From: Squalus acanthias
Taxonomy: Eukaryota
Assembly (NCBI GenBank): GCA_030390025.1
Contig: JASTWF010000334.1
Span: 372,001-436,000 of the forward strand
DNA: 64,000 nucleotides
Direction: 5' to 3'
Shown: positions 1 through 64,000 of the stretch, one piece after another
Numbering within the stretch: the stretch's first letter is position 1
How the letters are laid out: every line of letters begins with the position of its first letter
The notes under the pieces: generated by a model
Seen by the model: the letters and a program-made list of their open reading frames with translations, nothing else
Told to the model about the DNA's origin: nothing
Databases searched by the model: none
Made by a program: the position numbers and the translations under genes

Positions 1-378
1 TAAAAAACTTTTTAACAGTGCTAAAAATAAACTTACCTTTCTTTAAAGTATCTAAAAAAGATAAACCTGTTGAAATTTTTTTCAAATTATAATTAATTTA
101 CCACTTACCTTGTTGAAAACAGGTCCTGCGCCTCCTTTCTAAAAGTGCAGGTTCTTCAATACTTACCCTCCCGTAGAAACCTGAAAAAAAACCTAAGTTT
201 GCTGCGTGCGCGCAGCCTCTACTGCACACGCGGTTCACCTATGAACCGCTCCCTTCACCAGAGCGGAAGTTCTGGTTTCCCGCGCATGCGCAGTGCATGC
301 AGGAAACCGGCACTTCAGGACGCCTTACGGGTGAGTACACAGTGCGTACTCACCCGGCAAGGGCCGAATTTTTGGCCC
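1..378. mobile_element. End of a Harbinger-type non-autonomous element, probably related to 12480-13152 in opposite orientation
   Basis: Terminus GAATTTTTGGCCC, CpG-rich subterminal region, and an AT-rich core with aataaacttacc, the reverse complement of ggtaagtttatt at ~12806. Confidence 0.55.
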
Positions 379-919
379 ATTGGGTTTGTTACTCATTGTT
401 TCTAAATATGACGGGACGCAGAGAATGAAAGAACCTTCTTTTTTATATCTGGACAGTTCTGATTGACTCAGTGTGTTCCATCAGTGGGTAACATGGTCTA
501 CATTGTATTCTACATTAAACACTGAGGGCACTGAACTGTGACATTGAGCCCTGCAGACAAGGAGGGTCCCAGGTTCATCCATGGACAGTGATGAGGGAGT
601 TACAACTGGTCTGACTGTCTCTGGATTAGAAAAGAGTAAAATCAGCACGACTCCCTGATCCTGATCACCATCCAGTGAAACCTTCTGCAAAATGCATTGT
701 GTGGAAGTTTGGTGGGGACAGGTTTGGGCTCCAGATCCTGCTCTTCAGATCAAAGATGACAAGGTCCATTTAAAGGATCTGCTGTCAGCCCATTGAAAGG
801 GCAGATAGTGTGAAAAACCTGTAACCGTTCAGCTAAGTTTTCAGACATTTTCAAAAGCCTTCAAGATGTACCTAAGCTTTGGTTAGTCTTGTTGACTGGG
901 AATTTATATTGAATGGATG

Positions 920-3900
920 CCCCAGGTCACTTTCACTGAATGGTCACTAAATGGTTCAATTTTAAAAGGGGTGCAGGAATGGAGAGACTGGGTGTATGTA
1001 CACAAATTTTTGAAGGTGGCAAGACAAAATCATAGAACTCCCTCCCTAACAGCACCGTGGGAGTTCCTTCATCACACGGACTGCAGTGGTTTAAGAAGGC
1101 GGCTCAGCATCACCTTCTCAATGGCAATTAGGGATGGGCTGTAAATGTTGGCCTTGCCAGCGACGCCCACATCCCGTGAATGAATTTTTGAAAATAAGTT
1201 GAGAAGTCTGTTTAAAAAAAAAGCTTTCCGGACCCTTGACTTTATAAACAGAAGCATAGAGTACAAAGCAAGGAAGTTGGGCTAAACCTTTATTGATCAC
1301 TTGTTAGGCCCCAGCTGGAGTATTGTCCAATTCTGGCACCACACTTTAGGAAGGATGTTAAAGCCTTGGAAAGGGTGCAGAGGAGATTTACTAGAATGGT
1401 ACTAGGGATATGGGACTTTAGCCCCCTCCTCTCCCGAGATTGAGAACATAAGAACATAAGAACTAGGAGCAGGAGTAGGCCATTCGGCCCTTCGAGCCTG
1501 CTTCACTATTCAATATGATCATGGCTGATCTTTTACCTCAACTCTACCTCCCGCACCATCCCCATATCCCTTGATTCCCTTAATATCCAAAAATCTATTG
1601 AAATCTGTCTTGCATATATTCAACGACTGAGCATGCACAGCCCTCTTGGGTAGAGAATTCCAAAGATTTACAACCCTTTGAGTGAAGAAATTTCTCATCA
1701 TCTCAGTCCTAAATGGCTGACCCCTTATCTTGAAACTATGACTTCAGTTCTAGACTCTCCAGCCAGGGGAAACAGCCTCTCAGCATCTATCCTGTCAAGC
1801 CCTCTAAGAATTTAGTGCGTTTCAATGAGATCACCTCTCATTCTTCTGAGATTCAGAGAATATTCAATGAGATACAAATTGGTGGAGCTTGCATCCGACA
1901 GGCTCCACCCAGTGACACCAGATACCAAGTGGCCAAAACAGTGGTCATTAAACACGGCCCAAAGCCAAATTTGGGCTGAGGTGATGTGTGGAACATAGGA
2001 ACAGGATTAGGCCATTCATCCCCTCGAGCCTGTTCCACCATTCAATTAGATCATGGCTGGTCTGGATCTTAACTCCATCTACCTGTCTTGTTCTGTAACC
2101 CTTCAGACCCTGGCCTAAAAAAAATCGATCAATCTCAGTTTTGAAATTTTCAATTGAGCCCTAGCCTCAACAGCTTTATGGAGAGAGACTACCAGATTTC
2201 CACCACTCTTTGTGTGAAGAAGTGCTCCCTGACATCACCCCTGAATTATCTAGCTCTAATTTTAAGGTTATGAGGGAATACATTCTTTCTATCTACCCTA
2301 TGAATTCCTTTAATCATCTTAAACACCTCAATTCAATCACTCCTTAATCTTCTATACTCAGGAAATACAAGTCTAGTCGGTGCAACCTGGCCTCATATAA
2401 TTTAACCCTTTTAACCTCGGTATCATTCTGGTGAATCTGCGCTATTAGCCTTTAGTCTTTTTAATTATTTTTTGTACCTGTCCACTAGCTTTCAGTGATT
2501 TCTGTACTAGGACCCTGAAATCTCTCTGCTCCTCCACAGTTCCTCGCTTCTCACTATTTAGATAATATTTTGGCTAGACTGGAGAAGCTGGGGTTGTTCT
2601 CATTGGAGCAGAGAAGGCTAAGAGGCAATTTGATAGATGTGTTTAAAATCATGAAGGATTTAGATAGAGTAAATAAAGAGAAACTGTTTCCAATGGCTGA
2701 AGGGTCAATAACGAGAGAGCACAGATTTAAGGCGATTGGCAAAAGAACCAGAGGCGACATGAGGAAAAACTTTTTTATGCAATGAGTGGTTAGGATTCGG
2801 AATGCACTGCCTGATATGATGGTGAATACAGATTCAATAGTAGCCTTCAAAAGGGAATTGGATAAATACTTGAAGGAGAAAAAATTGCAGGGATATGGGG
2901 GAAGAGCGGGGCAGTGGGACTAACTGGATTGCTCTTCGAAAGAGCCGGTGCAGACTCGTTGGGCTGAATGGCCTCCTTCTCTGCTGTACTATTCTATGAT
3001 TCTATGATCTATCTTTCTTAGGTCCAAACTGGATGACCTCACACTTCTCCACATTGAACTCCATCTGCCACAGTTTTGCCCACTCACTTAATCTATCAAT
3101 GTCCCTTTGCAACTTTCTGCTTTCATCTACACTATTTACTGTGCAACCTAACTTGGCGACGTCCGCAAACTTGGATATACAGCTCTCTATTTCTTCAACC
3201 AGGACTTTTATAAATATAGTGAAAAGCTGAGGCCCCAGTACAGAATTGAGGGGAAAAAAACTGATGTAATTTTATGGCACAAAAATCTGGATGTGCAAAC
3301 CTAGTCCTATATTAGGGCTTCCTTTTGCAGCAAAGCAAACCACAGCAAGTCAATTATAGGCATTGCACACTGGAGTGGTCTGCACGGAGCCCAGCACACC
3401 CACAGAGACCAACACCTGGAAGTATTACATGATCTTTACAGCACAGAAACAGGCCATTCGCCCCCGACAGGTCTGTGCTGGTGTTTTTGCTCCACACGAG
3501 CCTCCTCCCACCCCTCTTCATTGAAACCCATCACCATATCCTTCTATTTCTTTCTCCCTCTTGTGTTTATCTAGCTCCCCTTTAAATGCACCTATGCTAG
3601 TCGCCTCAACTATACCTTGTGGTAGCGAGTTCCACATTCTAACCTCTCTCTGGATAATGAAGTTTCTCCTGAAATTCCTATTGGATTTATTAGTGACTAT
3701 CTTATATTTATTGGCCCTAGTTTTGGTCTCGCCTTCAAGTGGAAACATCTTCTCTATGTCTACCCTATCAAACCCTTTCATAATCTTAAAGACCTCGATC
3801 AGGTCACCCCTCAGTCTTTTCTTTTCCAGAGAAAAGAGCCCCCGCCTGTTCAATCTTTCCTAATAGGTATAACCTCTCAGTTCTGGTATCATTCTAGTAA

Positions 3901-4468
3901 ATCTTTTTTGCACCTTCTCCAGTGCCTCTATATCCTTTTTATAATATTGAGACCAGAACTGTACACAGTACTCCAAGTGTGGACTAACCAAGGTTGTATA
4001 CAAGCTTTACATAACTACTCTGTTTTTCAATTCTATCCCTCGAGAAATGAACCCCAGTGATTTGTTTGCTTTTTTAATCGCCTCATTAACCTGTATCGTT
4101 ACTTTTAGTGATTTGTGTATCAGTACTTCAAGATCCCTCTGTTCCTCTACCCCATTTAGATGTTTCCAAGAAGTATGTGGCATTCTTATTCTTCTGACCA
4201 AAATGTACCACCTCACACTTATCTATATTGAAGTTAATTTGCCATTTACATACCCATTCTGCAAGTTTATTAATGTCTTCAGTATTTTGTCGCAGTCCTC
4301 TGTATTAACTACACCCTGCAATTTGGTGTCATCCACAAATTTTGGAATTGTACTCCCGATTCCTGAGTCCAAATCGTTTATGTAAATCGTGAACGAAAGT
4401 GGGCCCTTGTGGAACACCACTTCCCACCTTTTGCCAGTCTGAGTGACTACCTTTAAACTCTACTCTCT
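920..4468. mobile_element. Cluster of 5'-truncated CR1 fragments: + ~920-1420, - 1444-1850, - ~1990-2570 continuing 3008-3245, + 2570-3008, - 3425-4468. A family-B LINE tail lies at ~1030-1190.
   Basis: CR1 ORF2 C-terminal peptides (GLFSLE.RRLRGDLI, RNFF.QRVV..WN.LP) and 8-bp microsatellite tails such as (aagaacat)n and (attctatg)n. Confidence 0.85.
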
Positions 4469-5799
4469 GGCCTAGAAATTCGATACCGGTAAAAACCTGC
4501 CGGTGCCACCGTGTTAACAGCATGTTAATGGCCACCAAAAATGGTGGCGCTGGCAGGTCCAGTAAATTGGCGCTGGGGACTAATTAACATTAGCCCAGCG
4601 CTAAACTCCATGTGCAACGCCGTCCTGGTGGTGTTCGTCCTGGCAGGAGGCCCCAATGTAACGTGGCTGCAGCGTCATTGCAGCAAGAACAGCCTGCTCT
4701 GAAAGCAAGGCTGTCATTTCAGAAAGCAGTTCAGTCTCTTAAAGGGGAACTGCCTTCTGAAACAAAAAAAATAAAAATCATGTAAAAATAGGCAGTTTTT
4801 AGCCCTTACAGCTCAACTGCCTTATGAAAAATAAATTAACATAAAAACAATTCCCAAATTGTCTTCCACACCTCAAAAAAATGGGTAATGTGTTTCAACA
4901 CTAACCCAAATGGCTCAGCAAGCCAGGGAAGGGGCACATAGTACTCCAGCTTTGTGTAGGGGCTCAACACTGCAAGAGAGGTCCTCTACCCATAGGGGCC
5001 AGGAGGCCCTTCAGAAGGAAGGATGTGGGACCATATCTCTGAGGCTGTCACTGCCAGCAGTGTCACACACACGTCCTGGTTCCCGTGCCCAAAGAAGCTT
5101 CATGACTTCAGACCAAAGGTCAAGGTCAGTGAATGCATCTTCAAAAGCTGTCTCCTACCAACTGCACACTTCTCAATGCACGACTCCACTCTCCCAATCA
5201 CTCACCTACCAACAATCTGTACCAAACATGAGGCACACTTCCCATTCCTAGCTTCACCTCACCCCCTTGGAGAAGACGCTGCTGGTCATTCTTGGCAGGG
5301 GCATGGCTGACCTCTTGGCCAGTGGCGGGGCTGAAAGGGTACAAGATGCTGGTATCCTCATATGTTATCCTCCTTCTTGCATGCACCTCTTGCTTTCCCG
5401 CCCTCCCCTCACCACAACTCCACCCTTGTGCCTTCCTCATTTCAGAAGAAGAAGAAGAACCTGCAAGGCCATTTGCAGTGTCCCCCACTGAAAGTCAGCA
5501 GCTGCTGGGGTAGCACTGCGTGACATCAATAGGATAGGCAAAGGCACACACAAGACAGTCACTAAGGCAATGCATAAGGGTGATGAGTTTATATCTTGAT
5601 GTTGTATTGGATGAATAGATGTATAAAGTTGGATTGGAAAGTTTTCTTTGTGATGGCTTTTATTTCAGCACTGTGGCCAAGAGAACACTGTGATGGTCAG
5701 TAACAGAGGGAAGGTAAGGTGTGGGACAAATTGAAAGGGGAATTGGGGTTGTGGTCACTGGTACCACAGGCAGATAATTCCATCTAGGATATCCCGGCT

Positions 5800-8700
5800 C
5801 GAAACATAGAAACATAGAAACATCGAAAATAGGTGCAGGAGTAGACCATTCGGTCCTTCGAGCCTGCACCGCCATTCAATGCGTTCATGGCTGAACATGC
5901 TACCTCAGTACCCCATTCCTGCTTTCTTGCCATACCCCTTGATCCCCCTAGTTGTGAGTGTTATATCTAACTCCCTTTTGAATATATTTAGCGAACTGGC
6001 CTCAACAACCTTCTGTGGTAGAGAATTCCACAGATTCACCACTCTCTGGGTGAAGAAGTTCCTCCTCATCTCAGTCTTAAATGGCTTCCCCTTTATCCTT
6101 AGACTGTGACCCCTGGTTTTAGTTTTCCCTAACATTGGAAACATTCTGCCCGCATCTAATTTGTCTAAACCAGACAGGATTTTAAACGTCTCTATAAGAT
6201 CCCCCCTCATTCTTCTGAACTCCAGAGGATACAAGTTCAGTTGATCCAGTCTTTCTTGATATGTCAGTCTGGCCATCCCAGGAATCAATCTAGTGAACCT
6301 TTGTTGCACTCCCTCAATAGCAAGAATGTCCTTCCTCAAGTTAGGAGACCAAAACTGCACACAATACTCCAGGTGTGGCCTCACCAAGGTCCTGTACAAC
6401 TGTAGCATCACCTCCCTACTCCTGTACTCAAATCCCCTTGCTATGAAGGCCATCATGCCATTTGCTTTCTTGACTGCCTGCTGCACTTGCCTTCCCACCT
6501 TCAGTGACTGATGTACCATGACGCCCAGGTCTCGTTGCACCTCCCCTTTCCCTAATCTGCCACCATTCAGGTAATAGTCTGCCTCCCTATTTTTACCACC
6601 AAAGTGGACAACCTCACATTTATCCACATTGTACTTCATCTGCCATACATTTTCCCATTCACCCAACCTGTCCAAGTCACTCTGTAGCCTCCTAGCATCC
6701 TCCTCATTGTTCACACTGCCTCCCAATTTAGTGTCATCCGCAAATTTGGAGATATTACAATTAATCCCTTCGTCCAAATCATTAATATATAATGTAAACA
6801 GCTGGGGCCCCAGCACCGAACCCTGCGGTACCCCACTGGTCACTGCCTGCCATTCTGAAAAGTACCCATTTACTCCTACTCTTTGTTTCCTGTGTGCCAA
6901 CCAGTTCTCAATCCACGTCAACACATTACCCCCAATCCCATGTGCTTTAACTTTGCACACCAATCTCTTGTGTGGGACCTTGTCGAAGGCCTTCTGAAAG
7001 TTCAAATACACCACATCTACTGGTTCCCCCCCGTCCACCCTATTGGAAACATCCTCAAAAAATTCCAGAAGATTTGTCAAGCATGATTTCCCTTTCACAA
7101 ATCCATGCTGACTTGGACCTATCATGTCGCCACTTTCCAAATGGTCTGTTATGACATCTTTAATAATTGATTGCATCATTTTACCCACCACCGATGTCAG
7201 GCTGACCGGTCTATAATTCCCTGCTTTCTCCCTCCCTCCTTTTTTAAAAAGAGGGGTTACATTAGCCACCCTCCACTCCTTTGGAACTGATCCAGAGTCT
7301 AAGGAATGTTGGAAAATGATCGTCAATGCATCCACTATTTCCAAGGCCACCTCCTTAAGTACTCTGGGATGCAGACCATCAGGCCCTGGGGATTTATCAG
7401 CCTTCAGTCCCATCAATTTCCCCAACACCTTTTCCCGACTGATAAGGATTTCCCTCAGCTCCTCCCTCTTACCAGATCCTTTGATCTCTTTTATTTCCGG
7501 AAGGTTGTTTGTGTCCTCCACAGTAAACACCGAACCAAAGTACTTGTTCAATTGATCTGCCATTTCTTTGTTCCCCATTATGACTTCCTCTGTTTCTGAC
7601 TGCAGGGGACCTACGTTTGTTTTTACTAACCTCTTTCTTTTTACATATTTATAGAAGCTTTTGCAGTCCGTTTTAATGTTCTCCGCAAGCTTCCTTTCAT
7701 ATTTTATTTTCCCTGCCCTAATCAAACCCTTCGTCCTCCTCTGCTGAGTTTTAAAGTTCTCCCAGTCTCCGGGTTTGCTGCTACTTCTGGCCAATTTGTA
7801 TGCCACTTCCTTGCTTTTAATACTATCCCTGATTTCCCTGTTAGCCATGGTTGAGCCACTTCCCTTTTTTATTTTTACGCCAGACAGGGATGTACAATTA
7901 CTGTAGTTCATCCATGCGATCTCTAAATGTCTGCCATTGCCCTTCCACTGATAACCCCTTAAATATCGCTTGCCAATCTAACCTCGCCAATTCACGCCTC
8001 ATACCCTCAAAGTTGCCCTTATTTAAGTTCTGGACCATGGTCTCTGAATTAACTGTTTCCTTCTCCATCCTAATGTAGAACTCCACCATACTATGGTCAC
8101 TCTTCCCCAAGGGGCCTCGCACCACAAGATTACTGATTAGTCCTTCCTCATTACACAACACCCAGTCCAGGATGGCCTCCCCTCTAGTTGGTTCCTCAAC
8201 ATATTGGTTTAGGAAACCATCCCTTAAACACTCCAGGAAATCCTCCTCCACCGTATTGCTTCCAGTTTGAGTAGCCCAATCTATATGCATATTAAAGTCA
8301 CCCATGATAACTGCTGCGCCTTTTTTGCATGCACCTCTGATTTCCTGTTTCATACCCTCCCCCACCTCACTACTACTGTTTGGAGGTCTGTACACAACCC
8401 TCACTAATGTTTTCTGCCCTTTGGTGTTCTGCAGCTCAACCCATATTGATTCCATATCCTCCAAGCTAATGTCCTTCCTAGCTATTGCATTAATCTCCTT
8501 TTTAACCAGCAATGCTACCCCACCCCCTTTTCCTTTTATTCTATCCTTCCTGAATGTTGAATACCCCTGGATATTCAGTTCCCAGCCTTGATTGTTCTGG
8601 AGCCACGTCTCTGTAATCCCAATCACATCATATCCGTTAACATCAATTTGCACAGTCAATTCATCCACCTTATTACGGATACTCCTTGCATTAAGACACA

Positions 8701-9800
8701 GAGCCTTTAGGCTTGTTTTATTAACACCCTTTGTCCTTTTAGACTTATGATTTAGTATGGCCTTTTGTGTTTCTTGCCTTTGTTTACTCGGATTTCCCTT
8801 ATTGTTTCTCACCCTTCTAACATTTGTTTCTGACTGCATATTACTTCCCCCTGTTTCGCTACATAGGTTCCCATTCCCCTGCCATATTAGTTTAAATCCT
8901 CCCGAACTGCCTTAGCAAATATTACCCCGAGGACATCGGTTCCAGTCCTGCCCAAGTGCAGACTGTCCCTTTTGTACAGGTCCCACTTCCCCCAGAACTG
9001 GTTCCAATGCCTCAGGTATTTGAATCCCTCCCTCCTGCACCACTGCTCAAGCCACGTATTTAATCTTGCTATCCTGTTCATGCTACTCTGATTAGCACGT
9101 GGCACTGGTAGCAACCCAGAGATTACTACCTTTGAGGTCCTACTTTTCAATTTAGCTCCTAGCTCCCTAAATTCTGCTTGTAGGACCTCTTCCCGCTTTT
9201 TACCTATATCGTTGGTACCTACATGCATCACGACAGCTGGCTCTTCACCCTCCCTTTCCAGAATGTTCTGCAGCCGCTCCGAGACATCCTTGACCCTTGC
9301 ACCAGGGAGGCAACATACCATCCTGGAATCTCGGTTGCAGGCCACAGAAACTCCTGTCTATTCCCCTTACAATTGAGTCCCCTATCACTATAGCTCTACC
9401 ACTCTTTTTCCTGCCCTGCTGTGCAGCAGAGTCAGCCATGGTGCCATGAACCTGGCTGCTGGTGCCTTCCCCTGGTAGGTCATTTCCCCCAACAGTATCC
9501 AAAATGGTATATCTGTTTTGGAGGGAGACCACCGCAGGGGACTCCTGCACTACCTTCCTGATATTGCCCTGCCTCTTGGTCAGCCATTTACTGTCTGACC
9601 TAGCCTTTACCCGCGGTGTGTTTAACTCACTAAATGAGTAATCCACAAAGTTCTCGGCATCATGGATGCTCCAGAGTGAGTCCATCCGCAGCTCCAGTGC
9701 CGCCATGCGGTCCGTCAGGAGCTGCAGCTGGACGCACTTCCTGCACACATAGTTGTCAGGGACACTGGAAGTGTCCCTGATTTCCCACATAGCACAGGAG
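5800..9800 (-). mobile_element. CR1 LINE copy 1: most of ORF1, ORF2 and the (TTTCTATG)n tail; 5' end missing
   Basis: ORF1 pieces 9245-9790 and 8887-9345 (CxxC, GDS/GTND/HL esterase). APE endonuclease 7898-8839 (LNARS, ITETW, YRPP, GDFN, SDH). RT 5905-7911 (PQGSVLGP, FADD). Confidence 0.97.
5905..8839 (-). pseudogene. CR1 ORF2 (APE endonuclease + reverse transcriptase), disrupted
   Basis: Stop at ~7898-7900 and a frame change near 7860 split EN from RT. Motif-A Asp is replaced (YLNFQKAF). Confidence 0.93.
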
Positions 9801-9821
9801 AAAGGGGCTATATGGGTTGCA

Positions 9822-9910
9822 TCCTTCCTTCTGCTTCTTCCTCTCCTGCGTCTTCCTCTCCTGGATCTTCCTCTCCTGCATCTTCCTCTCCTGCATCTTC
9901 CTCTTCCCTC
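9822..9910 (+). repeat. Short tandem repeat, ~15-bp unit CTTCCTCTCCTGCAT, ~5 degenerate copies
   Basis: Read directly from the sequence. Confidence 0.8.
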
Positions 9911-9911
9911 T

Positions 9912-10060
9912 GCATGCTGTAAATCTGAAATAAAAGCATAAAATGCTGGAAGTACATAGCTGGTCAGGCAGCATCTCGATCTGAGATGTGAACGCTATTT
10001 CTCTCTCCATGGATGCTACCTGACCTGGTGAGTATTTCCAGCATTTCCTGTCATTTCAGA
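9912..10060. repeat. Palindromic interspersed repeat, possibly Penelope pLTR-derived. A related copy lies at ~23842-23988.
   Basis: Arms tctgaaat..aaatgctggaagtac..ggtcaggcagcatc / gatgctacctgacc..gtatttccagcattt..atttcaga. Confidence 0.6.
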
Positions 10061-11049
10061 GGCCTTCCTTTATCATCCGAGGCCTTCCAAGCATCCAGCA
10101 GCACTCCCTGCACTCTTAAATTTTTTAACATGTTTTGCACCAAGCCACTACTTAAAGAAAATTTAAAGAATCCAGTCCAAAAGCTTAAATGCAAACTTTC
10201 CTGAAAGATTTGTATGTCCCTTTAGAACATAAGAACATAAGAAATAAAAGCAGGAGTAGGCCATACGGCCCCTCGAGCCTGCTCCACCATTCAATAAGAT
10301 CATGGCTGATCATTGACCTTAACTCCACTTTCCCACCTGATCTCCATATCCCTTGATTAAGAAGTGCTGACAGCGTCTCTGTCAGTCTGCTGAACGCTCG
10401 CTTTTCAGAGGGAGCTTCGGACCCAGCGCTGAACTCAGTGCTAAGGTCGAAGTTCGCAGAGGTGACGTTAAGTCTGTGTTGTCCGCCGACTGACGTCACA
10501 CTCTCTTCATTTACATCTCCAGGGCCAGCCCTGCTATCGGCAGGGCTTAGACCCTCACCAAAATGGCGGGCGCCAAGTCCCGCACCAGAGAAGGGTGCTA
10601 GAGTGGCAGCCACCATTTTTTGCCAGGATAGGGGCGCAAACAGGTGCCCAATTTCTAGGCCCCTGTTTTCTGTTTTGTAGCCAGCTTGACATGGATAGGG
10701 AATTGTTTAGGAGGTAGGAGACAGAGAGTAGGGATAATCGGTACTTACTCAAATTCGCAGAATGTGACTAGTGGTGTTCCCCAGAGATCTGTACTGGGTT
10801 GTCTCCAATTCCATGTGCTCTCATTTTTATTAACAGTCTCTTATGTGGAACCTTATCGAATCCCTTCTGGAAGTCCATGTAAATAACATCCAGAGACACT
10901 TCCTTATCTACCATGTTAGTTACCTCCTTAAAAATTTAACTAGGTTTGTTAGACATGATTTGCCCTTTACAAATCCATGCTGGCTCTCTCTGATCAGTTC
11001 ATATTTGTCCAAGTGCTCAGTCACTCCGTCCCTAATAACAGATTCCAGT

Positions 11050-11680
11050 AACATCGCCCGTCTCCACCCCGCCTCAGTTCATCTGCTGCTGAAGCCCTCG
11101 TCAATGCCCTTGTTAACTCTAGACTCAACTATTCCAATACTCTCTAGTCCAGCCTTTTCACCTTGCCCCCTCCGTAAACTTGAGCTCATCCAAAACTCTG
11201 CTGCCTATATCCTCACTTGCACCTAGTCCCAATCACCCAGGAGAGCATTGCGATAGTCGAGTCCAGAGATAACAAAGGCATAGATAAGGCTTTCAGCAGC
11301 AGATGAGCAGAGGCAGGGGCGGAGATGGGTGGTATTATGGAGCTGGAATTAGGCGGTCTTGTTAATGGAGGGGATGTGGGGTCAAAAGCTCAGGTCAGGG
11401 TCAAATAGGACGCCAAGGTTGCAAACAGTCTGGTTCAGCCTCAGACAGTTTCATGGAGAGGGATGGAGATGATGGCTCGGGAACGGAGTTCGTGGCAGGG
11501 AATGAAAGCAATGGCATCGGTCTTCCCGATATTTAATTGGAGGAAATTTCTGCTCATCCAATACTGGATGTCGGACAAGCAGTGTGCCCAATCAAAGTAG
11601 GGGTCGAGAGAGGTAGTGGTGAGGTAGAGCTAGGTGTCATCAGCGTACATGTGGAACCTAAACATGTGTTTTCAGATGAT
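11050..11680. mobile_element. L2-clade LINE fragments (+ ~11050-11235, - ~11240-11680)
   Basis: The + piece matches 43680-43870 (NIARL.P...SRLDYSN...KLELIQNSAA). The - piece includes tacgctgatgacacc (YADDT). Confidence 0.7.
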
Positions 11681-12396
11681 TCAATTGATTGAAGTTACCC
11701 ATCACAATTACCTTCCACTTTTCACATCACCTTTTAATCTGCAGTCAACCCCTAATGTTCATTCATTGAGATCTAACCAAGGCAGTTCATTGTGTAACGT
11801 TTCACCTCCCACAGCATCAACTTGTTAACTTCCTCTGTGTCCCTGATATAAAGCCACATGATCTCCAGATAGCAATTCTATCTAAATTAAATTAAACTGA
11901 ATATACACACATAAATATTAGCAGTGGTCTGTCATTATGATAAATCTGTCAGTGTGGGCGTGGTCACTTTGCAGTGATGTGGACTGCAACATCTGTATTG
12001 ACATCAGCTGTATGGATAAAGGTTGGGGAGAAGAGGGGAAACAATGCCAGATAGCCCACAGAACATTCAACCACAATACCAGCCCAGTGTCAGCTGATGC
12101 ACAGAAGCTGCTGAAACTTCAATCTGGTGGTTTGAAGCCATTGAACCCCCATGAGATTGTTCCCCAGTATCCAGTGCCAGCGTCCCACTATTCACTTAAT
12201 CCACAGTGAAGTTTGGAGTCAGTCCATATCACAAACTCATGGACTTATAACAGCAGGTTGTATGTTTTATTGTTCACCTTTAGCAAAAGAACAGAATGTT
12301 TCAACATTAAACATATTACATGGAGCGACAGAACTGAATATAGTCAATGTGAAAAGGTGATAAACAAAAAATGGTCGGTTTTATTTTTATTTGAAG

Positions 12397-13213
12397 TTGT
12401 ACTGCCGAGCACTGGCTCCCGGCAAGCATCTTGTCTCCATACAGTCGCAAGAACAGATCGAGTTCATTGGACAGATGATGGGCTGGATTTTCTGACCCCC
12501 ACGGGTGTGTACGAGATGTGTACGCACCTGTTGGAGCCTCGCTAGAGCCGGTTTCAGGCGTGCGAAGCACATGCGCTAAAACCTGGCACTTGCGATCTGT
12601 CAAGAATCCTCTTGACAGATCCACCGCCTGCCCAGGAGAAGGACCTCCGCGGGTGGAGAGTTCCGCTTTCTGCAGAACCTCCGCCCGCTGAAAACCTTTA
12701 AAAATCTTACGCCGTGTAAGGCCTGCTTTTACCAGCATAAGAGTTTAAAAAAATAAAAAAATAAAAATTTTCACTCATTTATAATTAAAAAATACTTTAA
12801 AAAAAGGTAAGTTTATTTTTAGACCCATAAAAAACTTTAATTATTTTTTTCAAAAAATTACATTTTTGTTTAAAATATTTAATTTAATGTCATTTTAACT
12901 AATTTCAAATACATGATTTAAAAAAAAATTATTTAATGTTTAACTGTTTTTAAATGTGATCCCCATTCATACTTTTGACAGATCTGTGCGTAGAGACCTG
13001 TCAAAAGTGTGAAGGGGGATTCCCTTCTTTGATTGGTTCCCCAGGGCCCATGTGATCCCAGGGACCTCTGCGCAGACCAGGAGAGGCCCAGGATCGGAAG
13101 TGTCAGGACCGACATCTGCCCGCAGGAAGCCTCTGATCGGAAATTCAGGGCCGATTTATGCAACAGAACAATCAGATCCTCCGACTTGAATCGGTTTGAC
13201 TGACTTATACAAG
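12397..13213 (+). pseudogene. Dead duplicate of lectin exon A, split by a MITE: LYCRALAPGKHLVSIQSQEQIEFIGQMIYATEQSDPPT*IGLTDLYK
   Basis: 12397-12479 plus 13156-13213 gives exactly 141 nt after removing the insertion and one GAT copy. TGG->TGA at 13187-13189 and donor GT->TT. Flanking intron is homologous to that of 31242-31382. Confidence 0.92.
12480..13152. mobile_element. Non-autonomous PIF/Harbinger-type element (673 bp) inserted in the pseudo-exon
   Basis: Imperfect TIRs GGGCTGGATTTTC / GAAATTCAGGGCC, 3-bp TSD GAT, AT-rich centre, no coding capacity. Confidence 0.8.
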
Positions 13214-13234
13214 TTAATGTTGTCTGAGTTGTTA

Positions 13235-14640
13235 GAATAGAATCTTACAGCACCGAAGGAGGCCATTCGGCCCGTCATGCCTGTGTCAGCTCTTTGAAAG
13301 AGCTGTCCAATGTAGTCCCACACCCTGCTTTTTCCCCATAACTCTGCAAATCAGTCTTCTTCAAGTATATGTCCAATTTTGAAAGTTCCTTATGGAATCC
13401 GATTTCACCACCCTTTCAGGTAATACATTCCAGATCTTAACCCTCTGTGTGAAGAAATTTCTCCTCATTTCCCCTCTCGTTCTTTTGCCAATTATTTTAA
13501 ATCTATGACATTTGATTACCGAACCACTTGCCAGAGGAAATAGTTTCTCCCTAGTTGCTCTATCAAAACCCCTCATAATTTTGAATACCTCTATTAGATC
13601 TCCCCTTAACCTTCTCTGCTTGAAGAAGAACAATCCCAGCTTCTCCAATCTCCCCACATAACTGAACTCCCCCATCCCTGGTAAACCTCCTCTGAACACT
13701 CTCCAGGGCCTCGACATCCTTCCTTAAGTGTGGTGCCCAGAGTTGCCCACAATACTCCAGCTGAGGCCTAACCAGAGATTTGTAAAGGTTTAGCATGACT
13801 TTCTTGTTTTTGTATTCAATGCCCCTATTTACAAAGCCAAATATCCCATTCGCTTTCTTAACTGCCTCATCAACCTGCCCTGCCACCTTCAAGGATTTGT
13901 GAAGATGCATCACCAGATCCCTCTGTTCTTCCACCCCCCTCAAAATAGCACCGTTTAGATTATACTGCCCCTCCACGTTGTTTCACCCAAAGTGCATCAC
14001 TTCACACTTATCCGCATTAAATTGCATCTGCCATGTGTCTGCCCATTTCACCAATCTGTCTATGTCCTCCTGAAATTGCTACTATCATGTTCGCTATTTA
14101 CTATAAGTTTTGTACCATCCGCAGACTTTCAAATTGTACTCCCTATGCAAGTCCTCGGTCTAGAAATTCATCTTGGGCGCAGGCGTAAAACAGGCGGTAT
14201 TGGATCGGCCGCCCGTTATACGCGAAGCCTGATAATCAGTTCCATCGACTGCAACAGAAGTGAATATCAGGCGCGGTGTATAATTGGCGGCCGATCCGAT
14301 ACCGCCTGTTTCGCGCCACCGCCCGAGATGAATTTCTAGGCCCTGGTCATTTATATACAACAAGAAAAGCAATGGTCCTAATACCGATCCCTGGGGGACC
14401 CCACTGCATACTTCTCTCCAGTCAGAAAAACATCGCTGCGGGACCTTATCGAAAGCCTTCTGAAAGTCCAAATACACCACATCCACTGTTTCTCCCTTAT
14501 CTATTCTACCAGTTACATCCTCAAAAAATTCCAGTAGATTAGTCAGGCATGATTTCCTATTTGTAAATCCATGTTGACTTTGTCCGATCCTGTCACTGTT
14601 TTCCAAGGGCTCTGCTATTACATCTTTTATAATGGACTCT
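13235..14640 (-). mobile_element. CR1 3' fragments co-duplicated with the lectin exon. Interrupted by a MITE and by the Harbinger; continues at 18816-19045.
   Basis: ORF2 peptides 13361-13976 and 14160-14606. ataatggactc|tag...tag|cattttgccc restores continuous CR1 sequence. Confidence 0.85.
14157..14342. mobile_element. 186-bp palindromic Harbinger-type MITE
   Basis: TIRs GGTCTAGAAATTCATCT / AGATGAATTTCTAGGCC extend into arms of ~70 bp. 3-bp flanks CTC/CTG. Confidence 0.88.
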
Positions 14641-15140
14641 AGGGGGGAAAAATTCAGTTGGTTGCGCCTCCCGTTAGCGCCTTAAGAGGGCGCTAATGGG
14701 GCGCAAAGCAGCTAGCGCCCGGGCGCAGCGATGTTTGCGCCGCTCGCGAACTTAACTAGACATTTTGCGGCGGCGCTAAACTTTATCGCCGCGATCTCCT
14801 GCGCACGCAGATTGTGACGTCATACGAGAGTGCAACACCCTTGTGGCGCCCCGGAGCAGAATTTCAGTGGCGCCCCCATCCTTACCACCTGGCGCATCCA
14901 ACGACCGGTAGAGTGGAACGCTATCAATCGCTGTGGGGCTGGGGGGGGGTGCTATTTAAAGGGGGCCTCTTCCTCTCTTTCTCTGTGGTTGACATTTTTG
15001 CACCACTCGTTCTGAGAGAGAGAGAGAGATGATTCGGAGAGAGAGAAAGAGAGACTTCTGCATTGAGTCAACGCTGTGTGAGGTAGTTTTGGCTACTCAT
15101 CCTAACTTCGCTGGTACTTTGGTTTCTGGCCTTCATAACT

Positions 15141-16171
15141 TTGCTTGCTAAGAGATATGGGGGCTGCACAGATGGGGGGCGTCGTCCTGCGCCAGCTGAA
15201 TCGAGGAGACAGAGACGCAGAGAGAGAGTGGCAATGATGGCCAGATGGAGGAGGGCCAACAGGCGTCTGTACAGGAGAGCTTACCCTCCCAGGGTATATC
15301 GTGAACAGCTCTCCTACATTCATATGTCTGAGGAGCAGTGTCTGCGAAGGCTGCGCTTCAGCAAGGAGGTGGTCACTGAGCTCTGCCACCTGCTGCAGCC
15401 AGATCTGCAGCCTCTACTGAGGACCAGGACATCTCTGTCAGTGGCAGTGAAGGTCACAGTGGCTCTGAACTTTTATGCTACTGGCTCATTTCAATCTGCT
15501 GTTGGGGACATCGCCAATATCTCCCAGTTCGCGGTGCATTGCTGCATCCGGAAGGTCACAAATGCCCTCTTTAAAAGGAGATGAGAGTTCATCTCTTTCC
15601 CCATGACCCCAGACAAGCTGCAAGAACGCACTCTGGGCTTTGCGAGGATAGCGGACTTCCCCATGGTGCAGGGCGCCATTGACTGCACGCATGTGGCTTT
15701 GCGTGCTCCGCATGAGAATGCAGAGGATTTCCGGAACAGAAAGGGGTTCCATTCCTTGAATGTTCAGTTGGTCTGTGACTTGCTGTCAATGCCCACTATC
15801 CTGGCAGCTGCCACGATGCTTTCATCCTGCGCCAGACTACTGTGGCAGAACTTTTCGAGGCACCGCATCAGCCAGTTGGTTGGCTTCTCGGGGACAAGGG
15901 GTATCCACTGAGCACCTGGCTGATGACACCTGCTCCGTACGCCCAACACCCCTGCTGAGCTGCGGTACAACGAGAGCCATCAAGCTACCAGGAACATCGT
16001 GGAGCACACAATCGGCGTGCTCAAGCAACGGTTCCGCTGTCTCGACCATTCTGGATGAGCCCTGCAGTACTCGCCTGAGCGAGTTTCCAACATCGTAGTT
16101 GTGTGCTGCATGCTGCATAACATGGCAATCCTCAGGACCCAGCCAATGCCACCAGGCCTTGGAGCACCACC

Positions 16172-16202
<31 letters not shown>

Positions 16203-16301
16203 GAGGAGGATAATCAGCAGCAGCACCAAGGCGTGAGGACAGCCCACAATGGTGAAACTGCAAGGGCCGTCCGTCAGCGGCTGATAGCAAGCCGCTTCTA
16301 G
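15141..16301 (+). pseudogene. Harbinger (HARBI1-like) DDE transposase, disrupted
   Basis: Motifs [71 protein letters not shown]. Stops at 15582 and ~16057, deletion/frameshift at ~15780, frameshift at ~15932. Start codon uncertain. Confidence 0.93.
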
Positions 16302-16612
16302 GCCCCTGCTGTGGAAATGGCTTCTGCCATTGAGAACAGCATGAATGAACCCAACACGCAACCCCTAAGCCGGCCAAGGCACCAATGATTCCAAACCCCA
16401 AACATGTATATTTTGAGTACCAAAACTTATTTATTTTACAAACTCTGTGTGTGTCATTTCTTCATGACAAACTCATACAAATAAACACAAAAAAACAGTC
16501 ATTACCATAACTGGTTCTCACAACCTGGAGATCATGTGCAAAACACTCAACAAAAGTTTGACCTCGAACCTCGGCCTTTAATAAAAAAATGACCAGCATT
16601 TTGTCACACCTC

Positions 16613-18456
16613 CTACATCGAGGGTGAACTCCTTCCCGTGTGCCCTTCCCCGCTTCTTACCCTACTGCTCCTCCGCAATGGGACCTCAGTGGCTGCAGCA
16701 AGGCTGGTGGAAGGCTGCTGACTGTCAGGCCCTGACAATGCAGATGCCCTTGAGGGACGGCCTCGACCAGTTCTGGGCCTGGAGGGCCCGGCTGCAGACT
16801 GCACCAACTCTGCATGGGCGGCAGCAGTCTGTCCTACAGGCGGTGGCAACTGCAGTGGAGAAGTGACAGTGGTGGCAGCAGGAATGCTGTCATCTTGAGC
16901 GAGGACAGCAACTCCCTGCTCGACCGGCACACTGGCACTCCCACGGGGCAGCACCTCAGCATCCGGAGCAATCTGCTGGAGCACAGATTGCTGGCCTGCT
17001 GCGGCGCGGTGAGAGCCCCGGGGAAATGTGAACGAACCAGCGAGGATGGCAGCAGACAGTGCTCGCGTGGCCTCAATCTGAGTCTGCATGAGAGCAGTCT
17101 GAGATTGAATTGCAGCACTGAGCTTCAGTGTCGCATCCGCCTGCGCTGCAGCGAAGTGCTCCACACTACTTGCCAGTGCTTCAATGCATTCGGGCACCCT
17201 ACCCACTGCAGCCATGAGCTCAGTGTGCATGCCCACCGCCTGGGTGTTCATTTCCGCGATCAGCCGCTCCTCCTCTGCGTCCAGTGCAGCAGGACTCGCT
17301 GGCATACTCTCCCTCTGGGGAGAAGGTCCCCGAGCTTCCCTACCCCCATCGCGTTGCTGCAGCTCGCTGGGTCCTGGAGCTTCACCCTCATCAGACCCTT
17401 CCCCCCTGCTCCCCTCCAGGGAAGGCGTGTTCCCAGTGTCGGCATGGGCTTCCTCGGGAGAGGGTGGCACTGATGCTCCGGCTTCCTCTTCCTCCTCGGC
17501 TGCAGCTTCACTCCCACTGGCAGCTTCAGGGCCCGTCTCCTCAGCTGGTGAATCACCAGCTGAAAGCAGGGAGGTACAAGAGTGGCTTTAGCGTGAGGAC
17601 AGGGTGGCAGTAAGGGAGGAATAAGTGCAGCGAGTTAGTAAGTTGGATTGAAAGTGTCAAAGGCTGGTGTTGTGAGGGACAAGTGGAAGGACAGAGGACA
17701 AAAAGGTGATGACCTTACCATTGCTGTCCAGAACGGGGTCGGCGTCTCCAGTGGCGACGGGACCGATCACCCGGCTTGCCACAATCCTGTGGACGCGCTC
17801 CTCAAGATCGCTGAGGGGTTGCAGCTGAGGCCGCCCTCCACCTGTCCGTTGCTGCTGTCTCCTATTATGCGCCAGCTTGGCTTGCAAGAAAAAGGACGGC
17901 GTCTGAGTAAACATACAGCCATGGTCTTGCCTGATGTGCCTCCCATAGGTGAATAGCCCTTACTGTATACAGCCATGGTCTTGCCTGATGTGCCTCCCAT
18001 AGGTGAATAGCCCTTACTGTATACAGCCATGGTCTTGCCTGATGTGCCTCCCATAGGTGAATAGCCCTTACTGTATGCAAAGTATGGAATGTGTGTGTGT
18101 GCTTCATGAAAGGGCCATAGGTGTTGGATGAGTGTTGTTAATTGTGGTTTTAAGACCCTCTGGCCATAGAGTGAGGTTGAGATGGAGGGATGGAGAGGTA
18201 TTGCAAAAAAGCCACTCACCCTGACGACCCGAGTGAGGTCGTTGAACTTTTTCCGGCATTGGACATGGGTCCTGGGCACCATGCTCCTGGAGGAGACGCG
18301 CTGAGCCACCTCCCTCCACACTCTTCTGTAGTCGCGCGGCAAAGGCCTCCTGCCACTCTCTGGGTACAGTATTGCTCTTCGGCGCTCCACCGCGCCAACC
18401 AGAGCATCCAAGGCCCGCTCGATGAAGTGCTCAGCTTGTTCTCTCACCCTCTCCAT
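16613..18456 (-). CDS. Harbinger Myb/SANT-like DNA-binding protein, 3 exons (18456-18220, 17881-17719, 17559-16613; ~448 aa)
   Basis: Exon 1 F....L..LV..V...W.EVA.....QCRKKFNDL|gtgagt. Exon 2 AHNRRQQQRTGGG..|gtaag. Exon 3 follows ctttcag| in frame to TAG. The exon-2 acceptor reads ttgcaa rather than ttgcag, so it may be inactive. Confidence 0.8.
17914..18075. repeat. 54-bp unit tandemly triplicated in intron 1 of the Myb gene
   Basis: TACAGCCATGGTCTTGCCTGATGTGCCTCCCATAGGTGAATAGCCCTTACTGTA x3. Confidence 0.95.
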
Positions 18457-19496
18457 CCTTGGCTGGAAAATGGATTCACAGGTCTCTCCAGGCCGAGATT
18501 CAAGGCTGCAATGAGCAGGGTGTGGCTGGGGAGCAAGATCGCCCCCCCCCCTTTAAGAACTGGCCGGCGCCAGTGTGTCTGTGTTCCCTCGCTAACTGGC
18601 AGCACCTGCGCTGCGCTCGCGCTCTGAGTTAGCGCCTCACTCCTCGGCCTTTGCACCTTAAGACAGGTGTGCAGCGCCTGATTTAGCGCTCCAATCACCT
18701 CCCGGGGCGTTAAAAGTGAAGTTTCCAGTCAGTGGCGATAATTAGCGCCATGTGCTAATTTTTGCGCCCGGACGATATTTGCGCCCCAAACGGGGCGCGA
18801 CTGAATTTTTCCCCCTAGCATTTTGCCCACTACCGATGTCAGGCTTACCGGTCTATAATTCCCCATTTTTTCTCTACCACCTTTTTTAAATAGTGGGGTT
18901 ATATTCGCTACCCTCCAATCCATGGGAACTGTTCCAGAGTCTATAGAATTTTGAAAGATGACCAGCAATGCATCTACTATTTCTAGGGCCACTTCCTTAA
19001 GTACCCTAGGATGTAGATTATCAGGCCCTGGGGATTTATCAGCCTTGTGCATTGTGCATTCCCCTAATGCCTTTCTGTCATGTGCCTGTGCCTGTCCTAG
19101 TGCTCCTACGAAGTACTACCCCAGTGGCTGCAGCATGGCTGGTGGAAGGCTGCTGACTTTCAATGGCAAGACTGCACATGGCCTTGCAGGACGCCCTTGA
19201 GCAGCTCTGGGCGTAGAAGGCCCGGCTGTAGACTGCAACACCTTGGCATGGGCGGCAGCAGTTTGGGCTGGCTGGCTGACAGGCAACAGCAAGGGCACTG
19301 GTGGAGTGGCAGTGGTGGAAGTATGAATGCTGTCATCCTGAGAGAGGACAGCAGGTTCGTGCTCCACGGATCCACTGCCACTCCCCCTCTCCAAAGCCTT
19401 CACGTCCTTCCTAAAGTGTGGTGCCCAGAATTGGACACAGTACTCCAGCTGGAGCCGAATTAGGTTTAGCATAACTTCCTGGCTTTTGTACTCTAT

Positions 19497-22400
19497 GGGC
19501 TCGATTTTACCAGGCCTGAGGAGATAGGTTTGGAGGCGTGTGAGTTGTCAAAATCGCAAAAAATGGCGGGTGGGTCCGATCCCGCCTCTCAGCAATTTTC
19601 CCACATTCGTGGTTTCAGACCCCGTTTCCATCCCGCCTCCATTTTGAGAGGCCTTTCTGATTTTAACACATTTTCCCCGTACTGCACGTCTCCTCTGGAA
19701 CACGCCAGTTAATCCTGGCGGCCTCACAAGTGGATTGCTTACTAACAGCTGCAGCTCCACCATTAAAAAGGAGTTTTCACCAATGATTACTTGCAGGTGG
19801 CAGAACTTTGTTGTCTAAGGTCTGGGGGAACTTTTAGCAGGCCTACTCATTGTTGTGGAAGTTTGGAGCCTGACACCCATCTCCAGTGTGACCTCCTGGG
19901 AAACCCCTCTCCCCACCTTGACTGAGCGCTTCCTCAACTGAGGTATATACCAGAAGCATGGGAACCATTTATTTGCTTTCCTCCTGGACATCAGATTTGG
20001 ACGAAGACCAGCCGTGGCAGCAGCAGAACCCTGAACAACAGCAGCACCAACAGCAGGAGCAACAACAGGAGAGCCAAGCTGCTGCTCATCCACCTGAAGC
20101 TGCACAGGCCAGAAGGCGCCAGCGCGCGACCACATTGCTGCCCGAGATGCAAGGGATGCACTCATGTTGGCCAGATTTGCTTAGCCTGCACAGTCAAACA
20201 CTTTTGCCTCACACCTTCTTACCAGAGCATCGACAATGGACAAGAACCTACGGATTCCTGTCACTCTGACCACCATACTGACAATTGCAAGTCGCCCTAA
20301 GCCCTCAATGTGGAAGTCCCATTTGCGAAATGACACAGGCCACAACTTCAACAGTTTGCTATCAAATCTGTTTATCATCACAATTCAAGGATGGCTTGTC
20401 AAAAATCAATACAACAGAACACCCGAGTGACTACCCTTGTGACTACTTGTGCTTTATCTTCCTCTTATGTGTGCTCCTACGTGGTGCTTCCCCTGTGGCT
20501 TCAGCAGATGTGGAGGCCCCTTGCTCACTTTCTTGCTGCTCCTGTCTCAACACCTTTGGCGGCCGTCCTCTGGGGTTGCAAACCTGTGAGGGTTCGGCAG
20601 TCTGCTGCTCCTGTGGCTGTGCAGGGGCTGAGATGCCCATCTCAGTTGGGTGAGGACTCTGACCGAGGACTTTGCAGTGGCATGGTCATGTGAGCGCTTG
20701 GAGAGGAGCCCCCACTTCCTTGTTGTCTGCCACCAACAACCCTCTCATGGGTCAGCCACACTTCAGAGCTAGCAAGTGGCTTGACTGCACCTTGCTGCAC
20801 TTCAGGGGGGCCATGAGGACCCGTTTCTGCACTGGAAGTCCTACTCCAGAGGACTTCCATGAAGGTCTGGTTTATCTGCTCAATAGCTGACTATCGCTCC
20901 TCAAGAGAAGTCAGTCTATTCTAAACAATGACCATGTTTTCAATACCCTGGCGGCTAAGCTACTCCATGGCCGTAGCCATCCCTTCCTTTACCATAGCCA
21001 TCCTCTCCTCTACGGTAGCCAGCCTTACCACGGAGGTAGTCATCCTTTCCAGGGAGGTTGCCATCCTTTCCATGGTGATGCGTTCATGTGCCAACACCTC
21101 CACAAAGGCTCTGCTCATGTTAGCGATGGACTCCTCCATTCGCTCCACACTCGCAGTGATCCTGGAGACAAAACCTGCCAGAGACTCCTGCACCTGTTGC
21201 TGGAGTTCCAGCATCGCTCTCCTTCTGGATGGACCCGGAGGCACAGGGTCGACATGCAGCTGAGCCAAGCTGGCAGAGTCCTGCGCCCTCCGACGAGGAC
21301 TCTCCACTGCTGTCCCTGTCTCCACCATCTGCTGATGTTTACTTGTGATCTGTGATACACCAGGTGACAACACTACTCTATCTCGCGAAGGTCCCACCGA
21401 TGTGTGAGTGTCTGCGCTGGTGGTGGGTGCGCTGAATTCTGCTGACGCTGCACCCTCAGAGGCTGCAGCTTCCTCTGAGGAGTCTTGAGGCTCAGGCTGT
21501 TCCTCCTGCACAGTGGGGAACGGGGGCTCTCGATGGTCCTGTGGGGGAGTAAAGGAAAGAGTTAGAGATATGAGGTAAAGGTTACATGCACATTGAATTG
21601 TGCAGATGATCATAAGTCAATCTGTTAGAGCATCCGAATCATTATCAGTCTCTCATGCAATGTCAATGACAGAGATGTAAAACTATTCTGTCACCAGCTT
21701 GCTCTGATGCGCCCGTCTGTCCGTCCCCCACTTGCGAATCGTCCTCCACTCCGGCGATCTCCAGGGTCGCCTCCTCCGAATTGGTGAGCTGGGCTACTGA
21801 GGGTGGCCCTCCTCCTGTCCTTGCTCTTTCCCTCTTATTGTGCGCTCTCTTTTCCTGCAATGAGGGACTCAAGTGGAGTTTGAGTGAGAATGAAGGAGTG
21901 AGTGTAGAGAATCTATAGCATAGATGCTTAGAAGGAGACAAAGGGCCCTCCCTGTGTGTTGTAAGTTGTTGTCATTGCATCACAGTGATAGGGAGTGTGA
22001 GGGCTGCATGGTCGAATAGTTAAGTGAATGTGACCATCGAGAGAGAGGGAATGGGTAAGGGTGCAGGGATGTAAGGGTTAAGTGGGATGTGGAGGAAGAG
22101 GTTGGCAAAGCAGAGTGCTGGTGATGAGAGGCAATGGGGATCAGATTGAGGGTGATGGGAATGTCATACTCACTTTTCCTGTGTGGAGAAGGTCATGAAA
22201 CCTCTTCCTGCACTGCAGCCAGGTTCTGCTGCACATAGAAATTGCGTTTACCTCTTGGGCCACTTGCAGCCACACAGCTTTAGTCTGCTGGGGAGGCTTT
22301 TTCCTCCCTGAGGAAGGGAAGAGCACCTCCTTATTTACTCTTGCTCCCTCCACCAGAGCTTGGAGGGAGGCCTCATCGAATCTTGGAGCACACTTTGGTC

Positions 22401-22683
22401 TACTGGTTGACACAATTGCTGAAGGAAGCACTCAGAACAATGGACATAAAGTTTAAAGGCTGAAAAAGAAGCAAGGCTGATTGCAGGCCTTAAATCCAGC
22501 AGCATTGATGACATCATCGGAGGCGACTTTCTGTATGAAAAGACTCATTGGGCCAGGGGTTCCCATATGCTGGAAATCAAGTGCCCAATTAGGGGAAAAT
22601 CGTACTTTTGTCCCACTTCACATCAGAGTCGGGATCCTGACACGACGACCACCTGACACGCCCCCAATGGCAAAATCGAGCCC
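19497..22683. mobile_element. Harbinger internal-deletion derivative (3187 bp). Myb/SANT gene remnant on - (exons ~22415-22174, 21854-21695, 21538-~20443); transposase mostly deleted.
   Basis: TIR GGGCTCGATTTT(A/G)CCA and TSD TAT inside a CR1. Peptides APRFDEASLQALVEG..WLQVA..WLQCRKRFHDL and EKRAHNKRERARTGGG. Confidence 0.92.
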
Positions 22684-25600
22684 TATGCCTCTATTGATAA
22701 AGCCCAGGATCCCATATGCTTTATTAACTGCTTTGTTAACCTGTCCTACCACCTTCAAAGATTGTGCACAAGCACCCCCAGGTCTCTCTGTTCTTGCACC
22801 CCCTTTAAAATTGCACCATTTAGTGTGTATGGTCTCTCCTCATTCTTCATAACAAAATGTATCACCTCACACTTCTCTGCATTGAATTTCATCTGCCACA
22901 TGTCTGCCCATTCCACCAGCCTGTCTATGTCTTCTTGAAGACTTTTACTATCTTCACCATTTACTACACTTCCAAGTTTCATGTAATCTACAAATTTCAA
23001 AATTGTGCCCTGTACCTCCAAATCCAAGCCATTAATGTATATCAAAAACAGCAGCAGTCCTAATACTGAACCTTGAGGAACGTCAATGTATACCTCCCTC
23101 CAGTCCGAAATACAGCCACTCAGAACAACTCTCTGTTTTCTATCCCTAAGCCAATTTTGTAGCTATGCTGCTACTGCCCCTTTTATACCATGGGCTTCGA
23201 TTTTGCTAACAAGCCTAATATGTGGTACTTTATCAAATGCCTTTTGAAAGTCTATATATACAACTGCCCTCATCTACCCTCTCTGTTACCTCATCAAAAG
23301 ATTTGCCCTTAACAAATCCGTGCTGGCTCTCCTTTATTAGCCCATGCTTGTCCAAGTGGCTGTTAATTTTCTCCCGGATTATTGTTTCTAAAAACTTCCC
23401 CACCATCGACGTTAAACTGACTGGCCTGTAATTGCCAGGTTTATCTTTCTCCGCCTTTTTGGACAAGGTATAACATTTACAATCCTCCAGTCCTTTGGCA
23501 CCACCCTTTATCTAAAGAGGATTGGAAGATTGTGGCCGGCACCTCTGCAATTTATACCCTTACTTCCCTCAGTAACTTAGAAGGCATCGCATCTGGTCTG
23601 GGTGACTTAACCACTTTAATTACTGCCAGCTTGTCTAGTACCTCCTCTTTATCTATTTTTATCTCATCCAGTATTCCAGCAACCTCCTCGTTTAGCTTTG
23701 GCAAAGTCCTCTTCCTTGGCAAACACCGATGGAAAGTACTCATTTAGTACCTCCGCCATGCCTTCTGCCTCCACCAACAGTTCTCAATTTAGGTCCCTAA
23801 TTGGCCCCGCAACTCCTCTGACAACCCTTTTACTGTTAACACAAAAGCAAAATACTGCAGATGCTGGAAATCTGAAATAAAAACATAAAATGCTGGAAAT
23901 ACTCAGCAGGTGAGGGAGCATCTGTGGAGAGAGAAACAGAGTTAACATTTCAGGTCAATGAGAAAGGCCATTGACCTGAAACGTTAACCCTTTTACTGTT
24001 AATATGCCTATGGAAGACTTTTGGATTCCCTTTTCTGTCTGTTAACCAATCCTCAATCCATGCTAATATATTGTGAAGGAATAAGCCATATTCAGAAAAA
24101 TACACCATTCTATGAAAATAATTCTGGCCTTTGTAACATGACAAACTCGGCTTGAAAATCTAAAAGCCTCAACAATGGAAAAGCTGTAAACCCCATACAG
24201 GCTATTGAGATAAGATAAGTTGTTGACACTGAATCAATAGCGTTGTTGAAACAGAAGCTTGGAGGCTCCTGACATCTGAGTCTTTGGAAAAAAGACAATG
24301 GTACACCCAGTTAAGATGTTTTAAAGTACACTTTGTAAACAAACACAGAAAATTAAGGAACATATGCCTTCATGGGAATGGCATCAAGTGGGGGAGACAC
24401 CAGCCGTCACATTGTTTTTGTGTTGAACTTGGAACACCTAGGAGACACGATTCTGTGTTGCAACCAGCTGAGGTGACTTAAGAATTGCATAGAAGACCTT
24501 GGTAAGAATGACATCAAATAGATGCACCTGCTGGTCACATCGTTTTTATGAAAATCTTCGAACACCTAGGGTAGCGACATCAGTCTGCAATGCTACCAGC
24601 TGAGGTGACTGTAAGAATAGCTGGGGTCAACAGAAAAATGACTAGAGATAATTAGATTACATCAGCAGAAAACTTCAAAGGAAATACCACTGGAAAAGGG
24701 TATAAAAATTGGACTTTCAAATGGCATGATAGATTCGCTGTAAAGAGGCAAAGTGATTTTTGGCTTCAGAGCTAGCTTTGTAAGTCTACAACTCTTTGTA
24801 TCTCGGGGATCAAGTTAATGTATTTGATTTTGGTGGATATCCTGGAATAAACTAAGAACTGTAAAACTAGCGAAGTTAAGATTTGAGAATAAGGATCGCT
24901 GATAATAGAATTGTAAGATTTTAGTGTTTGGAACTATTAATGTTGCGATTGAAACACTTACTGTAATTATATGTCGGTTCTTTAATAAATCTATATATTT
25001 TTAGAATTGTCTCACATAATACTTCTGTATCAAACTCGCAAACTCAATCTCTATACACTCTTTGGTGAGGAGTTGCAGAATTCTGAGGGAGTTTTCCGGA
25101 CCCTCATAATATCCGGAAGGTTACAGTCTAGCTAAACTTATTAAAAGTGCTATCTGGAGGACGGTAACATCTTCAGGTTGTTCCTTTCCTTTAGGGAGAG
25201 ATAGTCTGGACCTTTAGACCCAATTAGGGGTCTTTAGGATTCGGCTACCTCAAACTTTAGTTGAAGGTGAACGTCTGGGGAATATGCCTGATCCGGGGTA
25301 GCCGTAAAGGGGCTAGGACTAGTAATTATCCTTTCAATATTACCCCCAATCCCATGAGCCCTAATCTTGTGTAACAGCGATTGTGTGGCACCTTATCGAA
25401 GGCCTTTTGAAAATCCAAATATACTACATCCATTGGTTTCCCCTTAGCTACCCTGCTAGTTACACCCTCAAAAACCTTATCAATAGATTTGTCAAACACG
25501 ATTTCCCTTTCATAAAACTGTATAGACTCTGCCTAATCATATTATGATTTTCTACATGCCCTGTTATCACGTCCCTAATAATAAATTCTAGCATTTTCCT

Positions 25601-25940
25601 GAATGCTGATGTCAGACTAACTAGCCTATAGGTCCCCGTTTTCTCTCTCCCTCCTTTCTTGAATAGCTGGGTTACATTAGTTACCTTGCAATCCACTAGA
25701 CTGTACTAGAATCTAGGGATGAGGAGAATTTATTTTACGCTGAGAGTTGTTGTGAAAGGATGGTGGAAGCACATTGAACAGTAACATTCAAAGGGAATTG
25801 GAGAAATACTTGAAGGGGGAAAAATTGCAGGACTCTGGAGAAAGAGCTGGTGAGTGGGACTAATTGGAGAACTAATTCAATGAGCCGGCACAGGCACAAT
25901 GGGCCGAATGGCTTCCTGCTGTACGGTATGATTCTAATGA
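22684..25940 (-). mobile_element. Degenerate CR1 fragments (- 19385-19496, 22684-24071, 25337-25720; + 3' end ~25720-25940) hosting a solo LTR
   Basis: ORF2 peptides NYRPVSLTS, SQHGFVKGKS, KFNAEKCEVIHF. Confidence 0.8.
24072..25336 (+). mobile_element. Solo LTR, family X (1265 bp)
   Basis: TG...CA ends, 4-bp TSD ATAT within CR1, TATA-like gtataaaaa at ~24700, AATAAA at ~24984. Confidence 0.88.
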
Positions 25941-27561
25941 CCCCCGGCTCACATTCATTGGTCAGTAATGTCCCCCGAATACTTGGGTCTTCACAAAAAT
26001 AGGATGCTGCCAATGTAGCAGTAAAGGAGGAGATAGTAGCGATAGTGGATAGGATAAAAATGGCTCTTAGAAACTGCACTGGAGGTTGTGGTGGAAGAGG
26101 TGGACAGGAGGAGAGAGTTTCCCTATCCACAGGAGGCCCTCCAGACAAACTCTGCAAAGGCAATGGGAGCAGATAGCTGTGGGGGTCAAGGCCAGAATTC
26201 AAGCCCTGAGGACCTGGATGCAGTGCTGCAAAAAGTTCAATGATCTCACATGAGTGGTCAAGGTCATTGAATTCATCTTCAAATTCCATATCCCACCAAC
26301 TGCACCACTAGCCTCACACACTGCTCAATGCACCACAGCCCCATCACTCACCTACCAACAATCTCTATCAAACAGGATCCATACCTCACATCATAGCTTC
26401 ACCTCACCCTTACACAGTTACCACTGCTGCAAGCCTCACACCCACATCTCACACCTTGCACACACTTGCCAGCTGTACAAGCATCAAACAAACATATTGC
26501 ACCACACTCACTGAAACACTTCTCTCTCTCTTGCAGGACAAGTTGATGCATAACCGGAGGCAGCAGCAGCTAACTGGCGGGGGAGAGGTGCTCCTGCATC
26601 ACCTTACCCCGATGGAGGAGATGGTAGTCGCCATCATTGGAGCAGCATCACTGAGCCGGTGGCCAGCGGTGGAGCTGAATCCATTGATATCCTTCTCACA
26701 TCCCGATTCCCCATCATCCAATAATGTCTTTTGATTTAAATGCTGCAGATGGTGTGAGCATGCACCTCTTACTTTCCCCCCTCACCACACCGCAATCCTA
26801 CCCTTGTGCCTTCTGCTTTCAGATACCCAAGAACTGCAACCTGGCCAGACAGTGGTGGCAGAGTAACAGGTCTAAGAGGAAGAAAGCAGTGATGATGAAG
26901 ACACAGCACCGTCACTCGATTTCACACTCGCACCAAGAGCTCAGATACCGACACTCTGCGATCTTTAGAAGATAGCTTAGACATGGGATCTGCACATGGT
27001 GAGCCACCGGGCACGAATGGCCTGCAGCCAGGGCAGGGGGCAAGGGTAGCGCAAGTGCCAACTCCCCAGAGGGTGAGGCTACACATGAGTTCTGCTGCAG
27101 AGGGCTCAGATGAGCACTTCAATGGAGCAGAATACAGAAGAAGGTGATGGGTATGCACAATAGAATGCTTGGTGCATCGGCAGGCCTGCCAGAAAGCCTG
27201 TCTGCTTTGCGCAGAGCTTGGAACCCATCCTTTCCAGCATGGAAGTGATGACAAACTCCATTAGCACACTTGCGGACCCAACCAGGATTCTGCGTCTGAT
27301 GGCCGAAGTCTCAGTTTGCTCCCACGCAAGCTCAGACTGCTGCCATCATGGCTGCGGTTACCAGTGTTCAAAGGGGTTTGCAGGGTGTCACAGCAGTTCA
27401 GCAATCTGTCCTCCAGGAGATTACTGGGATTACTGAGGCGCCACCCCCGGGGGAGAGGCAGTGGTTCCGTGGAACACGAAACTGCTGTCCTCTCTCAGGA
27501 TGACAGCATTCGTCCTGCCACCCCTGCCACTCCACCAGTGCCCTTGCTGTTGCCTGTCATG

Positions 27562-27792
27562 CAGCCCCTGGTATCCTGGCAATATTTAACCATCAATCAA
27601 CATCACTAAAACAAATTATCTGGTCATTATCACATTGCTGTTTGTGGGAGCTAGCTGTGCGCAAATTGGCTGCCGTGTTTCCTACATTACCACAGTGACT
27701 ACACTTCAAAAGTACTTCATTGGCTGTAAAGTGTTTTGCGACAGCCAGAGAAAGGCGCTACAGAAATGCAACTCTTTCTTTTTTCTTTCTTT
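27562..27792 (+). mobile_element. 3' part of a probable Deu-SINE-type (SacSINE1-like) element
   Basis: ctggtcattatcacattgctgtttgtgggag..cattggctgtaaag..aaaggcgcta..aaatgcaa followed by a (tttc)n tail. Family assigned from memory. Confidence 0.5.
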
Positions 27793-28058
27793 CAGTACGC
27801 CAATGTTCTGCTTGATGATATTTTGTGTGGCGGCATGGCTTTCGTTGTATGAATGCTGCCCACGTGTGCGTGGGTTGCGAGCGGAGTCATGAGCCATGTT
27901 GTTAATGGATAGCCCTTGTCGCCCAGTAGCCACCCACTGGTTTGTCGTGGTGGCTAAAAATGCAGCTGCCAGGATACCGGGCATTCACCTGCATGATTTG
28001 CTGAGTGTGGTCACACACCAGCTGGACACTGAGGGAGTGGAATGTGTTTTGGTTGCGG

Positions 28059-29329
28059 TGAAGGGATAATTACTAGTCCTAGTCCCTTTAGGGCTACCCC
28101 AGATCAGGCGTATTCCCCAGACGTTCACTTTCAACAAAAGTTTGAGTTAGCCGAATCCTAAAGACGCTTAATTGGGTCTAAAGGTCCAGACTATCTCTCC
28201 CTAAAGGAAAGGAACAACCTGAAGATGTTACCGTCCTCCAGATAGCACTTTTAATAAGCTTAGCTAGACTGTAACCTTCCGGATATTATGAGGGTCCGGA
28301 TAACTTCCCCAGAATTCTGCAACTCCTCACCAAAGAGTGTACAGAGATTGAGTTCACGAGTTTGATACAGAAGTATTATGTGAGATAATTCTAAAGATAT
28401 ATAGATTTATTAAAGAACCGACATGTCATTACAGTAAGTGTTTCAATCGCAACATTAACAGTTCCAAAAAGAGAACGCTATTACAATATTATTATCAGAG
28501 ATCCTTATTCTCAAATCTTAACTTCTCTACAGTTTTACAGTTCTTAGTCTTATTCAGAATATCCACCAAAATCAAATACAGTACCGCTGATCCCCGAGAT
28601 ACAAAGAGTTGTTGACTTACAGAGCCTGCCTCTGAAGCCGAGAATCGCTTTGCCCCTTTACAGCGAATTTATCATCCCATTTGTAAGTTCAATATTTGTA
28701 CCCTTTTTCAGTGGTATATCCTTTGAAGTTTTCTGCTGATGTAAGCTAATTATCTCTAGTCATTTTTCTGCTGACCCCTGCTATTCTTACAGTCACCTCA
28801 GCTGGTAGCAATGCAGAATTATGTCTCTCTAGGTGTTCCAAGTTCACCATAAAAAACAGTGGAACAGCAGGTGCATCTATTTGATGTCATTTTTACCAAG
28901 GTCTTCTGTTTGTGTCTCTTTACGAATTGTAAATTAGAACACCTCAACCAGGGTGATCTATGCAATTCTTAGTTACCTCAGCTGGTTGCAACACAGAATC
29001 ATGTCTCCTGTGTTTCATTTGATGGCATTTTTTTGAAGGCATATGTTTCTTAATTTTATGTGTTTCTTTCCGAAGTGTAATTTAGAATACCTTAACATTA
29101 TTTTCTTTCCAAAGCTTCAGACTTCAGGAGCCTCCAACCTCCTGTTTCAATAAGGTTGTTGATTCAGTGTCAACAACTTATCTTATCCCAATAGCCTTAA
29201 TGCTGTTAATAATACAGCTTCTCCATTGTTAGGTTTTTAGATTTTCAAGCCCAGTTTGTCATGTTTTAATTAGGCAAGAATTCTTTCATAGAATGGTGTA
29301 TTTTTCTGAATATGGCTTATTCCTTCACA
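28059..29329 (-). mobile_element. Solo LTR, family X (1271 bp), inverted relative to 24072-25336
   Basis: Reverse-complement homology over the full length. 4-bp TSD GCGG. Interrupts a Harbinger transposase at [18 protein letters not shown]. Confidence 0.88.
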
Positions 29330-31241
29330 GCGGTACATCTCAGAGTTTAAATACAGCGCCCACGAAGCAACATGCGTAGTCAATGGCACCCTGCACCATG
29401 GGGAAGCCTGCTATCCTCGCGAAGCTGTGTGCTCGCTCCGCCTGCTGCTCTCTGGCCAGAGAGTAGGCAATGTAGTCAGCTCTCTTGGAGTACAGAAGCT
29501 CAGTTATCTCCCTCATGCAACAGTGCACGGCAAACTGGGAGATGTTGCAAATATCTCAGCTCCAGCCTGGATTGAGCCCGACACATAAAAGCTTGGCAAT
29601 GCGGTCTTCGCTCTGCTCTGAGGTTGCAGTTGTGGCTGCAGCAGGTAGCATATTTCAGTGAGGACGTCTGACACGTAGGGGGCGATTTTGCCAGCCCTGG
29701 GGAGGCGGGTATGGAGGCGGGAATGCTGGGAAAATGGCAAAATTTGGGGGCGAGTGTCCAACCCGGCCCCAAGCCATCTTCCTAGGAGGCAGGTAGCCGT
29801 CCCGCGCCGGGTCCCATCTCCTTGGAGGCGGGAAGGGATTAAAGGCCTATTAACTGCCTGTTAACAGGTAGTTAACAGGCAGAAAATAGGATTATCCCCT
29901 TTTTGCCCTCACAAGTGCGGGCTTCCCGAAGGCTCCGAAACCCGCCAGCTCAGCGAGGCGAGTAGAGGGTCGGCGGGGTGCAAAAGTGTGGTGTGAAGGT
30001 AAGTGATGGGTGCAAGAGTGTAGAGGTGAGTATCTGAGGTAAGTGCATAGTGTTAGTAAAAGTGTACTTACCTTTGTTTCTTCCTGCAGGCTTCAGTCGG
30101 TGTGTATACAGAGAGTCTTGCACCTCCGTGTTGCAGAAGAGAGATGGCCGGTGCATTCTCAGATGCAACAACCATCTCATTTCTGTAAAAGAAAGAAGTT
30201 TGATGAGGTCTTGAATTCAAGACCTCATCAAACTACAGAAAATGTCAGTCTTTGACAGCTTCACAGAGCTGTCAAATGATGACAATTCATCTGTCAAAAA
30301 TTTTTGACAGATGAAACGTCATACGCTGACGTTCTCTGCAAACTGCTTTCCCTTAATTGCCCTGCTAAGCCCGCTGGGCGGGCTTAACAAGGTCAATCAA
30401 GGGTAAATAGCGTGGGTTGGCCACAAATCGATGGAGGTGGGACATCGACCCGCCAAGCAGCAGTCCCGCCTCCAACGCGCCCCCATTAACTAAATCTCCC
30501 TCACTGTTACTCGCTGAGGTTCAGGTAGGAGTATTGCTCCCTGAACACCCTGTGCATATTTGATGCTCCTCCTCCTCCTCCTCCCTCTGCCAGCCAGTCC
30601 TGCTCTGTGTCAGCTCTGCTCATTCTCCCTGTCATGCTGTAGGCCAAGTGGAATGCCTACTAGTGCACCCATGTCTTGGAGCAAGTGGTTTGTGCTGAAT
30701 CCTTGAGGTCAGGACAAAGTCCTTCAGCACCTGCCACACCAATCCTTGTAGACTTGAGCAACTTTAAGTAACTGTACAAACCACCAAACACTTCTATAAA
30801 CTCAGCAACAGCCAGTGGAAATCAACCAGCAACTAACCCTTTAAATAGCACTGGTGGGGGGGTCCTTACTGCTGCTGAACGCATGTTCAGCTGTGCGAGC
30901 TTAAGAGAGGCCGTTAGCTGGAGCGTTGAGCTCCAAAATGGCAGTTCGGGCATCAAATCAGTGTTACACGTTGATTGACATCATGATCTGCCTACTCTGC
31001 ATACTTCCGGCGCATGCTCCCTGCGCCCGTGCTAACGCCCTGCCCAATATGGCATCTGGGGCAGCCTGTACCAGAAGTGTGTGTGCGCGCCGCGCATTCC
31101 ATTTCAGAATCAAAATGGCTCCTGTAGCGCCCAAACAATGGGCGCTATGGAGCTGAATGTGGTGGCCATGATAAGGAACTGAATATGGTTAATGTAAAAT
31201 AGTGACAAACAAAAAATGGGCTGTTTTATTTTTATTTAAAG

Positions 31242-31382
31242 CTGTACTGCCAAGCACTGGCCCCAGGCGGGCATCTTGTCTCCATTCACTCGGATATACA
31301 GAACATGTTCATTGGAGAGGTGATAAATGAAATAGACCCAACAGATTCTCCGGCTTGGATCGGTTTGAATGACTTATACAAG
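31242..31382 (+). CDS. C-type lectin domain gene, internal exon A (141 nt, phase 0/0): LYCQALAPGGHLVSIHSDIQNMFIGEVINEIDPTDSPAWIGLNDLYK
   Basis: T-rich acceptor ...ttttatttaaag| and donor |gtaacg. Open frame with CTLD helix-1 Cys, HLVSIHS and WIGLND motifs. Confidence 0.93.
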
Positions 31383-31404
31383 GTAACGTTGTCTGAGTTG
31401 TTAG

Positions 31405-33464
31405 AATAGAATCATAGAATCTTACAGCACATAATGAGGCATTCAGCCCATCATACCTGTGCCAGCTGTTTGAAAGAGCTGTCCAATTTAGTCCCACACG
31501 CCATAACCCTGCAAATTAGTCCTCTTCAAGTACATGTCCAATTTTGAAAGTTCATATGGAATCTGACTCCACCACCGTTCCAGATCTTAACAGCCCTTTG
31601 TGTGAAAAAATGTCTCCTCATTTCCCCCTAGTTATTTTGTCAATTATTTTAAATTAATGACCTTTGGTTACCGACCCACATGCCAGAAGAAACAGTTTCT
31701 CCCTACTCTCTCTATTAAAACCCCTCATAATTTTGAATACCTCTATTAGGTCTCCCCTTAACCTGCTCTGCTCTAAGGAGAAGAATCCCTGCTTCTCCAA
31801 TCTCTCCACATAACTAAACTCCATGATAAACCTCCTCTGTACCCTCTCCAGGGCCTTGATATCCTTCCTTAAAGTTTAGCGCCCTGAATTGCCCACAATA
31901 ATCCAACTGAGGCCTAACCAGAGATTTGTAAAGGTTTAGCATGACTTCCTTGTTTTTGTATTCAATGCCCCTATTTACAAAGCCACGCATCCCATACGCT
32001 TTCTTAACTGCCTCATCAACCTGGCCTGCCACCTTCAAGTATTTGTGAAGATGCATCACCAGATCCTTCTGTTCTTCCACCCCCCTCAAAATAACACCGT
32101 TTAGATTATACTGCTCCTCCACGTTGTTTCACCCAAAGTGCATCACTCACACTTATCCGCATTAAATTGCACCTGCCATGTGTCTGCATACTTCTCTCCA
32201 GTCAGAAAAACATTGGTTCACCTCTACTCTCTGCCTCATATCCCTTAGCCAAATTTGTACCCAATCTACCATTGTCCCTTTAACATCATGTGCTTCTATT
32301 TTCGGAGTAAGTTTGATATGAAGTACTTTATCAAGAGACTTTTGAAAGTCCATATATATATCTACTGCACTACCTTCATCAACCCTCTATCACTTCATCA
32401 AAGAAGTCAATCAGGTTAGTCAGACACGATTTTCCTTTAACAAATCCTTGCTGGCTGTCCCTTATTCAACCATGTATTCTCCAAGTGAGAATTAATTTTA
32501 TCCTTGATAGTCTCTAGTAGTTTTCCCACCACTGATGTTAGACTGATTGGCCTGCAGTTACGAGGTTTGTCTCTCTCTTCTTTTTTGAACAGGGTTGTAA
32601 CATTTGCAATCCTCCAGTCCTCTGGCAGCACTCCATTATCCAAGGAGGATTGAAAGGTTGTGATCAGAGCTTACGCTATCTTCATCCTAGCTTCCCTCAG
32701 CAACCTAGGATGCATCTCATCTGGACCGGGTGACTTGTTAACTTTGAGTGATGCCAACTTATTTACCACCTTCTTGCTATCCATTTTTATCCTCTTCAAT
32801 ATCTCTACTGCCCCCTCCTCAACTCTGACATTAACTTTATTCTGTTCTTTTATGAAGTCTGATGCAAAGTACTCATTCAGTACCTCAGTCATGCCCTCTG
32901 CCTCCACAGGAAGATTTCCTTTTATGTCCCGAATTGGCCCCACCATTCCTTTAACTATTCTTTTACATTTTATATGTTTATAAAAGATTTTTTGGGTTCC
33001 CATTTATGTTACCCACTAATCTTTTCTCATACTCTCTCTTTGCCCTTCTTATATCCTTTTCCAATTTCCCCCTGCTCTCTCTGTATTCTGCCTGGTTTTC
33101 GACTGTATTCTGTACCTGACATTTTTCATAAACCTTTTTCTGTTTTATTTTAGCCTCTATTTACTTTGTCACCCAGGGAGCTCTAGTTTTGGATGCCCCA
33201 TCTTACCTCCTTATGAGAAGATGCTTGGTTTGTACCCGAACTTTCTCTGCCTTGAAGGCCTGACATTGCTCATTTACTGTTTTCCTGCACAATCTTTGTT
33301 TCCAGTCCACCTGTGCCAGATCCCTTCTCAAATCACTGAAATTGTTTCTCTTTCATTGTGTATTTTCACCTTTGATTTTTCTTTGTCCCATTCCATAACT
33401 ACTTTAAACCTAATAATATTATGATCACTATTACCCAGATGTTCTCCCACTGAAACATACTCCA
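31405..33464 (-). mobile_element. Old CR1 ORF2, continuing at ~35555-35785 and ~43395-43620 around younger insertions
   Basis: ORF2 peptides 31814-33003, EN peptide 35555-35746, (atagaatc)n tail. Confidence 0.85.
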
Positions 33465-35480
33465 CGGATTGTAAACTATTGTAAAAACCCATCTGGTTCA
33501 CTAATGTCCTTTAGGGAAGGAAATCTGCCATCCTTACCTGGTCTGTATGTGACTCCAGACCCACAGCAATGTGGTTGACTGTTAACTGCCCTCTGTTGTA
33601 CACTCAGTTGTACACACCCGCTACGAAAAACAATGTGAATGAAATCGGACGGATCACCCGGCATCGAACATGGCACCGGCTTCGGACACAATAATGGCAC
33701 ACCCAGCCCAGTCGACCCTGCAAAGTCCTCCTCACTAACATCTGGGGACTTGTGCCAAAATTGGGAGATCTGTCCCACAGACGAATCAAGCAACAGCCTG
33801 ACATGGTCATACTTACAGAATCATACCTTTCAGCCAATGTCCCAGATTCCTCCATCACCATCCCTGGGTATGTCCTATCCCACCAGCAGGACAGACCCAC
33901 CAGAGGTGGTGACACAGTCGGGACTGAGTGGCCTTGGGAGTCCTCAACATTGACTCCAGACCCCATGAAGTCTTCATGGGTTCAGGTCAAGCATGGGCAA
34001 GGAAACCTCCTGCTGATTACCACCTACCGCCCTCCCTCAGCTGATGAATCAGTACTCCTCCATGTTGAACACCACTTGGAAGAAGTACTGAGGGTAGCAA
34101 GGGCACAGAATGTACTCTGGGTGGTGAACTTCAATGTGCATTACAAGAGTGGCTCGGTAGCACCACTACTGACTGAGCTGGCCAAGTCCTAGGACTACGG
34201 CAGGTGGTGAGAGAACCAACACGAGGGAAAAACCTACTTGATCTCGTCCTCACCAATCTACCTGTCGCAGATGCATCTGTCCATGACAGCATTGGTAGCA
34301 GTGACCACAGCACAGTCCTGACCTCATTACAGCCTTGATCCAAACATGGACAAAGGAGCTGAATTCCAGAGGTGAGATGAGAGTGAGTGCCCTAGACATC
34401 AAGGCAGCATTAGACCGAGTGTGGCATCAAGGAGCCCTCGTAAAACTGAAGTCAATGAGAATCAGGGGAAAATTCTCCACTGGCTGGAGTCATACCGAGC
34501 ACAAAGGAAGATGGTTGTAGTTGTTGGAGGTCAATCATCACAGCCCCAGGACATCGCTGCAGGAGTTCCTCAGGGCAGTGTCCTAGGTCCAATGCTTCAT
34601 CAATGACCTTCCCTCCATCATAAGGTCAGAAGTGGGGATGTTCGCTGATGATTGCACAGTGTTCAGTTCCATTCGCAACTTTTCAGATAATGAAGCAGTC
34701 CATGCCCAAATGCAGCAAGGTCTGGATGACATTCAGGCTTGGGTTGATAAGTGGCAAGTAATATTCGCGCCACACAAGTGCCAGGCAATGACTATCTCCA
34801 ACAAGCAAGAATCTAACCACTGCCCCTTGACATTCAACGGCATTACCATCGCCAAATTCCCCACCATTAGCATCCTGGGGGTCATCGTTGACCAGAAACT
34901 TAACTGGATCAGCCACATAAATACTGTGGCCACAATAGCAGGTCAGAGGCTGGGTATTCTGTGGTGAGTGTCTCACCTCCTGACTCCCCAAAGCCTTTCC
35001 ACCATCTACAAAGCACAAGTAAGGAATGTGATGGAATACTCTCCACTTGCCTGGATGAGTGCAGCTCCAACAACACTCAAGAAGCTCGACAGCATCCAGG
35101 ACAAAGCAGCCGTTTGATTGGCACCCCATCCACCACCTTAAACATTCACTCCCTGCACCACTGGCGCACCGTGTCTGCAGTGTGTACCATCTACAAGATG
35201 CACTGCAGCAACTCGCCAAGGCTTCTTCGGCAGCACCTCCCTAACCCGTGACCTCTTCCACCTAGCAGGACAAGGGCAGCAGGCTCATGGGAACACCATC
35301 ACCTGTAAGTTCCCCTCCAAGTTACACACCATCCTGACAGCACTGTGGGAGGACCTTCACCACGCGGACTGCAACGGTTCAAGAAGGCGGTTCACCACCA
35401 CCTTCTCAAGGGCAATTAGGGTTGGGCAATAAATGCTCACCTTGCCAGCAACACCCACATCCCAGGAATGAAGTAAAAAT
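33465..35480 (+). mobile_element. CR1-group LINE of a second family (family B), internally deleted, with a SINE-core sequence at its 5' end
   Basis: EN (PDMVILTESYL, YRPP), RT (ALDIKAA.DRVWH, GVPQGSVLGP, MFADD), and a tail shared with ~1030-1190 and 60075-60240. Confidence 0.88.
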
Positions 35481-36330
35481 TATTCAGCATCATTCTTTGT
35501 TGGGTTGCAACATACTGATTAAGAAAGTTCTCCAGCACACATTTTAGGAATTCTTTACCTTCCTTGCCCTTTACTCTGTTTCCCACCACAGTCTAAATTA
35601 GGGTAATTGAAGTCCACTACTATTACTGCTCTGTTATTTTTATATTTCTCTGAAATTTGCCTATAGATTTGCTCCTCTATCTCCTTCTCACTATTTGGGT
35701 GTCTATAGTAAACATCCAGCAATCCAACAGCTTTTTTTCTATTCATTAACTCTAATCAAATATATTCTGTCTTTGAACCCTCTAGTATAGAAACATAGAA
35801 ACATAGAAAATAGTTGTGGTCACTGGTACCACAGGCAGATAATTCCATCCAGGATATCCCGGCTAGAAACATAGAAACATAGAAACATAGAAAATAGGTG
35901 CAGGAGTAGACCATTCGGTCCTTCGAGCCTGCACCGCCATTCAATGCGTTCATGGCTGAACATGCTACCTCAGTACCCCATTCCTGCTTTCTTGCCATAC
36001 CCCTTGATCCCCCTAGTTGTGAGTATTATATCTAACTCCCTTTTGAATATATTTAGCGAACTGGCCTCAACAACCTTCTGTGGTAGAGAATTCCACAGAT
36101 TCACCACTCTCTGGGTGAAGAAGTTCCTCCTCATCTCAGTCTTAAATGGCTTCCCCTTTATCCTTAGACTGTGACCCCTGGTTTTAGTTTTCCCTAACAT
36201 TGGAAACATTCTGCCCGCATCTAATTTGTCTAAACCAGTCAGGATTTTAAACGTCTCTATAAGATCCCCCCTCATTCTTCTGAACTCCAGAGGATACAAG
36301 TTCAGTTGATCCAGTCTTTCTTGATATGAT

Positions 36331-36774
36331 GGGCAACACGGTGGCATTGTGGTTAGCACTGGTGCCTCACAGCGCCAGAGACCCGGGTTCGAATCTGACC
36401 TCGGGTGACTGTCTGTGTGGAGTTTGCACATTCTCCCCGTGTCTGCGTGGGTTTCCTCCGGGTGCTCCGGTTTCCTCCCACAGTCCAAAAATGTGTGGGT
36501 TAGGTTGATTTGGCTATGATAAATTGACCCTTAGTGTTAGGGGGGATTAAATATGTGGGGTTATGGGGATAGGATGGGATATGTTCGGGGGAATTAAATA
36601 CGTGGGGTTACGGCGGTAGGGTGGGATATGTGTACTGTGGGGATTAAAGCAGGGACAGGGTACTGGATTTGGATGATCAGCCATGATCGTATTGAATGGC
36701 GGAGCAGGCTCGACGGGCCGAATGGCCTACTCCTGCTCCTAGATTCTATGTTTCTATGTTTCTATGTTTCTATG
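36331..36774 (+). mobile_element. tRNA-derived V-SINE (HE1-like) with CR1-derived 3' tail
   Basis: A box TGGCATTGTGG, B box GGTTCGAATC, V-domain ctgtgtggagtttgcacattctccccgtgtctgcgtgggtttcctccggg. Tail homologous to the CR1 3' UTR plus (TTTCTATG)n. The empty site is visible in copy 1 (cttgatatgtcag at ~6255). Confidence 0.93.
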
Positions 36775-39398
36775 TCAGACTGGCCATCCCAGGAATCAAT
36801 CTAGTGAACCTTCGTTGCACTCCCTCAATAGCAAGAATGTCCTTCCTCAAGTTAGGAGACCAAAACTGCACACAATACTCCAGGTGTGGCCTCACCAAGG
36901 CCCTGTACAACTGTAGCATCACCTCCCTACTCCTGTACTCAAATCCCCTTGCTATGAAGGCCATCATGCCATTTGCTTTCTTGACTGCCTGCTGCACTTG
37001 CCTTCCCACCTTCAGTGACTGATGTACCATGACGCCCAGGTCTCGTTGCACCTCCCCTTTCCCTAATCTGCCACCATTCAGGTAATAGTCTGCCTCCCGA
37101 TTTTTACCACCAAAGTGGATAACCTCACATTTATCCACATTGTACTTCATCTGCCATACATTTGCCCATTCACCCAACCTGTCCAAGTCACTCTGTAGCC
37201 TCCTAGCATCCTCCTCATTGTTCACACTGCCTCCCAATTTAGTGTCATCCGCAAATGTGGAGATATTACAATTAATCCCTTCGTCCAAATCATTAATATA
37301 TAATGTAAACAGCTCGGGCCCCAGCACCGAACCCTGCAGTACCCCGCTGGTCACTGCCTGCCATTCTGAAAAGTACCCATTTACTCCTACTCTTTGTTTC
37401 CTGTGTGCCAACCAGTTCTCAATCCACGTCAACACATTACCCCCAATCCCATGTGCTTTAACTTTGCACACCAATCTCTTGTGTGGGACCTTGTCGAAGG
37501 CCTTCTGAAAGTTCAAATACACCACATCTACTGGTTCCCCCCCGTCCACCCTATTGGAAACATCCTCAAAAAATTCCAGAAGATTTGTCAAGCATGATTT
37601 CCCTTTCACAAATCCATGCTGACTTGGACCTATCATGTCGCCACTTTCCAAATGGTCTGTTATGACATCTTTAATAATTGATTCCATCATTTTACCCACC
37701 ACCGATGTCAGGCTGACCGGTCTATAATTCCCTGCTTTCTCCCTCCCTCCTTTTTTAAAAAGAGGGTTTACATTAGCCACCCTCCACTCCTTCGGAACTG
37801 ATCCAGAGTCTAAGGAATGTTGGAAAATGATCGTCAATGCATCCACTATTTCCAAGGCCACCTCCTTAAGTACTCTGGGATGCAGACCATCAGGCCCTGG
37901 GGATTTATCAGCCTTCAGTCCCATCAATTTCCCCAACACCTTTTCCCGACTGATAAGGATTTCCCTCAGCTCCTCCCTCTTACCAGATCCTTTGATCTCT
38001 TTTATTTCCGGAAGGTTGTTTGTGTCCTCCACAGTAAACACCGAACCAAAGTACTTGTTCAATTGATCTGCCATTTCTTTGTTCCACATTATGACTTCCC
38101 CTGTTTCTGACTGCAGGGGACCTACGTTTGTTTTTACTAACCACTTTCTTTTTACATATTTATAGAAGCTTTTGCAGTCCATTTTAATGTTCTCCGCAAG
38201 CTTCCTTTCATATTTTATTTTCCCTGCCCTAATCAAACCCTTCGTCCTCCTCTGCTGAGTTTTAAAGTTCTCCCAGTCCCCGGGTTTGCTGCTACTTCTG
38301 GCCAATTTGTATGCCACTTCCTTGCTTTTAATACTATCCCTGATTTCCCTTGTTAGCCATGGTTGAGCACCTTCCCTTTTTTATTTTTACGCCAGACAGG
38401 GATGTACAATTGCTGTAGTTCATCCATGCGATCTCTAAATGTCTGCCATTGCCCTTCCACTGATAACCCCTTAAATATCGCTTGCCAATCTAACCTCGCC
38501 AATTCACGCCTCATACCCTCAAAGTTGCCCTTATTTAAGTTCTGGACCATGGTCTCTGAATTAACTGTTTCCTTCTCCATCCTAATGTAGAACTCCACCA
38601 TACTATGATCACTCTTCCCCAAGGGGCCTCGCACCACAAGATTGCTGATTAGTCCTTCCTCATTACACAACACCCAGTCCAGGATGGCCTCCCCTCTAGT
38701 TTGTTCCTCAACATATTAGTTTAGGAAACCATCCCTTAAACACTCCAGGAAATCCTCCTCCACCGTATTGCTTCCAGTTTGAGTAGCCCAATCTATATGC
38801 ATATTAAAGTCACCCATGATAACTGCTGCGCCTTTTTTGCATGCACCTCTGATTTCCTGTTTCATACCCTCCCCCACCTCACTACTACTGTTTGGAGGTC
38901 TGTACACAACCCCCACTAACGTATTCTGCCCTTTGGTGTTCTGCAGCTCAACCCATATTGATTCCACATCCTCCAAGCTAATGTCCTTCCTAGCTATTGC
39001 ATTAATCTCCTTTTTAACCAGCAATGCTACCCCACCCCCTTTTCCTTTTATTCTATCCTTCCTGAATGTTGAATACCCCTGGATATTCAGTTCCCAGCCT
39101 TGATTGTTCTGGAGCCACGTCTCTGTAATCCCAATCACATCATATCCGTTAACATCAATTTGCACAGTCAATTCATCCACCTTATTACGGATACTCCTTG
39201 CATTAAGACACAGAGCCTTTAGGCTTGTTTTATTAACACCCTTTGTCCTTTTAGACTTATGATTTAGTATGGCCCTTTGTGTTTCTTGCCTTTGTTTACT
39301 CGGATTTCCCTTATTGTTTCTCACCCTTCTAACATTTGTTTCTGACTGCATATTACTTCCCCCTGTTTCGCTACATAGGTTCCCATTGCCCTGCCATA

Positions 39399-40343
39399 TT
39401 AGTTTAAATCCTCCCGAACTGCCTTAGCAAATATTACCCCGAGGACATCGGTTCCAGTCCTGCCCAAGTGCAGACCGTCCCTTTTGTACAGGTCCCACTT
39501 CCCCCAGAACTGGTTCCAATGCCTCAGGTATTTGAATCCCTCCCTCCTGCACCACTGCTCAAGCCACGTATTTAATCTTGCTATCCTGTTCATGCTACTC
39601 TGATTAGCACGTGGCACTGGTAGCAACCCAGAGATTACTACCTTTGAGGTCCTACTTTTCAATTTAGCTCCTAGCTCCCTAAATTCTGCTTGTAGGTCCT
39701 CTTCCCGCTTTTTACCTATATCGTTGGTACCTACATGCACCACGACAGCTGGCTCTTCACCTGCCCTTTCCAGAATGTTCTGCAGCCGCTCCGAGACATC
39801 CTTGACCCTTGCACCAGGGAGGCAACATACCATCCTGGAATCTCGGTTGCGGCCACAGAAACTCCTGTCTATTCCCCTTACAATTGAGTCCCCTATCACT
39901 ATAGCTCTACCATTCTTTTTCCCGCCCTGCTGTGCAGCAGAGCCAGCCATGGTGCCATGAACCTGGCTGCTGGTGCCTTCCCCTGGTAGGTCATTTCCCC
40001 CAACAGTATCCAAAACGGTATATCTGTTTTGGCGGGAGATGACCGCAGGGGACTCCTGCACTACCTTCCTGATATTGCCCTGCCTCTTGGTCACCCATTT
40101 ACTGTCTGACCTAGCCTTTACCTGCGGTGTGTTCAACTCACTAAATGAGTAATCCACAAAGTTCTCGGCATCGTGGATGCTCCAGAGTGAGTCCATCCGC
40201 AGCTCCAGTGCCGCCATGCGGTCCGTCAGGAGCTGCAGCTGGACGCACTTCCTGCACACATAGTTGTCAGGGACACTGGAAGTGTCCCTGATTTCCCACA
40301 TAGCACAGGAGGAGCATGACACGGTTCCGAGATTTCCTGCCAT
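39399..40343 (-). CDS. CR1 ORF1 protein (zinc finger + SGNH/GDSL esterase-like), intact 314 aa
   Basis: CSSC...CRKC, VIGDSIV, HVGTND, DGLHL. Confidence 0.9.
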   Translation of the reverse strand: MAGNLGTVSCSSCAMWEIRDTSSVPDNYVCRKCVQLQLLTDRMAALELRMDSLWSIHDAENFVDYSFSELNTPQVKARSDSKWVTKRQGNIRKVVQESPAVISRQNRYTVLDTVGGNDLPGEGTSSQVHGTMAGSAAQQGGKKNGRAIVIGDSIVRGIDRSFCGRNRDSRMVCCLPGARVKDVSERLQNILERAGEEPAVVVHVGTNDIGKKREEDLQAEFRELGAKLKSRTSKVVISGLLPVPRANQSSMNRIARLNTWLEQWCRREGFKYLRHWNQFWGKWDLYKRDGLHLGRTGTDVLGVIFAKAVREDLN

Positions 40344-40777
40344 GACTTAACCCTTATATTACTTTATTAAGTTAAGTCCCTGAAAACAAAATATAAATCG
40401 AACCTACCTTTTAAATTCCCTCTACCCCTAAAGGTTAGAGGAGGTGGGAGGGTGGGAGACACTACTAGTGTTGTGTCTCGGGCTTAGCAACAGCTCCACC
40501 TATATACGGGTACCAATTAATTGGCCCCGCCCTCTGACTTTGACCCCTGCTGATTGATTAGAAAACTGGTTTCCACTGCCTGCTGTGCCAATTTACCGCT
40601 ACTGCAGTGTAACCTTGTTTTACTCTTCTTAAACCAACAGAATCCCAAATAGTTAACTTTTCCCCTTCACTTAAACTGCTTAAGTACTCTTATCAAGAAT
40701 GATTTAAAGAGAACTAACAATTCAAGAACTACTCCCACTTACCCAAACTCACAGCACTCTCTGCTGACTTGCACTGT

Positions 40778-43390
40778 ACATAAGGACATATGAAATAGGA
40801 GTAGGAATAGGCTATACGGCACCTGAAGCCTGCTCTGCCATTCAGTAAGATAATGGCTGAACTTCAACATCAACTCCACTTTCCCACCCTATCCCCATAT
40901 CCCTTGATTCCATTAGTGCCCAAAAATCTATCGGTCTCAATCTTGAATATACTCATCAACTGAGCATCCAGAGACCTCTGGAGTAGAGAATACCAAAGAT
41001 ACACAACCTCTGAGTGAAGAAATGGCTCCTCATCTCAGTCCTAAATGGCCAACCCCTTATCCTGAGACTGTGACCCCTAGTTCTAGAATCTCCAGTTTGG
41101 GGAAACAGCCTCTCAGCATCTACCCAGTCAAGCCCTCTGAGAATTTTATATGTTTCAATGATATCACCTCGCATTCTTCTAAAGTACAGAGAATATAGGT
41201 TCATTCTACTCAATCTCTCCTCATAGTATAGCCCTCTCATCCCAGCTATCAATTTAGTGAACCTTCATTGCACCTTCTCTAAGGCAAGTATCTTCCTTAG
41301 GTAAAGAGTCCAAAAATGTGCACAGTACTCCAGCTCTGGTCTCAGCAAAGCCCTATATTATTACAGCAAGACTTCTTTACTCTTCTACTTCAATGCCCTT
41401 GCAATAAAGGCTAACATACCATTTGCCTTCCTAATTGCTTGCTGTACCTGCATGTTAACTTTTTGTGATTCGTATAAAATGACACCTTGTATAGCTCAGA
41501 GTACCCTCTGAATACCAACACATATTGTTCACTCACCTTTAAAAAATATTCTGCTTTTCCATTCTTCTTACCAATGTGGATAATTTCTCATTTCCTCACA
41601 TTATACTCCATCTGCCACCTTCTTGCCCAATCAATTAACCTGTCTATATCCCTTTGCAGCCTCTTTGTGTCCTCCTCACAGCTTACTTTCCCACCTAGCT
41701 TTGTATCATCAGCAAACATGGATACATTACACTCGGTACCCTCATCTACGTCATTGATACAGATTGTAAATAGCTGAGGCCCAAGCCACTGATCCTTGCT
41801 GCACCCCACTAGTTACAACTTGTCAACCCGGAAATAACCTGTTTATTCCTACTCTCTATTTTCTGTCCATTAACCAATCCTCAATCCATGCCAATATATT
41901 ACCCGAATCCCATGAGCCCTAATCTTGTGTAACAATCTCTTGTGTGGCACCTTATCAAATGCATTTTGAAATTCCAGATATACTACATCCACTGGTTTCC
42001 CCTTATCTACCCTGCTAATTACACCCTCAAAACCTTGTCAGTAGATTTGTCAAACACGATACACGATTTCCCTTTCATGAAACCGTGTTGACTCTGTCTA
42101 ATCATTTTTCAAGTGGCCTGTTGCCACGTCCTTAATAATAGATTCTAACATTTTTCTTACTACTGATGTCAGGCTGACTGGTCTATAGTTCTCTGTTTTC
42201 TCTTTCCCTCCTTTCTTGAACAGCGAGGTTACACTTCCTACCTTCCAATCCGCAGGAACTGTTCTAGAATCTAGGGAATTTTGAAAGATCAAAAACAATG
42301 CATCCACTATCTCTAATACTATCTCTTTTAAAACACCAGGATTTAGGCCATCAGGTCCAGGAGATTTGTTGGCTTTTGTCCCATTAATTTCTCCAGTAAT
42401 TTTTCTTTACTAATATTAATTACTTTACGTTCCTCACTCTCATTAGATCCTAGGTTTTCCATAATTTCTGTTATGTTCTTTGTGTCTTCTAATGTGAAGA
42501 CAGATACAAAGTATATATTTAATGTCGCTGCCATTTCCTTTCTCCCCATTATAATTTCTTGTGTCTCTGCCTCTAATTGACCCATGTTTACTTTCGATAA
42601 TCTCTTCCTCTTTACTGATTACTAATTAACCCTGTCTCATTACACAATACTAGATCTAAAATAACCCGTTCTTTAGTTGGTTCCTCGACATACTGTTCTA
42701 GAAAACTTTCTCAAATGCATTCCATGAACTTCTCCTCCAAGCTACTTCTGCCAATTTGTTTTGCCCAGTCTATAGGAAGGTCAAAGTCCCCCATGATTAT
42801 TGCATTACCCTTGTTACAGGCTTCTCTAATTTCCTGATTTATACTCTGTCCAACACTATGATTAATGTTAGGAGGCCTATAAATTACTCCCACCAATGTT
42901 TTCTGCCTTTTGTTATTTCTTTGCTCCACCTATACTGATTCTCCATCATGATTTTCTGGGCTAAAATCCTTTCTCACTCCTGCCTTTATCTCATCCTTTA
43001 TTATCAGGGCGACCCCATCTCCTTTTCCATTTTGCCTATCTTTTTTGAAACTCAAGTACCCTGGAATATTTAGATCCCAACTTTGGTCATCCTGCAACCA
43101 CGTCTCAGTAATGGCTACTAGATCAAACCCATTTACCTCTATTTGTGCCATTAATTCATCTATCTTGTTACGAATGCTTTGTGCATTCAGATATAGCGCC
43201 TTTAATTTTAACTTGTTACTATTTTTCCCTGAGTTAGTTGCTAATACCCTGTTACCATTGTTAAACTCTTCCTGACGCAATCTGCTTGATCTTACCCAAA
43301 TCGCTAATCTGCTCTTCAGACTTGACTTTTCTTTTCGGATGCATAAATTTATCCTTACCTGACCCCTCCCTTCCCCTTATTAGTTTAAAG
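40778..43390 (-). mobile_element. Older degenerate CR1 ORF2 with internal deletion
   Basis: Fragmented EN and RT peptides 40956-43280 and an (acataaga)-type tail. Confidence 0.9.
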
Positions 43391-43667
43391 CCCTGTAGGA
43401 CTGTAATATTATTCTTGATCAATATTCTTGCCATCACCCCTCTATCCCTCCTGAATACATTTTAGCCAGGAATGTTTAGTTCCCATTCCTGCCCATGTTT
43501 AAGCCCGTCTCCATTATAGCCACTATATCATAACCCCATGTGGCAACTCGCGCCTGTAGCTTGTTAACCTTATTTGGAACACTCCTTGCATTAACACACA
43601 TGCATTTCAACATCATGCTAGTCTGCTTTGCTTTTTATCTCCATTTATTTCCGCAGCATAACAAATA

Positions 43668-44320
43668 CTTCCACCTCCGTAACATCGCCCGTCTCTGCCC
43701 TTGCCTCAGCTCATCCGCTGCTGAAACCCTCAACCTTGCCTTTGTTACCTCTAGACTTGACTATTCCAACACACTCCTGGCTGGCCTCCCACATTCCACC
43801 CTACGTAAACTTGAGGTCATCCATAACTCGGCTGCCCGTGTCCTAACTCGCACCAAGTCCCGTTCGCCCATCACCCTTGTGCTCGCTGACCTACATTGAC
43901 TCCAGGTTAATCAGCGCCTCGATTTCAAAATTCTCATCCTTGTTTTCAAATCCCTCCATGGCCTCGCCCCTCCCTATCTCTGTAATCTCCTTCAGCCCCA
44001 CAACCCCCCGAGATATCTGCGCTCCTCAAATTCTGCCCTCTTGAGCATCCCTGATTATAATCACTCAACCTTTGATGGTTGTGCCTTCTGTTGCCTAGGC
44101 CCTAAACTCTGGAATTCCCTGCCTAAACCTGTCCGCCTCTCTATCTCTCTTTCCTCCATTAAGACGCTCCTCAAAATCAAGCATTAGGTCACCTGCCCTA
44201 ATTTATCCTTATGTGGATCGGTTTCAAATTTTTGGTCTTAAAATACTCCTGTGCAGCGCCTTGGGACATTTTACTACGCTAAAGGTGCTATATTATTACA
44301 AGTTGTTGTTGTTGTTGTTC
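43668..44320 (+). mobile_element. L2 LINE 3' end
   Basis: FHLRNIARL...AFVTSRLDYSN..LAGLP...ITLVLADLH and a (TTG)n tail. Confidence 0.85.
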
Positions 44321-44399
44321 ATTGTACACTATTCTTTGTCCTGTTGCTGTTTGTCCCTCCTAGTTTTCTATGCACCTTGTCTCTCCTCTCTGCTGCTGT

Positions 44400-45200
44400 G
44401 TCCTAGTGCCCCTCCCCCTGCCAAATTATTTTAAGCCCTCCCCACAGCACTAGTAAACCTACCTGCATGGACATTCGTCCCAGCCCCGTCCGGTTAGTAT
44501 AGGTCCCTCCTGCCTCTAAAATGGTCCGAATGCCCCAGGAATCCGAAGCCCTCCCTCCTGCACCTCTTCTCCAAATCTGCCTGTAGGACCTCACCCCTTT
44601 TCCTACCTATGCCATTGGTTCCAACATGGACCACGACTTCTGGCTGTTCCCCTTTGTCTTGCAGAATGGCCTACATCCATTCAGTGTTATCCTTTACCCT
44701 GGCACCAGGGAGACAACATACCATTCGGGACTCACATCTGTGATTGCAGAAATGCCTGTATATTTCACTGACTATCGAATCCCCATAACAACTGCAATTC
44801 TACACTTTTTTGTGTCCCCCTGTGCAGCGGAGTCTCCCACAGTGCCATGGATTTGATTCTGATTGCATTCTCCCAAGGTGTGATCACCCTCACCAGTATT
44901 CAACAGTGAGTACTGGTTTGTGAGTGCCACACTCCCAGGGGATTGCTACACTGCCTGCCTGTTCCTGCTAGTCTGCCTGGTGGTCATCCACTGTCTCTCC
45001 ACCTGAAATCTCTGTCGCTGTGTGGTGACCACCTCCTGAAACATGCTATCCACAATCTCTTAGTATGCACTGTAGTGACATCAGAAACTCTGAGCTTGAG
45101 CACAAGCAGCTGGAAGGACTTCCTGCAGATTTGGTTTTCCAGGACACACAAAGTGTTCTGGAGTTCCCACATGGCACAGGATGTGCATCCAGCTGTCCTG
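44400..45200 (-). mobile_element. Degenerate CR1 ORF1 remnant
   Basis: Collinear similarity to 39399-40343 (MWELQ...ICRK...L, CLPGAR-like region). Confidence 0.75.
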
Positions 45201-45340
45201 CTATGTTAGTTAACACATATTTCAAATTGCTTTTAGCTTTAAGGCTATTTAACTTTTTAGATCACATTGGCTTTATCTCAAATTGTTTATTGTAGCAGAA
45301 ATATGCATTTTTAAATGATAGCATTATTTCTCTCCCACAG

Positions 45341-45452
45341 GAGAGGACTTACTTGTGGGTTGATGGAACTAAATATGATTTCAGAAAGTGGAATGTGGGA
45401 GAACCGAATAATGCCTGTGATAAGGGAGAGGACTGTGCACGAACTAATTCCG
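45341..45452 (+). CDS. C-type lectin domain gene, exon B (112 nt, phase 0/1): ERTYLWVDGTKYDFRKWNVGEPNNACDKGEDCARTNS
   Basis: Acceptor tttctctcccacag| and donor |gtcagt. Contains the WxDG, W..GEPNN and EDC long-loop motifs. Phase is compatible with exon A. Confidence 0.93.
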
Positions 45453-47642
45453 GTCAGTTGGCGCAAATGTGACAGAAACAGTGTTTTATTGGAAATTAAT
45501 TTCAGACAAATGGATAGATCGAATGATGAGATTAATGAGCTTCTAACTAGACTCAGTGTGGTTGAGTTTTAGACTTCGGCAGGGTTCTACTTCCTGCCCC
45601 TTTTGCAGCAGTTTGCAGCCACCTTCCAGGCAAAGCTGTTTATAGAGGAACGTACAAGAGTCACAAAGATTAGATAGAGGAACGTACACTGGGTGTAACA
45701 CTGTAGATAGAGGAACGTACACTGGGTGTAACACTGTAGATAGAGGAATGTACACTGGGTGTAACACTGCAGATAGAGGAACGTACACTGGGTGTAACAC
45801 TGCAGATAGAGGAACGTACACTGGGTGTAACACTGTAGATAGAGGAACGTACACTGGGTGTAACACTGTAGATAGAGGAACATACACTGGGTGTAACACT
45901 GCAGATAGAGGAACGTACACTGGGTGTGACACTGTCGATAGAGGAACGTACACTGGGTGTAACACTGCAGATAGAGGAACGTACACTGGGTGTAACACTG
46001 CAGATAGAGGAACGTACACTGGGTGTAACACTGCAGATAGAAGAACGTACACTGGGTGTAACACTGCAGATAGAGGAACGTACACTAGGTGTAACACTGT
46101 AGATAGAGGAACGTACACTGGGTGTAACACTTTCGATAGAGGAACGTACACTGGGTGTAAAACTGCAGATAGAGGAACGTACACTGGGTGTAACACTGTC
46201 GATAGAGGATCGTACACTGGGTGTAACACTGTCGATAGAGGAACGTACACTGGGTGTAACACTGTCGATAGAGGAACGTACACTGGGTGTAACACTGTAG
46301 ATAGAGGAACGTACACTGGGTGTAATACTGCAGATAGAGGAACGTACACTGGGTGTAACACTGCAGTTAGAGGAACGTACACTGGGTGTAACACTGTAGA
46401 TAGAGGATCGTACACTGGGTGTAACACTGCAGATAGAGGAACGTACACTGGGTGTAACACTGTAGATAGAGGATCGTACACTGGGTGTAACACTGCAGAT
46501 AGAGGAACGTACACTGGGTGTAACACTGTAGATAGAGGAACGAACACTGGGTGTAACACTGTAGATAGAGGAACGTACACTGGGTGTAACACTGCAGGTA
46601 GAGGAACGTACACTGGGTGTAACACTGTAGACAGAGGATCGTACACTGGGTGTAACACTGCAGATAGAGGAACGTACACTGGGTGTAACACTGTAGATAG
46701 AGGAACGTACACTGGGTGTAACACTGTCGATAGAGGAACGTACACTGGGTGTAACACTGTCGATAGAGGATCGTACACTGGGTGTAACACTGTCGATAGA
46801 GGAACGTACACTGGGTGTAACACTGTCGATAGAGGAACGTACACTGGGTGTAACACTGTCAATAGAGGAACGTACACTGGGTGTAATACTGCAGATAGAG
46901 GAACGTACACTGGGTGTAACACTGTCGATAGAGGATCGTACACTGGGTGTAACACTGTAGATAGAGGATCGTACACTTGGTGTAACACTGCAGATAGAGG
47001 AACGTACACTGGGTGTAACACTGTAGATAGAGGATCGTACACTGGGTGTAACACTGCAGATAGAGGAACGTACACTGGGTGTAACACTGTAGATAGAGGA
47101 ACGTACACTGGGATTAACACTGTAGATAGAGGAACGTACACTGGGTGGAACACTGCAGATACAGGAACGTACACTGGGTGTAACACTGTAGATAGAGGAA
47201 CGTACACTGGGTGTAACACTGCAGATAGAGGAAAGTACACTGGGAGTAACACTGCAGATAGAGGAACGTAGACTGGGTGTAACACTGCAGATAGAGGAAC
47301 GTAGACTGGGTGTAACACTGTAGATAGAGGAACGTACACTGCGTGTAACACTGTAGATAGAGGAATGTACACTGGGTGTAACACTGCAGATAGAGGAACG
47401 TAGACTGGGTGTAACACTGTAGATAGAGGAACGTAGACTGGGTGTAACACTGTAGATAGAGGAATGCACACTGGGTGTAACACTGTAGATAGAGGAACGC
47501 CCACTGGGTGTAACACTGTAGATAGAGGAACGTACACAGGGTGTAACACTGCAGATAGAGGAAAGTACACTGGCAGTAACACTTTACATAGAGGCACGTA
47601 CACTGGGTGCAATACTGCAGATAAAGGAATGTACACTGGGTG

Positions 47643-48151
47643 TGATGTAAGAAAACTATTAGGCACTTGGTCTAAGCATCAAACAAAGCTTTAATCAACT
47701 GTTTTACAACATGGAGGTCCAGTTGTGTCCTTTAATTGTTCCTGTTAAGAATATTCTGCGCAAGCTGGGCCTCTATCTGTCCAAAAATGTGCGGGTTAGG
47801 TTGATTTGGCTATGATAAATTGACCCTTAGTGTTAGGGGGGGATTAAATATGTGGGGTTATGGGGATAGGATGGGATATGTTAGGGGGAATTAAATACGT
47901 GGGGTTACGGGGGTCGGGTGGGATATGTGTACTGTGGGGATTAAAGCAGGGACAGGGTACTGGATTTGAATGATCAGCCATGATCGTATTGAATGGTGGT
48001 GCAGGCTCGACGGGCCGAATGGCCTACTCCTGCTCCTAGATTCAATGTTTCTATCTATGTTTCTATTTATACGCTCCCTTGATAGTGCCACCCGCAGGCC
48101 ACTCAGTATTATTTCACAAGTCTTTCTTTCATGACTTACAGAGTGCTGTCA
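47643..48151 (-). mobile_element. Small solo LTR (~225 bp net) interrupted by a 5'-truncated HE1-like SINE (+, ~47779-48066)
   Basis: On the minus strand it reads TGACAG...GTATAAATAG[SINE]AGGCCC...ATTAAA...ACATCA. Flanks GGGTG/GTGTG fit a 5-bp TSD with one mismatch. The SINE part matches 36482-36774. Confidence 0.7.
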
Positions 48152-48730
48152 GTGTGTTACACTGTAGATAGAGGAAGGTACACTGAGTGTAAAACTGCAG
48201 ATAGAGGAAAGTACACTGGATGTAACACTGTAGATAGAGGAACCTACACTGGGTGTAACACTGCAGATAGAGGAACGTACACTGGGTGTAACAGTGTAGA
48301 TAGAGGAACGTACACTGTGTCTAACATTGCAGATAGAAGAACGTACACTGGGTGTAACACTGTAGATAGAGGAACGTACACTGGGTGTAACACTGCAGAT
48401 AGAGGAATGTACACTGAGTGTAACACTGTAGATAGAGGAACGTACACTGGGTGTAACACTGCAGGTAGAGGAACGTACACTGGGTGTAACACTGCAGATA
48501 GAGGAACATACACTGAGTGTAACACTGCAGATAGAGGAACATACACTGAGTGTAACACTGTAGAAAGAGGAACATTCACTGGGTGTAACACTGTAGATAG
48601 AGGAACGTACACTGGGTGTAACACTGTAGAAAGAGGAACGTACACTGGGTGTAGCACTGCAGATAGGGGAACGTACACTGGGTGTGATACTCCAGTTAGG
48701 GGAACGTACACTGGGAGTAACACTGCAGAC

Positions 48731-50186
48731 TGTAGGGGGTGGTGTGTGGGGGTCAGGTTTACCTCTGACTCTGTGAGCGGTTCGAATCGCTCCCATGCCC
48801 CTGGTTCTAGACCTTGGATTTATTTGGGGGTTGTGAACAAAGATGCAGTAGAGATCAGGTTTTGATGAAAGACTTTTGACTTTTATTCAAGAAAAGGTAA
48901 CAAACTTAAAACACACTTAATGCTTAAACACAGGTTGGGGAACACACGGTACAGGCGAGGGAGAAGAACCATATACAAAAAAAAACCTTATCCCTCCCAA
49001 ATCCCACTGCCTAGCTAGGTTTGATTCGAGAAGATCAGGGATAATGCTCACCAAATGACAGTTCTTGACAGTTAAGAGTTAGGGTTTAGAGTCTTTTGAG
49101 TAAAAGATTTCGTAAGGCCCTTTTTGCCGCGAGGTTTCCGATGGTCACTGAGGCGGTCGCTCTGGTCTCTTGAACTGCTGGCTTTCTTTGTTGTATTTCT
49201 TTCTGTTGAACTCTGCCTCTGTTTAAACTGTCTTCTTCCGAGCTGTGGAACTGCCTTCTTGCAGAACTGTGGAACTCCTTGCTGCTTCTTCCTTGCTTCT
49301 CCTGAACTCTGTAACTCCAGCCCTGACTTCTGCTGAAAACAGGCTTTTCGATTGAACTGCAGAACTGCCTTCTGTTGAACTTGAACTGTTTTTACTGTCT
49401 GATGGGCCTTCAATTATACTAAATTGAAGTGGCCTTATCTACCCCAAATCAAATCCCGATCATTGTAAGACCTCGTTAACAGCAACGACTTTACTAGCGT
49501 GTTAACTGGTTTTGTAAATGTGTGAAGTGGTTTCCGGATAGCTCCATCCTGTCGATCTGTTGTTTAATCGGAGTTTGAATTGTCCTCATGTTTTGGGTTT
49601 CTTGACTGGGCCTAGGGCTTCTATCTTTCTGCATGTCTTTAATGGGTTCTGTAAGTGTCAAATGTTTTTTTTTGGAATGGTTTGCATCCTGTCAATCTTC
49701 TTGGCTAATTGGTTTTTGATGGGATGATGGGCTGTGAAGCTGTGTACTGGACGTTTTATTGTTAGGAATTCTGTTTCGACCTGGGGATTTCAAAAGGGTC
49801 TTGGTTTATTCATTTTTTTGGATGTGTTTGTGAGGTTTGGGGTGAGGCTCTTCCTCCTTGGTTGGATTGCAGTGCAAACATCTCCCAGACAGCTTGGCTC
49901 GGTCCCAAAAATCAAAAGCTGTCCATTGCCTCACCACACCCTTTCCTGCAGCCTGTGTTTCTGTGACTGCAGGTTTACCCAATGGCCCTTTTAAAAAGGT
50001 GTCTTATCATCAAAAAGTCATTTTCCTCAGGGTTTTTCTTCCCTGATCGTTAAAAATGTCCAAAACTGAGGTTTTGACCTCAAATTCCTTCATTTAGGCA
50101 CCATCATTCCAAATTCGTGTTGAGATCCAAAACTAACGCCCTTTAGGGTTCTATTCGAGATTCTGGGGGATTTTACGAAGCCTACA
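48731..50186 (-). mobile_element. Solo LTR-like element, family Y (1456 bp), copy 1
   Basis: TGTAGG...CCTACA inverted termini. AATAAA on the minus strand at ~48882-48887. Flanked by duplicated (A)GAC. Confidence 0.75.
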
Positions 50187-52796
50187 GACGGAGGAACGTA
50201 CACTGGGTGAAACACTGTAGCTAGAGGAACGTATACTGGGAGTAACAGTGCAGTTAGAGAAACGTACACTGGGTGTAACACTACAGATAGAGGAACGTAC
50301 ACAGGGTGTAACACAATAGATAGAGTAACATACACTGGCTGTAACACTGTAGATAGAGGACCGTACACTGGGTGAAACACTGTAGATAGAGGACCGTACA
50401 CTGGCTGTAACACTGCAGATAGAAGAACGTACACTGGGTGTAAGACTGTAGATAGAGGACCGTACACTGGGCGTAACACTGCAGTTAGAGGAACGTACAC
50501 TGGGTTTAACACTGTAGATAGAGGAACGTACACTGGGAGTAACACAGTAGTTAGAGGAACGTAAACTGGGTGTAACACTGTAGATAGAGGAACATACACT
50601 GGGTGTAACACTGTAGATAGAGGAACGTACACTGTGTGTAACACTGCAGAAAGAGGAATGAACACTGGGTGTAACACTGTAGATAGAAGAACGTACACTC
50701 GGTGGAACACTGTAGATTGAGGAAAGTACACTGGGTGTAACACTGTAGATAGGGGAACGTACACTGGGTGTTACACTGTAGATAGAGGAAAGTACACTGG
50801 GTGTAACACTGTAGATAGGGGAACATACACTGGGTGTTACACTGTAGATAGAGGAAAGTACACTGGGTGTAACACTGCAGATAGAGGAACGTAAACTGGG
50901 TGTAATACTGCAGATAGAGGAACGTACACTGGGTGTAACACTGCAGATAGAGGAACGTACACTGGGTGTAACACTGCAGATAGAGGAACGTACACTGGGT
51001 GTAACACTGCAGATAGAGGAACGTACACTGGGTGTAACACTGTAGATACAGGAATGTACACTGGGTGTAACACTGTAGATACAGGAATGTACACTGGGTG
51101 TAACACTGTAGATACAGGAATGTACACTGGGTGTAACACTGTAGATACAGGAATGTACACTGGGTGTAACACTGTAGATACAGGAACGTACACTGGGTGC
51201 AACACTGTAGATAGAGAAACGTACACTGGGTGTAACACTGTAGATAGAGGAACGTACACTGGGTGTAACAGTGTAGATAGAGGAACGTACACTGGGTGTA
51301 ACACTGCAGATAGAGGAACGTACACTGGGTGTAACATTGTAGATAGAGGAACGTACACTGGGTGAAACACTGTAGATAGAGGAACGTACACTGGGTGTAA
51401 CACTGTAGATAGAGGAACGTACACTGGGTGTAACACTGCAGATAGAGGAACGTACACTGGGTGTAACACTGTAGATAGAGGAACGTACACTGGGTGTAAC
51501 ACTGTAGATAGAGGAACGTACACTGGGTGTAACACTGTAGATAGAGGAACGTACACTGGGTGTAACACTGCAGATAGAGGAACGTACACTGGGTGTAACA
51601 CTGTAGATAGAGGAACGTACACTGGGTGTAACACTGTTGATAGAGGAACGTACACTGGGTGTAACACTGCAGATAGAGGAACGTACACTGAGTGTAACAC
51701 TGTAGATAGAGGAACGTACACTGGGTGTAACACTGTAGATAGAGGAACGCACACTGGGTGTAACACTGTAGATAGAGGAATGTACACTGGGTGTAACACT
51801 GTTGATAGAGGAACGTACACTGGGTGTAACACTGCAGATAGAGGAACGTACACTGGGTGTAACACTGTAGATAGAGGAATGTACACTGGGTGTAACACTG
51901 TTGATAGAGGAACGTACACTGGGTGTAACACTGCAGATAGAGGAACGTACACTGGGTGTAACACTGCAGATAACGGAACGTACACTGGGTGTAACACTGT
52001 TGATAGAGGAACGTACACTGGGTGTAACACTGTAGATAGGGGAACGTACACTGGGTGTAACACTGTAGATAGGGGAACGTACACTGGGTGTAACATTGTA
52101 GATAGAGGAACGTACACTGGGTGTAACACTGCAGATAGAGGAACGTACATTGGGTGAAACACTGTAGACAGAGGAACGTACACTGGGTGTAACACTGCAG
52201 ATAGAGGAACGTACACTGGGTGTAACACTGCAGATAGAGGAACGTACACTGGGTGAAACACTGTAGACAGAGGAACGTACACTGGGTGTAATACTGCAGA
52301 TAGAGGAACGTACACTGGGTGTAACACTGCAGACAGAGGAACGTACACTGGGTGTAACACTGCAGACAGAGGAACGTACACTGGGTGTAACACTGTAGAT
52401 AGAGGAACGTACACTGGGTGTAACACTGTAGATAGAGGAACGTACACTCGGTGTAACACTGTTGATAGAGGAACGTACACTGGGTGAAACACTGTAGACA
52501 GAGGAACGTACACTGGGTGTAATACTGTAGACAGAGGAACGTACACTGGGTGTAACACTGCAGATAGAGCAACGTACACTGGGTGTAACACTGTAGACAG
52601 AGGAACGTACACTGGGTGTAACACTGTAGATAGAGGAACGTACACTGGGTGTAACACTGTAGATAGAGGAACGTACACTGGGTGTAACACTGTAGAAAGA
52701 GGAACGTACACTGGGTGTAGCACTGCAGATAGGGGAACGTACACTGGGTGTGATACTCCAGTTAGGGGAACGTACACTGGGAGTAACACTGCAGAC

Positions 52797-54252
52797 TGTA
52801 GGGGGTGGTGTGTGGGGGTCAGGTTTACCTCTGACTCTGTGAGCGGTTCGAATCGCTCCCATGCCCCTGGTTCTAGACCTTGGATTTATTTGGGGGTTGT
52901 GAACAAAGATGCAGTAGAGATCAGGTTTTGATGAAAGACTTTTGACTTTTATTCAAGAAAAGGTAACAAACTTAAAACACACTTAATGCTTAAACACAGG
53001 TTGGGGAACACACGGTACAGGCGAGGGAGAAGAACCATATACAAAAAAAAACCTTATCCCTCCCAAATCCCACTGCCTAGCTAGGTTTGATTCGAGAAGA
53101 TCAGGGATAATGCTCACCAAATGACAGTTCTTGACAGTTGAGAGTTAGGGTTTAGAGTCTTTTGAGTAAAAGATTTCGTAAGGCCCTTTTTGCCGCGAGG
53201 TTTCCGATGGTCACTGAGGCGGTCGCTCTGGTCTCTTGAACTGCTGGCTTTCTTTGTTGTATTTCTTTCTGTTGAACTCTGCCTCTGTTTAAACTGTCTT
53301 CTTCCGAGCTGTGGAACTGCCTTCTTGCAGAACTGTGGAACTCCTTGCTGCTTCTTCCTTGCTTCTCCTGAACTCTGTAACTCCAGCCCTGACTTCTGCT
53401 GAAAACAGGCTTTTCGATTGAACTGCAGAACTGCCTTCTGTTGAACTTGAACTGTTTTTACTGTCTGATGGGCCTTCAATTATACTAAATTGAAGTGGCC
53501 TTATCTACCCCAAATCAAATCCCGGTCATTGTAAGACCTCGTTAACAGCAACGACTTTACTAGCGTGTTAACTGGTTTTGTAAATGTGTGAAGTGGTTTC
53601 CGGATAGCTCCATCCTGTCGATCTGTTGTTTAATCGGAGTTTGAATTGTCCTCATGTTTTGGGTTTCTTGACTGGGCCTAGGGCTTCTATCTTTCTGCAT
53701 GTCTTTAATGGGTTCTGTAAGTGTCAAATGTTTTTTTTTGGGATGGTTTGCATCCTGTCAATCTTCTTGGCTAATTGGTTTTTGATGGGATGATGGGCTG
53801 TGAAGCTGTGTACTGGACGTTTTATTGTTAGGAATTCTGTTTCGACCTGGGGATTTCAAAAGGGTCTTGGTTTATTCATTTTTTTGGATGTGTTTGTGAG
53901 GTTTGGGGTGAGGCTCTTCCTCCTTGGTTGGATTGCAGTGCAAACATCTCCCAGACAGCTTGGCTCGGTCCCAAAAATCAAAAGCTGTCCACTGCCTCAC
54001 CACACCCTTTCCTGCAGCCTGTGTTTCTGTGAATGCAGGTTTACCCAATGGCCCTTTTAAAAAGGTGTCTTATCATCAAAAAGTCATTTTCCTCAGGGTT
54101 TTTCTTCCCTGATCGTTAAAAATGTCCAAAACTGAGGTTTTGACCTCAAATTCCTTCATTTAGGCACCATCATTCCAAATTCGTGTTGAGATCCAAAACT
54201 AACGCCCTTTAGGGTTCTATTCGAGATTCTGGGGGATTTTACGAAGCCTACA
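52797..54252 (-). mobile_element. Solo LTR-like element, family Y, copy 2 (offset 4066 bp)
   Basis: Near-identical to 48731-50186, with the same flanking minisatellite variants. Confidence 0.75.
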
Positions 54253-57200
54253 GACAGAGGAACGTACACTGGGTGAAACACTGTAGCTAGAGGAACGTAT
54301 ACTGGGAGTAACAGTGCAGTTAGAGAAACGTACACTGGGTGTAACACTACAGATAGAGGAACGTACACAGGGTGTAACACAATAGATAGAGTAACATACA
54401 CTGGCTGTAACACTGTAGATAGAGGAACGTACACTGGCTGTAACACTGTAGATAGAGGACCGTACACTGGGTGAAACACTGTAGATAGAGGACCGTACAC
54501 TGGCTGTAACACTGCAGATAGAAGAACGTACACTGGGTGTAAGACTGTAGATAGAGGACCGTACACTGGGTGTAACACTGCAGTTAGAGGAACGTACACT
54601 GGGTTTAACACTGTAGATAGAGGAACGTACACTGGGAGTCACACAGTAGATAGAGGAACGTAAACTGGGTGTAACACTGTAGATAGAGGAACATACACTG
54701 GGTGTAACACTGTAGATAGAGGAACGTACACTGTGTGTAACACTGCAGAAAGAGGAATGAACACTGGGTGTAACACTGTAGATAGGGGAACATACACTGG
54801 GTGTTACACTGTAGATAGAGGAAAGTACACTGGGTGTAACACTGCAGATAGAGGAACGTAAACTGGGTGTAACACTGCAGATAGAGGAACGTACACTGGG
54901 TGTAACACTGCAGATAGAGGAACGTACACTGGGTGTAACACTGTAGATAGGGGAACGTACACTGGGTGTTACACTGTAGATAGAGGAAAGTACACTGGGT
55001 GTAACACTGTAGATAGGGGAACATACACTGGGTGTTACACTGTAGATAGAGGAAAGTACACTGGGTGTAACACTGCAGATAGAGGAACGTAAACTGGGTG
55101 TAACACTGCAGATAGAGGAACGTACACTGGGTGTAACACTGCAGATAGAGGAACGTACACTGGGTGTAACACTGCAGATAGAGGAACGTAAACTGGGTGT
55201 AACACTGCAGATAGAGGAACGTACACTGGGTGTAACACTGTAGATACAGGAATGTACACTGGGTGTATCACTGCAGATAGAGGAATGTACACTGTGTGTT
55301 ACAGTGTAGATAGAGGACCGTACACTGGGTGTAACACTGCAGATAGAGGAACGTACACTGTGTGTAACACTGTAGATACAGGAATGTACACTGGGTGTAA
55401 CACTGTAGATACAGGAATGTACACTGGGTGTAACACTGTAGATACAGGAATGTACACTGGGTGTAACACTGTAGATAGAGAAACGTACACTGAGTGTAAC
55501 ACTGTAGATAGAGGAACGTACACTGGGTGTAACACTGCAGATAGAGGAACGTACACTGGGTGCAACACTGTAGATAGAGAAACGTACACTGGGTGTAACA
55601 CTGTAGATAGAGGAACGTACACTGGGTGTAACAGTGTAGATAGAGGAACGTACACTGGGTGTAACACTGCAGATAGAGGAACGTACACTGGGTGTAACAT
55701 TGTAGATAGAGGAACGTACACTGGGTGAAACACTGTAGATAGAGGAACGTACACTGGGTGTAACACTGTAGATAGAGGAACGTACACTGGGTGTAACACT
55801 GCAGATAGAGGAACGTACACTGGGTGTAACACTGTAGATAGAGGAACGTACACTGGGTGTAACACTGTAGATAGAGGAACGTACACTGGGTGTAACACTG
55901 TAGATAGAGGAACGTACACTGGGTGTAACACTGCAGATAGAGGAACGTACACTGGGTGTAACACTGTAGATAGAGGAACGTACACTGGGTGTAACACTGT
56001 TGATAGAGGAACGTACACTGGGTGTAACACTGCAGATAGAGGAACGTACACTGAGTGTAACACTGTAGATAGAGGAACGTACACTGGGTGTAACACTGTA
56101 GATAGAGGAACGCACACTGGGTGTAACACTGTAGATAGAGGAATGTACACTGGGTGTAACACTGTTGATAGAGGAACGTACACTGGGTGTAACACTGCAG
56201 ATAGAGGAACGTACACTGGGTGTAACACTGTAGATAGAGGAATGTACACTGGGTGTAACACTGTTGATAGAGGAACGTACACTGGGTGTAACACTGCAGA
56301 TAGAGGAACGTACACTGGGTGTAACACTGCAGATAACGGAACGTACACTGGGTGTAACACTGTTGATAGAGGAACGTACACTGGGTGTAACACTGTAGAT
56401 AGGGGAACGTACACTGGGTGTAACACTGTAGATAGGGGAACGTACACTGGGTGTAACATTGTAGATAGAGGAACGTACACTGGGTGTAACACTGCAGATA
56501 GAGGAACGTACATTGGGTGAAACACTGTAGACAGAGGAACGTACACTGGGTGTAACACTGCAGATAGAGGAACGTACACTGGGTGTAACACTGCAGATAG
56601 AGGAACGTACACTGGGTGAAACACTGTAGACAGAGGAACGTACACTGGGTGTAACACTGTTGATAGAGGAACGTACACTGGGTGAAACACTGTAGACAGA
56701 GGAACGTACACTGGGTGTAACACTGTAGACAGAGGAACGTACACTGGGTGTAACACTGCAGATAGAGCAACGTACACTGGGTGTAACACTGTAGAGAGAG
56801 GAACGTACACTGGGTGTAACACTGTAGATAGAGGAACGTACACTGGGTGTAACACTGTAGATAGAGGAACGTACACTGGGTGTAACACTGTAGATAGAGG
56901 AACGTACACTGGGTGTAACACTGTAGATAGAAGAACGTACACTGGGTGTAACACTGTAGATAGAGGAACGTACACTGGGTGTAACACTGTAGATAGAGGA
57001 ACGTACACTGGGTGTAACACTGTAGATAGAGGAACGTACACTGGATGTAACACTGTAGACAGAGGAACGTACACTGGGTGTAACACTGCAGTTACAGGTC
57101 TGGAGCAGTGTTCCCAATGGGCTTCACTCTATTTGTACAACATTCACCAGAATGTTATTCATCGTACTTGCCTCTAGCCCTCACTTTACTGATGGTCCAA

Positions 57201-57412
57201 ACGTCCCACCCTGTTTCCCAGAGTTAAAATGATATAATGTGGACACGACTAATGGATGGAGAGGCAGGTAACATGAATGGATCACAGACACTGACTCAGA
57301 CAGATTGCTCCTTTGCAAATATTTCTATTGAAAGAGAAAGGATGAAATAATTACACAAACAGCAGCCTGATGCACTGATGGGAAAGTTTGGATTCAATTC
57401 TTCTTTTTTCAG

Positions 57413-57486
57413 GTTTACCCACCAATTGGAATGATGCGCCCTGTGATTTTCAATATCCTTACCTCTGCTCCTACAAACTCCACTGA
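57413..57486 (+). CDS. C-type lectin domain gene, terminal coding exon C: (G)LPTNWNDAPCDFQYPYLCSYKLH*
   Basis: Acceptor ttcttttttcag|. The phase-1 join with exon B completes GGT. Contains WND..C......LC and ends at TGA 57484-57486. Confidence 0.93.
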
Positions 57487-57606
57487 AGTGAGAAGACTCT
57501 GCCGATGCTCCACGGATCCTTTCCAGGAGTGGATTCAGTGCCTCGATTTGTTTGTAGCCGCAGTCACTGCCTGTGGTGACTGGACTGACTTAGTCTCTCA
57601 GCCAAT

Positions 57607-57612
57607 AATAAA
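57607..57612 (+). promoter_or_regulatory. Polyadenylation signal AATAAA of the lectin gene
   Basis: About 120 nt after the stop codon, followed by GT-rich sequence (tgtgtgtttg). Confidence 0.75.
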
Positions 57613-57667
57613 TGTAATTGCATCTTGAGCTGTGTGTTTGATGCTGTGTGAGTCTAGTTTATAGCAG

Positions 57668-60240
57668 CCTTAACTGGACCAGTCACATAAATACTGTGGC
57701 AACAAGAGCAGGTCAGAGGCTAGGTATTCTGCGGCGAGTGTCTCACCTCCTGACTCCCCAAAGCCTTTCCACCATCTACAAGGCACAAGTAAGGAGTGCG
57801 ATGGAATACTCTCCACTTGCCTGGATGAGTGCAGCTCCAACAAAACTCAAGAAGCTCGACACCATCCAGGACAAAGCAGCCTGCTCGATTCGCACCCCAT
57901 CCACCACCTTAAACATTTGCTCGCTCCACCAGCGGCGCACCGTGGCTGCAGTGTGTACCATCTACAAGATGCACTGCAGCAACTCGCCAAGGGTTCTTCG
58001 GCAGCACCTTCCAAACTCGCGACCTCTTCCACCTAGAAGGACAAGGGCAGCAGGCGCATGGGAACACCACCACCTCCAAGTTCCCCTCCAAGTCACACAC
58101 CATCCTGACTTAGAAGTATATCGCCGATCCTTCATCGTCGCTGGGTCAAAAGATAGGCAAAAATGAAAGGGAGGTGGGGTAGCATTGCTGGTTAAAGAGG
58201 GGATTAACACAATTGAAAGGAAGGATATTAGCTCTGATGATGTGGAATCTATATGGGTTGAACTGAGAAATAACAAGGGGCAGAAAACGTTAGTAGCAGT
58301 GATATATAGACCTCCAAACAGTAATGCGTAGGTTGGGGATGGCATTAAAAGGGAAATTAGAGAAGCGTGCAATAAGGGCACAGCAGTCATCATGGGTGAC
58401 TTTAATCTACATATAGATTGGGCTAACCAAATTAGTAACAATACTATGGAGGAGGAATTCCTGGAGTGTTTACGGGATAGTTTCCTGGACCAATAGGGAC
58501 TGAAGGCCGATAAATCCCCAGGGCCTGATAATCTACATCCTAGGGTACTTAAGGAAGTGGCCCTAGAAATAGTAGATGCATTGCTGATCATCTTCCAACA
58601 TTCGATGGAATCTGGAACAGTACCCATGGATTGGAGGGTAGCTAATGTTACCCCACTATTCAAAAAGGGTGGTAGAGAGAAAATGGGGAATTACAGACCG
58701 GTAAGCCTGACATCGGTAGTGGGGAAAATGCTAGAGTCCATTATAAAAGATGTAATAGCTGAGCACTTGAAAAACAGTGACAGGATCGGACAAAGTCAAC
58801 ATGGATTTACAAAAGGTAAATCATGCTTGACTAATCTATTCGAATTTTTTGAGGATGTAACTGGTAAAATAGATAAGGGAGAACCAGTGGATGTGGTGTA
58901 TTTGGACTTCCAAAGGACTTTTGATAAGGTCCCGCATAAGAGATTAGCGTGTAAAGTTAAGGCACATGGGATTGGGGGCAAGGTATTGACTTGGATAGAG
59001 AACTGGTTGGCAAACAGAAAGCAAAGAGTTGCAATAAACGCGTCTTTTTCCGAGTGGCAGGCAGTGACTAGTGGGGTACCGCAGGGATTGGTCCTTGGAC
59101 CCCAGCTATTCACAATATATATTAATATCTCCAAGTTTGCAGACGACACAAAACTGGGTGGGCGTGTGTGCTGCGAGGAGGATGCCGAGAAACTCCAGGA
59201 TGATTTGGACAGGTTGGGTGATTGGGCAGAAGCGTGGCAGATGCAATATAACGTGGATAAATGCGAGGTTATCCACTTTGGTGTCAAAAACAGAAAGGCA
59301 GATTATTATCTGAATGGCAATAGATTGGGAGAAGGGGAAGTGCAACGAGACCTGGGTGTCCTTGTGCACCAGTCGCTGAAGGTAAGCATGCAGGTGCAGC
59401 AGGCGGTTAAGAAGGCAAATGGTATGTTGGCCTTCATAGCGAGAGGGTTTGAGTACAGGAACAAGGATGTCTTGCTGCAGTTGTACAGGGCCTTGGTGAG
59501 ACCACACCTTGAGTACTGTGTGCAGTTTTGGTCACCTTATCTGAGGAAGGATGTTCTTGCCATGGAAGGAGTTCAACGAAGATTCACAAGGCTGATACCT
59601 GGGATGGCAGGAATGACGTATGAAGAAAGATTGGGTCGATTGGGCTTATACTCACTGGAGTTTAGAAGAATGAGAGGGGATCTCATTGAAACTTATAAAA
59701 TTCTGACAGGACAGGACAAACTAGATGCAGGAAGGATGTTCCCGATGGTCGGGGAGTCCAGAACCAGGGGTCACAGTCTAAGGATAAGGGATATGGCATT
59801 TAGGTCAGAAATGAGGAGGAATTTCTTCAGCCAGAGAGTGGTGAACCTGTGGAATTCTCTGCCACAGAAGGCAGTAGAGGCCAATTCATTAAATAGATTC
59901 AAGAAGGAGTTGGATATATTTCTTAAGGCTAAAGGGATCAAGGGATATGGGGAGAAAGCAGGGACAGGGTACTGCATTTGGATGATCAGACATGATCGCA
60001 TTGAATGGCGGAGCAGACTAGAGGGGCCGAATGGCCTACTCCTGCTCCTATCTTCTATGATTCTATGATTCTTTAAAATCCTGGAACTCCCTACCCAACA
60101 GCACTGTGGGAGTACCTTCATCACACGGACTGCAGCGGTTCAAGAAGGCAGCTCACCACCACCTTCTCAAGGGCAACTAGGGATGGGCAATAAATGCTGG
60201 CATTGCCAGCGACGCCCACATCCCATAAAATGAATTTAAA
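57668..60240 (+). mobile_element. Family-B LINE 3' end (57668-58152, ~60075-60240) interrupted by a CR1 (~58153-60072)
   Basis: gctgggtcaaaa|...|aaaatcctggaactcc restores the LINE. Peptide MEYSPLAWMSAAPT.LKKLDTIQDKA. Confidence 0.88.
58153..60072 (+). mobile_element. 5'-truncated CR1 with internal deletions; RT ORF 58557-60068
   Basis: YLDFQ, FADD. EN fragment fused to RT at ~58495. In-frame loss before ISKFADD. (ATTCTATG) tail. Confidence 0.92.
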
Positions 60241-60500
60241 AAAGCCTTCCTGTCCCACTGTAGCTTCTGACCCACCTCTTCACTCAATACTGCATTGGGG
60301 AGAAGGCGGCACAGACTTTGTAAAATTAACTTTCAATATCTGTGCCTTTTTGGTTTTAAAAAGACAAACTTTAAGGGATGAGATGAATTGAAATGAATGA
60401 ACTGGGAAATATTCCTGGAAGGATTCTGTGAATGGAAAATAGAAATGTTTTAAGCCTGAACAACTGTAGAATTGCAATTCAGACTCACTCTCATTATGCT

Positions 60501-62645
60501 GGCCGTGGAATTCAGCACCTTAACGCAGGTAGGTATGGCCGTTTAAAAAAAAACCTGGTATCCACCTCGTTTCCGCCCAATTCCAGCGCGGCCCACCCTG
60601 TTTACCATCTTGGTGTGGGCGATAACGTGGGCGGGACCTGCGTGCGCCGGCAGTATGCAGAGAAGGCAGTTTGTGACGTCAGTCAGTGTGTAACGCTGAT
60701 TTGACACACGACCTGCCATTTTCGACGTCGCCGCTCCATTTAATGTCCTCTCCCAAACATGCAAAACTGAACGCAACCCCCCACCAACACTATTTAAAGG
60801 GAAATATCCAACTTGCTGGTAAGTTGATTATTGCTCTTGTACTGGCTCTTGCAGAGTTTGTATGAATTCTGGGTTGCTGGAAGTGAGCAGGGAGTGCTGG
60901 TCGACATTTGTTAAAAGATGTATTCATTCATTGGATGTAGGCGTCACTGCCAAGGCCAGCATTTATTGCCCATCCTTTTATAAGGTAGTGGTGAGCTGCC
61001 TTCTTGAATCGTTGCAGTCCTTGTGGTGATACTTCTTTGCAGTTGTTTGTTAGAATGGCTTGCTAGGCCTATATAGAGGGCAGTTAAGAGTCAACCACAT
61101 TGCTGTGGGGCTGGAGTCACATATAGGCCAGACCAGGTAAGGACAGCAGATTTCCTTCCCTAATGGTCATCAGTGAACCAGATGGGTTTTTATGACAATC
61201 CGGTAGTTTCATGGTTACCAAGCTTTCTATTCCAGATATATTTAGTTAACTGAATTTAAATTCCCCAGCTGCCGTGGGATCGGAATTCTTGTCTCTGGAT
61301 CATTAAGCCAAGCCTCTGGATTGCTAGTCCAGTAATATAACCACTATGCTACCGTAGGTTGGGACAGTGCTGGCTGCTACTTGAAGGCCTCTGAATACAA
61401 CACTTGCTCCCAGTCATTGGGGGCTCTAGTTGCAGTCCCTCTCGCACTGCAGCATAACTGGGAGATGGAACAGAGGCAGCAAAGAAGACAAACTGCTGAC
61501 AGAGGAAGGAGGAGGAGGGGCAGGAGGGCTCTGAGCAGGAGGCAGTGGTGGAAGTACGAATGTTGTCATCCTCAGAGAGGACGGCAGTTTCGTGCTCCAC
61601 GGAGCCACTGGCGCTCTCTTGGGGCAGCACCTCAGCAATCCTAGTAATCTGTTGGAGAACAGATTGCTGGACTGCTGTGAGACCCTGCAAGCCCCTTTTC
61701 ACACTGGTAAACACAGCCATGATGGCAGCAGTCTGAGCTGCATGGCATCAAGCTGAGCTTTCATGTTAAATGTCTGAGCTCCCCCTGCAGCACTCAGACA
61801 TTGGGTCACTTCCGCTTGTGCTGCAATGGAAACTGAGACATCACCCATCAGATCCTGCCTCATGGTTGGCTCCACAAGTGCGCTAAGGGAGTTTCCCATC
61901 ACTTTCATCCTGGAAATCATGGGCTCCAAGCTCTGCGCAAAGCCCCGTGCAAGGTTGGAGCCAGACTCCTCCATGCTCCTTGACAGTGACAGCAGGCTCT
62001 CTGGCAGGCCTGCTAATGCACCAAACATTTCTATGTGCATGCCCATCATCCTTCTTCTGTAGGCCGCCCCATTGAAGTCCTCATCTGACTCCTCTGCAGC
62101 AGGACTTGTGTGCAACCTCACCCTCCAGGAAGCTGGCGCCTGCACTACCCTTCCCTCCTGCCCTGGATGCAGGCCACTTATGCCCGGTGACTCACCATGT
62201 GCAGATCCTGCCTCTATATTACCCTCTAAAGTACGCGCAATGCCTGTTTCTGAGCGGTGCCTGCGAGTGTCAGATCGAGTGACAGTGTCTCTTCTTCTCC
62301 ATCACTCTCCTCCTCTTTCTCTTCCTGCACAGACTGGGCTGGTTGGAGTTCTTGGGTATATGAAAGGCACAAGGGTAGGGTTGTGGTGAGTGGACGGGGG
62401 GAAAGCAAGATGTCCATGCTTACTACATCAGCTTGTAAGTGAGAAGTGATTGTGGGATGAGGGGAAGGTGGGATGTGAGAAGGAGGATTAGGTATGAGCA
62501 TAGCGTCATCATCAATGGTTTTAGCCTCGCTGATCACCACAGCCTCAGTGACGGCCCCTCCAATGATGTCTAGCACTGTCTCCTCCAGCTGGGTCAGGAT
62601 ATGCAGCCGTGCCTGTCCCACGCCTGTTAGCTGCTGCTGGCATCA
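60501..62645. mobile_element. Truncated Harbinger with Myb/SANT exon 2-3 remnants on -, carrying a nested SINE
   Basis: Terminus GGCCGTGGAATTC. Subterminal similarity to 30830-31100. Peptides similar to 26540-27560 (SGSVEHETAVLS.DD). Confidence 0.72.
60920..61355 (-). mobile_element. tRNA-derived SINE with family-B LINE tail
   Basis: Minus strand: A box TAGCATAGTGG, degenerate B box, core aaaaacccatctggttcact..gggaaggaaatctgc, tail ggactgcaacgattcaagaaggcagctcaccac..tgaatgaa. Confidence 0.8.
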
Positions 62646-63015
62646 GTGAAGGAAAATCCATTTTAAACATCCCTGACAACAAGAAGAACTTTATACAAAA
62701 GAGAACTTTTAATGATGGCTATACCACTTTAAAATGCAAGTTGAGAACAAAGAATATGGAGGAACATTTTTAACAGACATTACTCAGACAAAAAAAAGCA
62801 GTTGTAGCCAAGGACAAATCCGGGGTTGCTATGGATCCAGTGGAACCAACCAGCACTGTCTTAAGATAAGACCCTCATTAAACTGCAACAAGTGACACGC
62901 ATGATGAAGTGTCCCCACTAACCTTTGAACCAACCATGAACAACAAGGGGCAAAACCATGCTTGAATGAGCCAATCATTGAAGTTTACATGTGAACGCTA
63001 CAAGAAGAATGTTTT

Positions 63016-64000
63016 ACATAGGATTACATAGGATATACGGCACAGAAACAGGCCATTTGGCCCAACCAGTCTATGCCGGCGTTTATGCTCCACTCGAGCC
63101 TCCTCCTGTCTTTCCTCATCTAAATCTATCAGCATAATCCTCTATTCCGTTCTCCCTCATATGCTTATCTAGCCTCCCCTTAAATGCATCTATACTATTT
63201 GCATCAACTACTCCCGGTGGTAGCGAGTTCCACATTTTCCTCTGGGTAAAGAAGTTTCTTCTGAATTCCCTATTTGATTTCTTGGTGACTATCTTATATT
63301 TATGGCCTCGAGTTATGTTCTTTACCACAAGTGGAAAAACTCTGTATCTACTCTATCAAAACCTTCTGAGCACAAAAAAATATAAGAACTAAGACAAGAG
63401 CTAGCCGCACCTCTAGCCAAGCTGTTCCAGTACAGCTACAACACTGCCATCTATCTGACAATGTGGAAGACTGCCCAGGTATGTCCTGTCCACAAAAAGC
63501 AGGACAAATCCAACCCGGCCAATTCCCGCCCCATCAGTCTGCTCTCAATCATCAGCAAAGTGATGGAAGGTGTCATCGACAGTGCTATCAAGCGGCACTT
63601 ACTCACCAATAACCTGCTCACTGATGCCCAGTTTGGGTTCTGCCAGAACCACTCAGCTCCAAACCTCATTACAGCCTTAGTCCAAACATGGACAAAGGAG
63701 CTGAATTCCAGAGGTGAGGTGAGAGTGACTGCCCTTGACATCAAGGCAGCATTTGACCGAGTGTCGCATCAAGGAGCCTGAGTAAAACTGAAGTCAACGG
63801 GAATCAGGGGGAAAACTCTTCACTGGCTGGAGTCATACCTAGCACAAAGGAAGATGGTTGTGGTGATTGAAGGTCAATCATCACAGCCCCAGGACATCGC
63901 TGCAGGAGTTCCTCAGGGCAGTGTCCTAGGCCCAACCATCTTCAGCTGCTTCATCAATAACCTTCCCTCCAACATAAGGTCAGAAGTGGGGATGCTTGCT
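63016..64000. mobile_element. CR1 3' end (-, 63016-63365) followed by family-B LINE RT region (+, ~63385-64000, running off the window)
   Basis: NREFRRNFFTQR..WNSLP; WKTAQVCPVHKK..RPISLLS..ALDIKAAFDRV; GVPQGSVLGP. Confidence 0.88.

What the first reader, a model, noticed from the sequence alone, without database searches (positions are those of the whole stretch)
12397..14042. Duplicated lectin exon has diverged faster than its co-duplicated neutral intron
My manual codon comparison gives 28 differences in 141 nt (~20%): about 23 non-synonymous (one is the stop) and 5 synonymous, changing 19 of 47 residues. There are no indels, the structural residues (C, HLVSI, FI, IGL.D) are kept, and changes cluster in helix 2 and the following loop. 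The co-duplicated CR1 segment (13741-14042 vs ~31887-32187) shows only about 15 differences in ~300 nt. Inference: diversifying selection acted before pseudogenisation, similar to the exon-accelerated evolution known for venom lectins and immune genes. The sample is small.
Basis: partly seen in the sequence, partly recalled or inferred. Interest (0 to 1): 0.72.

Follow-up and report, generated by a model that had tools for sequence, protein, structure and literature searches.

The report
Fast-evolving shark lectin family, misleading pair
This broken lectin exon looks fast-evolving mainly because the intron stretch it was compared with was likely overwritten by gene conversion, but the family of about 30 secreted sugar-binding protein genes it belongs to, likely in a shark, does change amino acids faster than silent sites, likely through diversifying selection of the kind known from venom and immune lectins.

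Summary
The counts are right: 28 of 141 exon bases differ (22 non-synonymous plus the stop, 5 synonymous), against 14 of 301 in the chosen CR1 segment. The baseline is wrong. Against 29 other CR1 copies, that segment has 16 departures shared by both paralogs and 14 private ones; the adjoining 468 sites have 3 shared and 64 private (p=9e-8). The true baseline is 12-14%, so the 5-fold excess falls to 1.6-1.9-fold (p 0.02-0.10). pN is not above pS (p=0.80). Copy A is a long-dead fragment whose private changes hit invariant residues, so 'selection before pseudogenisation' is unsupported. The family tells a different story. In about 30 paralogous secreted C-type lectin genes, 8 disjoint pairs give pN 7.3%, pS 4.5% and non-coding 2.4%. 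M2a beats M1a with LRT 106, against at most 17 in 14 recombining null simulations. Earlier scan notes described the family and patchy copying between its genes; none shown reported this selection test. It is a known kind of evolution in a family for which my searches found no such report.

The parts
11939..12326 (+). Intron-2 stretch upstream of exon A, likely copied in from a group-1 paralog (gene conversion or recombination)
   Evidence: 9-17 differences in 388 nt to 18 group-1 genes, against 0-21 (mean 11.7) among them; about 8 on A's side against 17-28 expected for a long-dead copy (P=0.012 to 7e-6)
12397..12479 (+). Exon 3A, 5' half (dead C-type lectin exon)
   Evidence: AG acceptor; sister to exons B and C in a tree, UFBoot 79
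12480..13152 (.). 673-bp dispersed repeat (MITE-like, similar termini, 3-bp target duplication) interrupting exon 3A
   Evidence: best other genomic copies 87-89% identical among 40 scored of 7448 candidates; branch estimate about 4.4% from 5 copies
13156..13213 (+). Exon 3A, 3' half, with TGA at codon 39 (13187-13189); donor at 13214 reads TT
13232..13740 (-). CR1-type LINE 3' end in intron 3, unconverted part: the valid A/B clock (12-14%)
   Evidence: 32 A-only, 31 B-only, 1 both-different and 3 shared departures in 468 sites
13741..14042 (-).
   Evidence: 4 A-only, 10 B-only and 16 shared departures in 298 sites; no other single copy shares more than 3 of the 16
14144..14355 (.). Second inverted-repeat element inside A's CR1; homology to B ends at about 14433
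31242..31382 (+). Exon 3B, open frame with AG/GT sites
   Evidence: PF00059, E=0.00045, 21.4 bits, below the 22.6 cut-off for this 47-aa piece
31401..32187 (-). The same CR1 insertion in B's intron 3
45341..45452 (+). Exon 4 of gene B (EPN motif)
45636..57098 (.). 33-bp satellite array in intron 4, also present in group-1 paralogs
57413..57486 (+). Exon 5 of gene B (WND motif, stop)

Best explanation
Exon A is a dead exon-3 fragment of a secreted C-type lectin gene whose flanking introns were likely partly overwritten by gene conversion, which makes the exon look accelerated, while the intact members of its roughly 30-gene family have more amino-acid than silent changes, likely through diversifying selection on the sugar-binding surface. 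Steps. (1) Shown: a CR1 sits at the same point of intron 3 in A, B and C only. Inferred: A split from B/C soon after the insertion, since only 3 of 468 sites are shared departures and each copy is about 7% from the CR1 majority. (2) Shown: A carries an insertion, a stop and a dead donor and has no exons 4-5 of its own. Inferred: it died early and then drifted. (3) Inferred from shared departures: 13741-14042 was converted between A and B/C, and 11939-12326 was copied from a group-1 gene. The exon lies between the two tracts, probably shielded by the insertion and indels rather than by selection, leaving a false 'peak of divergence'. (4) Shown: in intact paralogs pN exceeds pS and non-coding divergence, concentrated in helix 2 and in the exon 4-5 segments beside the EPN/QPD and WND motifs. 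Inferred: selection to bind different glycans, most likely microbial, with conversion shuffling variants between copies.
For: Conversion: (16 shared vs 14 private, against 3 vs 64; p=9e-8). Only 1 of 406 pairs of unrelated CR1 copies is as close as A/B in that segment, while in the near part A/B (13.7%) are as far apart as unrelated copies (11.8%). Upstream tract. A's decay; horn-shark homologues carry A's residues at codons 26, 30, 31, 36 and 38, so those differences arose on the B/C side. Family selection: group-1 means pN 0.133, pS 0.066, non-coding 0.045, with pN>non-coding in 120 of 120 and pN>pS in 117 of 120 non-independent pairs. Eight disjoint pairs: N 184/2535, S 35/780 (p=0.006), non-coding 498/21043, CR1 only 238/6776; kappa 2.0 measured in the introns. 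M0 omega 1.41, M2a omega2 3.6 on 39% of sites, LRT 106. Fourteen recombining null simulations gave LRT at most 17.3 and M0 omega at most 0.70. Spliced paralog C contigs appear in 3 of 3 runs.
Against: A residual exon excess remains for the pair (p=0.018-0.029 with pairwise baselines, 0.08-0.10 with the multiple alignment), and the A+(B,C) grouping has only UFBoot 79. In the disjoint pairs pN>pS is not significant at kappa=1 (p=0.10), and is borderline when the 34 multi-hit codons are dropped (p=0.048 at kappa 2.0, 0.088 at 1.7, 0.30 at 1.0). In B vs C, pN (7.9%) is not above pS (9.2%), although both exceed the intron value of 2.5%, which conversion alone could give. In the disjoint pairs pS also exceeds the pooled non-coding rate (p=0.0005), so flanks may be homogenised too. 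The codon models are my own implementation with fixed relative branch lengths. Some 'paralogs' may be alleles on unplaced contigs (g19/g20 differ by 0.3%). No ligand, tissue or pathogen link was tested.
Confidence: 0.82

Rival explanations
1. One reading: A and B are simple co-duplicates, the CR1 segment is a fair neutral clock, and selection drove exon A apart before it died.
For: Counts hold; residual 1.6-1.9-fold excess over the unconverted CR1; differences cluster in helix 2 and are enriched at the family's selected sites (p=0.037).
Against: The clock segment is converted; pN is about pS (p=0.80); A's departures number 12 of 141 against 6.8% expected (p=0.46) and hit invariant residues; the insertion is old.
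Confidence: 0.07
2. No selection anywhere: the exon excess in the family comes from gene conversion (exons importing pieces from distant paralogs, flanks homogenised), relaxed constraint and multi-nucleotide mutation.
For: B vs C shows pS as raised as pN; pS exceeds pooled non-coding divergence; a review warns that conversion can be misread as positive selection (PMC3924837, passages); several family members carry lesions; significance weakens without multi-hit codons.
Against: Conversion and relaxation can bring pN up to pS but not above it; pN/pS is 1.27-1.86 in all 16 variants; dN>dS in 198 of 229 pairs; recombining null simulations fall far short; adjacent double differences are no more frequent in exons (34 of 206) than in introns (66 of 413); Cys, WND and the 3' UTR stay conserved.
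Confidence: 0.08
3. A arose as an internal tandem duplication of exon 3 inside one gene and was never a separate functional gene, rather than as the stump of a second gene fused to B.
For: Only one exon 2 is found upstream, and no exons 4-5 lie between A and B; the 5' part of intron 2 is collinear with paralog C. This variant leaves the conversion and family conclusions unchanged.
Against: The 5' flanks differ from C by 5-9% while the 3' part differs by 2.5-4%, as expected if two genes of different age were fused; the 3' end of exon 2 is unlike C's.
Confidence: 0.3

Closest known systems
RefSeq elasmobranch 'lectin-like' proteins, nearest Heterodontus francisci P0003-P0005 (187 aa; automatic labels 'lectin-like', 'dromaiocalcin-1-like')
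   Same: 66-70% identity to exon 3 of paralog C; signal peptide, acidic propeptide ending EKR and a single CTLD; each maps to exons 2-5 of this locus.
   Different: Names are automatic and no function is tested; the window's copy is broken (stop in exon 2, dead exon 3A).
Accelerated evolution of snake venom C-type lectin-like proteins (habu genome, PMC6062510; passages and one section read)
   Same: Tandem multigene C-type lectin family with raised KA/KS in coding exons.
   Different: Reported mean KA/KS is 0.871 for venom CTLPs and 0.304 for non-venom ones; here mean dN/dS is about 1.4 (0.259/0.189; M0 1.41), by different methods. These genes keep EPN/QPD and WND motifs; nothing here shows a venom role.
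Gene conversion between duplicates and the 'peak of divergence' (Fawcett and Innan 2011, PMC3924837; passages)
   Same: Converted flanks make the duplicates look young and leave a divergent island at the exon.
   Different: In the opsin case selection keeps the peak; here the peak sits on a dead exon, so sequence interruption is the likelier barrier (inferred).
Conger eel skin-mucus galectins congerin I/II (PMC3269628, passages) and the skin C-type lectin of Heterodontus japonicus (seen only as cited in PMC10707392 and PMC8444439)
   Same: Fish defence lectins; congerins diversified sugar specificity by accelerated evolution after duplication.
   Different: Congerins are galectins and two genes. 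The bullhead shark lectin paper is not held, so its membership of this family is untested.

Membership tests
C-type lectin domain (PF00059) | Profile match and CTLD fold | tested here: met
   Exon 3B alone E=0.00045, 21.4 bits, just under the 22.6 cut-off; full-length homologues carry PF00059; the model of P0003 matches C-type lectin structures at about 23-33% identity, with low confidence in the long loop.
Ca2+-dependent carbohydrate-binding CTLD | EPN or QPD motif plus WND motif | tested here: met
   B and C have EPN and WND; of 27 exon-4 sequences 14 have EPN, 9 QPD, 1 QPE, 1 QPN and 2 none. EPN=mannose and QPD=galactose as stated in PMC514892 (passages).
Ca2+-dependent carbohydrate-binding CTLD | Actual sugar binding | not testable with these tools
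   Needs a glycan array or binding assay.
Elasmobranch secreted 'lectin-like' prepro-CTLD family | Signal peptide, acidic propeptide ending KR, single CTLD on five exons | tested here: met
   Propeptide and KR in 27 of 28 gene models, with g11 reading GKR; signal exon found for g18 by tblastn but not within 10 kb upstream of the window; exon 2-3-4-5 splicing seen for paralog C in contigs.
Functional member of that family (window locus) | Intact reading frame and splice sites | tested here: not met
   Exon 3A has an insertion, a stop and a TT donor; the only exon 2 found upstream (G000:C2606:371410-371585) has an in-frame stop. Exons 3B-5 are open.
Exon-accelerated (venom-type) evolution, A/B pair | dN above dS and above a valid neutral baseline | tested here: not met
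   pN vs pS p=0.80; baseline converted; residual excess borderline.
Exon-accelerated (venom-type) evolution, whole family | dN/dS above 1 in the mature domain with better conserved non-coding flanks | tested here: met
Venom lectin (snaclec) | Expression in a venom gland and toxic activity | not testable with these tools
   Run tissue is not on record. Structure hits to snaclecs come from a model whose long loop has pLDDT under 50 and carry no weight.
CTLD group VII (REG/lithostathine) | Phylogenetic placement with REG proteins | not tested
   Architecture fits (single secreted CTLD), but PMC514892 places soluble fish CTLDs in a separate group (passages); I built no tree with REG proteins.

The most novel reading that the evidence does not exclude
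This shark carries a repertoire of about 30 secreted C-type lectins diversifying faster than snake venom lectins, in which selection plus gene conversion repeatedly swap the mannose-type (EPN) and galactose-type (QPD) motif and remodel the surrounding loops between near-identical genes (g22 EPN vs g23 QPD at 1.2% non-coding divergence, g7/g9 at 2.3%, g11/g12 at 3.1%): an innate anti-glycan repertoire under an arms race with microbes.
Probability: 0.4. Interest if true: 0.6.

Novelty: new member of a known kind. Interest (0 to 1): 0.38.

Why it matters
As stated, the finding is a clean example of a known pitfall: a converted intron tract used as a neutral clock inflates a 1.6-1.9-fold difference to 5-fold on an exon that was dead for most of its history. 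The family-level result is the useful part. It gives a cartilaginous-fish innate lectin cluster with strong diversifying selection and EPN/QPD switching among close paralogs, a ready set for testing how sugar specificity evolves and what shark secretions recognise. Five literature searches listed no paper on selection in this family; the library lacks most subscription journals, so this is weak evidence of novelty.

Tried and rejected
First alignment was one base out of frame and was redone. My first idea that exon A itself was group-1-derived was dropped: the exon groups with B and C and the group-1-like tract ends about 30-70 nt upstream. A subfamily explanation of the shared CR1 departures was rejected, as were slower mutation in that segment (other copies 5.3% vs 6.5%) and CpG effects in the exon (3 of 28 differences). 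A homologue search with the single 47-aa exon found nothing; the alignment search worked. No branch-wise dN/dS was obtained, so which side changed rests on per-column counts in 25 paralogs. No RNA holder was listed for exon 4 of B. In three runs with the same species label no listed contig matched A or B, only paralogs C and g3 and one intron-containing piece; this is no evidence on expression of A or B. The AlphaFold model had mean pLDDT 56 with residues 120-154 unresolved, so selected sites in exon 4 could not be mapped in 3D. The bullhead shark lectin paper is not held. A word search of earlier scan findings for selection in this family returned nothing. No supplements were read.

Full report
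Observation. Exon A runs 12397-12479 and 13156-13213, split by a 673-bp dispersed repeat at 12480-13152 with a 3-bp target duplication. Exon B is 31242-31382. They differ at 28 of 141 nt and 19 of 47 residues. Nei-Gojobori counts are Nd 22 of 107 and Sd 5 of 31 with the stop codon set aside, so pN 0.206 and pS 0.161, Fisher p=0.80. The whole shared intron has 72 of 793, the part next to the exon 58 of 492, and the 66 alignable bases upstream 9 of 66. Divergence along the intron is heterogeneous (max-chi permutation p=0.009).

Context. The genome holds 33 matches to exon 3 among 41 candidates, 30 of 30 to exon 2 and 30 of 30 to exon 5, clustered on a few contigs. I built 28 gene models. They encode an acidic propeptide ending in KR and one C-type lectin domain. 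The nearest named proteins are horn-shark 'lectin-like' records, 66-70% identical over exon 3, so the animal is likely a shark. In the window, gene B has exon 4 at 45341-45452 (EPN), a 33-bp satellite intron and exon 5 at 57413-57486 (WND). The only exon 2 found lies just before the window and has an in-frame stop. A has no exons 4-5 of its own. An intact close paralog C lies about 216 kb upstream, and contigs splicing its exons 2-3-4-5 are present in the three runs laid (exons 3-4-5 in 3 of 3, the exon 2-3 joint in 2 of 3). The runs are only guessed to be RNA.

The baseline is converted. I aligned the CR1 of A, B and C with 29 other genomic copies, the best 29 non-self loci of 40 scored among 17609 candidates. 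In 13232-13740 (468 usable sites) 32 departures from the majority are A-only, 31 B-only, 1 differs in both and 3 are shared. In 13741-14042 (298 sites) 4 are A-only, 10 B-only and 16 shared (p=9e-8); both parts remain 7-9% from the majority. No other copy carries more than 3 of the 16 shared bases. Other copies mutate at similar rates in both parts (6.5% and 5.3%), and only 1 of 406 unrelated pairs is as close as A/B in the far part. The segment was therefore exchanged between A and the B/C lineage long after the split, and the A/B split is about as old as the CR1 insertion. Against the unconverted part the exon excess is 1.6-1.9-fold, p=0.018-0.097. A second tract lies upstream: 11939-12326 differs from 18 group-1 genes by 9-17 of 388 nt, within their own range (0-21), with about 8 changes on A's side where 17-28 are expected. 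The exon itself groups with B and C (UFBoot 79). A is thus a mosaic with a divergent exon between two converted tracts, the pattern described for duplicates under conversion (PMC3924837, passages). Here the exon is dead, so interruption of homology rather than selection is the likelier barrier (inference).

Selection on A is unsupported. At the 28 differing bases, A departs from the 25 other paralogs at 12, B at 14 and 2 are unclear; neither count exceeds the per-copy CR1 rate of 32 of 468 (p=0.46 and 0.27). A's residues unseen in any other paralog include G10K, H16Q, N21I, D32E and the W39 stop, at columns 84-100% conserved. G10, H16 and W39 are invariant in 12 of 12 elasmobranch homologues. 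The insertion in A has an estimated branch of 4.4% from five best-hit copies, probably an underestimate, against 7.3% for A since the split. A was therefore broken for at least about 60% of its separate history. The changes at variable helix-2 and loop positions are mostly on the B/C side; helix 2 spans codons 18-31 in the model of P0003.

The family is under diversifying selection. Among 16 group-1 genes (120 pairs, not independent) the mature domain has mean pN 0.133 and pS 0.066, against 0.045 in collinear non-coding flanks; blocks over 20% divergent or under 30 aligned bases were dropped as non-collinear. pN reaches 0.19 and 0.17 in exons 4 and 5 while the 3' UTR differs by 1.8%. Eight disjoint pairs give N 184/2535, S 35/780 (p=0.006), non-coding 498/21043 and CR1-only 238/6776; pN exceeds non-coding in 6 of 8 pairs at p<=0.001. 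One member, g9, has a mutated exon-4 donor. Kappa measured in the introns is 2.0; pN/pS stays 1.27-1.86 over 16 variants, but is not significant at kappa 1 (p=0.10) and is borderline without multi-hit codons (p=0.048 at kappa 2.0). A codon model of my own on 23 genes with a separate tree per exon gave M0 omega 1.41 and M2a omega2 3.6 on 39% of sites, LRT 106 against M1a, with 29 of 138 sites at posterior above 0.95. Left out were g9, g15, g16, g25 and X (lesions or missing exons), B's exon 2, A, and the distant or broken loci. Fourteen null simulations with the tree switched every 8 codons gave LRT 0-17.3 and M0 omega 0.41-0.70, against 105.5 and 1.53 for the real data in the same pipeline (22 genes). 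Against this reading, B vs C has pN 7.9% and pS 9.2% over introns at 2.5% (276 of 10849), and pS exceeds pooled non-coding divergence in the disjoint pairs (p=0.0005, though not CR1 alone, p=0.19), so conversion also shapes these numbers. Conversion cannot by itself lift pN above pS (established reasoning). Exon 4 carries EPN in 14, QPD in 9, QPE and QPN in 1 each and neither in 2 of 27 genes, and the motif differs within pairs only 1.2-3.1% apart in non-coding DNA. Ligands and tissue are unknown; microbial glycans are my inference from the motifs and from fish mucus lectins (PMC3269628, PMC10707392, PMC8444439, passages).

Comparison and verdict. The process is the known accelerated evolution of multigene lectins; habu venom CTLPs average KA/KS 0.871 (PMC6062510, section read). 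Searches (listings only) showed no study of selection in this shark family; two searches listed nothing closer. Earlier scan notes described the family, its broken neighbours and patchy copying. The finding as written is largely a baseline artefact on a dead exon; the family-level selection is real with good confidence and is a new member of a known kind. Interest 0.38.

Noticed in passing
window 45636-57098: 11.4-kb array of a 33-bp unit forming intron 4; also found after exon 4 in group-1 and other paralogs. Several frames are stop-free for 600-970 codons and mimic a mucin-like ORF, but the array is intronic.
   Followed up: partly
window 48730-50180 and 52796-54248: Two copies of a 1.45-kb insert inside the satellite differ at only 5 of 1451 bases: a very recent 4-kb tandem duplication or an assembly duplication.
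   Followed up: no
window 5748-9800 and 35813-40311: Two LINE copies about 99% identical (5/516 and 47/3540), sharing about 50 nt beyond the 3' tail repeat, possibly a 3' transduction; the second is absent from paralog C.
   Followed up: partly
window 14640-21620: ORFs resembling Harbinger-type transposase and Myb-like proteins (label recalled from memory, not tested by a call) inside intron 2.
   Followed up: no
G000:C2606:371410-371585 (L064), just before the window: Exon 2 is nearly identical to paralog C's for its first 135 nt and then diverges sharply over the last 40 nt, with a stop and loss of the W-x-x-A-E motif: likely another conversion tract.
   Followed up: partly
window 57487-57650 and L093-L122: The 3' UTR differs by only 1-5 of about 160 nt across even distant paralogs whose introns are barely alignable, suggesting strong constraint or frequent conversion.
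   Followed up: no
L012, L024 (C10:113.9 Mb), L019-L023, L028 (C10:93 Mb), C3630, C3388, C596, C341: The family sits in two clusters on one large contig and on several unplaced contigs; paralog C's exon 5 is on C341, as the spliced contigs indicate, so the assembly is broken in its satellite intron and some copies may be alleles.
   Followed up: partly

Follow-up and report, generated by a model that had tools for sequence, protein, structure and literature searches.

The window, a 64,000-nt stretch of the Squalus acanthias genome, carries exons A, B and C of a lectin gene, with exon A present twice, as a broken upstream copy (A1, 12397-13213) and an intact downstream copy (A2, 31242-31382; Table 1). 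The encoded domain belongs to the C-type lectins (PF00059), as seen from a profile match together with the WIGL, EPN and WND motifs and conserved cysteines in the translations, which we take to be the hallmarks of this domain. Scored alone, A2 matches Pfam Lectin_C (PF00059) with an E value of 4e-4 and 21.5 bits, just under a cut-off of 22.6 bits that is meant for the whole domain, and a family-specific profile raises this to 69 bits. Exons B and C are singly without a Pfam match and score 31.5 and 28 bits only with family profiles. A2, B and C have open frames and canonical splice sites, and an AATAAA poly(A) signal lies behind exon C at 57607-57612. The predicted product is a secreted single-domain Ca2+-dependent lectin with an EPN site, presumably mannose-type. 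With introns of 14 and 12 kb in this gene, a distance of more than 12 kb to an upstream 5' exon would fit.

Table 1 Features of the lectin locus (positions in the window)
Feature	Position	Strand	Remarks
Ancestral intron 5' of A1	12301..12330	+	missing before A2; 30/30 letters equal the loose end of the CR1-less paralog contig (run X6 record 9)
Upstream intron next to A1	12331..12396	+	66 nt, common with A2; acceptor AG intact; 57/66 identical to 31176-31241
A1, 5' piece	12397..12479	+	83 nt; 27 bits against exon-A profile
MITE-like insertion	12480..13152	.	673 nt; imperfect terminal inverted repeats; parts 5-123 and 216-356 match inverted
A1, 3' piece	13156..13213	+	58 nt; TGA at 13187-13189 (codon 39)
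Old CR1 LINE, 3' part, A1 flank	13229..14433	-	72 differences/789 columns to copy 2
Deletion junction	14434..14436	.	old common CR1 joined to a different, younger CR1 without 3' end
Stretch between copies	14437..31175	.	nested CR1, Harbinger, SINE-like and solo-LTR-like pieces
Upstream intron of A2	31176..31241	+	66 nt with acceptor; homology to A1 and other paralogs ends at 31176
A2, intact exon A	31242..31382	+	open frame, AG/GT-bounded; spliced A2-like exon (7 differences) in RNA-type contig
A2's copy of common CR1	31398..32966	-	internal deletion at 32183/32184; extends further 5' than A1's copy
Exon B	45341..45452	+	112 nt, phase 0/1, EPN motif; 31.5 bits (family profile)
Exon C, coding part	57413..57486	+	WND motif and stop; 28 bits (family profile)

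A family of shark lectins

Judged from its sequence, the gene is a member of a family of apparently secreted single-domain shark lectins with many paralogs on one chromosome. Heterodontus francisci lectins (XP_067915850, 852 and 856; annotated 'lectin-like') have the 47-residue exon A at 64-67% identity and exon B at ~50%, their exon C ends in the same CSYKL motif, and there, as here, many paralogs occur per genome. Nine Heterodontus genes (XP_067915847-862) and 3 more share one 75.3-Mb contig, and one 50.8-Mb contig carries 6 Heptranchias entries; which entries form one gene, and which genes are neighbours, is deduced from the labels and the order of the accessions. PMC10707392 cites a skin lectin from Heterodontus japonicus. 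The product of the window gene itself did not turn up among the database protein matches, and a word-based protein search with the 47-residue exon gave 2 candidates, neither significant. REG/lithostathine, REG3 and snake lectin chains match exon A weakly (E 5e-4 to 9e-3); at ~21-23 bits, these matches indicate family-level likeness only, and nothing in the shark gene suggests a venom role. REG genes have a symmetric exon at the corresponding position.

Further paralogs of this lectin gene are present in the organism's sequencing runs, where contigs from 4 of 9 runs were compared over the A2 stretch (the RNA nature of X7-X9 is putative). The depth of 228 for a collapsed paralog contig, as compared with 20-25 for A2-specific contigs, hints at roughly ten more copies and is not a copy number. 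In run X7 an A2-like exon is spliced between a 5' exon and a B-like exon, and in X8 it connects to the B-like exon, both runs being putatively RNA. Splice junctions were found for the A2-like exon and for another paralog's exon. The typical end of the preceding exon occurs only in the A2-like contig, not in the window. This spliced contig differs from the window at 7 sites over the exon-A stretch and at 4 within the opening 31 nt of B; it is thus not the window's own haplotype and may be an allele or another paralog. The A2-like contigs hold four further non-synonymous differences.

Two copies of exon A and the stretch between them

A1 and A2 are both 141 nt long and in phase 0/0 (83 + 58 nt in A1; A2 open), as the first-pass annotation had reported, and 113 of the 141 sites are identical. 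The lesions claimed for A1, namely a MITE, a TGG->TGA change and loss of the donor, are all present as a 673-nt element, a TGA at codon 39, and TT at the donor position 13214-13215. A GAT target duplication (12477-12479 and 13153-13155) flanks the MITE-like element, and the total insert amounts to 676 nt (the element plus one GAT).

The upstream intron had also been described as common to both copies. This holds for its last 66 nt only (57/66 identical) and fails for the rest, as the ancestral upstream intron is retained by A1 and absent from A2. The claim of a common downstream CR1 was borne out (13214-14433 versus 31383-32213). This old CR1 inserted 15 nt behind exon A and is missing from other paralogs, whose contigs diverge from the window sequence at the insertion point. 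A common A at 31213, T at 31279 and the CR1 itself, as compared with paralog contigs of runs X1, X6 and X7, make A1 and A2 sister copies, each closest to the other among the copies compared. Together, the 113/141 identity, the common CR1 and the derived bases show two homologous exons from one ancestral exon, as in a tandem exon duplication.

The A1 flank ends in a deletion junction at 14434-14436, which, like the numerous paralogs, was missed in the first reading. Measured against a CR1 at 58.5-60 kb, the old piece is 68% and the young piece 92% identical, and the two are 108 nt out of register, which led us to reject a duplication via in-register recombination of two CR1s. Beyond the junction point, copy 2 carries on with the old CR1. 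Repeats matched at other places in the window make up 47% of the stretch between the copies (14437-31175), and the Harbinger there encodes a Myb/SANT domain. No collinear match was found between this stretch and either flank, and no continuation of the ancestral intron behind the CR1 was found in the window.

Searches of the whole window agree with the earlier statement that neither a second B or C nor any 5' exon lies between the copies. A second exon B or C was not detected by blastn, at a sensitivity that recovered simulated decayed copies in 19-25 trials out of 25, whatever the setting, up to a divergence of 30%. Exon-wise profiles for signal-peptide, linker and first lectin-domain exons found none anywhere in the window, the 22-nt 5'-exon end from the RNA-type contig had 0 matches there at 3 mismatches, and motif scans for a 5' exon gave no credible match. 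With tblastn, using 39 short homologs and 12 shark proteins, only A1, A2, B and C were prominent among the matches listed. As a putative single transcription unit, A1 and A2 have no other exon between them, and the 5' exons lie outside the window.

Branch-wise evolution of the two copies

In an effort to separate the changes on each branch, the 28 differing sites were polarised with a single outgroup, the CR1-less paralog contig (run X6 record 9). Ten fell on the A1 branch and 15 on the A2 branch; 3 were assigned to neither. A column counted as conserved if at least 80% of 20 family members agreed in it, which gives a chance share of 19/47. In these branch tests, with their small counts and one outgroup contig, 4 of 7 residue changes on the A1 branch hit conserved columns (G10, H16, N21, W39; p 0.45 versus chance), as compared with 0 of 9 on the A2 branch (p 0.014), a difference with Fisher p 0.019, or 0.044 without the stop. 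The share of non-synonymous changes on the A1 branch (8/10) equals the neutral share. As A1 changed at the chance rate and A2 spared the conserved columns, A1 looks like decay and A2 like a selected exon; the counts of 4/7 and 0/9 are not what purifying selection acting on both copies since the duplication would leave. If A1 is taken to have been constrained for half of its branch, p is 0.07 (0.18 without the stop), and constraint for three quarters or more of the branch is rejected (p 0.011, 0.043 without the stop).

Exon A is more diverged than its flank (28/141 versus 81/855, p 0.0007; versus 57/490, p 0.017), at about twice the rate of a flank that is itself ~10% diverged. Most of the excess belongs to the A2 branch. 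The 10 changes of A1 are above the flank expectation in one of four settings (p 0.034), and under another the A2 excess is weaker (p 0.081). An early idea of positive selection on both copies was dropped after the changes had been polarised. Divergence along the flank is uneven (57/490, then 15/299; p 0.0014), which may reflect conversion between the copies. Residue changes cluster in codons 16-38, with p 0.009 for a range picked after the data had been seen.

Origin and fate of the duplicated exon

The best-fitting geometry is a single-exon duplication within one gene, favoured by the sister status of A1 and A2 and by the lack of any other part of a second gene in the intervening stretch. That A1 is the broken sister copy of intact A2, born by intragenic duplication and silenced early, is the reading we prefer, with a probability of roughly 0.55. 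The duplicated unit would have started 66 nt before exon A and run on into the CR1. Splicing would then have included both copies in frame and so doubled part of the domain core; such joint inclusion is expected from good splice sites in both, the long intron that separates them and a length that is a multiple of three. Loss of A1's donor would have restored a normal protein, although the order of lesions is left free in this scheme, and A1 would afterwards have taken up the stop, changes at conserved residues and the MITE. The gap between the copies would have been filled by transposons and trimmed by a deletion. A2 would have remained in use and changed at variable, probably surface, positions only, a pattern expected of a host-defence lectin under diversifying selection. 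Against this history stand a deletion of unknown size between the copies and the position of the 5' exons outside the window.

A weaker contender, to which we would give perhaps one chance in four, is a whole-gene tandem duplication in which deletions removed the first copy's B and C together with the second copy's promoter and 5' exons, leaving a fused gene with a dead first A. Whole-gene duplication is common in this lectin family, as in the Heterodontus and Heptranchias clusters and the further paralogs of this organism. The junction at 14434-14436 and the 5' exons outside the window are consistent with fusion by deletion, and two annotated Pristiophorus isoforms start in leftover A/B pieces of a paralog. 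However, at least two deletions would be needed: the intron of A2 is itself cut, at 31176, and the inter-copy stretch has no homology to A1's upstream 12 kb. Fusion would further predict constraint on A1 until the fusion, yet A1's changes show none.

The first-pass annotation had gone beyond a single-exon duplication, which stands as the best-fitting geometry, to propose the relic of a mutually exclusive cassette. Here, A1 and A2 would once have been working alternatives in one secreted lectin gene, giving two versions of a variable helix-and-loop surface, and A1 would have died later. As in the tandem exon duplications with mutually exclusive splicing treated in PMC5740500, PMC9013439 and PMC9741552, the shark pair consists of neighbouring, homologous exons that agree in length and frame and probably lie in one gene, and it matches the prediction criteria of PMC5740500 (same length, phase and frame, adjacency, homology). 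The greater divergence of the exon than of its flank, the clustering in codons 16-38, and a constrained phase of A1 lasting no more than half its branch are also compatible with this idea, and one annotated Heterodontus isoform without exon A (XP_067915855) indicates that the exon can be skipped. Nonetheless, we regard a former cassette as improbable, and the claim was left unsupported by A1's neutral-looking decay and the absence of exon-A swaps. The excess divergence lies mainly on the A2 branch, and A1 changed at conserved residues at the chance rate. By the criteria of PMC5740500, mutually exclusive exons call for usable splice sites and no in-frame stop in both copies, and A1 has the codon 39 TGA, the insertion and the TT donor. 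A further criterion is junction reads in which each exon bridges the other and none that link the two; the junctions found in contigs over the A2 stretch belong to the A2-like exon and to another paralog's exon.

Comparisons among relatives point the same way. Of 3741 pairs among 87 annotated proteins, 24 have near-identical flanks, and in none of these does exon A differ at more than one residue; the exon is swapped in 0 of 10 isoform sets. As motif splitting failed for 9 of 33 proteins, the swap test was repeated with a profile on 88 cartilaginous-fish proteins, among which no alternative exon A was found. Two full A regions occur in 0 of 72 proteins scanned for exon order, and two A matches in 1 of 88, as a partial leftover at the N-terminus.

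Mechanisms of exclusion were checked as well, and none was found among steric block, U2/U12 mismatch, frameshift and competing RNA pairing. At least 1.2 kb of common flank lay between the exons, which leaves no steric block, and the splice sites are ordinary GT-AG. Joint inclusion causes no frameshift (141 = 3 x 47), and this symmetry counts against exclusion, as the safeguard of a frameshift is lost (PMC5740500). No docking site common to both exons appeared among the 25 longest of 235 inverted repeats, these 25 all being transposon pairs. Working mutually exclusive cases are rare and mostly ancient according to the accessible text of PMC9741552, whereas the shark pair is young (~10% flank divergence) and has one copy with a stop and without a donor. 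Were the cassette reading true, the locus would offer an immune lectin with mutually exclusive exons that form a young pair, while described pairs are mostly ancient, and a route other than copying the whole gene in a defence family that diversifies rapidly; both copies may then still be intact in a close relative.

We consider two further readings very unlikely, to about the same degree. In one, A2 is a retro-copied daughter: the antisense CR1 behind exon A would have read through its tail and carried the exon and 66 nt of intron to a new site within the same intron, and the new copy would have replaced A1. The common unit is exactly the CR1 plus its 3' flank, the ancestral upstream intron lies at A1 and not at A2, and a twin pair of young CR1s in the window has 55 nt in common past the tail, one with a second tail outside, a transduction-like arrangement. 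Against this, position 31176 has a Harbinger-like end and no CR1 tail or poly(T). 3' transduction is a property of L1, and no paper on CR1 3' transduction was found by title or abstract start. In the other, the whole locus would be a partial duplicate lacking its 5' part (A1, A2, B and C without promoter) and the A2-like transcript would come from another gene, as the lack of a 5' exon in the window and the differences of the spliced contig in A and B would allow, but the open, canonically spliced A2, B and C with their poly(A) signal and the sparing of every conserved column on the A2 branch speak against it.

With an early-silenced A1 as the preferred reading, the dead exon copy is likely an ordinary by-product of a fast-changing gene family, not a former splicing switch. 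Tandem exon duplications affect ~10% of animal genes in a 2002 study quoted in the available part of PMC9013439. The locus neatly illustrates, on a small scale, what usually becomes of a duplicated exon: one copy dies and the other evolves, with branches separable residue by residue. In the open literature (titles and abstract starts, with subscription papers outside the search), nothing was found on this gene, its cluster or alternative exons in shark lectins, and the locus points to an expanded, fast-changing and apparently little-studied secreted lectin family. Accelerated evolution of coding regions is described for conger eel galectins in an excerpt of PMC3269628. The shark pair resembles such accelerated lectin and venom coding regions in an exon diverging at about twice the flank rate, and differs in that the comparison is between two copies of one exon, with the acceleration on the surviving branch and small counts.

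Two copies of exon A in a lectin gene

The DNA here is of the repeat-rich vertebrate type, with CR1 LINEs, Harbinger elements and a 33-bp satellite, and the nearest relatives of its lectin exons are cartilaginous-fish proteins, which makes a shark origin very likely. The duplicated exon reported in the first-pass annotation is real and correctly located, with one intact copy (A2) and one broken copy (A1). A2 matches the Pfam Lectin_C profile weakly and a profile built from shark relatives strongly (69 bits). The insert in A1 consists of a 673-nt element with imperfect inverted ends and a GAT duplication; codon 39 of A1 is TGA and the donor position reads TT.

Features of the lectin gene and surrounding repeats
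Feature	Position	Description
Exon A1	12397-13213	83 nt and 58 nt flanking a 676-nt insert
Exon A2	31242-31382	141 nt, open, phase 0/0, AG and GT ends
Exon B	45341-45452	
Exon C	57413-57486	followed by AATAAA
Young CR1, first copy	5748-9800	
Young CR1, second copy	35813-40311	
Harbinger, near-full	14643-18815	perfect 16-nt terminal inverted repeats, TAG target duplication
Solo-LTR-like element	24072-25336	1.27 kb
Solo-LTR-like element	28059-29329	1.27 kb, inverted relative to the other
33-bp satellite	45671-57088	about 344 copies

No second exon B or C was found in the window; at up to 30% divergence, the search picked up simulated decayed copies in 19 to 25 out of 25 trials. Neither a profile nor a 22-nt piece of a 5' exon from a contig detected a 5' exon (signal peptide, linker or first lectin domain) in the window. 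Second B or C exons, or 5' exons, between the A copies had been named beforehand as a finding that would contradict a single-exon duplication; none is there. The satellite occupies most of intron B-C, and a 4066-bp block including non-satellite spacer is repeated within its region (48700-50200 vs 52766-54266, 99.6%), which points to a very recent duplication or else to an artefact of assembly.

Flanks and intervening DNA

Behind both copies, at a distance of 15 nt, begins a shared CR1 whose two versions differ in 72 of 789 columns. Upstream, their likeness extends over 66 nt only. Of the shared flanks proposed earlier, the downstream CR1 is thus borne out and the upstream intron, beyond those 66 nt, is not. 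The far part of the CR1 (13700-14038 vs 31870-32183) is much closer (15/299 differences) than the near part (57/490), possibly through gene conversion between the copies.

The DNA between A1 and A2 is nested transposon sequence with no collinear homology to either flank. At 14434-14436, the old shared CR1 is joined, 108 nt out of register, to a younger CR1 without its 3' end, so DNA of some length has been deleted there. The Harbinger sits in a young CR1 and holds a Myb/SANT frame as well as a transposase-like frame that is broken. The overall identity of the solo-LTR-like elements is 84%, rising to 95% across a 410-nt stretch, and a 4-nt target duplication accompanies each. The young CR1 copies (98.6-99% identical, same orientation, 30 kb apart) flank the A1-A2 pair. 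Each extends 55 nt past a microsatellite tail, and the second has another tail outside, which may stem from a local hop or from 3' transduction. Being direct repeats, the two copies could cause deletion or doubling of the entire A1-A2 block.

Descent, selection and origin of the copies

Against other exon-A types, A1 and A2 share an A at 31213, a T at 31279 and the CR1, and therefore descend from one ancestral exon. The exons differ at 28/141 sites versus 81/855 in the flanks (p 0.0007), or versus 57/490 in the more diverged part of the flank (p 0.017). Polarised by a CR1-less paralog contig (record 9 of sequencing run X6), 10 changes fall on the A1 branch and 15 on the A2 branch, with 3 unresolved. 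In 19 of the 47 columns, conservation among 20 family members reaches 80% or more. Four of seven residue changes on the A1 branch hit these columns, as expected by chance, versus none of nine on the A2 branch (p 0.014; contrast between branches p 0.019, or 0.044 without the stop). In three of four settings the A1 change count is consistent with the flank rate, and in one it is higher; the A2 count is above that rate in three of four. Constraint on A1 over three quarters of its branch is rejected, and over half is compatible with the data. The simplest reading, limited by the single outgroup and the low counts, is that A1 has spent most of its existence as a pseudoexon and that selection on A2 accounts for the added A1-A2 divergence.

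We favour an intragenic duplication with early silencing of A1, at a probability of roughly 0.55. Structure, lesions, sister status and branch patterns are directly observed. The intragenic route requires one duplication plus the deletion at 14434-14436. We infer that, after the duplication, the splice sites of the two exons were equal, the distance separating them was at least 1.2 kb, and the length of each was divisible by three. If both were included, part of the domain core would occur twice, so that the loss of a splice site in one copy would be favoured or at any rate carry no cost, in whatever order donor loss, stop and MITE arose.

Fusion of two paralogs by deletion is appreciably less probable: it requires a minimum of two deletions besides a duplication, and it predicts a constrained period for A1, of which none is seen. 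It is still a serious rival, since this family frequently duplicates whole genes and the Pristiophorus annotation includes leftover paralog exons. The first-pass annotation's relic of a mutually exclusive exon pair was an over-interpretation, and we consider it unlikely: changes in A1 hit conserved residues at the chance rate, and none of the exclusion routes described in excerpts of PMC5740500 (splice-site incompatibility, donor-branch point distance below 50 nt, joint-inclusion frameshift, competing RNA pairing) is evident at A1/A2. According to a figure title in that paper, misfolding can also underlie exclusion, so the missing visible mechanism makes that reading less probable and does not remove it. 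Origin of A2 by CR1 transduction and a locus that is a 5'-less fragment are both highly improbable.

Tandem exon duplications are common (excerpts of PMC9013439). Substitution pairs that work are rare and, for the most part, ancient (PMC9741552, whose excerpts contain nothing on lectins or sharks). Our literature search found no paper on this lectin locus. A1 adds a new instance to an already known kind: it is a pseudoexon that arose when an exon was duplicated, here in a lectin family that is expanding.

Paralogs and the lectin family

Four of nine sequencing runs were compared with window 31170-31400 at 80% likeness. DNA run X1 contains an A2 allele with 2 differences, along with several further exon-A types; these depart from the window sequence exactly at the CR1 start, and hence are without that CR1. 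The intact CR1-less paralog exon in X6 has an upstream loose end equal to window 12301-12330 (30/30 letters), which places A1 in the ancestral intron and the cut in the A2 intron at 31176. In X7, taken as RNA by guess, an A2-like exon has seven differences, of which four, in codons 19-31, are non-synonymous; on one side it is joined to a preceding exon of typical form and on the other to a B-like exon (4/31 letters different from the window's B). The same 3' join occurs in X8, from the same study, and X7 also contains another, distinct exon-A type with a join to a 5' boundary. These contigs show that the organism has paralogs, and an A2-type gene appears normally spliced; the window's own haplotype was not seen in spliced form in the four runs over 31170-31400. 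Non-synonymous differences of the A2-like contigs (X7 record 13, X8 record 15) lie at window 31296-31333, and the four in this variable segment hint at ongoing diversification among alleles or very close paralogs. Accelerated coding evolution is known in marine lectins (excerpt of PMC3269628), and a shark skin C-type lectin is cited in an excerpt of PMC10707392.

The top single-domain match is Heterodontus XP_067915850 (66% over exon A). The look-ups gave, on one 75.3-Mb contig, nine Heterodontus genes with accessions in the range XP_067915847-862 and a further three, as well as six Heptranchias entries on one 50.8-Mb contig; accession order suggests that these genes neighbour one another. In both genera the proteins are secreted, about 185 residues long, and contain a single lectin domain. 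Exon A was found in 87 of 88 cartilaginous-fish proteins. None of the 24 pairs with near-identical 30-residue flanks on both sides (of 3741) differed by more than one residue in exon A, and none of ten isoform sets swapped it, with one skipping it. Annotation in this sample is incomplete and covers the clusters reached by the protein searches; the missing alternative exon A is an absence within that sample only. An annotated isoform of P0162 (XP_067915855, Heterodontus francisci) omits exon A in frame. In Pristiophorus japonicus, annotated isoforms P0291 and P0191 begin in leftover exon A/B pieces of another paralog that splice into the main gene, so orphan exons exist elsewhere in the family.

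What the first reader, a model, noticed from the sequence alone, without database searches (positions are those of the whole stretch)
31242..57612. Hidden multi-exon EPN-type C-type lectin gene spread across TE-filled introns
Seen: three short exons with canonical splice sites and compatible phases give LYCQALAPGGHLVSIHSDIQNMFIGEVINEIDPTDSPAWIGLNDLYK-ERTYLWVDGTKYDFRKWNVGEPNNACDKGEDCARTNSG-LPTNWNDAPCDFQYPYLCSYKLH*, with introns of ~14 and ~12 kb. Known: EPN + E + WND supply all Ca2+ site-2 ligands and typify mannose/GlcNAc/fucose binding. The exon layout and short C-terminus resemble free-CTLD lectins (REG, fish and snake lectins). Inference: a secreted innate-immune lectin whose 5' exons lie upstream of the window.
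Basis: partly seen in the sequence, partly recalled or inferred. Interest (0 to 1): 0.72.

Follow-up and report, generated by a model that had tools for sequence, protein, structure and literature searches.

The report
Shark lectin gene with dead exon
Three short exons spread over 26 kb join into the intact back two-thirds of a cartilaginous-fish C-type lectin domain, likely part of a secreted sugar-binding defence protein of an ordinary kind, and a broken duplicate of the first exon lies 19 kb upstream and differs from it more than the flanking intron does.

Summary
Confirmed. Exons 31242-31382, 45341-45452 and 57413-57486 have AG/GT ends and phases 0/0/1. They give a stop-free 108-aa C-type lectin segment with EPN, EDC and WND, followed by a poly(A) signal. 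It is 54-55% identical, without gaps, to horn-shark single-domain lectins and groups with them. These relatives start with a hydrophobic leader, so secretion is inferred. The 5' exons are not in the window. Expression was not tested.

The two exon copies differ at 28 of 141 bases, against 73 of 663 in the co-duplicated intron (p=0.007). The live copy changed only variable residues, mostly on one face of helix 2. This suggests diversifying selection, but dN/dS (1.45) is not significantly above 1.

Corrections: intron 2 is mainly a 33-bp minisatellite, not transposons, and REG orthology is untested. The extra cysteine after EPN is absent from 47 of 47 relatives.

Verdict: a new member of a known kind; modest interest.

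The parts
31242..31382 (+). Exon A (phase 0/0, 47 codons): end of helix 1 with Cys C1, helix 2, WIGL strand
   Evidence: helix assignment by proxy model of P0008
45341..45452 (+). Exon B (phase 0/1): long loop with EPN, an extra Cys, and EDC
57413..57486 (+). Exon C coding part: WND, last two Cys, stop
57607..57612 (+). AATAAA poly(A) signal 121 nt after the stop, followed by a GT-rich stretch
12397..13213 (+). Dead duplicate of exon A (exon bases 12397-12479 and 13156-13213): acceptor AG kept, donor GT lost (TT), TGA at the invariant Trp of WIGL, interrupted by a transposon
12480..13152 (.). 673-bp non-autonomous DNA-transposon-like insertion: imperfect 13-bp inverted ends, GAT target duplication; carries an in-frame stop at 12493 and a perfect donor AAG|GTAAGT at 12806
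12331..14042 (+). Upstream copy of the duplicated block (66 nt of upstream intron, exon, about 830 nt of downstream repeat-derived intron)
31176..32187 (+). Downstream copy of the duplicated block, holding the intact exon A
31383..45340 (+). Intron A-B, 13,958 nt, largely LINE and SINE fragments incl. a young LINE at 35813-40311 on the minus strand
45671..57088 (.). 33-bp minisatellite (344 copies) filling intron B-C, with a near-identical 4,066-bp higher-order duplication

Best explanation
These exons are the intact last three coding exons of a cartilaginous-fish single-domain C-type lectin gene that is likely still functional, with its leader and first lectin exons presumably upstream of the window, and whose product is predicted to be secreted and to bind mannose/GlcNAc/fucose-type sugars through one calcium ion, likely on microbes at skin or other mucosal surfaces. 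Shown: exon structure, open frame, poly(A) signal, kinship with horn-shark lectins, EPN + EDC + WND motifs. Inferred: upstream exons, expression, signal peptide, possible cleavage at an LEKR-type pro-site as in many relatives, sugar specificity, a defence role, and an inter-chain disulfide through the unpaired loop cysteine. Exon A and about 1 kb around it were duplicated in tandem. The upstream copy died (transposon, stop, donor loss) and is now likely skipped inside the long preceding intron. The surviving copy kept the structural core but changed the variable face of helix 2 and the following loop faster than the intron changed, which suggests diversifying selection on a protein-contact surface away from the sugar site (inferred).
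For: Stop-free 108-aa frame with five canonical splice dinucleotides. A crude simulation of neutral decay at half the flank divergence leaves such a gene intact in 3.6% of runs. 54.6%, 53.7% and 53.7% identity over 108 aa, no gaps, to Heterodontus francisci P0155, P0156, P0008, the best 3 of 48 compared. They form a 6-row clade (95/84) with two whale-shark proteins in a 45-row tree. Family gene models break at the same places: P0157 lacks exactly the exon-A segment, P0052 departs after it, P0023 ends at the end of exon B. The window gene keeps 22 of 24 columns that are at least 80% conserved in 39 chondrichthyan rows (members' median 96%). [quoted passage not shown] Duplicate: exon 28/141 differences against intron 79/850 (p 6e-4) or, leaving out the most similar 187 nt, 73/663 (p 0.007). 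First and second codon positions differ at 16/60 in variable columns (p 6e-4) but 4/34 in conserved columns (p 0.52). Of 19 amino-acid differences, 9 polarise to the dead copy (5 in conserved columns, incl. the stop), 7 to the live copy (0 in conserved columns), 3 unresolved. In helix 2 (residues 95-108 of the P0008 model), 6 of 7 live-derived or unresolved changes fall in a 120-degree arc, while the 2 dead-copy changes fall on the opposite face.
Against: No transcript evidence could be obtained and no upstream exon was seen. The N-terminal lectin exon is absent from the 31 kb upstream (best E 0.29, against 21 of 22 held-out relatives at E 2.8e-8 or better), and no genome is held to look further. 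dN/dS between the two exon copies is 1.45 but not different from 1 (p 0.62), and synonymous sites (5/33) do not differ from the intron (p 0.23). The 7 resolved live-copy changes alone are only weakly above neutral expectation (3.8 expected, p 0.09; p 0.006 if the 3 unresolved are added), and zero changes in conserved columns has p 0.12. The dead copy is also more diverged than the flank predicts, and flank divergence is uneven (about 11% over 600 nt, 3% over the last 187 nt), so gene conversion may have made the flank look young. Polarisation rests on outgroups only about 55% identical. The sugar motif is labile in this family (EPN in 12 of 47 rows, QPD in 14). The one C-type lectin from shark skin that my literature searches turned up is described in its title as binding a very broad range of sugars (title only).
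Confidence: 0.68

Rival explanations
1. An orphan 3' remnant or recent pseudogene: the last three exons survive intact but the 5' exons or promoter were lost, as happens in birth-and-death tandem clusters.
For: No 5' exon in the 31 kb upstream. Decay is proven at this locus by the dead copy. Long terminal branch, 0.61 against a median of 0.28. An unpaired Cys absent from 47 of 47 relatives could be a harmful change.
Against: Frame, five splice dinucleotides and poly(A) signal are intact (3.6% expected under neutral decay since the duplication). 22 of 24 conserved columns are kept, and live-copy changes avoid conserved columns. The other introns are 12-14 kb and the window holds only 12.4 kb upstream of the dead copy, so a long preceding intron is unremarkable.
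Confidence: 0.15
2. The two exon-A copies come from two whole tandem paralogous genes, both once functional, and a deletion removed the rest of the upstream gene and the 5' part of the downstream one. This left a chimeric gene: 5' exons of gene 1 spliced to exons A-C of gene 2.
For: The family is expanded on single chromosomes (at least 9 Heterodontus clusters list the same 75.3-Mb contig length). Both copies carry more amino-acid changes than neutral drift predicts, as expected of two live paralogues.
Against: Homology between the blocks is confined to about 66 nt upstream and 800 nt downstream of the exon. No second copy of exon B or C and no N-terminal exon lies between them. A single local duplication needs fewer events.
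Confidence: 0.12
3. A functional secreted C-type lectin-domain protein whose main job is not microbial sugar recognition but a protein or mineral contact (coagulation, egg case or matrix), as in lithostathine, eggshell proteins or snaclecs.
For: Nearest solved relatives of the family include lithostathine, snake lectins and struthiocalcin. Fast change sits on helix 2, not at the sugar site. The title of the bullhead-shark lectin paper mentions blood coagulation.
Against: Both site-2 motifs and the EDC glutamate are kept. Snaclecs lack them (PMC6468738 passage) and group VII is said to have lost sugar binding (PMC514892 passage).
Confidence: 0.15
4. The excess exon divergence between the two copies is an artefact of a homogenised flank plus neutral decay of the dead copy, with no positive selection.
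For: dN/dS not significantly above 1; synonymous 5/33 and upstream intron 9/63 lie between the two rates; uneven flank divergence.
Against: The excess is confined to variable columns (16/60 against 4/34) and to one helix face. Only 3 of 28 differences are CpG transitions. Other copies of the flank repeat in the window are 66-79% identical, so the pair's similarity is not generic repeat similarity.
Confidence: 0.35

Closest known systems
Heterodontus francisci predicted single-CTLD lectins (P0155 'lectin-like', P0156 'lectin-like', P0008 = XP_067915850.1 'dromaiocalcin-1-like') and the wider shark family (Rhincodon, Heptranchias, Chiloscyllium, Hemiscyllium, Pristiophorus, Scyliorhinus)
   Same: 54-55% identity over 108 aa without gaps, same exon break points, same CSYKL-type C-terminus, same clade
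   Different: The window gene combines EPN with WND (P0155 EPN/WSD, P0008 EPD/WSD, P0156 QPD/WND), has an extra Cys in the long loop (0 of 47 relatives), a more acidic helix 2, and a dead duplicate of exon A. The names are automatic RefSeq labels, not tested functions.
Skin C-type lectin of the Japanese bullhead shark (Tsutsui et al., pmid 25433861)
   Same: [quoted passage not shown]
   Different: Paper not held: only its title and two citing sentences were seen, and its sequence was not compared, so kinship is a lead only
Group VII (REG/lithostathine), fish antifreeze-like soluble lectins and group XII CTLDs
   Same: Single free CTLD; PMC514892 section 31 says these three groups share intron positions and are hard to tell apart for intermediate sequences; lithostathine is the best single-domain PDB hit of P0155 (E 4e-19)
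   Different: Group VII is described there as having lost sugar binding, whereas this gene keeps the site. No REG sequence was in my tree, so orthology is untested. That REG introns fall at these same three places is recalled, not tested.
Snake venom sugar-binding lectins (BjcuL 5f2q, rattlesnake lectin 1jzn) and snaclecs
   Same: Top Foldseek matches of the P0008 model (E 7e-10, 8e-10; 32-34% identity); a long-loop Cys links subunits in viper lectins; accelerated evolution after duplication is reported for habu CTLPs (PMC6062510 passages)
   Different: The viper Cys lies N-terminal of the sugar site, here it lies just after EPN. Those lectins mostly bind galactose; snaclecs lack the Ca2+ motifs. 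Nothing here points to venom.

Membership tests
C-type lectin domain (Pfam PF00059), canonical long-loop form | Profile match to Lectin_C | tested here: met
   Exon A alone E 4e-4, 21.5 bits against a 22.6 cut-off; all 13 relatives carry PF00059 and the best align gap-free at 54-55%. The spliced peptide itself was not scanned against Pfam.
C-type lectin domain (Pfam PF00059), canonical long-loop form | Four core cysteines C1-C4 and the WIGL strand | tested here: met
   Cys at 3, 79, 95, 103 of the 108-aa part plus an extra one at 73; WIGL in exon A; definitions from PMC6468738 passages
Ca2+-dependent sugar-binding C-type lectins, mannose type | Site-2 ligands EPN and WND | tested here: met
   EPN at 68, EDC at 77, WND at 90; aligns with the EPNN..GEDC of CD23 variants. 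The role of the EDC glutamate as fifth ligand is recalled.
Ca2+-dependent sugar-binding C-type lectins, mannose type | Measured Ca2+-dependent binding of mannose/GlcNAc/fucose | not testable with these tools
   needs recombinant protein
Secreted single-CTLD shark lectins (Heterodontus P0155/P0156/P0008 clade) | Sequence clade and shared exon boundaries | tested here: met
   6-row clade 95/84; break points of P0157, P0052, P0023
Secreted single-CTLD shark lectins (Heterodontus P0155/P0156/P0008 clade) | Leader peptide, pro-segment (LEKR-type site in 12 of 25 relatives) and N-terminal CTLD exon | tested here: inconclusive
   Not in the window; flanking genome not held; LEKR count
Secreted single-CTLD shark lectins (Heterodontus P0155/P0156/P0008 clade) | No further domain after the CTLD | tested here: met
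   Stop 5 codons after the last Cys and AATAAA 121 nt later
Group VII (REG/lithostathine) | Orthology to REG genes by tree and synteny | not tested
   No REG rows in the tree; no neighbouring host gene seen in the window
Group VII (REG/lithostathine) | Loss of the carbohydrate-binding site, as described in PMC514892 | tested here: not met
   Site-2 motifs are intact against the passage
Snaclecs | E/Q-P-D/N absent and WND reduced to W-x-N, domain-swapping loop | tested here: not met
   EPN and WND present; definition

The most novel reading that the evidence does not exclude
Exon A and its duplicate were once mutually exclusive, in-frame (phase 0/0) alternative exons that let one shark lectin gene make two proteins with the same sugar site but different helix-2 surfaces under diversifying selection. 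A DNA transposon then killed one alternative but supplied a perfect new donor (12806) behind the surviving acceptor, turning it into a poison exon that tunes expression by nonsense-mediated decay.
Probability: 0.08. Interest if true: 0.6.

Novelty: new member of a known kind. Interest (0 to 1): 0.28.

Why it matters
The gene itself is ordinary: one more secreted-type C-type lectin of a family annotated automatically in many shark genomes under borrowed names ('dromaiocalcin-like', 'snaclec-like', 'lectin-like'). Six literature searches listed no paper describing this expanded shark family or selection on it, though most subscription papers, including the bullhead-shark lectin paper, are not in the library. 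The useful extra is the duplicate exon. It gives a built-in comparison in which coding sequence has diverged about twice as much as the co-duplicated intron, concentrated on one helix face. That is the kind of accelerated evolution reported for snake venom C-type lectin-like genes, here in a non-venom setting in a cartilaginous fish. If confirmed with orthologues it would mark helix 2 as a second, fast-changing recognition surface of shark innate lectins. It is also a practical warning for annotation: 327 coding bases in 26 kb, with a decoy exon upstream.

Tried and rejected
Expression: the run search for 57300-57700 gave 'no RNA holder listed' (20 rows, 8 studies, none on record as RNA). No read-laying result was obtained, so the splice junctions are untested by reads.

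No whole genome is held, so upstream exons and synteny could not be examined. The word-index protein search with exon A against longer proteins found nothing (2 candidates); the full HMMER search did. Most of its 150 hits are multi-CTLD proteins scored by summing repeats and were set aside; 11 short single-stretch hits were fetched. The top PDB hits of exon A to engineered TPR proteins are a repeat-summing artefact.

Motif searches for an upstream C..W..CY..W..A exon and profiles for the leader, pro-segment and N-terminal CTLD exon (best E 1.2, 2.8, 0.29) found none; only the last had a power control. Second copies of exons B and C: none.

Tree: P0157 was left out before aligning, and P0052, P0176, P0196 before tree building, as truncated or aberrant. 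The structure model is of the relative P0008, not of the window protein; its long-loop residues 122-136 are under pLDDT 50, so nothing structural is claimed about the extra Cys.

Earlier scan findings: 4 look-ups, none returned. PMC13188829 concerns Clec3a, and PMC3269628 and PMC8144736 gave nothing on this shark family in the passages shown. No supplements were read; gene lists in shark genome papers' supplements could mention this cluster.
Full report
Observation. Spliced, they give 108 codons and a stop, and AATAAA follows 121 nt later. Short AG..GT frames are common (47 of exon A's length on the + strand), so the test is homology. Profiles from 22 relatives, collected through exon A alone, find exon B at E 8e-13 and exon C at E 2e-9 in the window's six frames, in order and on the same strand. 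The best unrelated hits are E 0.73 and 0.057.

What it is. An HMMER search with exon A gave a handful of short single-domain hits that are RefSeq-predicted proteins of sharks, a ray and a chimaera; follow-up searches extended the set. The window therefore likely comes from a cartilaginous fish (inference; its organism was not identified). The spliced peptide is 54.6, 53.7 and 53.7% identical over all 108 residues to three Heterodontus francisci proteins, the best 3 of 48 compared. It sits with them and two whale-shark proteins in a clade of 95/84 support in a 45-row tree (four truncated or aberrant rows left out). These relatives are about 187 aa: hydrophobic leader, pro-segment ending in an LEKR-type site in 12 of 25 checked, then one CTLD. 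Aberrant family models break exactly at the window's exon boundaries (P0157, P0052, P0023). A model of P0008 matches snake sugar-binding lectins, CEL-I, struthiocalcin and lithostathine at E 1e-10 to 1e-8 order; by sequence, lithostathine is the best single-domain PDB hit of P0155.

Missing 5' part. The exon for the start of the domain is not in the window: best E 0.29, whereas 21 of 22 held-out relatives score E 2.8e-8 or better. Leader and pro-segment profiles also find nothing, without a power control. No genome is held, and no read-level test of expression was obtained.

Is it alive? Indirect evidence says probably. It keeps 22 of 24 highly conserved columns, all splice sites and the poly(A) signal. 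A crude simulation of neutral decay since the duplication described below leaves such a gene intact in 3.6% of runs. A recent loss of the 5' half cannot be excluded.

Likely mechanism. EPN, EDC and WND are present. [quoted passage not shown] Binding of mannose/GlcNAc/fucose-type sugars is therefore predicted, not shown. The motif varies widely in the family (EPN 12, QPD 14 of 47 rows). A bullhead-shark skin lectin is titled as binding a very broad range of sugars and inducing coagulation (pmid 25433861; title and citing sentences only; not held). A fifth cysteine three residues after EPN is found in none of 47 relatives; an inter-chain disulfide is a guess by analogy with viper lectins, whose linking cysteine lies elsewhere in the loop.

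At 12397-13213 lies a second copy of exon A, duplicated with about 66 nt of upstream and 800 nt of downstream intron. It is dead: a 673-bp element with imperfect 13-bp inverted ends and a GAT target duplication interrupts codon 28, the invariant Trp is a stop, and the donor reads TT. No second exon B or C exists in the window, so a local exon duplication inside one gene is the simplest reading. The two exon copies differ at 28 of 141 bases and 19 of 47 codons' residues, the co-duplicated intron at 79 of 850 (p 6e-4) or 73 of 663 when its most similar end is left out (p 0.007). The excess is in columns that vary across the family (16 of 60 first and second positions, p 6e-4) and not in conserved ones (4 of 34, p 0.52). 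With three horn-shark outgroups, 9 changes fall to the dead copy (5 in conserved columns), 7 to the live copy (none in conserved columns) and 3 are unresolved. Mapped on helix 2 of the P0008 model, 6 of 7 live or unresolved changes lie in one 120-degree arc and the two dead-copy changes on the opposite face; that this face is buried is inferred from its conserved hydrophobic residues.

Against over-reading. dN/dS is 1.45 but not different from 1 (p 0.62), synonymous sites are too few (5 of 33), the resolved live-copy changes alone give p 0.09, the dead copy is itself over-diverged, and flank divergence is uneven, so gene conversion could contribute. I put diversifying selection at roughly 60-65%. 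The inserted element carries one of only two perfect donor sites on the + strand of the window (12806) behind the copy's surviving acceptor, with an in-frame stop at 12493. Any inclusion would be a poison exon; nothing shows that it is used.

Introns. Intron A-B is mostly LINE and SINE fragments. Intron B-C is a 33-bp minisatellite of 344 copies over 11.4 kb with a 4,066-bp higher-order duplication whose non-array islands differ at 5 of 1,265 bases; this is recent or an assembly duplication.

Comparison and novelty. It meets the tests for a canonical sugar-site CTLD and for the shark single-CTLD clade, fails the snaclec definition, and is untested for REG orthology. PMC514892 section 31 (read in full) notes that groups VII, XII and fish antifreeze-like lectins share intron positions and are hard to separate. 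Accelerated evolution of duplicated C-type lectin-like genes is reported for habu venom (PMC6062510, passages). Six searches (listings only) showed no paper on this shark family's expansion or selection; subscription papers and supplements were not seen.

Verdict. A real, probably functional, ordinary gene: new member of a known kind, interest 0.28. The dead duplicate exon is a modest extra that makes selection on helix 2 testable.

Noticed in passing
window 5748-9800 and 35813-40311 (minus strand): Two copies of a young LINE, 98.6-99% identical over about 4 kb, with long endonuclease- and reverse-transcriptase-like frames (690 aa at 5905-7977); a recently active family.
   Followed up: no
window 45671-57088: 33-bp minisatellite, 344 copies, produces long spurious ORFs on both strands (up to 968 aa) that could mislead gene callers.
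   Followed up: partly
window about 48700-50190 and 52765-54257: A roughly 1.46-kb non-array island with inverted ends TGTAGG/CCTACA inside the minisatellite, solo-LTR-like, duplicated at a 4,066-bp offset at 99.6% identity; real recent duplication or assembly artefact.
   Followed up: partly
window 47624-48171: A third non-array island (about 550 nt) in the minisatellite, containing a 47-bp two-copy repeat also seen at 36535-36631.
   Followed up: no
window about 14640-18730 and further fragments to about 31170 and 61200-62700: GC-rich DNA-transposon-like sequence with a Harbinger-type nuclease-like frame (15087-15584, +) and a Myb/SANT-like frame (17767-18552, -); family label recalled, not tested.
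   Followed up: no
window 5-80 and 12763-12838: The 673-bp insertion in the dead exon shares a 76-nt stretch (76% identity, inverted) with an element at the window start, so its donor-like site may be a family trait.
   Followed up: partly
window about 24000-25000 and 28360-29330: Two inverted copies of an AT-rich repeat about 1 kb long flank a block upstream of exon A (seen by eye).
   Followed up: no
proteins P0157, P0052, P0023, P0162, P0173: Several RefSeq models of this family are truncated or skip an exon at the same boundaries; exon-A skipping in P0157 may be a real isoform or a prediction error.
   Followed up: no

Follow-up and report, generated by a model that had tools for sequence, protein, structure and literature searches.

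A 52-bp stretch of a Harbinger transposase gene that forms the 3′ flank of one CR1 element (copy 1) recurs 30,065 bp away inside the 3′ end of a second, closely related CR1 element (copy 2), where it separates two CR1 tails. That this flank reached copy 2 as a templated insertion through DNA break repair, and not by retrotransposition, has in our view about an even chance of being correct. The event is most likely a one-off of a known kind, a scar left by a single repair between two repeats that are both dead. The likelihoods attached to all readings below are judgements and not computed values.

A Harbinger flank between two CR1 tails

Self-comparison of the window (the whole 64,000-nucleotide stretch of DNA that was analysed) matched positions 5748–5799 to 35813–35864 at 51 of 52 bases, and a 26-nt piece of the 52-mer occurs exactly twice in the window, compared with zero occurrences in 100 shuffles. 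The recurrence between two tails, from which a preliminary description of this DNA had started, is thus real. A 30-nt pattern taken from the 52-mer had no matches in metagenome contigs, a result that is uninformative for a vertebrate repeat.

Read along the plus strand, the 3′ end of copy 2 consists of flanking DNA, an outer tail (35788–35813), the captured 52-mer (35813–35864), an inner tail (35864–35897) and then the CR1 body, with the tails and the captured piece all assigned to the minus strand. The outer tail had been placed at 35787–35812 in the preliminary description; the tail itself stands, and its coordinates are refined here by one base. Its 26 nt hold more than octamer repeats, comprising two octamers together with the last bases of the 3′UTR up to the foot of a conserved hairpin, and it is probably the original 3′ end of copy 2. 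The inner tail (34 nt) comprises three octamers plus terminal 3′UTR bases, and outer tail and inner end are identical across 27 nt. A single G is common to the end of the outer tail and the 52-mer, a microhomology of 1 nt.

At the donor site (5748–5799, minus strand), the 52-mer contains the last 14 codons, the stop and 7 nt of 3′UTR of a Harbinger (HARBI1/PIF-like) transposase. An AATAAA signal (5659–5664, minus strand) lies downstream of the transposase stop, 84 nt past the end of the captured flank. The version in copy 2 starts exactly where the 4-kb homology between the two copies stops, ends before reaching this signal, lacks poly(A) and gives way to a CR1 3′ end. Across flank and inner tail together (83 bp), it differs from copy 1 at 3 places where about 1 would be expected (P = 0.09); the capture therefore does not look recent, and looks as old as the copies themselves.

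A search of sequencing runs with the region 35480–36330 listed 24 runs, 20 of them containing part of the region. The best shares were 0.68–0.69 in one organism (2 studies) and 0.45–0.51 in four others, values near the 0.53 calculated for the CR1 part alone, so that the listing offers a lead and no more. No RNA runs were among the runs listed for this region.

The donor site within a transposase gene

On the minus strand, copy 1 is preceded by an acidic linker of the transposase (9801–9921) ending EEAEGRMQPI*PLS and followed by SRDILDGIICLWYQ*; linker and 52-mer share one frame on either side of the insertion. Both flanking peptides align without gaps on the C-terminus of the transposase homolog P0253, with 14 of 28 residues identical by manual count and the stop at the same position; the C-termini of P0241 (HARBI1 according to its source) and P0244 have the same spacing as that of P0253. 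The query for this comparison was the last 80 residues of the other Harbinger transposase in the window, and all 42 C-termini (1 plus 41 homologs) were compared. The host of copy 1 has the acidic linker and the C-terminal motif of HARBI1-like proteins, as PIF/Harbinger transposases do.

Because the match to P0253 continues gapless across the insertion, copy 1 sits in a transposase gene with no loss of target sequence. Its target-site duplication, AGAAA, occupies 9799–9803 (plus strand), overlapping the CR1 body by 2 nt. The partner at 5800–5804 agrees at 4 of 5 bases in copy 1 and at all five in the version held by copy 2 (35865–35869). Since the captured version has the base predicted by the duplication and copy 1 has changed, the capture preceded the change in copy 1. 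The preliminary description had recognised the 52-mer as genomic flank of copy 1; the in-frame transposase C-terminus on both sides of the insertion and its match to P0253 confirm this identification, and support a move of the flank from the copy 1 site into copy 2.

The tail of copy 1 differs from that of copy 2 at positions 5800 and 5824. These belong to two octamers that are not adjacent, and in each of them the same phase has gone from A to C, which is unlikely to have happened independently. Slippage, conversion or an error in the consensus could be the source. We set the two positions aside as a marker of the template, as the target duplication implies that at least one of them arose after insertion.

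The window contains a second Harbinger-like element at 15087–18552, whose DDE_Tnp_4 transposase lies on the plus strand, together with a Myb/SANT ORF convergent to it. It also contains an inverted repeat (24072–25336 and 28059–29329; 1.3 kb, 84% identity) whose arms flank some 2.7 kb in which CR1 and Harbinger-like fragments are mixed, and, at 45540–57100, large arrays of a 33-bp repeat whose non-repeat spacers recur too.

Structure of the two CR1 copies

Copy 2 (35898–40775, minus strand) is apparently full-length, with a candidate start near 40775, a 5′UTR, an ORF1 beginning with the ATG at 40343 and an APE-RT ORF2. A GDSL/SGNH esterase in ORF1 is a defining feature of CR1, and the ORF1 of copy 2 contains this domain (PF13472, E = 9e-14); its ORF2 contains the APE endonuclease (PF03372, E = 3e-12) and reverse transcriptase (RT; PF00078, E = 2e-31) domains expected of a CR1 element. 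The 3′UTR hairpin followed by octamer repeats, the lack of poly(A) and the short target duplication are likewise those of CR1. Named RT homologs include proteins of ray, skate, shark, bird and turtle; the close ones come from rays, a skate and a shark, which points to repeat-rich vertebrate DNA of a probable cartilaginous fish.

Copy 1 (5800–9800, minus strand) is 5′-truncated inside ORF1, and copy 2 has 464 bp more at its 5′ end, covering the 5′UTR and the start of ORF1; no second copy of this 5′UTR was found in the window. ORF2 is broken in copy 1, and both copies carry stops and frameshifts. Copy 1 was most likely truncated at birth, judging from its 5-bp duplication and the intact Harbinger frame. 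A later 5′ deletion would need to begin no further than about 2 nt from the insertion boundary, which makes truncation at birth far likelier.

A candidate target-site duplication of copy 2, GTA (35785–35787, plus strand; partner at 40776–40778), is weak evidence at 3 bp. It would enclose both the element and the captured flank, an arrangement equally expected had the flank come later. Residues that would span the empty site of copy 2 were found in 0 of 240 homologs, and the 3-bp duplication is thus without independent support.

Copy 2 alone contains a SINE-like insertion of 446 bp (36325–36770, plus strand) with a CR1-type hairpin and octamer tail. This element lies antisense in copy 2 and has a second match at 47779–48066 (95.5% over 292 bp). 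Copy 2 itself belongs to a nest of three layers, lying between the tail of an older CR1 (35480–35787) and the decayed endonuclease fragment of a third (40776–45200), the upstream part of which was not found in the window. In the 5′UTR of copy 2, upstream of the ORF1 start, closely spaced donor-like and acceptor-like splice motifs occur at 40380–40410.

Relationship between the copies

The two copies lie in the same orientation, on the minus strand, as direct repeats 30 kb apart. They align in two blocks, 5748–6263 with 35813–36328 at 99.0% and 6260–9800 with 36771–40311 at 98.6%, giving 98.7% overall. With the 446-bp insertion left aside, 53 events separate them over 4,053 bp, made up of 50 substitutions, 2 single-base indels and an adjacent pair scored as a single event. 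ORFs hold 47 of the substitutions, of which 36 are non-synonymous and 11 synonymous, approximately the ratio expected under neutrality. The best break point for a divergence step along the copies is at 9228, with higher divergence 5′ of it, and is not significant (p = 0.14).

Both copies have Asn in place of Asp in the YLDF motif of the RT (37511–37513 in copy 2, minus strand; 7000–7002 in copy 1). Among 163 aligned segments from 120 homologs, this position is Asp in 159 and Asn in none; among 120 short homologs, it is Asp in 118, Asn in one and a gap in one. We take this Asp to be catalytic, and the shared change, which lies 1.2 kb from the tail, is probably inactivating. The nearest relatives returned by two protein searches reach 83–84% identity, too distant to settle whether the Asn is a trait of the subfamily or a mark of these two copies.

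Both copies are also one base short in ORF2 at 7857–7858 and 38369–38370, where their letters differ. This missing base, which may reflect one common event or two separate ones, is not counted as shared.

Hairpins at the joints

The outer joint of copy 2 falls exactly at the foot of the CR1 3′UTR stem, as judged from the equivalent position of the conserved stem-loop at 35897–35935 (minus strand), whose base is the final nucleotide before the tail segment. The stem-loop is supported by RNA folding and by pairing across nine ends. The whole 111 nt gave z = −1.94, with 7 of 200 shuffles equally stable. When the window's nine CR1-type ends are compared, 93% of cells are paired and both sides have changed in 5 cells, a level reached by 1 of 500 shuffles and compared with 39–56% in slid controls; in this count the structure came from copy 2, two of the nine rows are copies 1 and 2 themselves, and the rows were picked from BLAST hits. 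The far end of the captured flank lies 2 nt past a 6-bp hairpin, and the 52-mer as a whole is not unusually structured (z = −1.19, 23 of 200 shuffles as stable).

At the foot of the 3′UTR hairpin an RNA-copying polymerase would probably pause, and an RNA trimmed at its 3′ end could terminate at the 6-bp hairpin. At the same 6-bp hairpin, a nascent DNA strand may fold back and release its template. We judge that the placement of the hairpins weighs a few-fold toward reverse transcription and is the main result against repair. The 3′UTR hairpin also folds as DNA (z = −3.15, 0 of 200 shuffles), so this point is softened, not removed.

Origin of the captured flank

The preliminary description explained copy 2 as a reverse-transcribed read-through RNA of copy 1. 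The part of this idea that holds is the movement of the flank from the copy 1 site. What it missed is that copy 1 ends at 9800, within ORF1, whereas copy 2 extends to about 40775: one copy 1 RNA cannot yield copy 2, because the 464 bp are missing from copy 1, at a site that has lost no host residue. RNA from copy 1 would run into the Harbinger linker and not into a CR1 5′UTR, and copy 1 therefore cannot be the sole template. Simple read-through is also contradicted by the end of the captured flank, which lacks poly(A) and lies 84 nt short of AATAAA. To remain viable, an RNA model must add a second template switch, to a full-length RNA. Copying at the DNA level, which the preliminary description had opposed to its own idea, agrees no less well with the anatomy and with a distance of 30 kb.

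From the observed sequence anatomy, origin of the flank, length difference and junction bases, we infer a repair pathway of five steps. A full-length CR1 copy 2 would already have been present with the outer tail as its end, a role we assign to this tail because it retains terminal 3′UTR bases and adjoins the candidate duplication. A break or stalled fork near the 3′UTR hairpin of copy 2 would then have freed a minus-strand 3′ end, and this end would have invaded copy 1, the nearly identical direct repeat 30 kb off. Synthesis would have passed the tail of copy 1 and 52 nt of Harbinger flank, releasing just after the small hairpin. Finally, the new end would have been joined to the kept outer tail through the 1-nt overlap, either by one-sided invasion (reportedly described by Belmaaza and Chartrand in 1994) or by synthesis-dependent strand annealing (SDSA) with a non-homologous ending. 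To account for the shared Asn, either the copied tract would have extended beyond 1.2 kb into the body or both copies would descend from one RT-dead parent.

Homology-guided invasion predicts an insert that starts at the homology edge, as this one does. One repair event would account for the start of the insert, the native-looking outer tail, the longer copy 2 and the nearby donor, and taken as a whole we regard this reading as evenly poised between right and wrong. Against it stand the joint at the hairpin foot, the old-looking event and the lack of a significant divergence step marking the end of a tract; the shared Asn, moreover, demands either the long tract or the dead parent. Measured against the ranges given in the available text of Pace et al. 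(PMC2671141), 30 kb exceeds the 5-kb class, the 1-nt overlap is below 2–9 nt and the 26–27-nt duplication is above 4–21 nt.

There is a substantial minority chance that, instead, a CR1 reverse transcriptase, an enzyme that selects its RNA through hairpin and tail, began copying at the tail, came to a halt at the hairpin foot and moved over to flank-bearing nucleic acid from the copy 30 kb away; this grade jointly covers two jump targets, a read-through RNA and a primer strand belonging to a daughter insertion under way. The former amounts to a repaired version of the preliminary idea, a double jump during insertion of copy 2, and we think it unlikely while giving it real weight. An active CR1 enzyme primed on the tail would copy 26 nt, stall at the hairpin and switch to the 3′ end of a copy 1 read-through RNA ending 52 nt into the flank; flank, tail and body would then be copied before a homology switch to a full-length RNA supplied the 5′ end. 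Such a course would explain the joint at the hairpin foot and, if the RNA had been trimmed, a flank ending 2 nt after a hairpin. The 1-nt overlap suits similarity-free jumps of the kind that the accessible part of PMC12203849 describes for R2, and in the text available from PMC4476161 template switching is reported for both L2 and RTE and, in a single unconfirmed case, for CR1. A dead copy 1, mobilised in trans, would have passed on the shared Asn, and an event as old as the copies is what one would see, the higher divergence 5′ of about 9228 being non-significant. The price is two jumps, a promoter for the truncated copy 1, an RNA ending short of AATAAA and a landing within 30 kb, which the cytoplasmic RNA step of the LINE cycle (PMC4760211, as far as its available text goes) would presumably make rare. 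Templated pieces in tumour L1 insertions typically derive from within 15 bp of the site in the portion of bioRxiv 2024.08.27.596794 at hand. No CR1 3′ transduction turned up in a literature search of incomplete coverage, with most subscription papers outside it, and this negative accordingly counts for little. The other jump target implies that the full-length copy 2 was the parent of the truncated copy 1 and that, during the synthesis of copy 1 close by, the primer-plus-cDNA strand of this daughter served as repair template for a nick at the 3′ end of copy 2, the mother thereby gaining the target flank of its daughter. We consider this improbable. Descent from full-length to truncated is the normal direction, the shared Asn and the neutral-looking divergence (36 non-synonymous, 11 synonymous) fit sisterhood, and one coupled event would cover both age and proximity; the same neutral divergence is equally expected of copies from one parent elsewhere, and the scheme needs a local hop together with a simultaneous donor break. 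L1 cDNA intermediates do recombine with homologous breaks in cells according to the available text of PMC13526784, which has translocations, an inversion and cDNA insertion at a break, but not capture of donor flank.

Three further explanations have little claim. Two 4-kb repeats at 98.7% identity and 30 kb apart could be mixed by assembly or polishing, and the odd single-base differences near 7857/38369 and in the tail of copy 1 are compatible with such an error; a mis-join would be expected to reproduce copy 1 unchanged, however, and the captured piece differs from it at 3 places and keeps the duplication-predicted base that copy 1 has lost, so that we see an artefact as very improbable. Had copy 1 been the only template in a plain 3′ transduction and lost its 5′ 464 bp afterwards, one RNA and one intramolecular jump would cover the double tail and the shared Asn. 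This reading requires a deletion starting within about 2 nt of the insertion boundary that spared both the duplication and the host frame, where the usual course is 5′ truncation at birth through microhomology, and it still requires a local landing; its chance is slighter again. That the 52-mer is a standard part of the 3′ end of this CR1 subfamily is scarcely credible, for it encodes transposase in a frame that continues on both sides of the copy 1 site, and its 26-nt piece occurs at just these two places in the window.

Implications

If break repair is the correct reading, what we describe is one dead locus, yet one from which it follows that repair between neighbouring LINEs can closely mimic 3′ transduction, including the flank, the second tail and an enclosing target duplication. 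Calls of 3′ transduction in repeat-rich genomes would then need a check of donor length and of alleles. Were reverse transcription responsible, CR1 would be capable of mobilising flanks, for which the incompletely covered literature yielded no description, and tail-recognising LINEs would gain a poly(A)-independent and locally biased transport of flanking DNA, possibly from daughter to mother. The order tail, flank, tail is a searchable signature that offers a genome-wide test between the two readings.

Comparison with known systems

L1 3′ transduction proceeds by read-through to a downstream poly(A) signal. As there, copy 2 carries, within its own bounds, the downstream flank of another copy in the same orientation, taken from beyond the donor tail and followed by a second tail. 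Unlike there, the element's own 3′ end, not poly(A), forms the second tail, the flank stops before the poly(A) signal, and the acceptor is longer than the donor, so that its element part is not contained in the donor.

Template-switching chimeras of stringent LINEs, such as U6-L2 (PMC4476161), and R2 jumping (PMC12203849), as far as the available texts describe them, likewise link foreign sequence to a brief stretch of LINE 3′ end and show a small target duplication. In those cases foreign RNA ends the insert, whereas in copy 2 another tail and a whole element follow, and the source locus is 30 kb away. The extra 5′ bases of ZfL2-2 are often derived from flanking sequence in the accessible part of PMC4245944.

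Synthesis that switches and returns (FoSTeS/MMBIR) is reviewed in PMC4888836, and the portion available shares with copy 2, as does one-sided invasion, a switch to a nearby template, short synthesis and a return with duplication at the junction. Entry in copy 2 would be through long homology and not microhomology, and the outcome is one small insert and no complex rearrangement.

The available text of Pace et al. 2009 (PMC2671141) describes human repeats interrupted by a total of 1,136 candidate inserts measuring 50 bp or more; the donor lay within 5 kb for 824 of them, and poly(A/T) occurred in none of the 39 proximal inserts examined. Strong locality and absence of poly(A) characterise these repair-mediated duplications, which are found in chicken and zebrafish too and have been attributed, as a proposal, to SDSA (same source). 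The insert in copy 2 resembles them as a piece of at least 50 bp (here 52 bp, interrupting the 3′ end and without poly(A/T)) inside a transposable element, with a donor on the same chromosome and with microhomology and duplication at the joint. It differs in the shorter overlap, the longer duplication and one end at the edge of a 4-kb homology, where their joints show 2–9 nt of microhomology, a deletion, filler or a 4–21-nt duplication, and its donor distance falls within the class that, in the text available, Pace et al. could not confidently classify. With a donor beyond 5 kb and junctions outside the published ranges it is not filed among repair-mediated duplications, but it may work like one.
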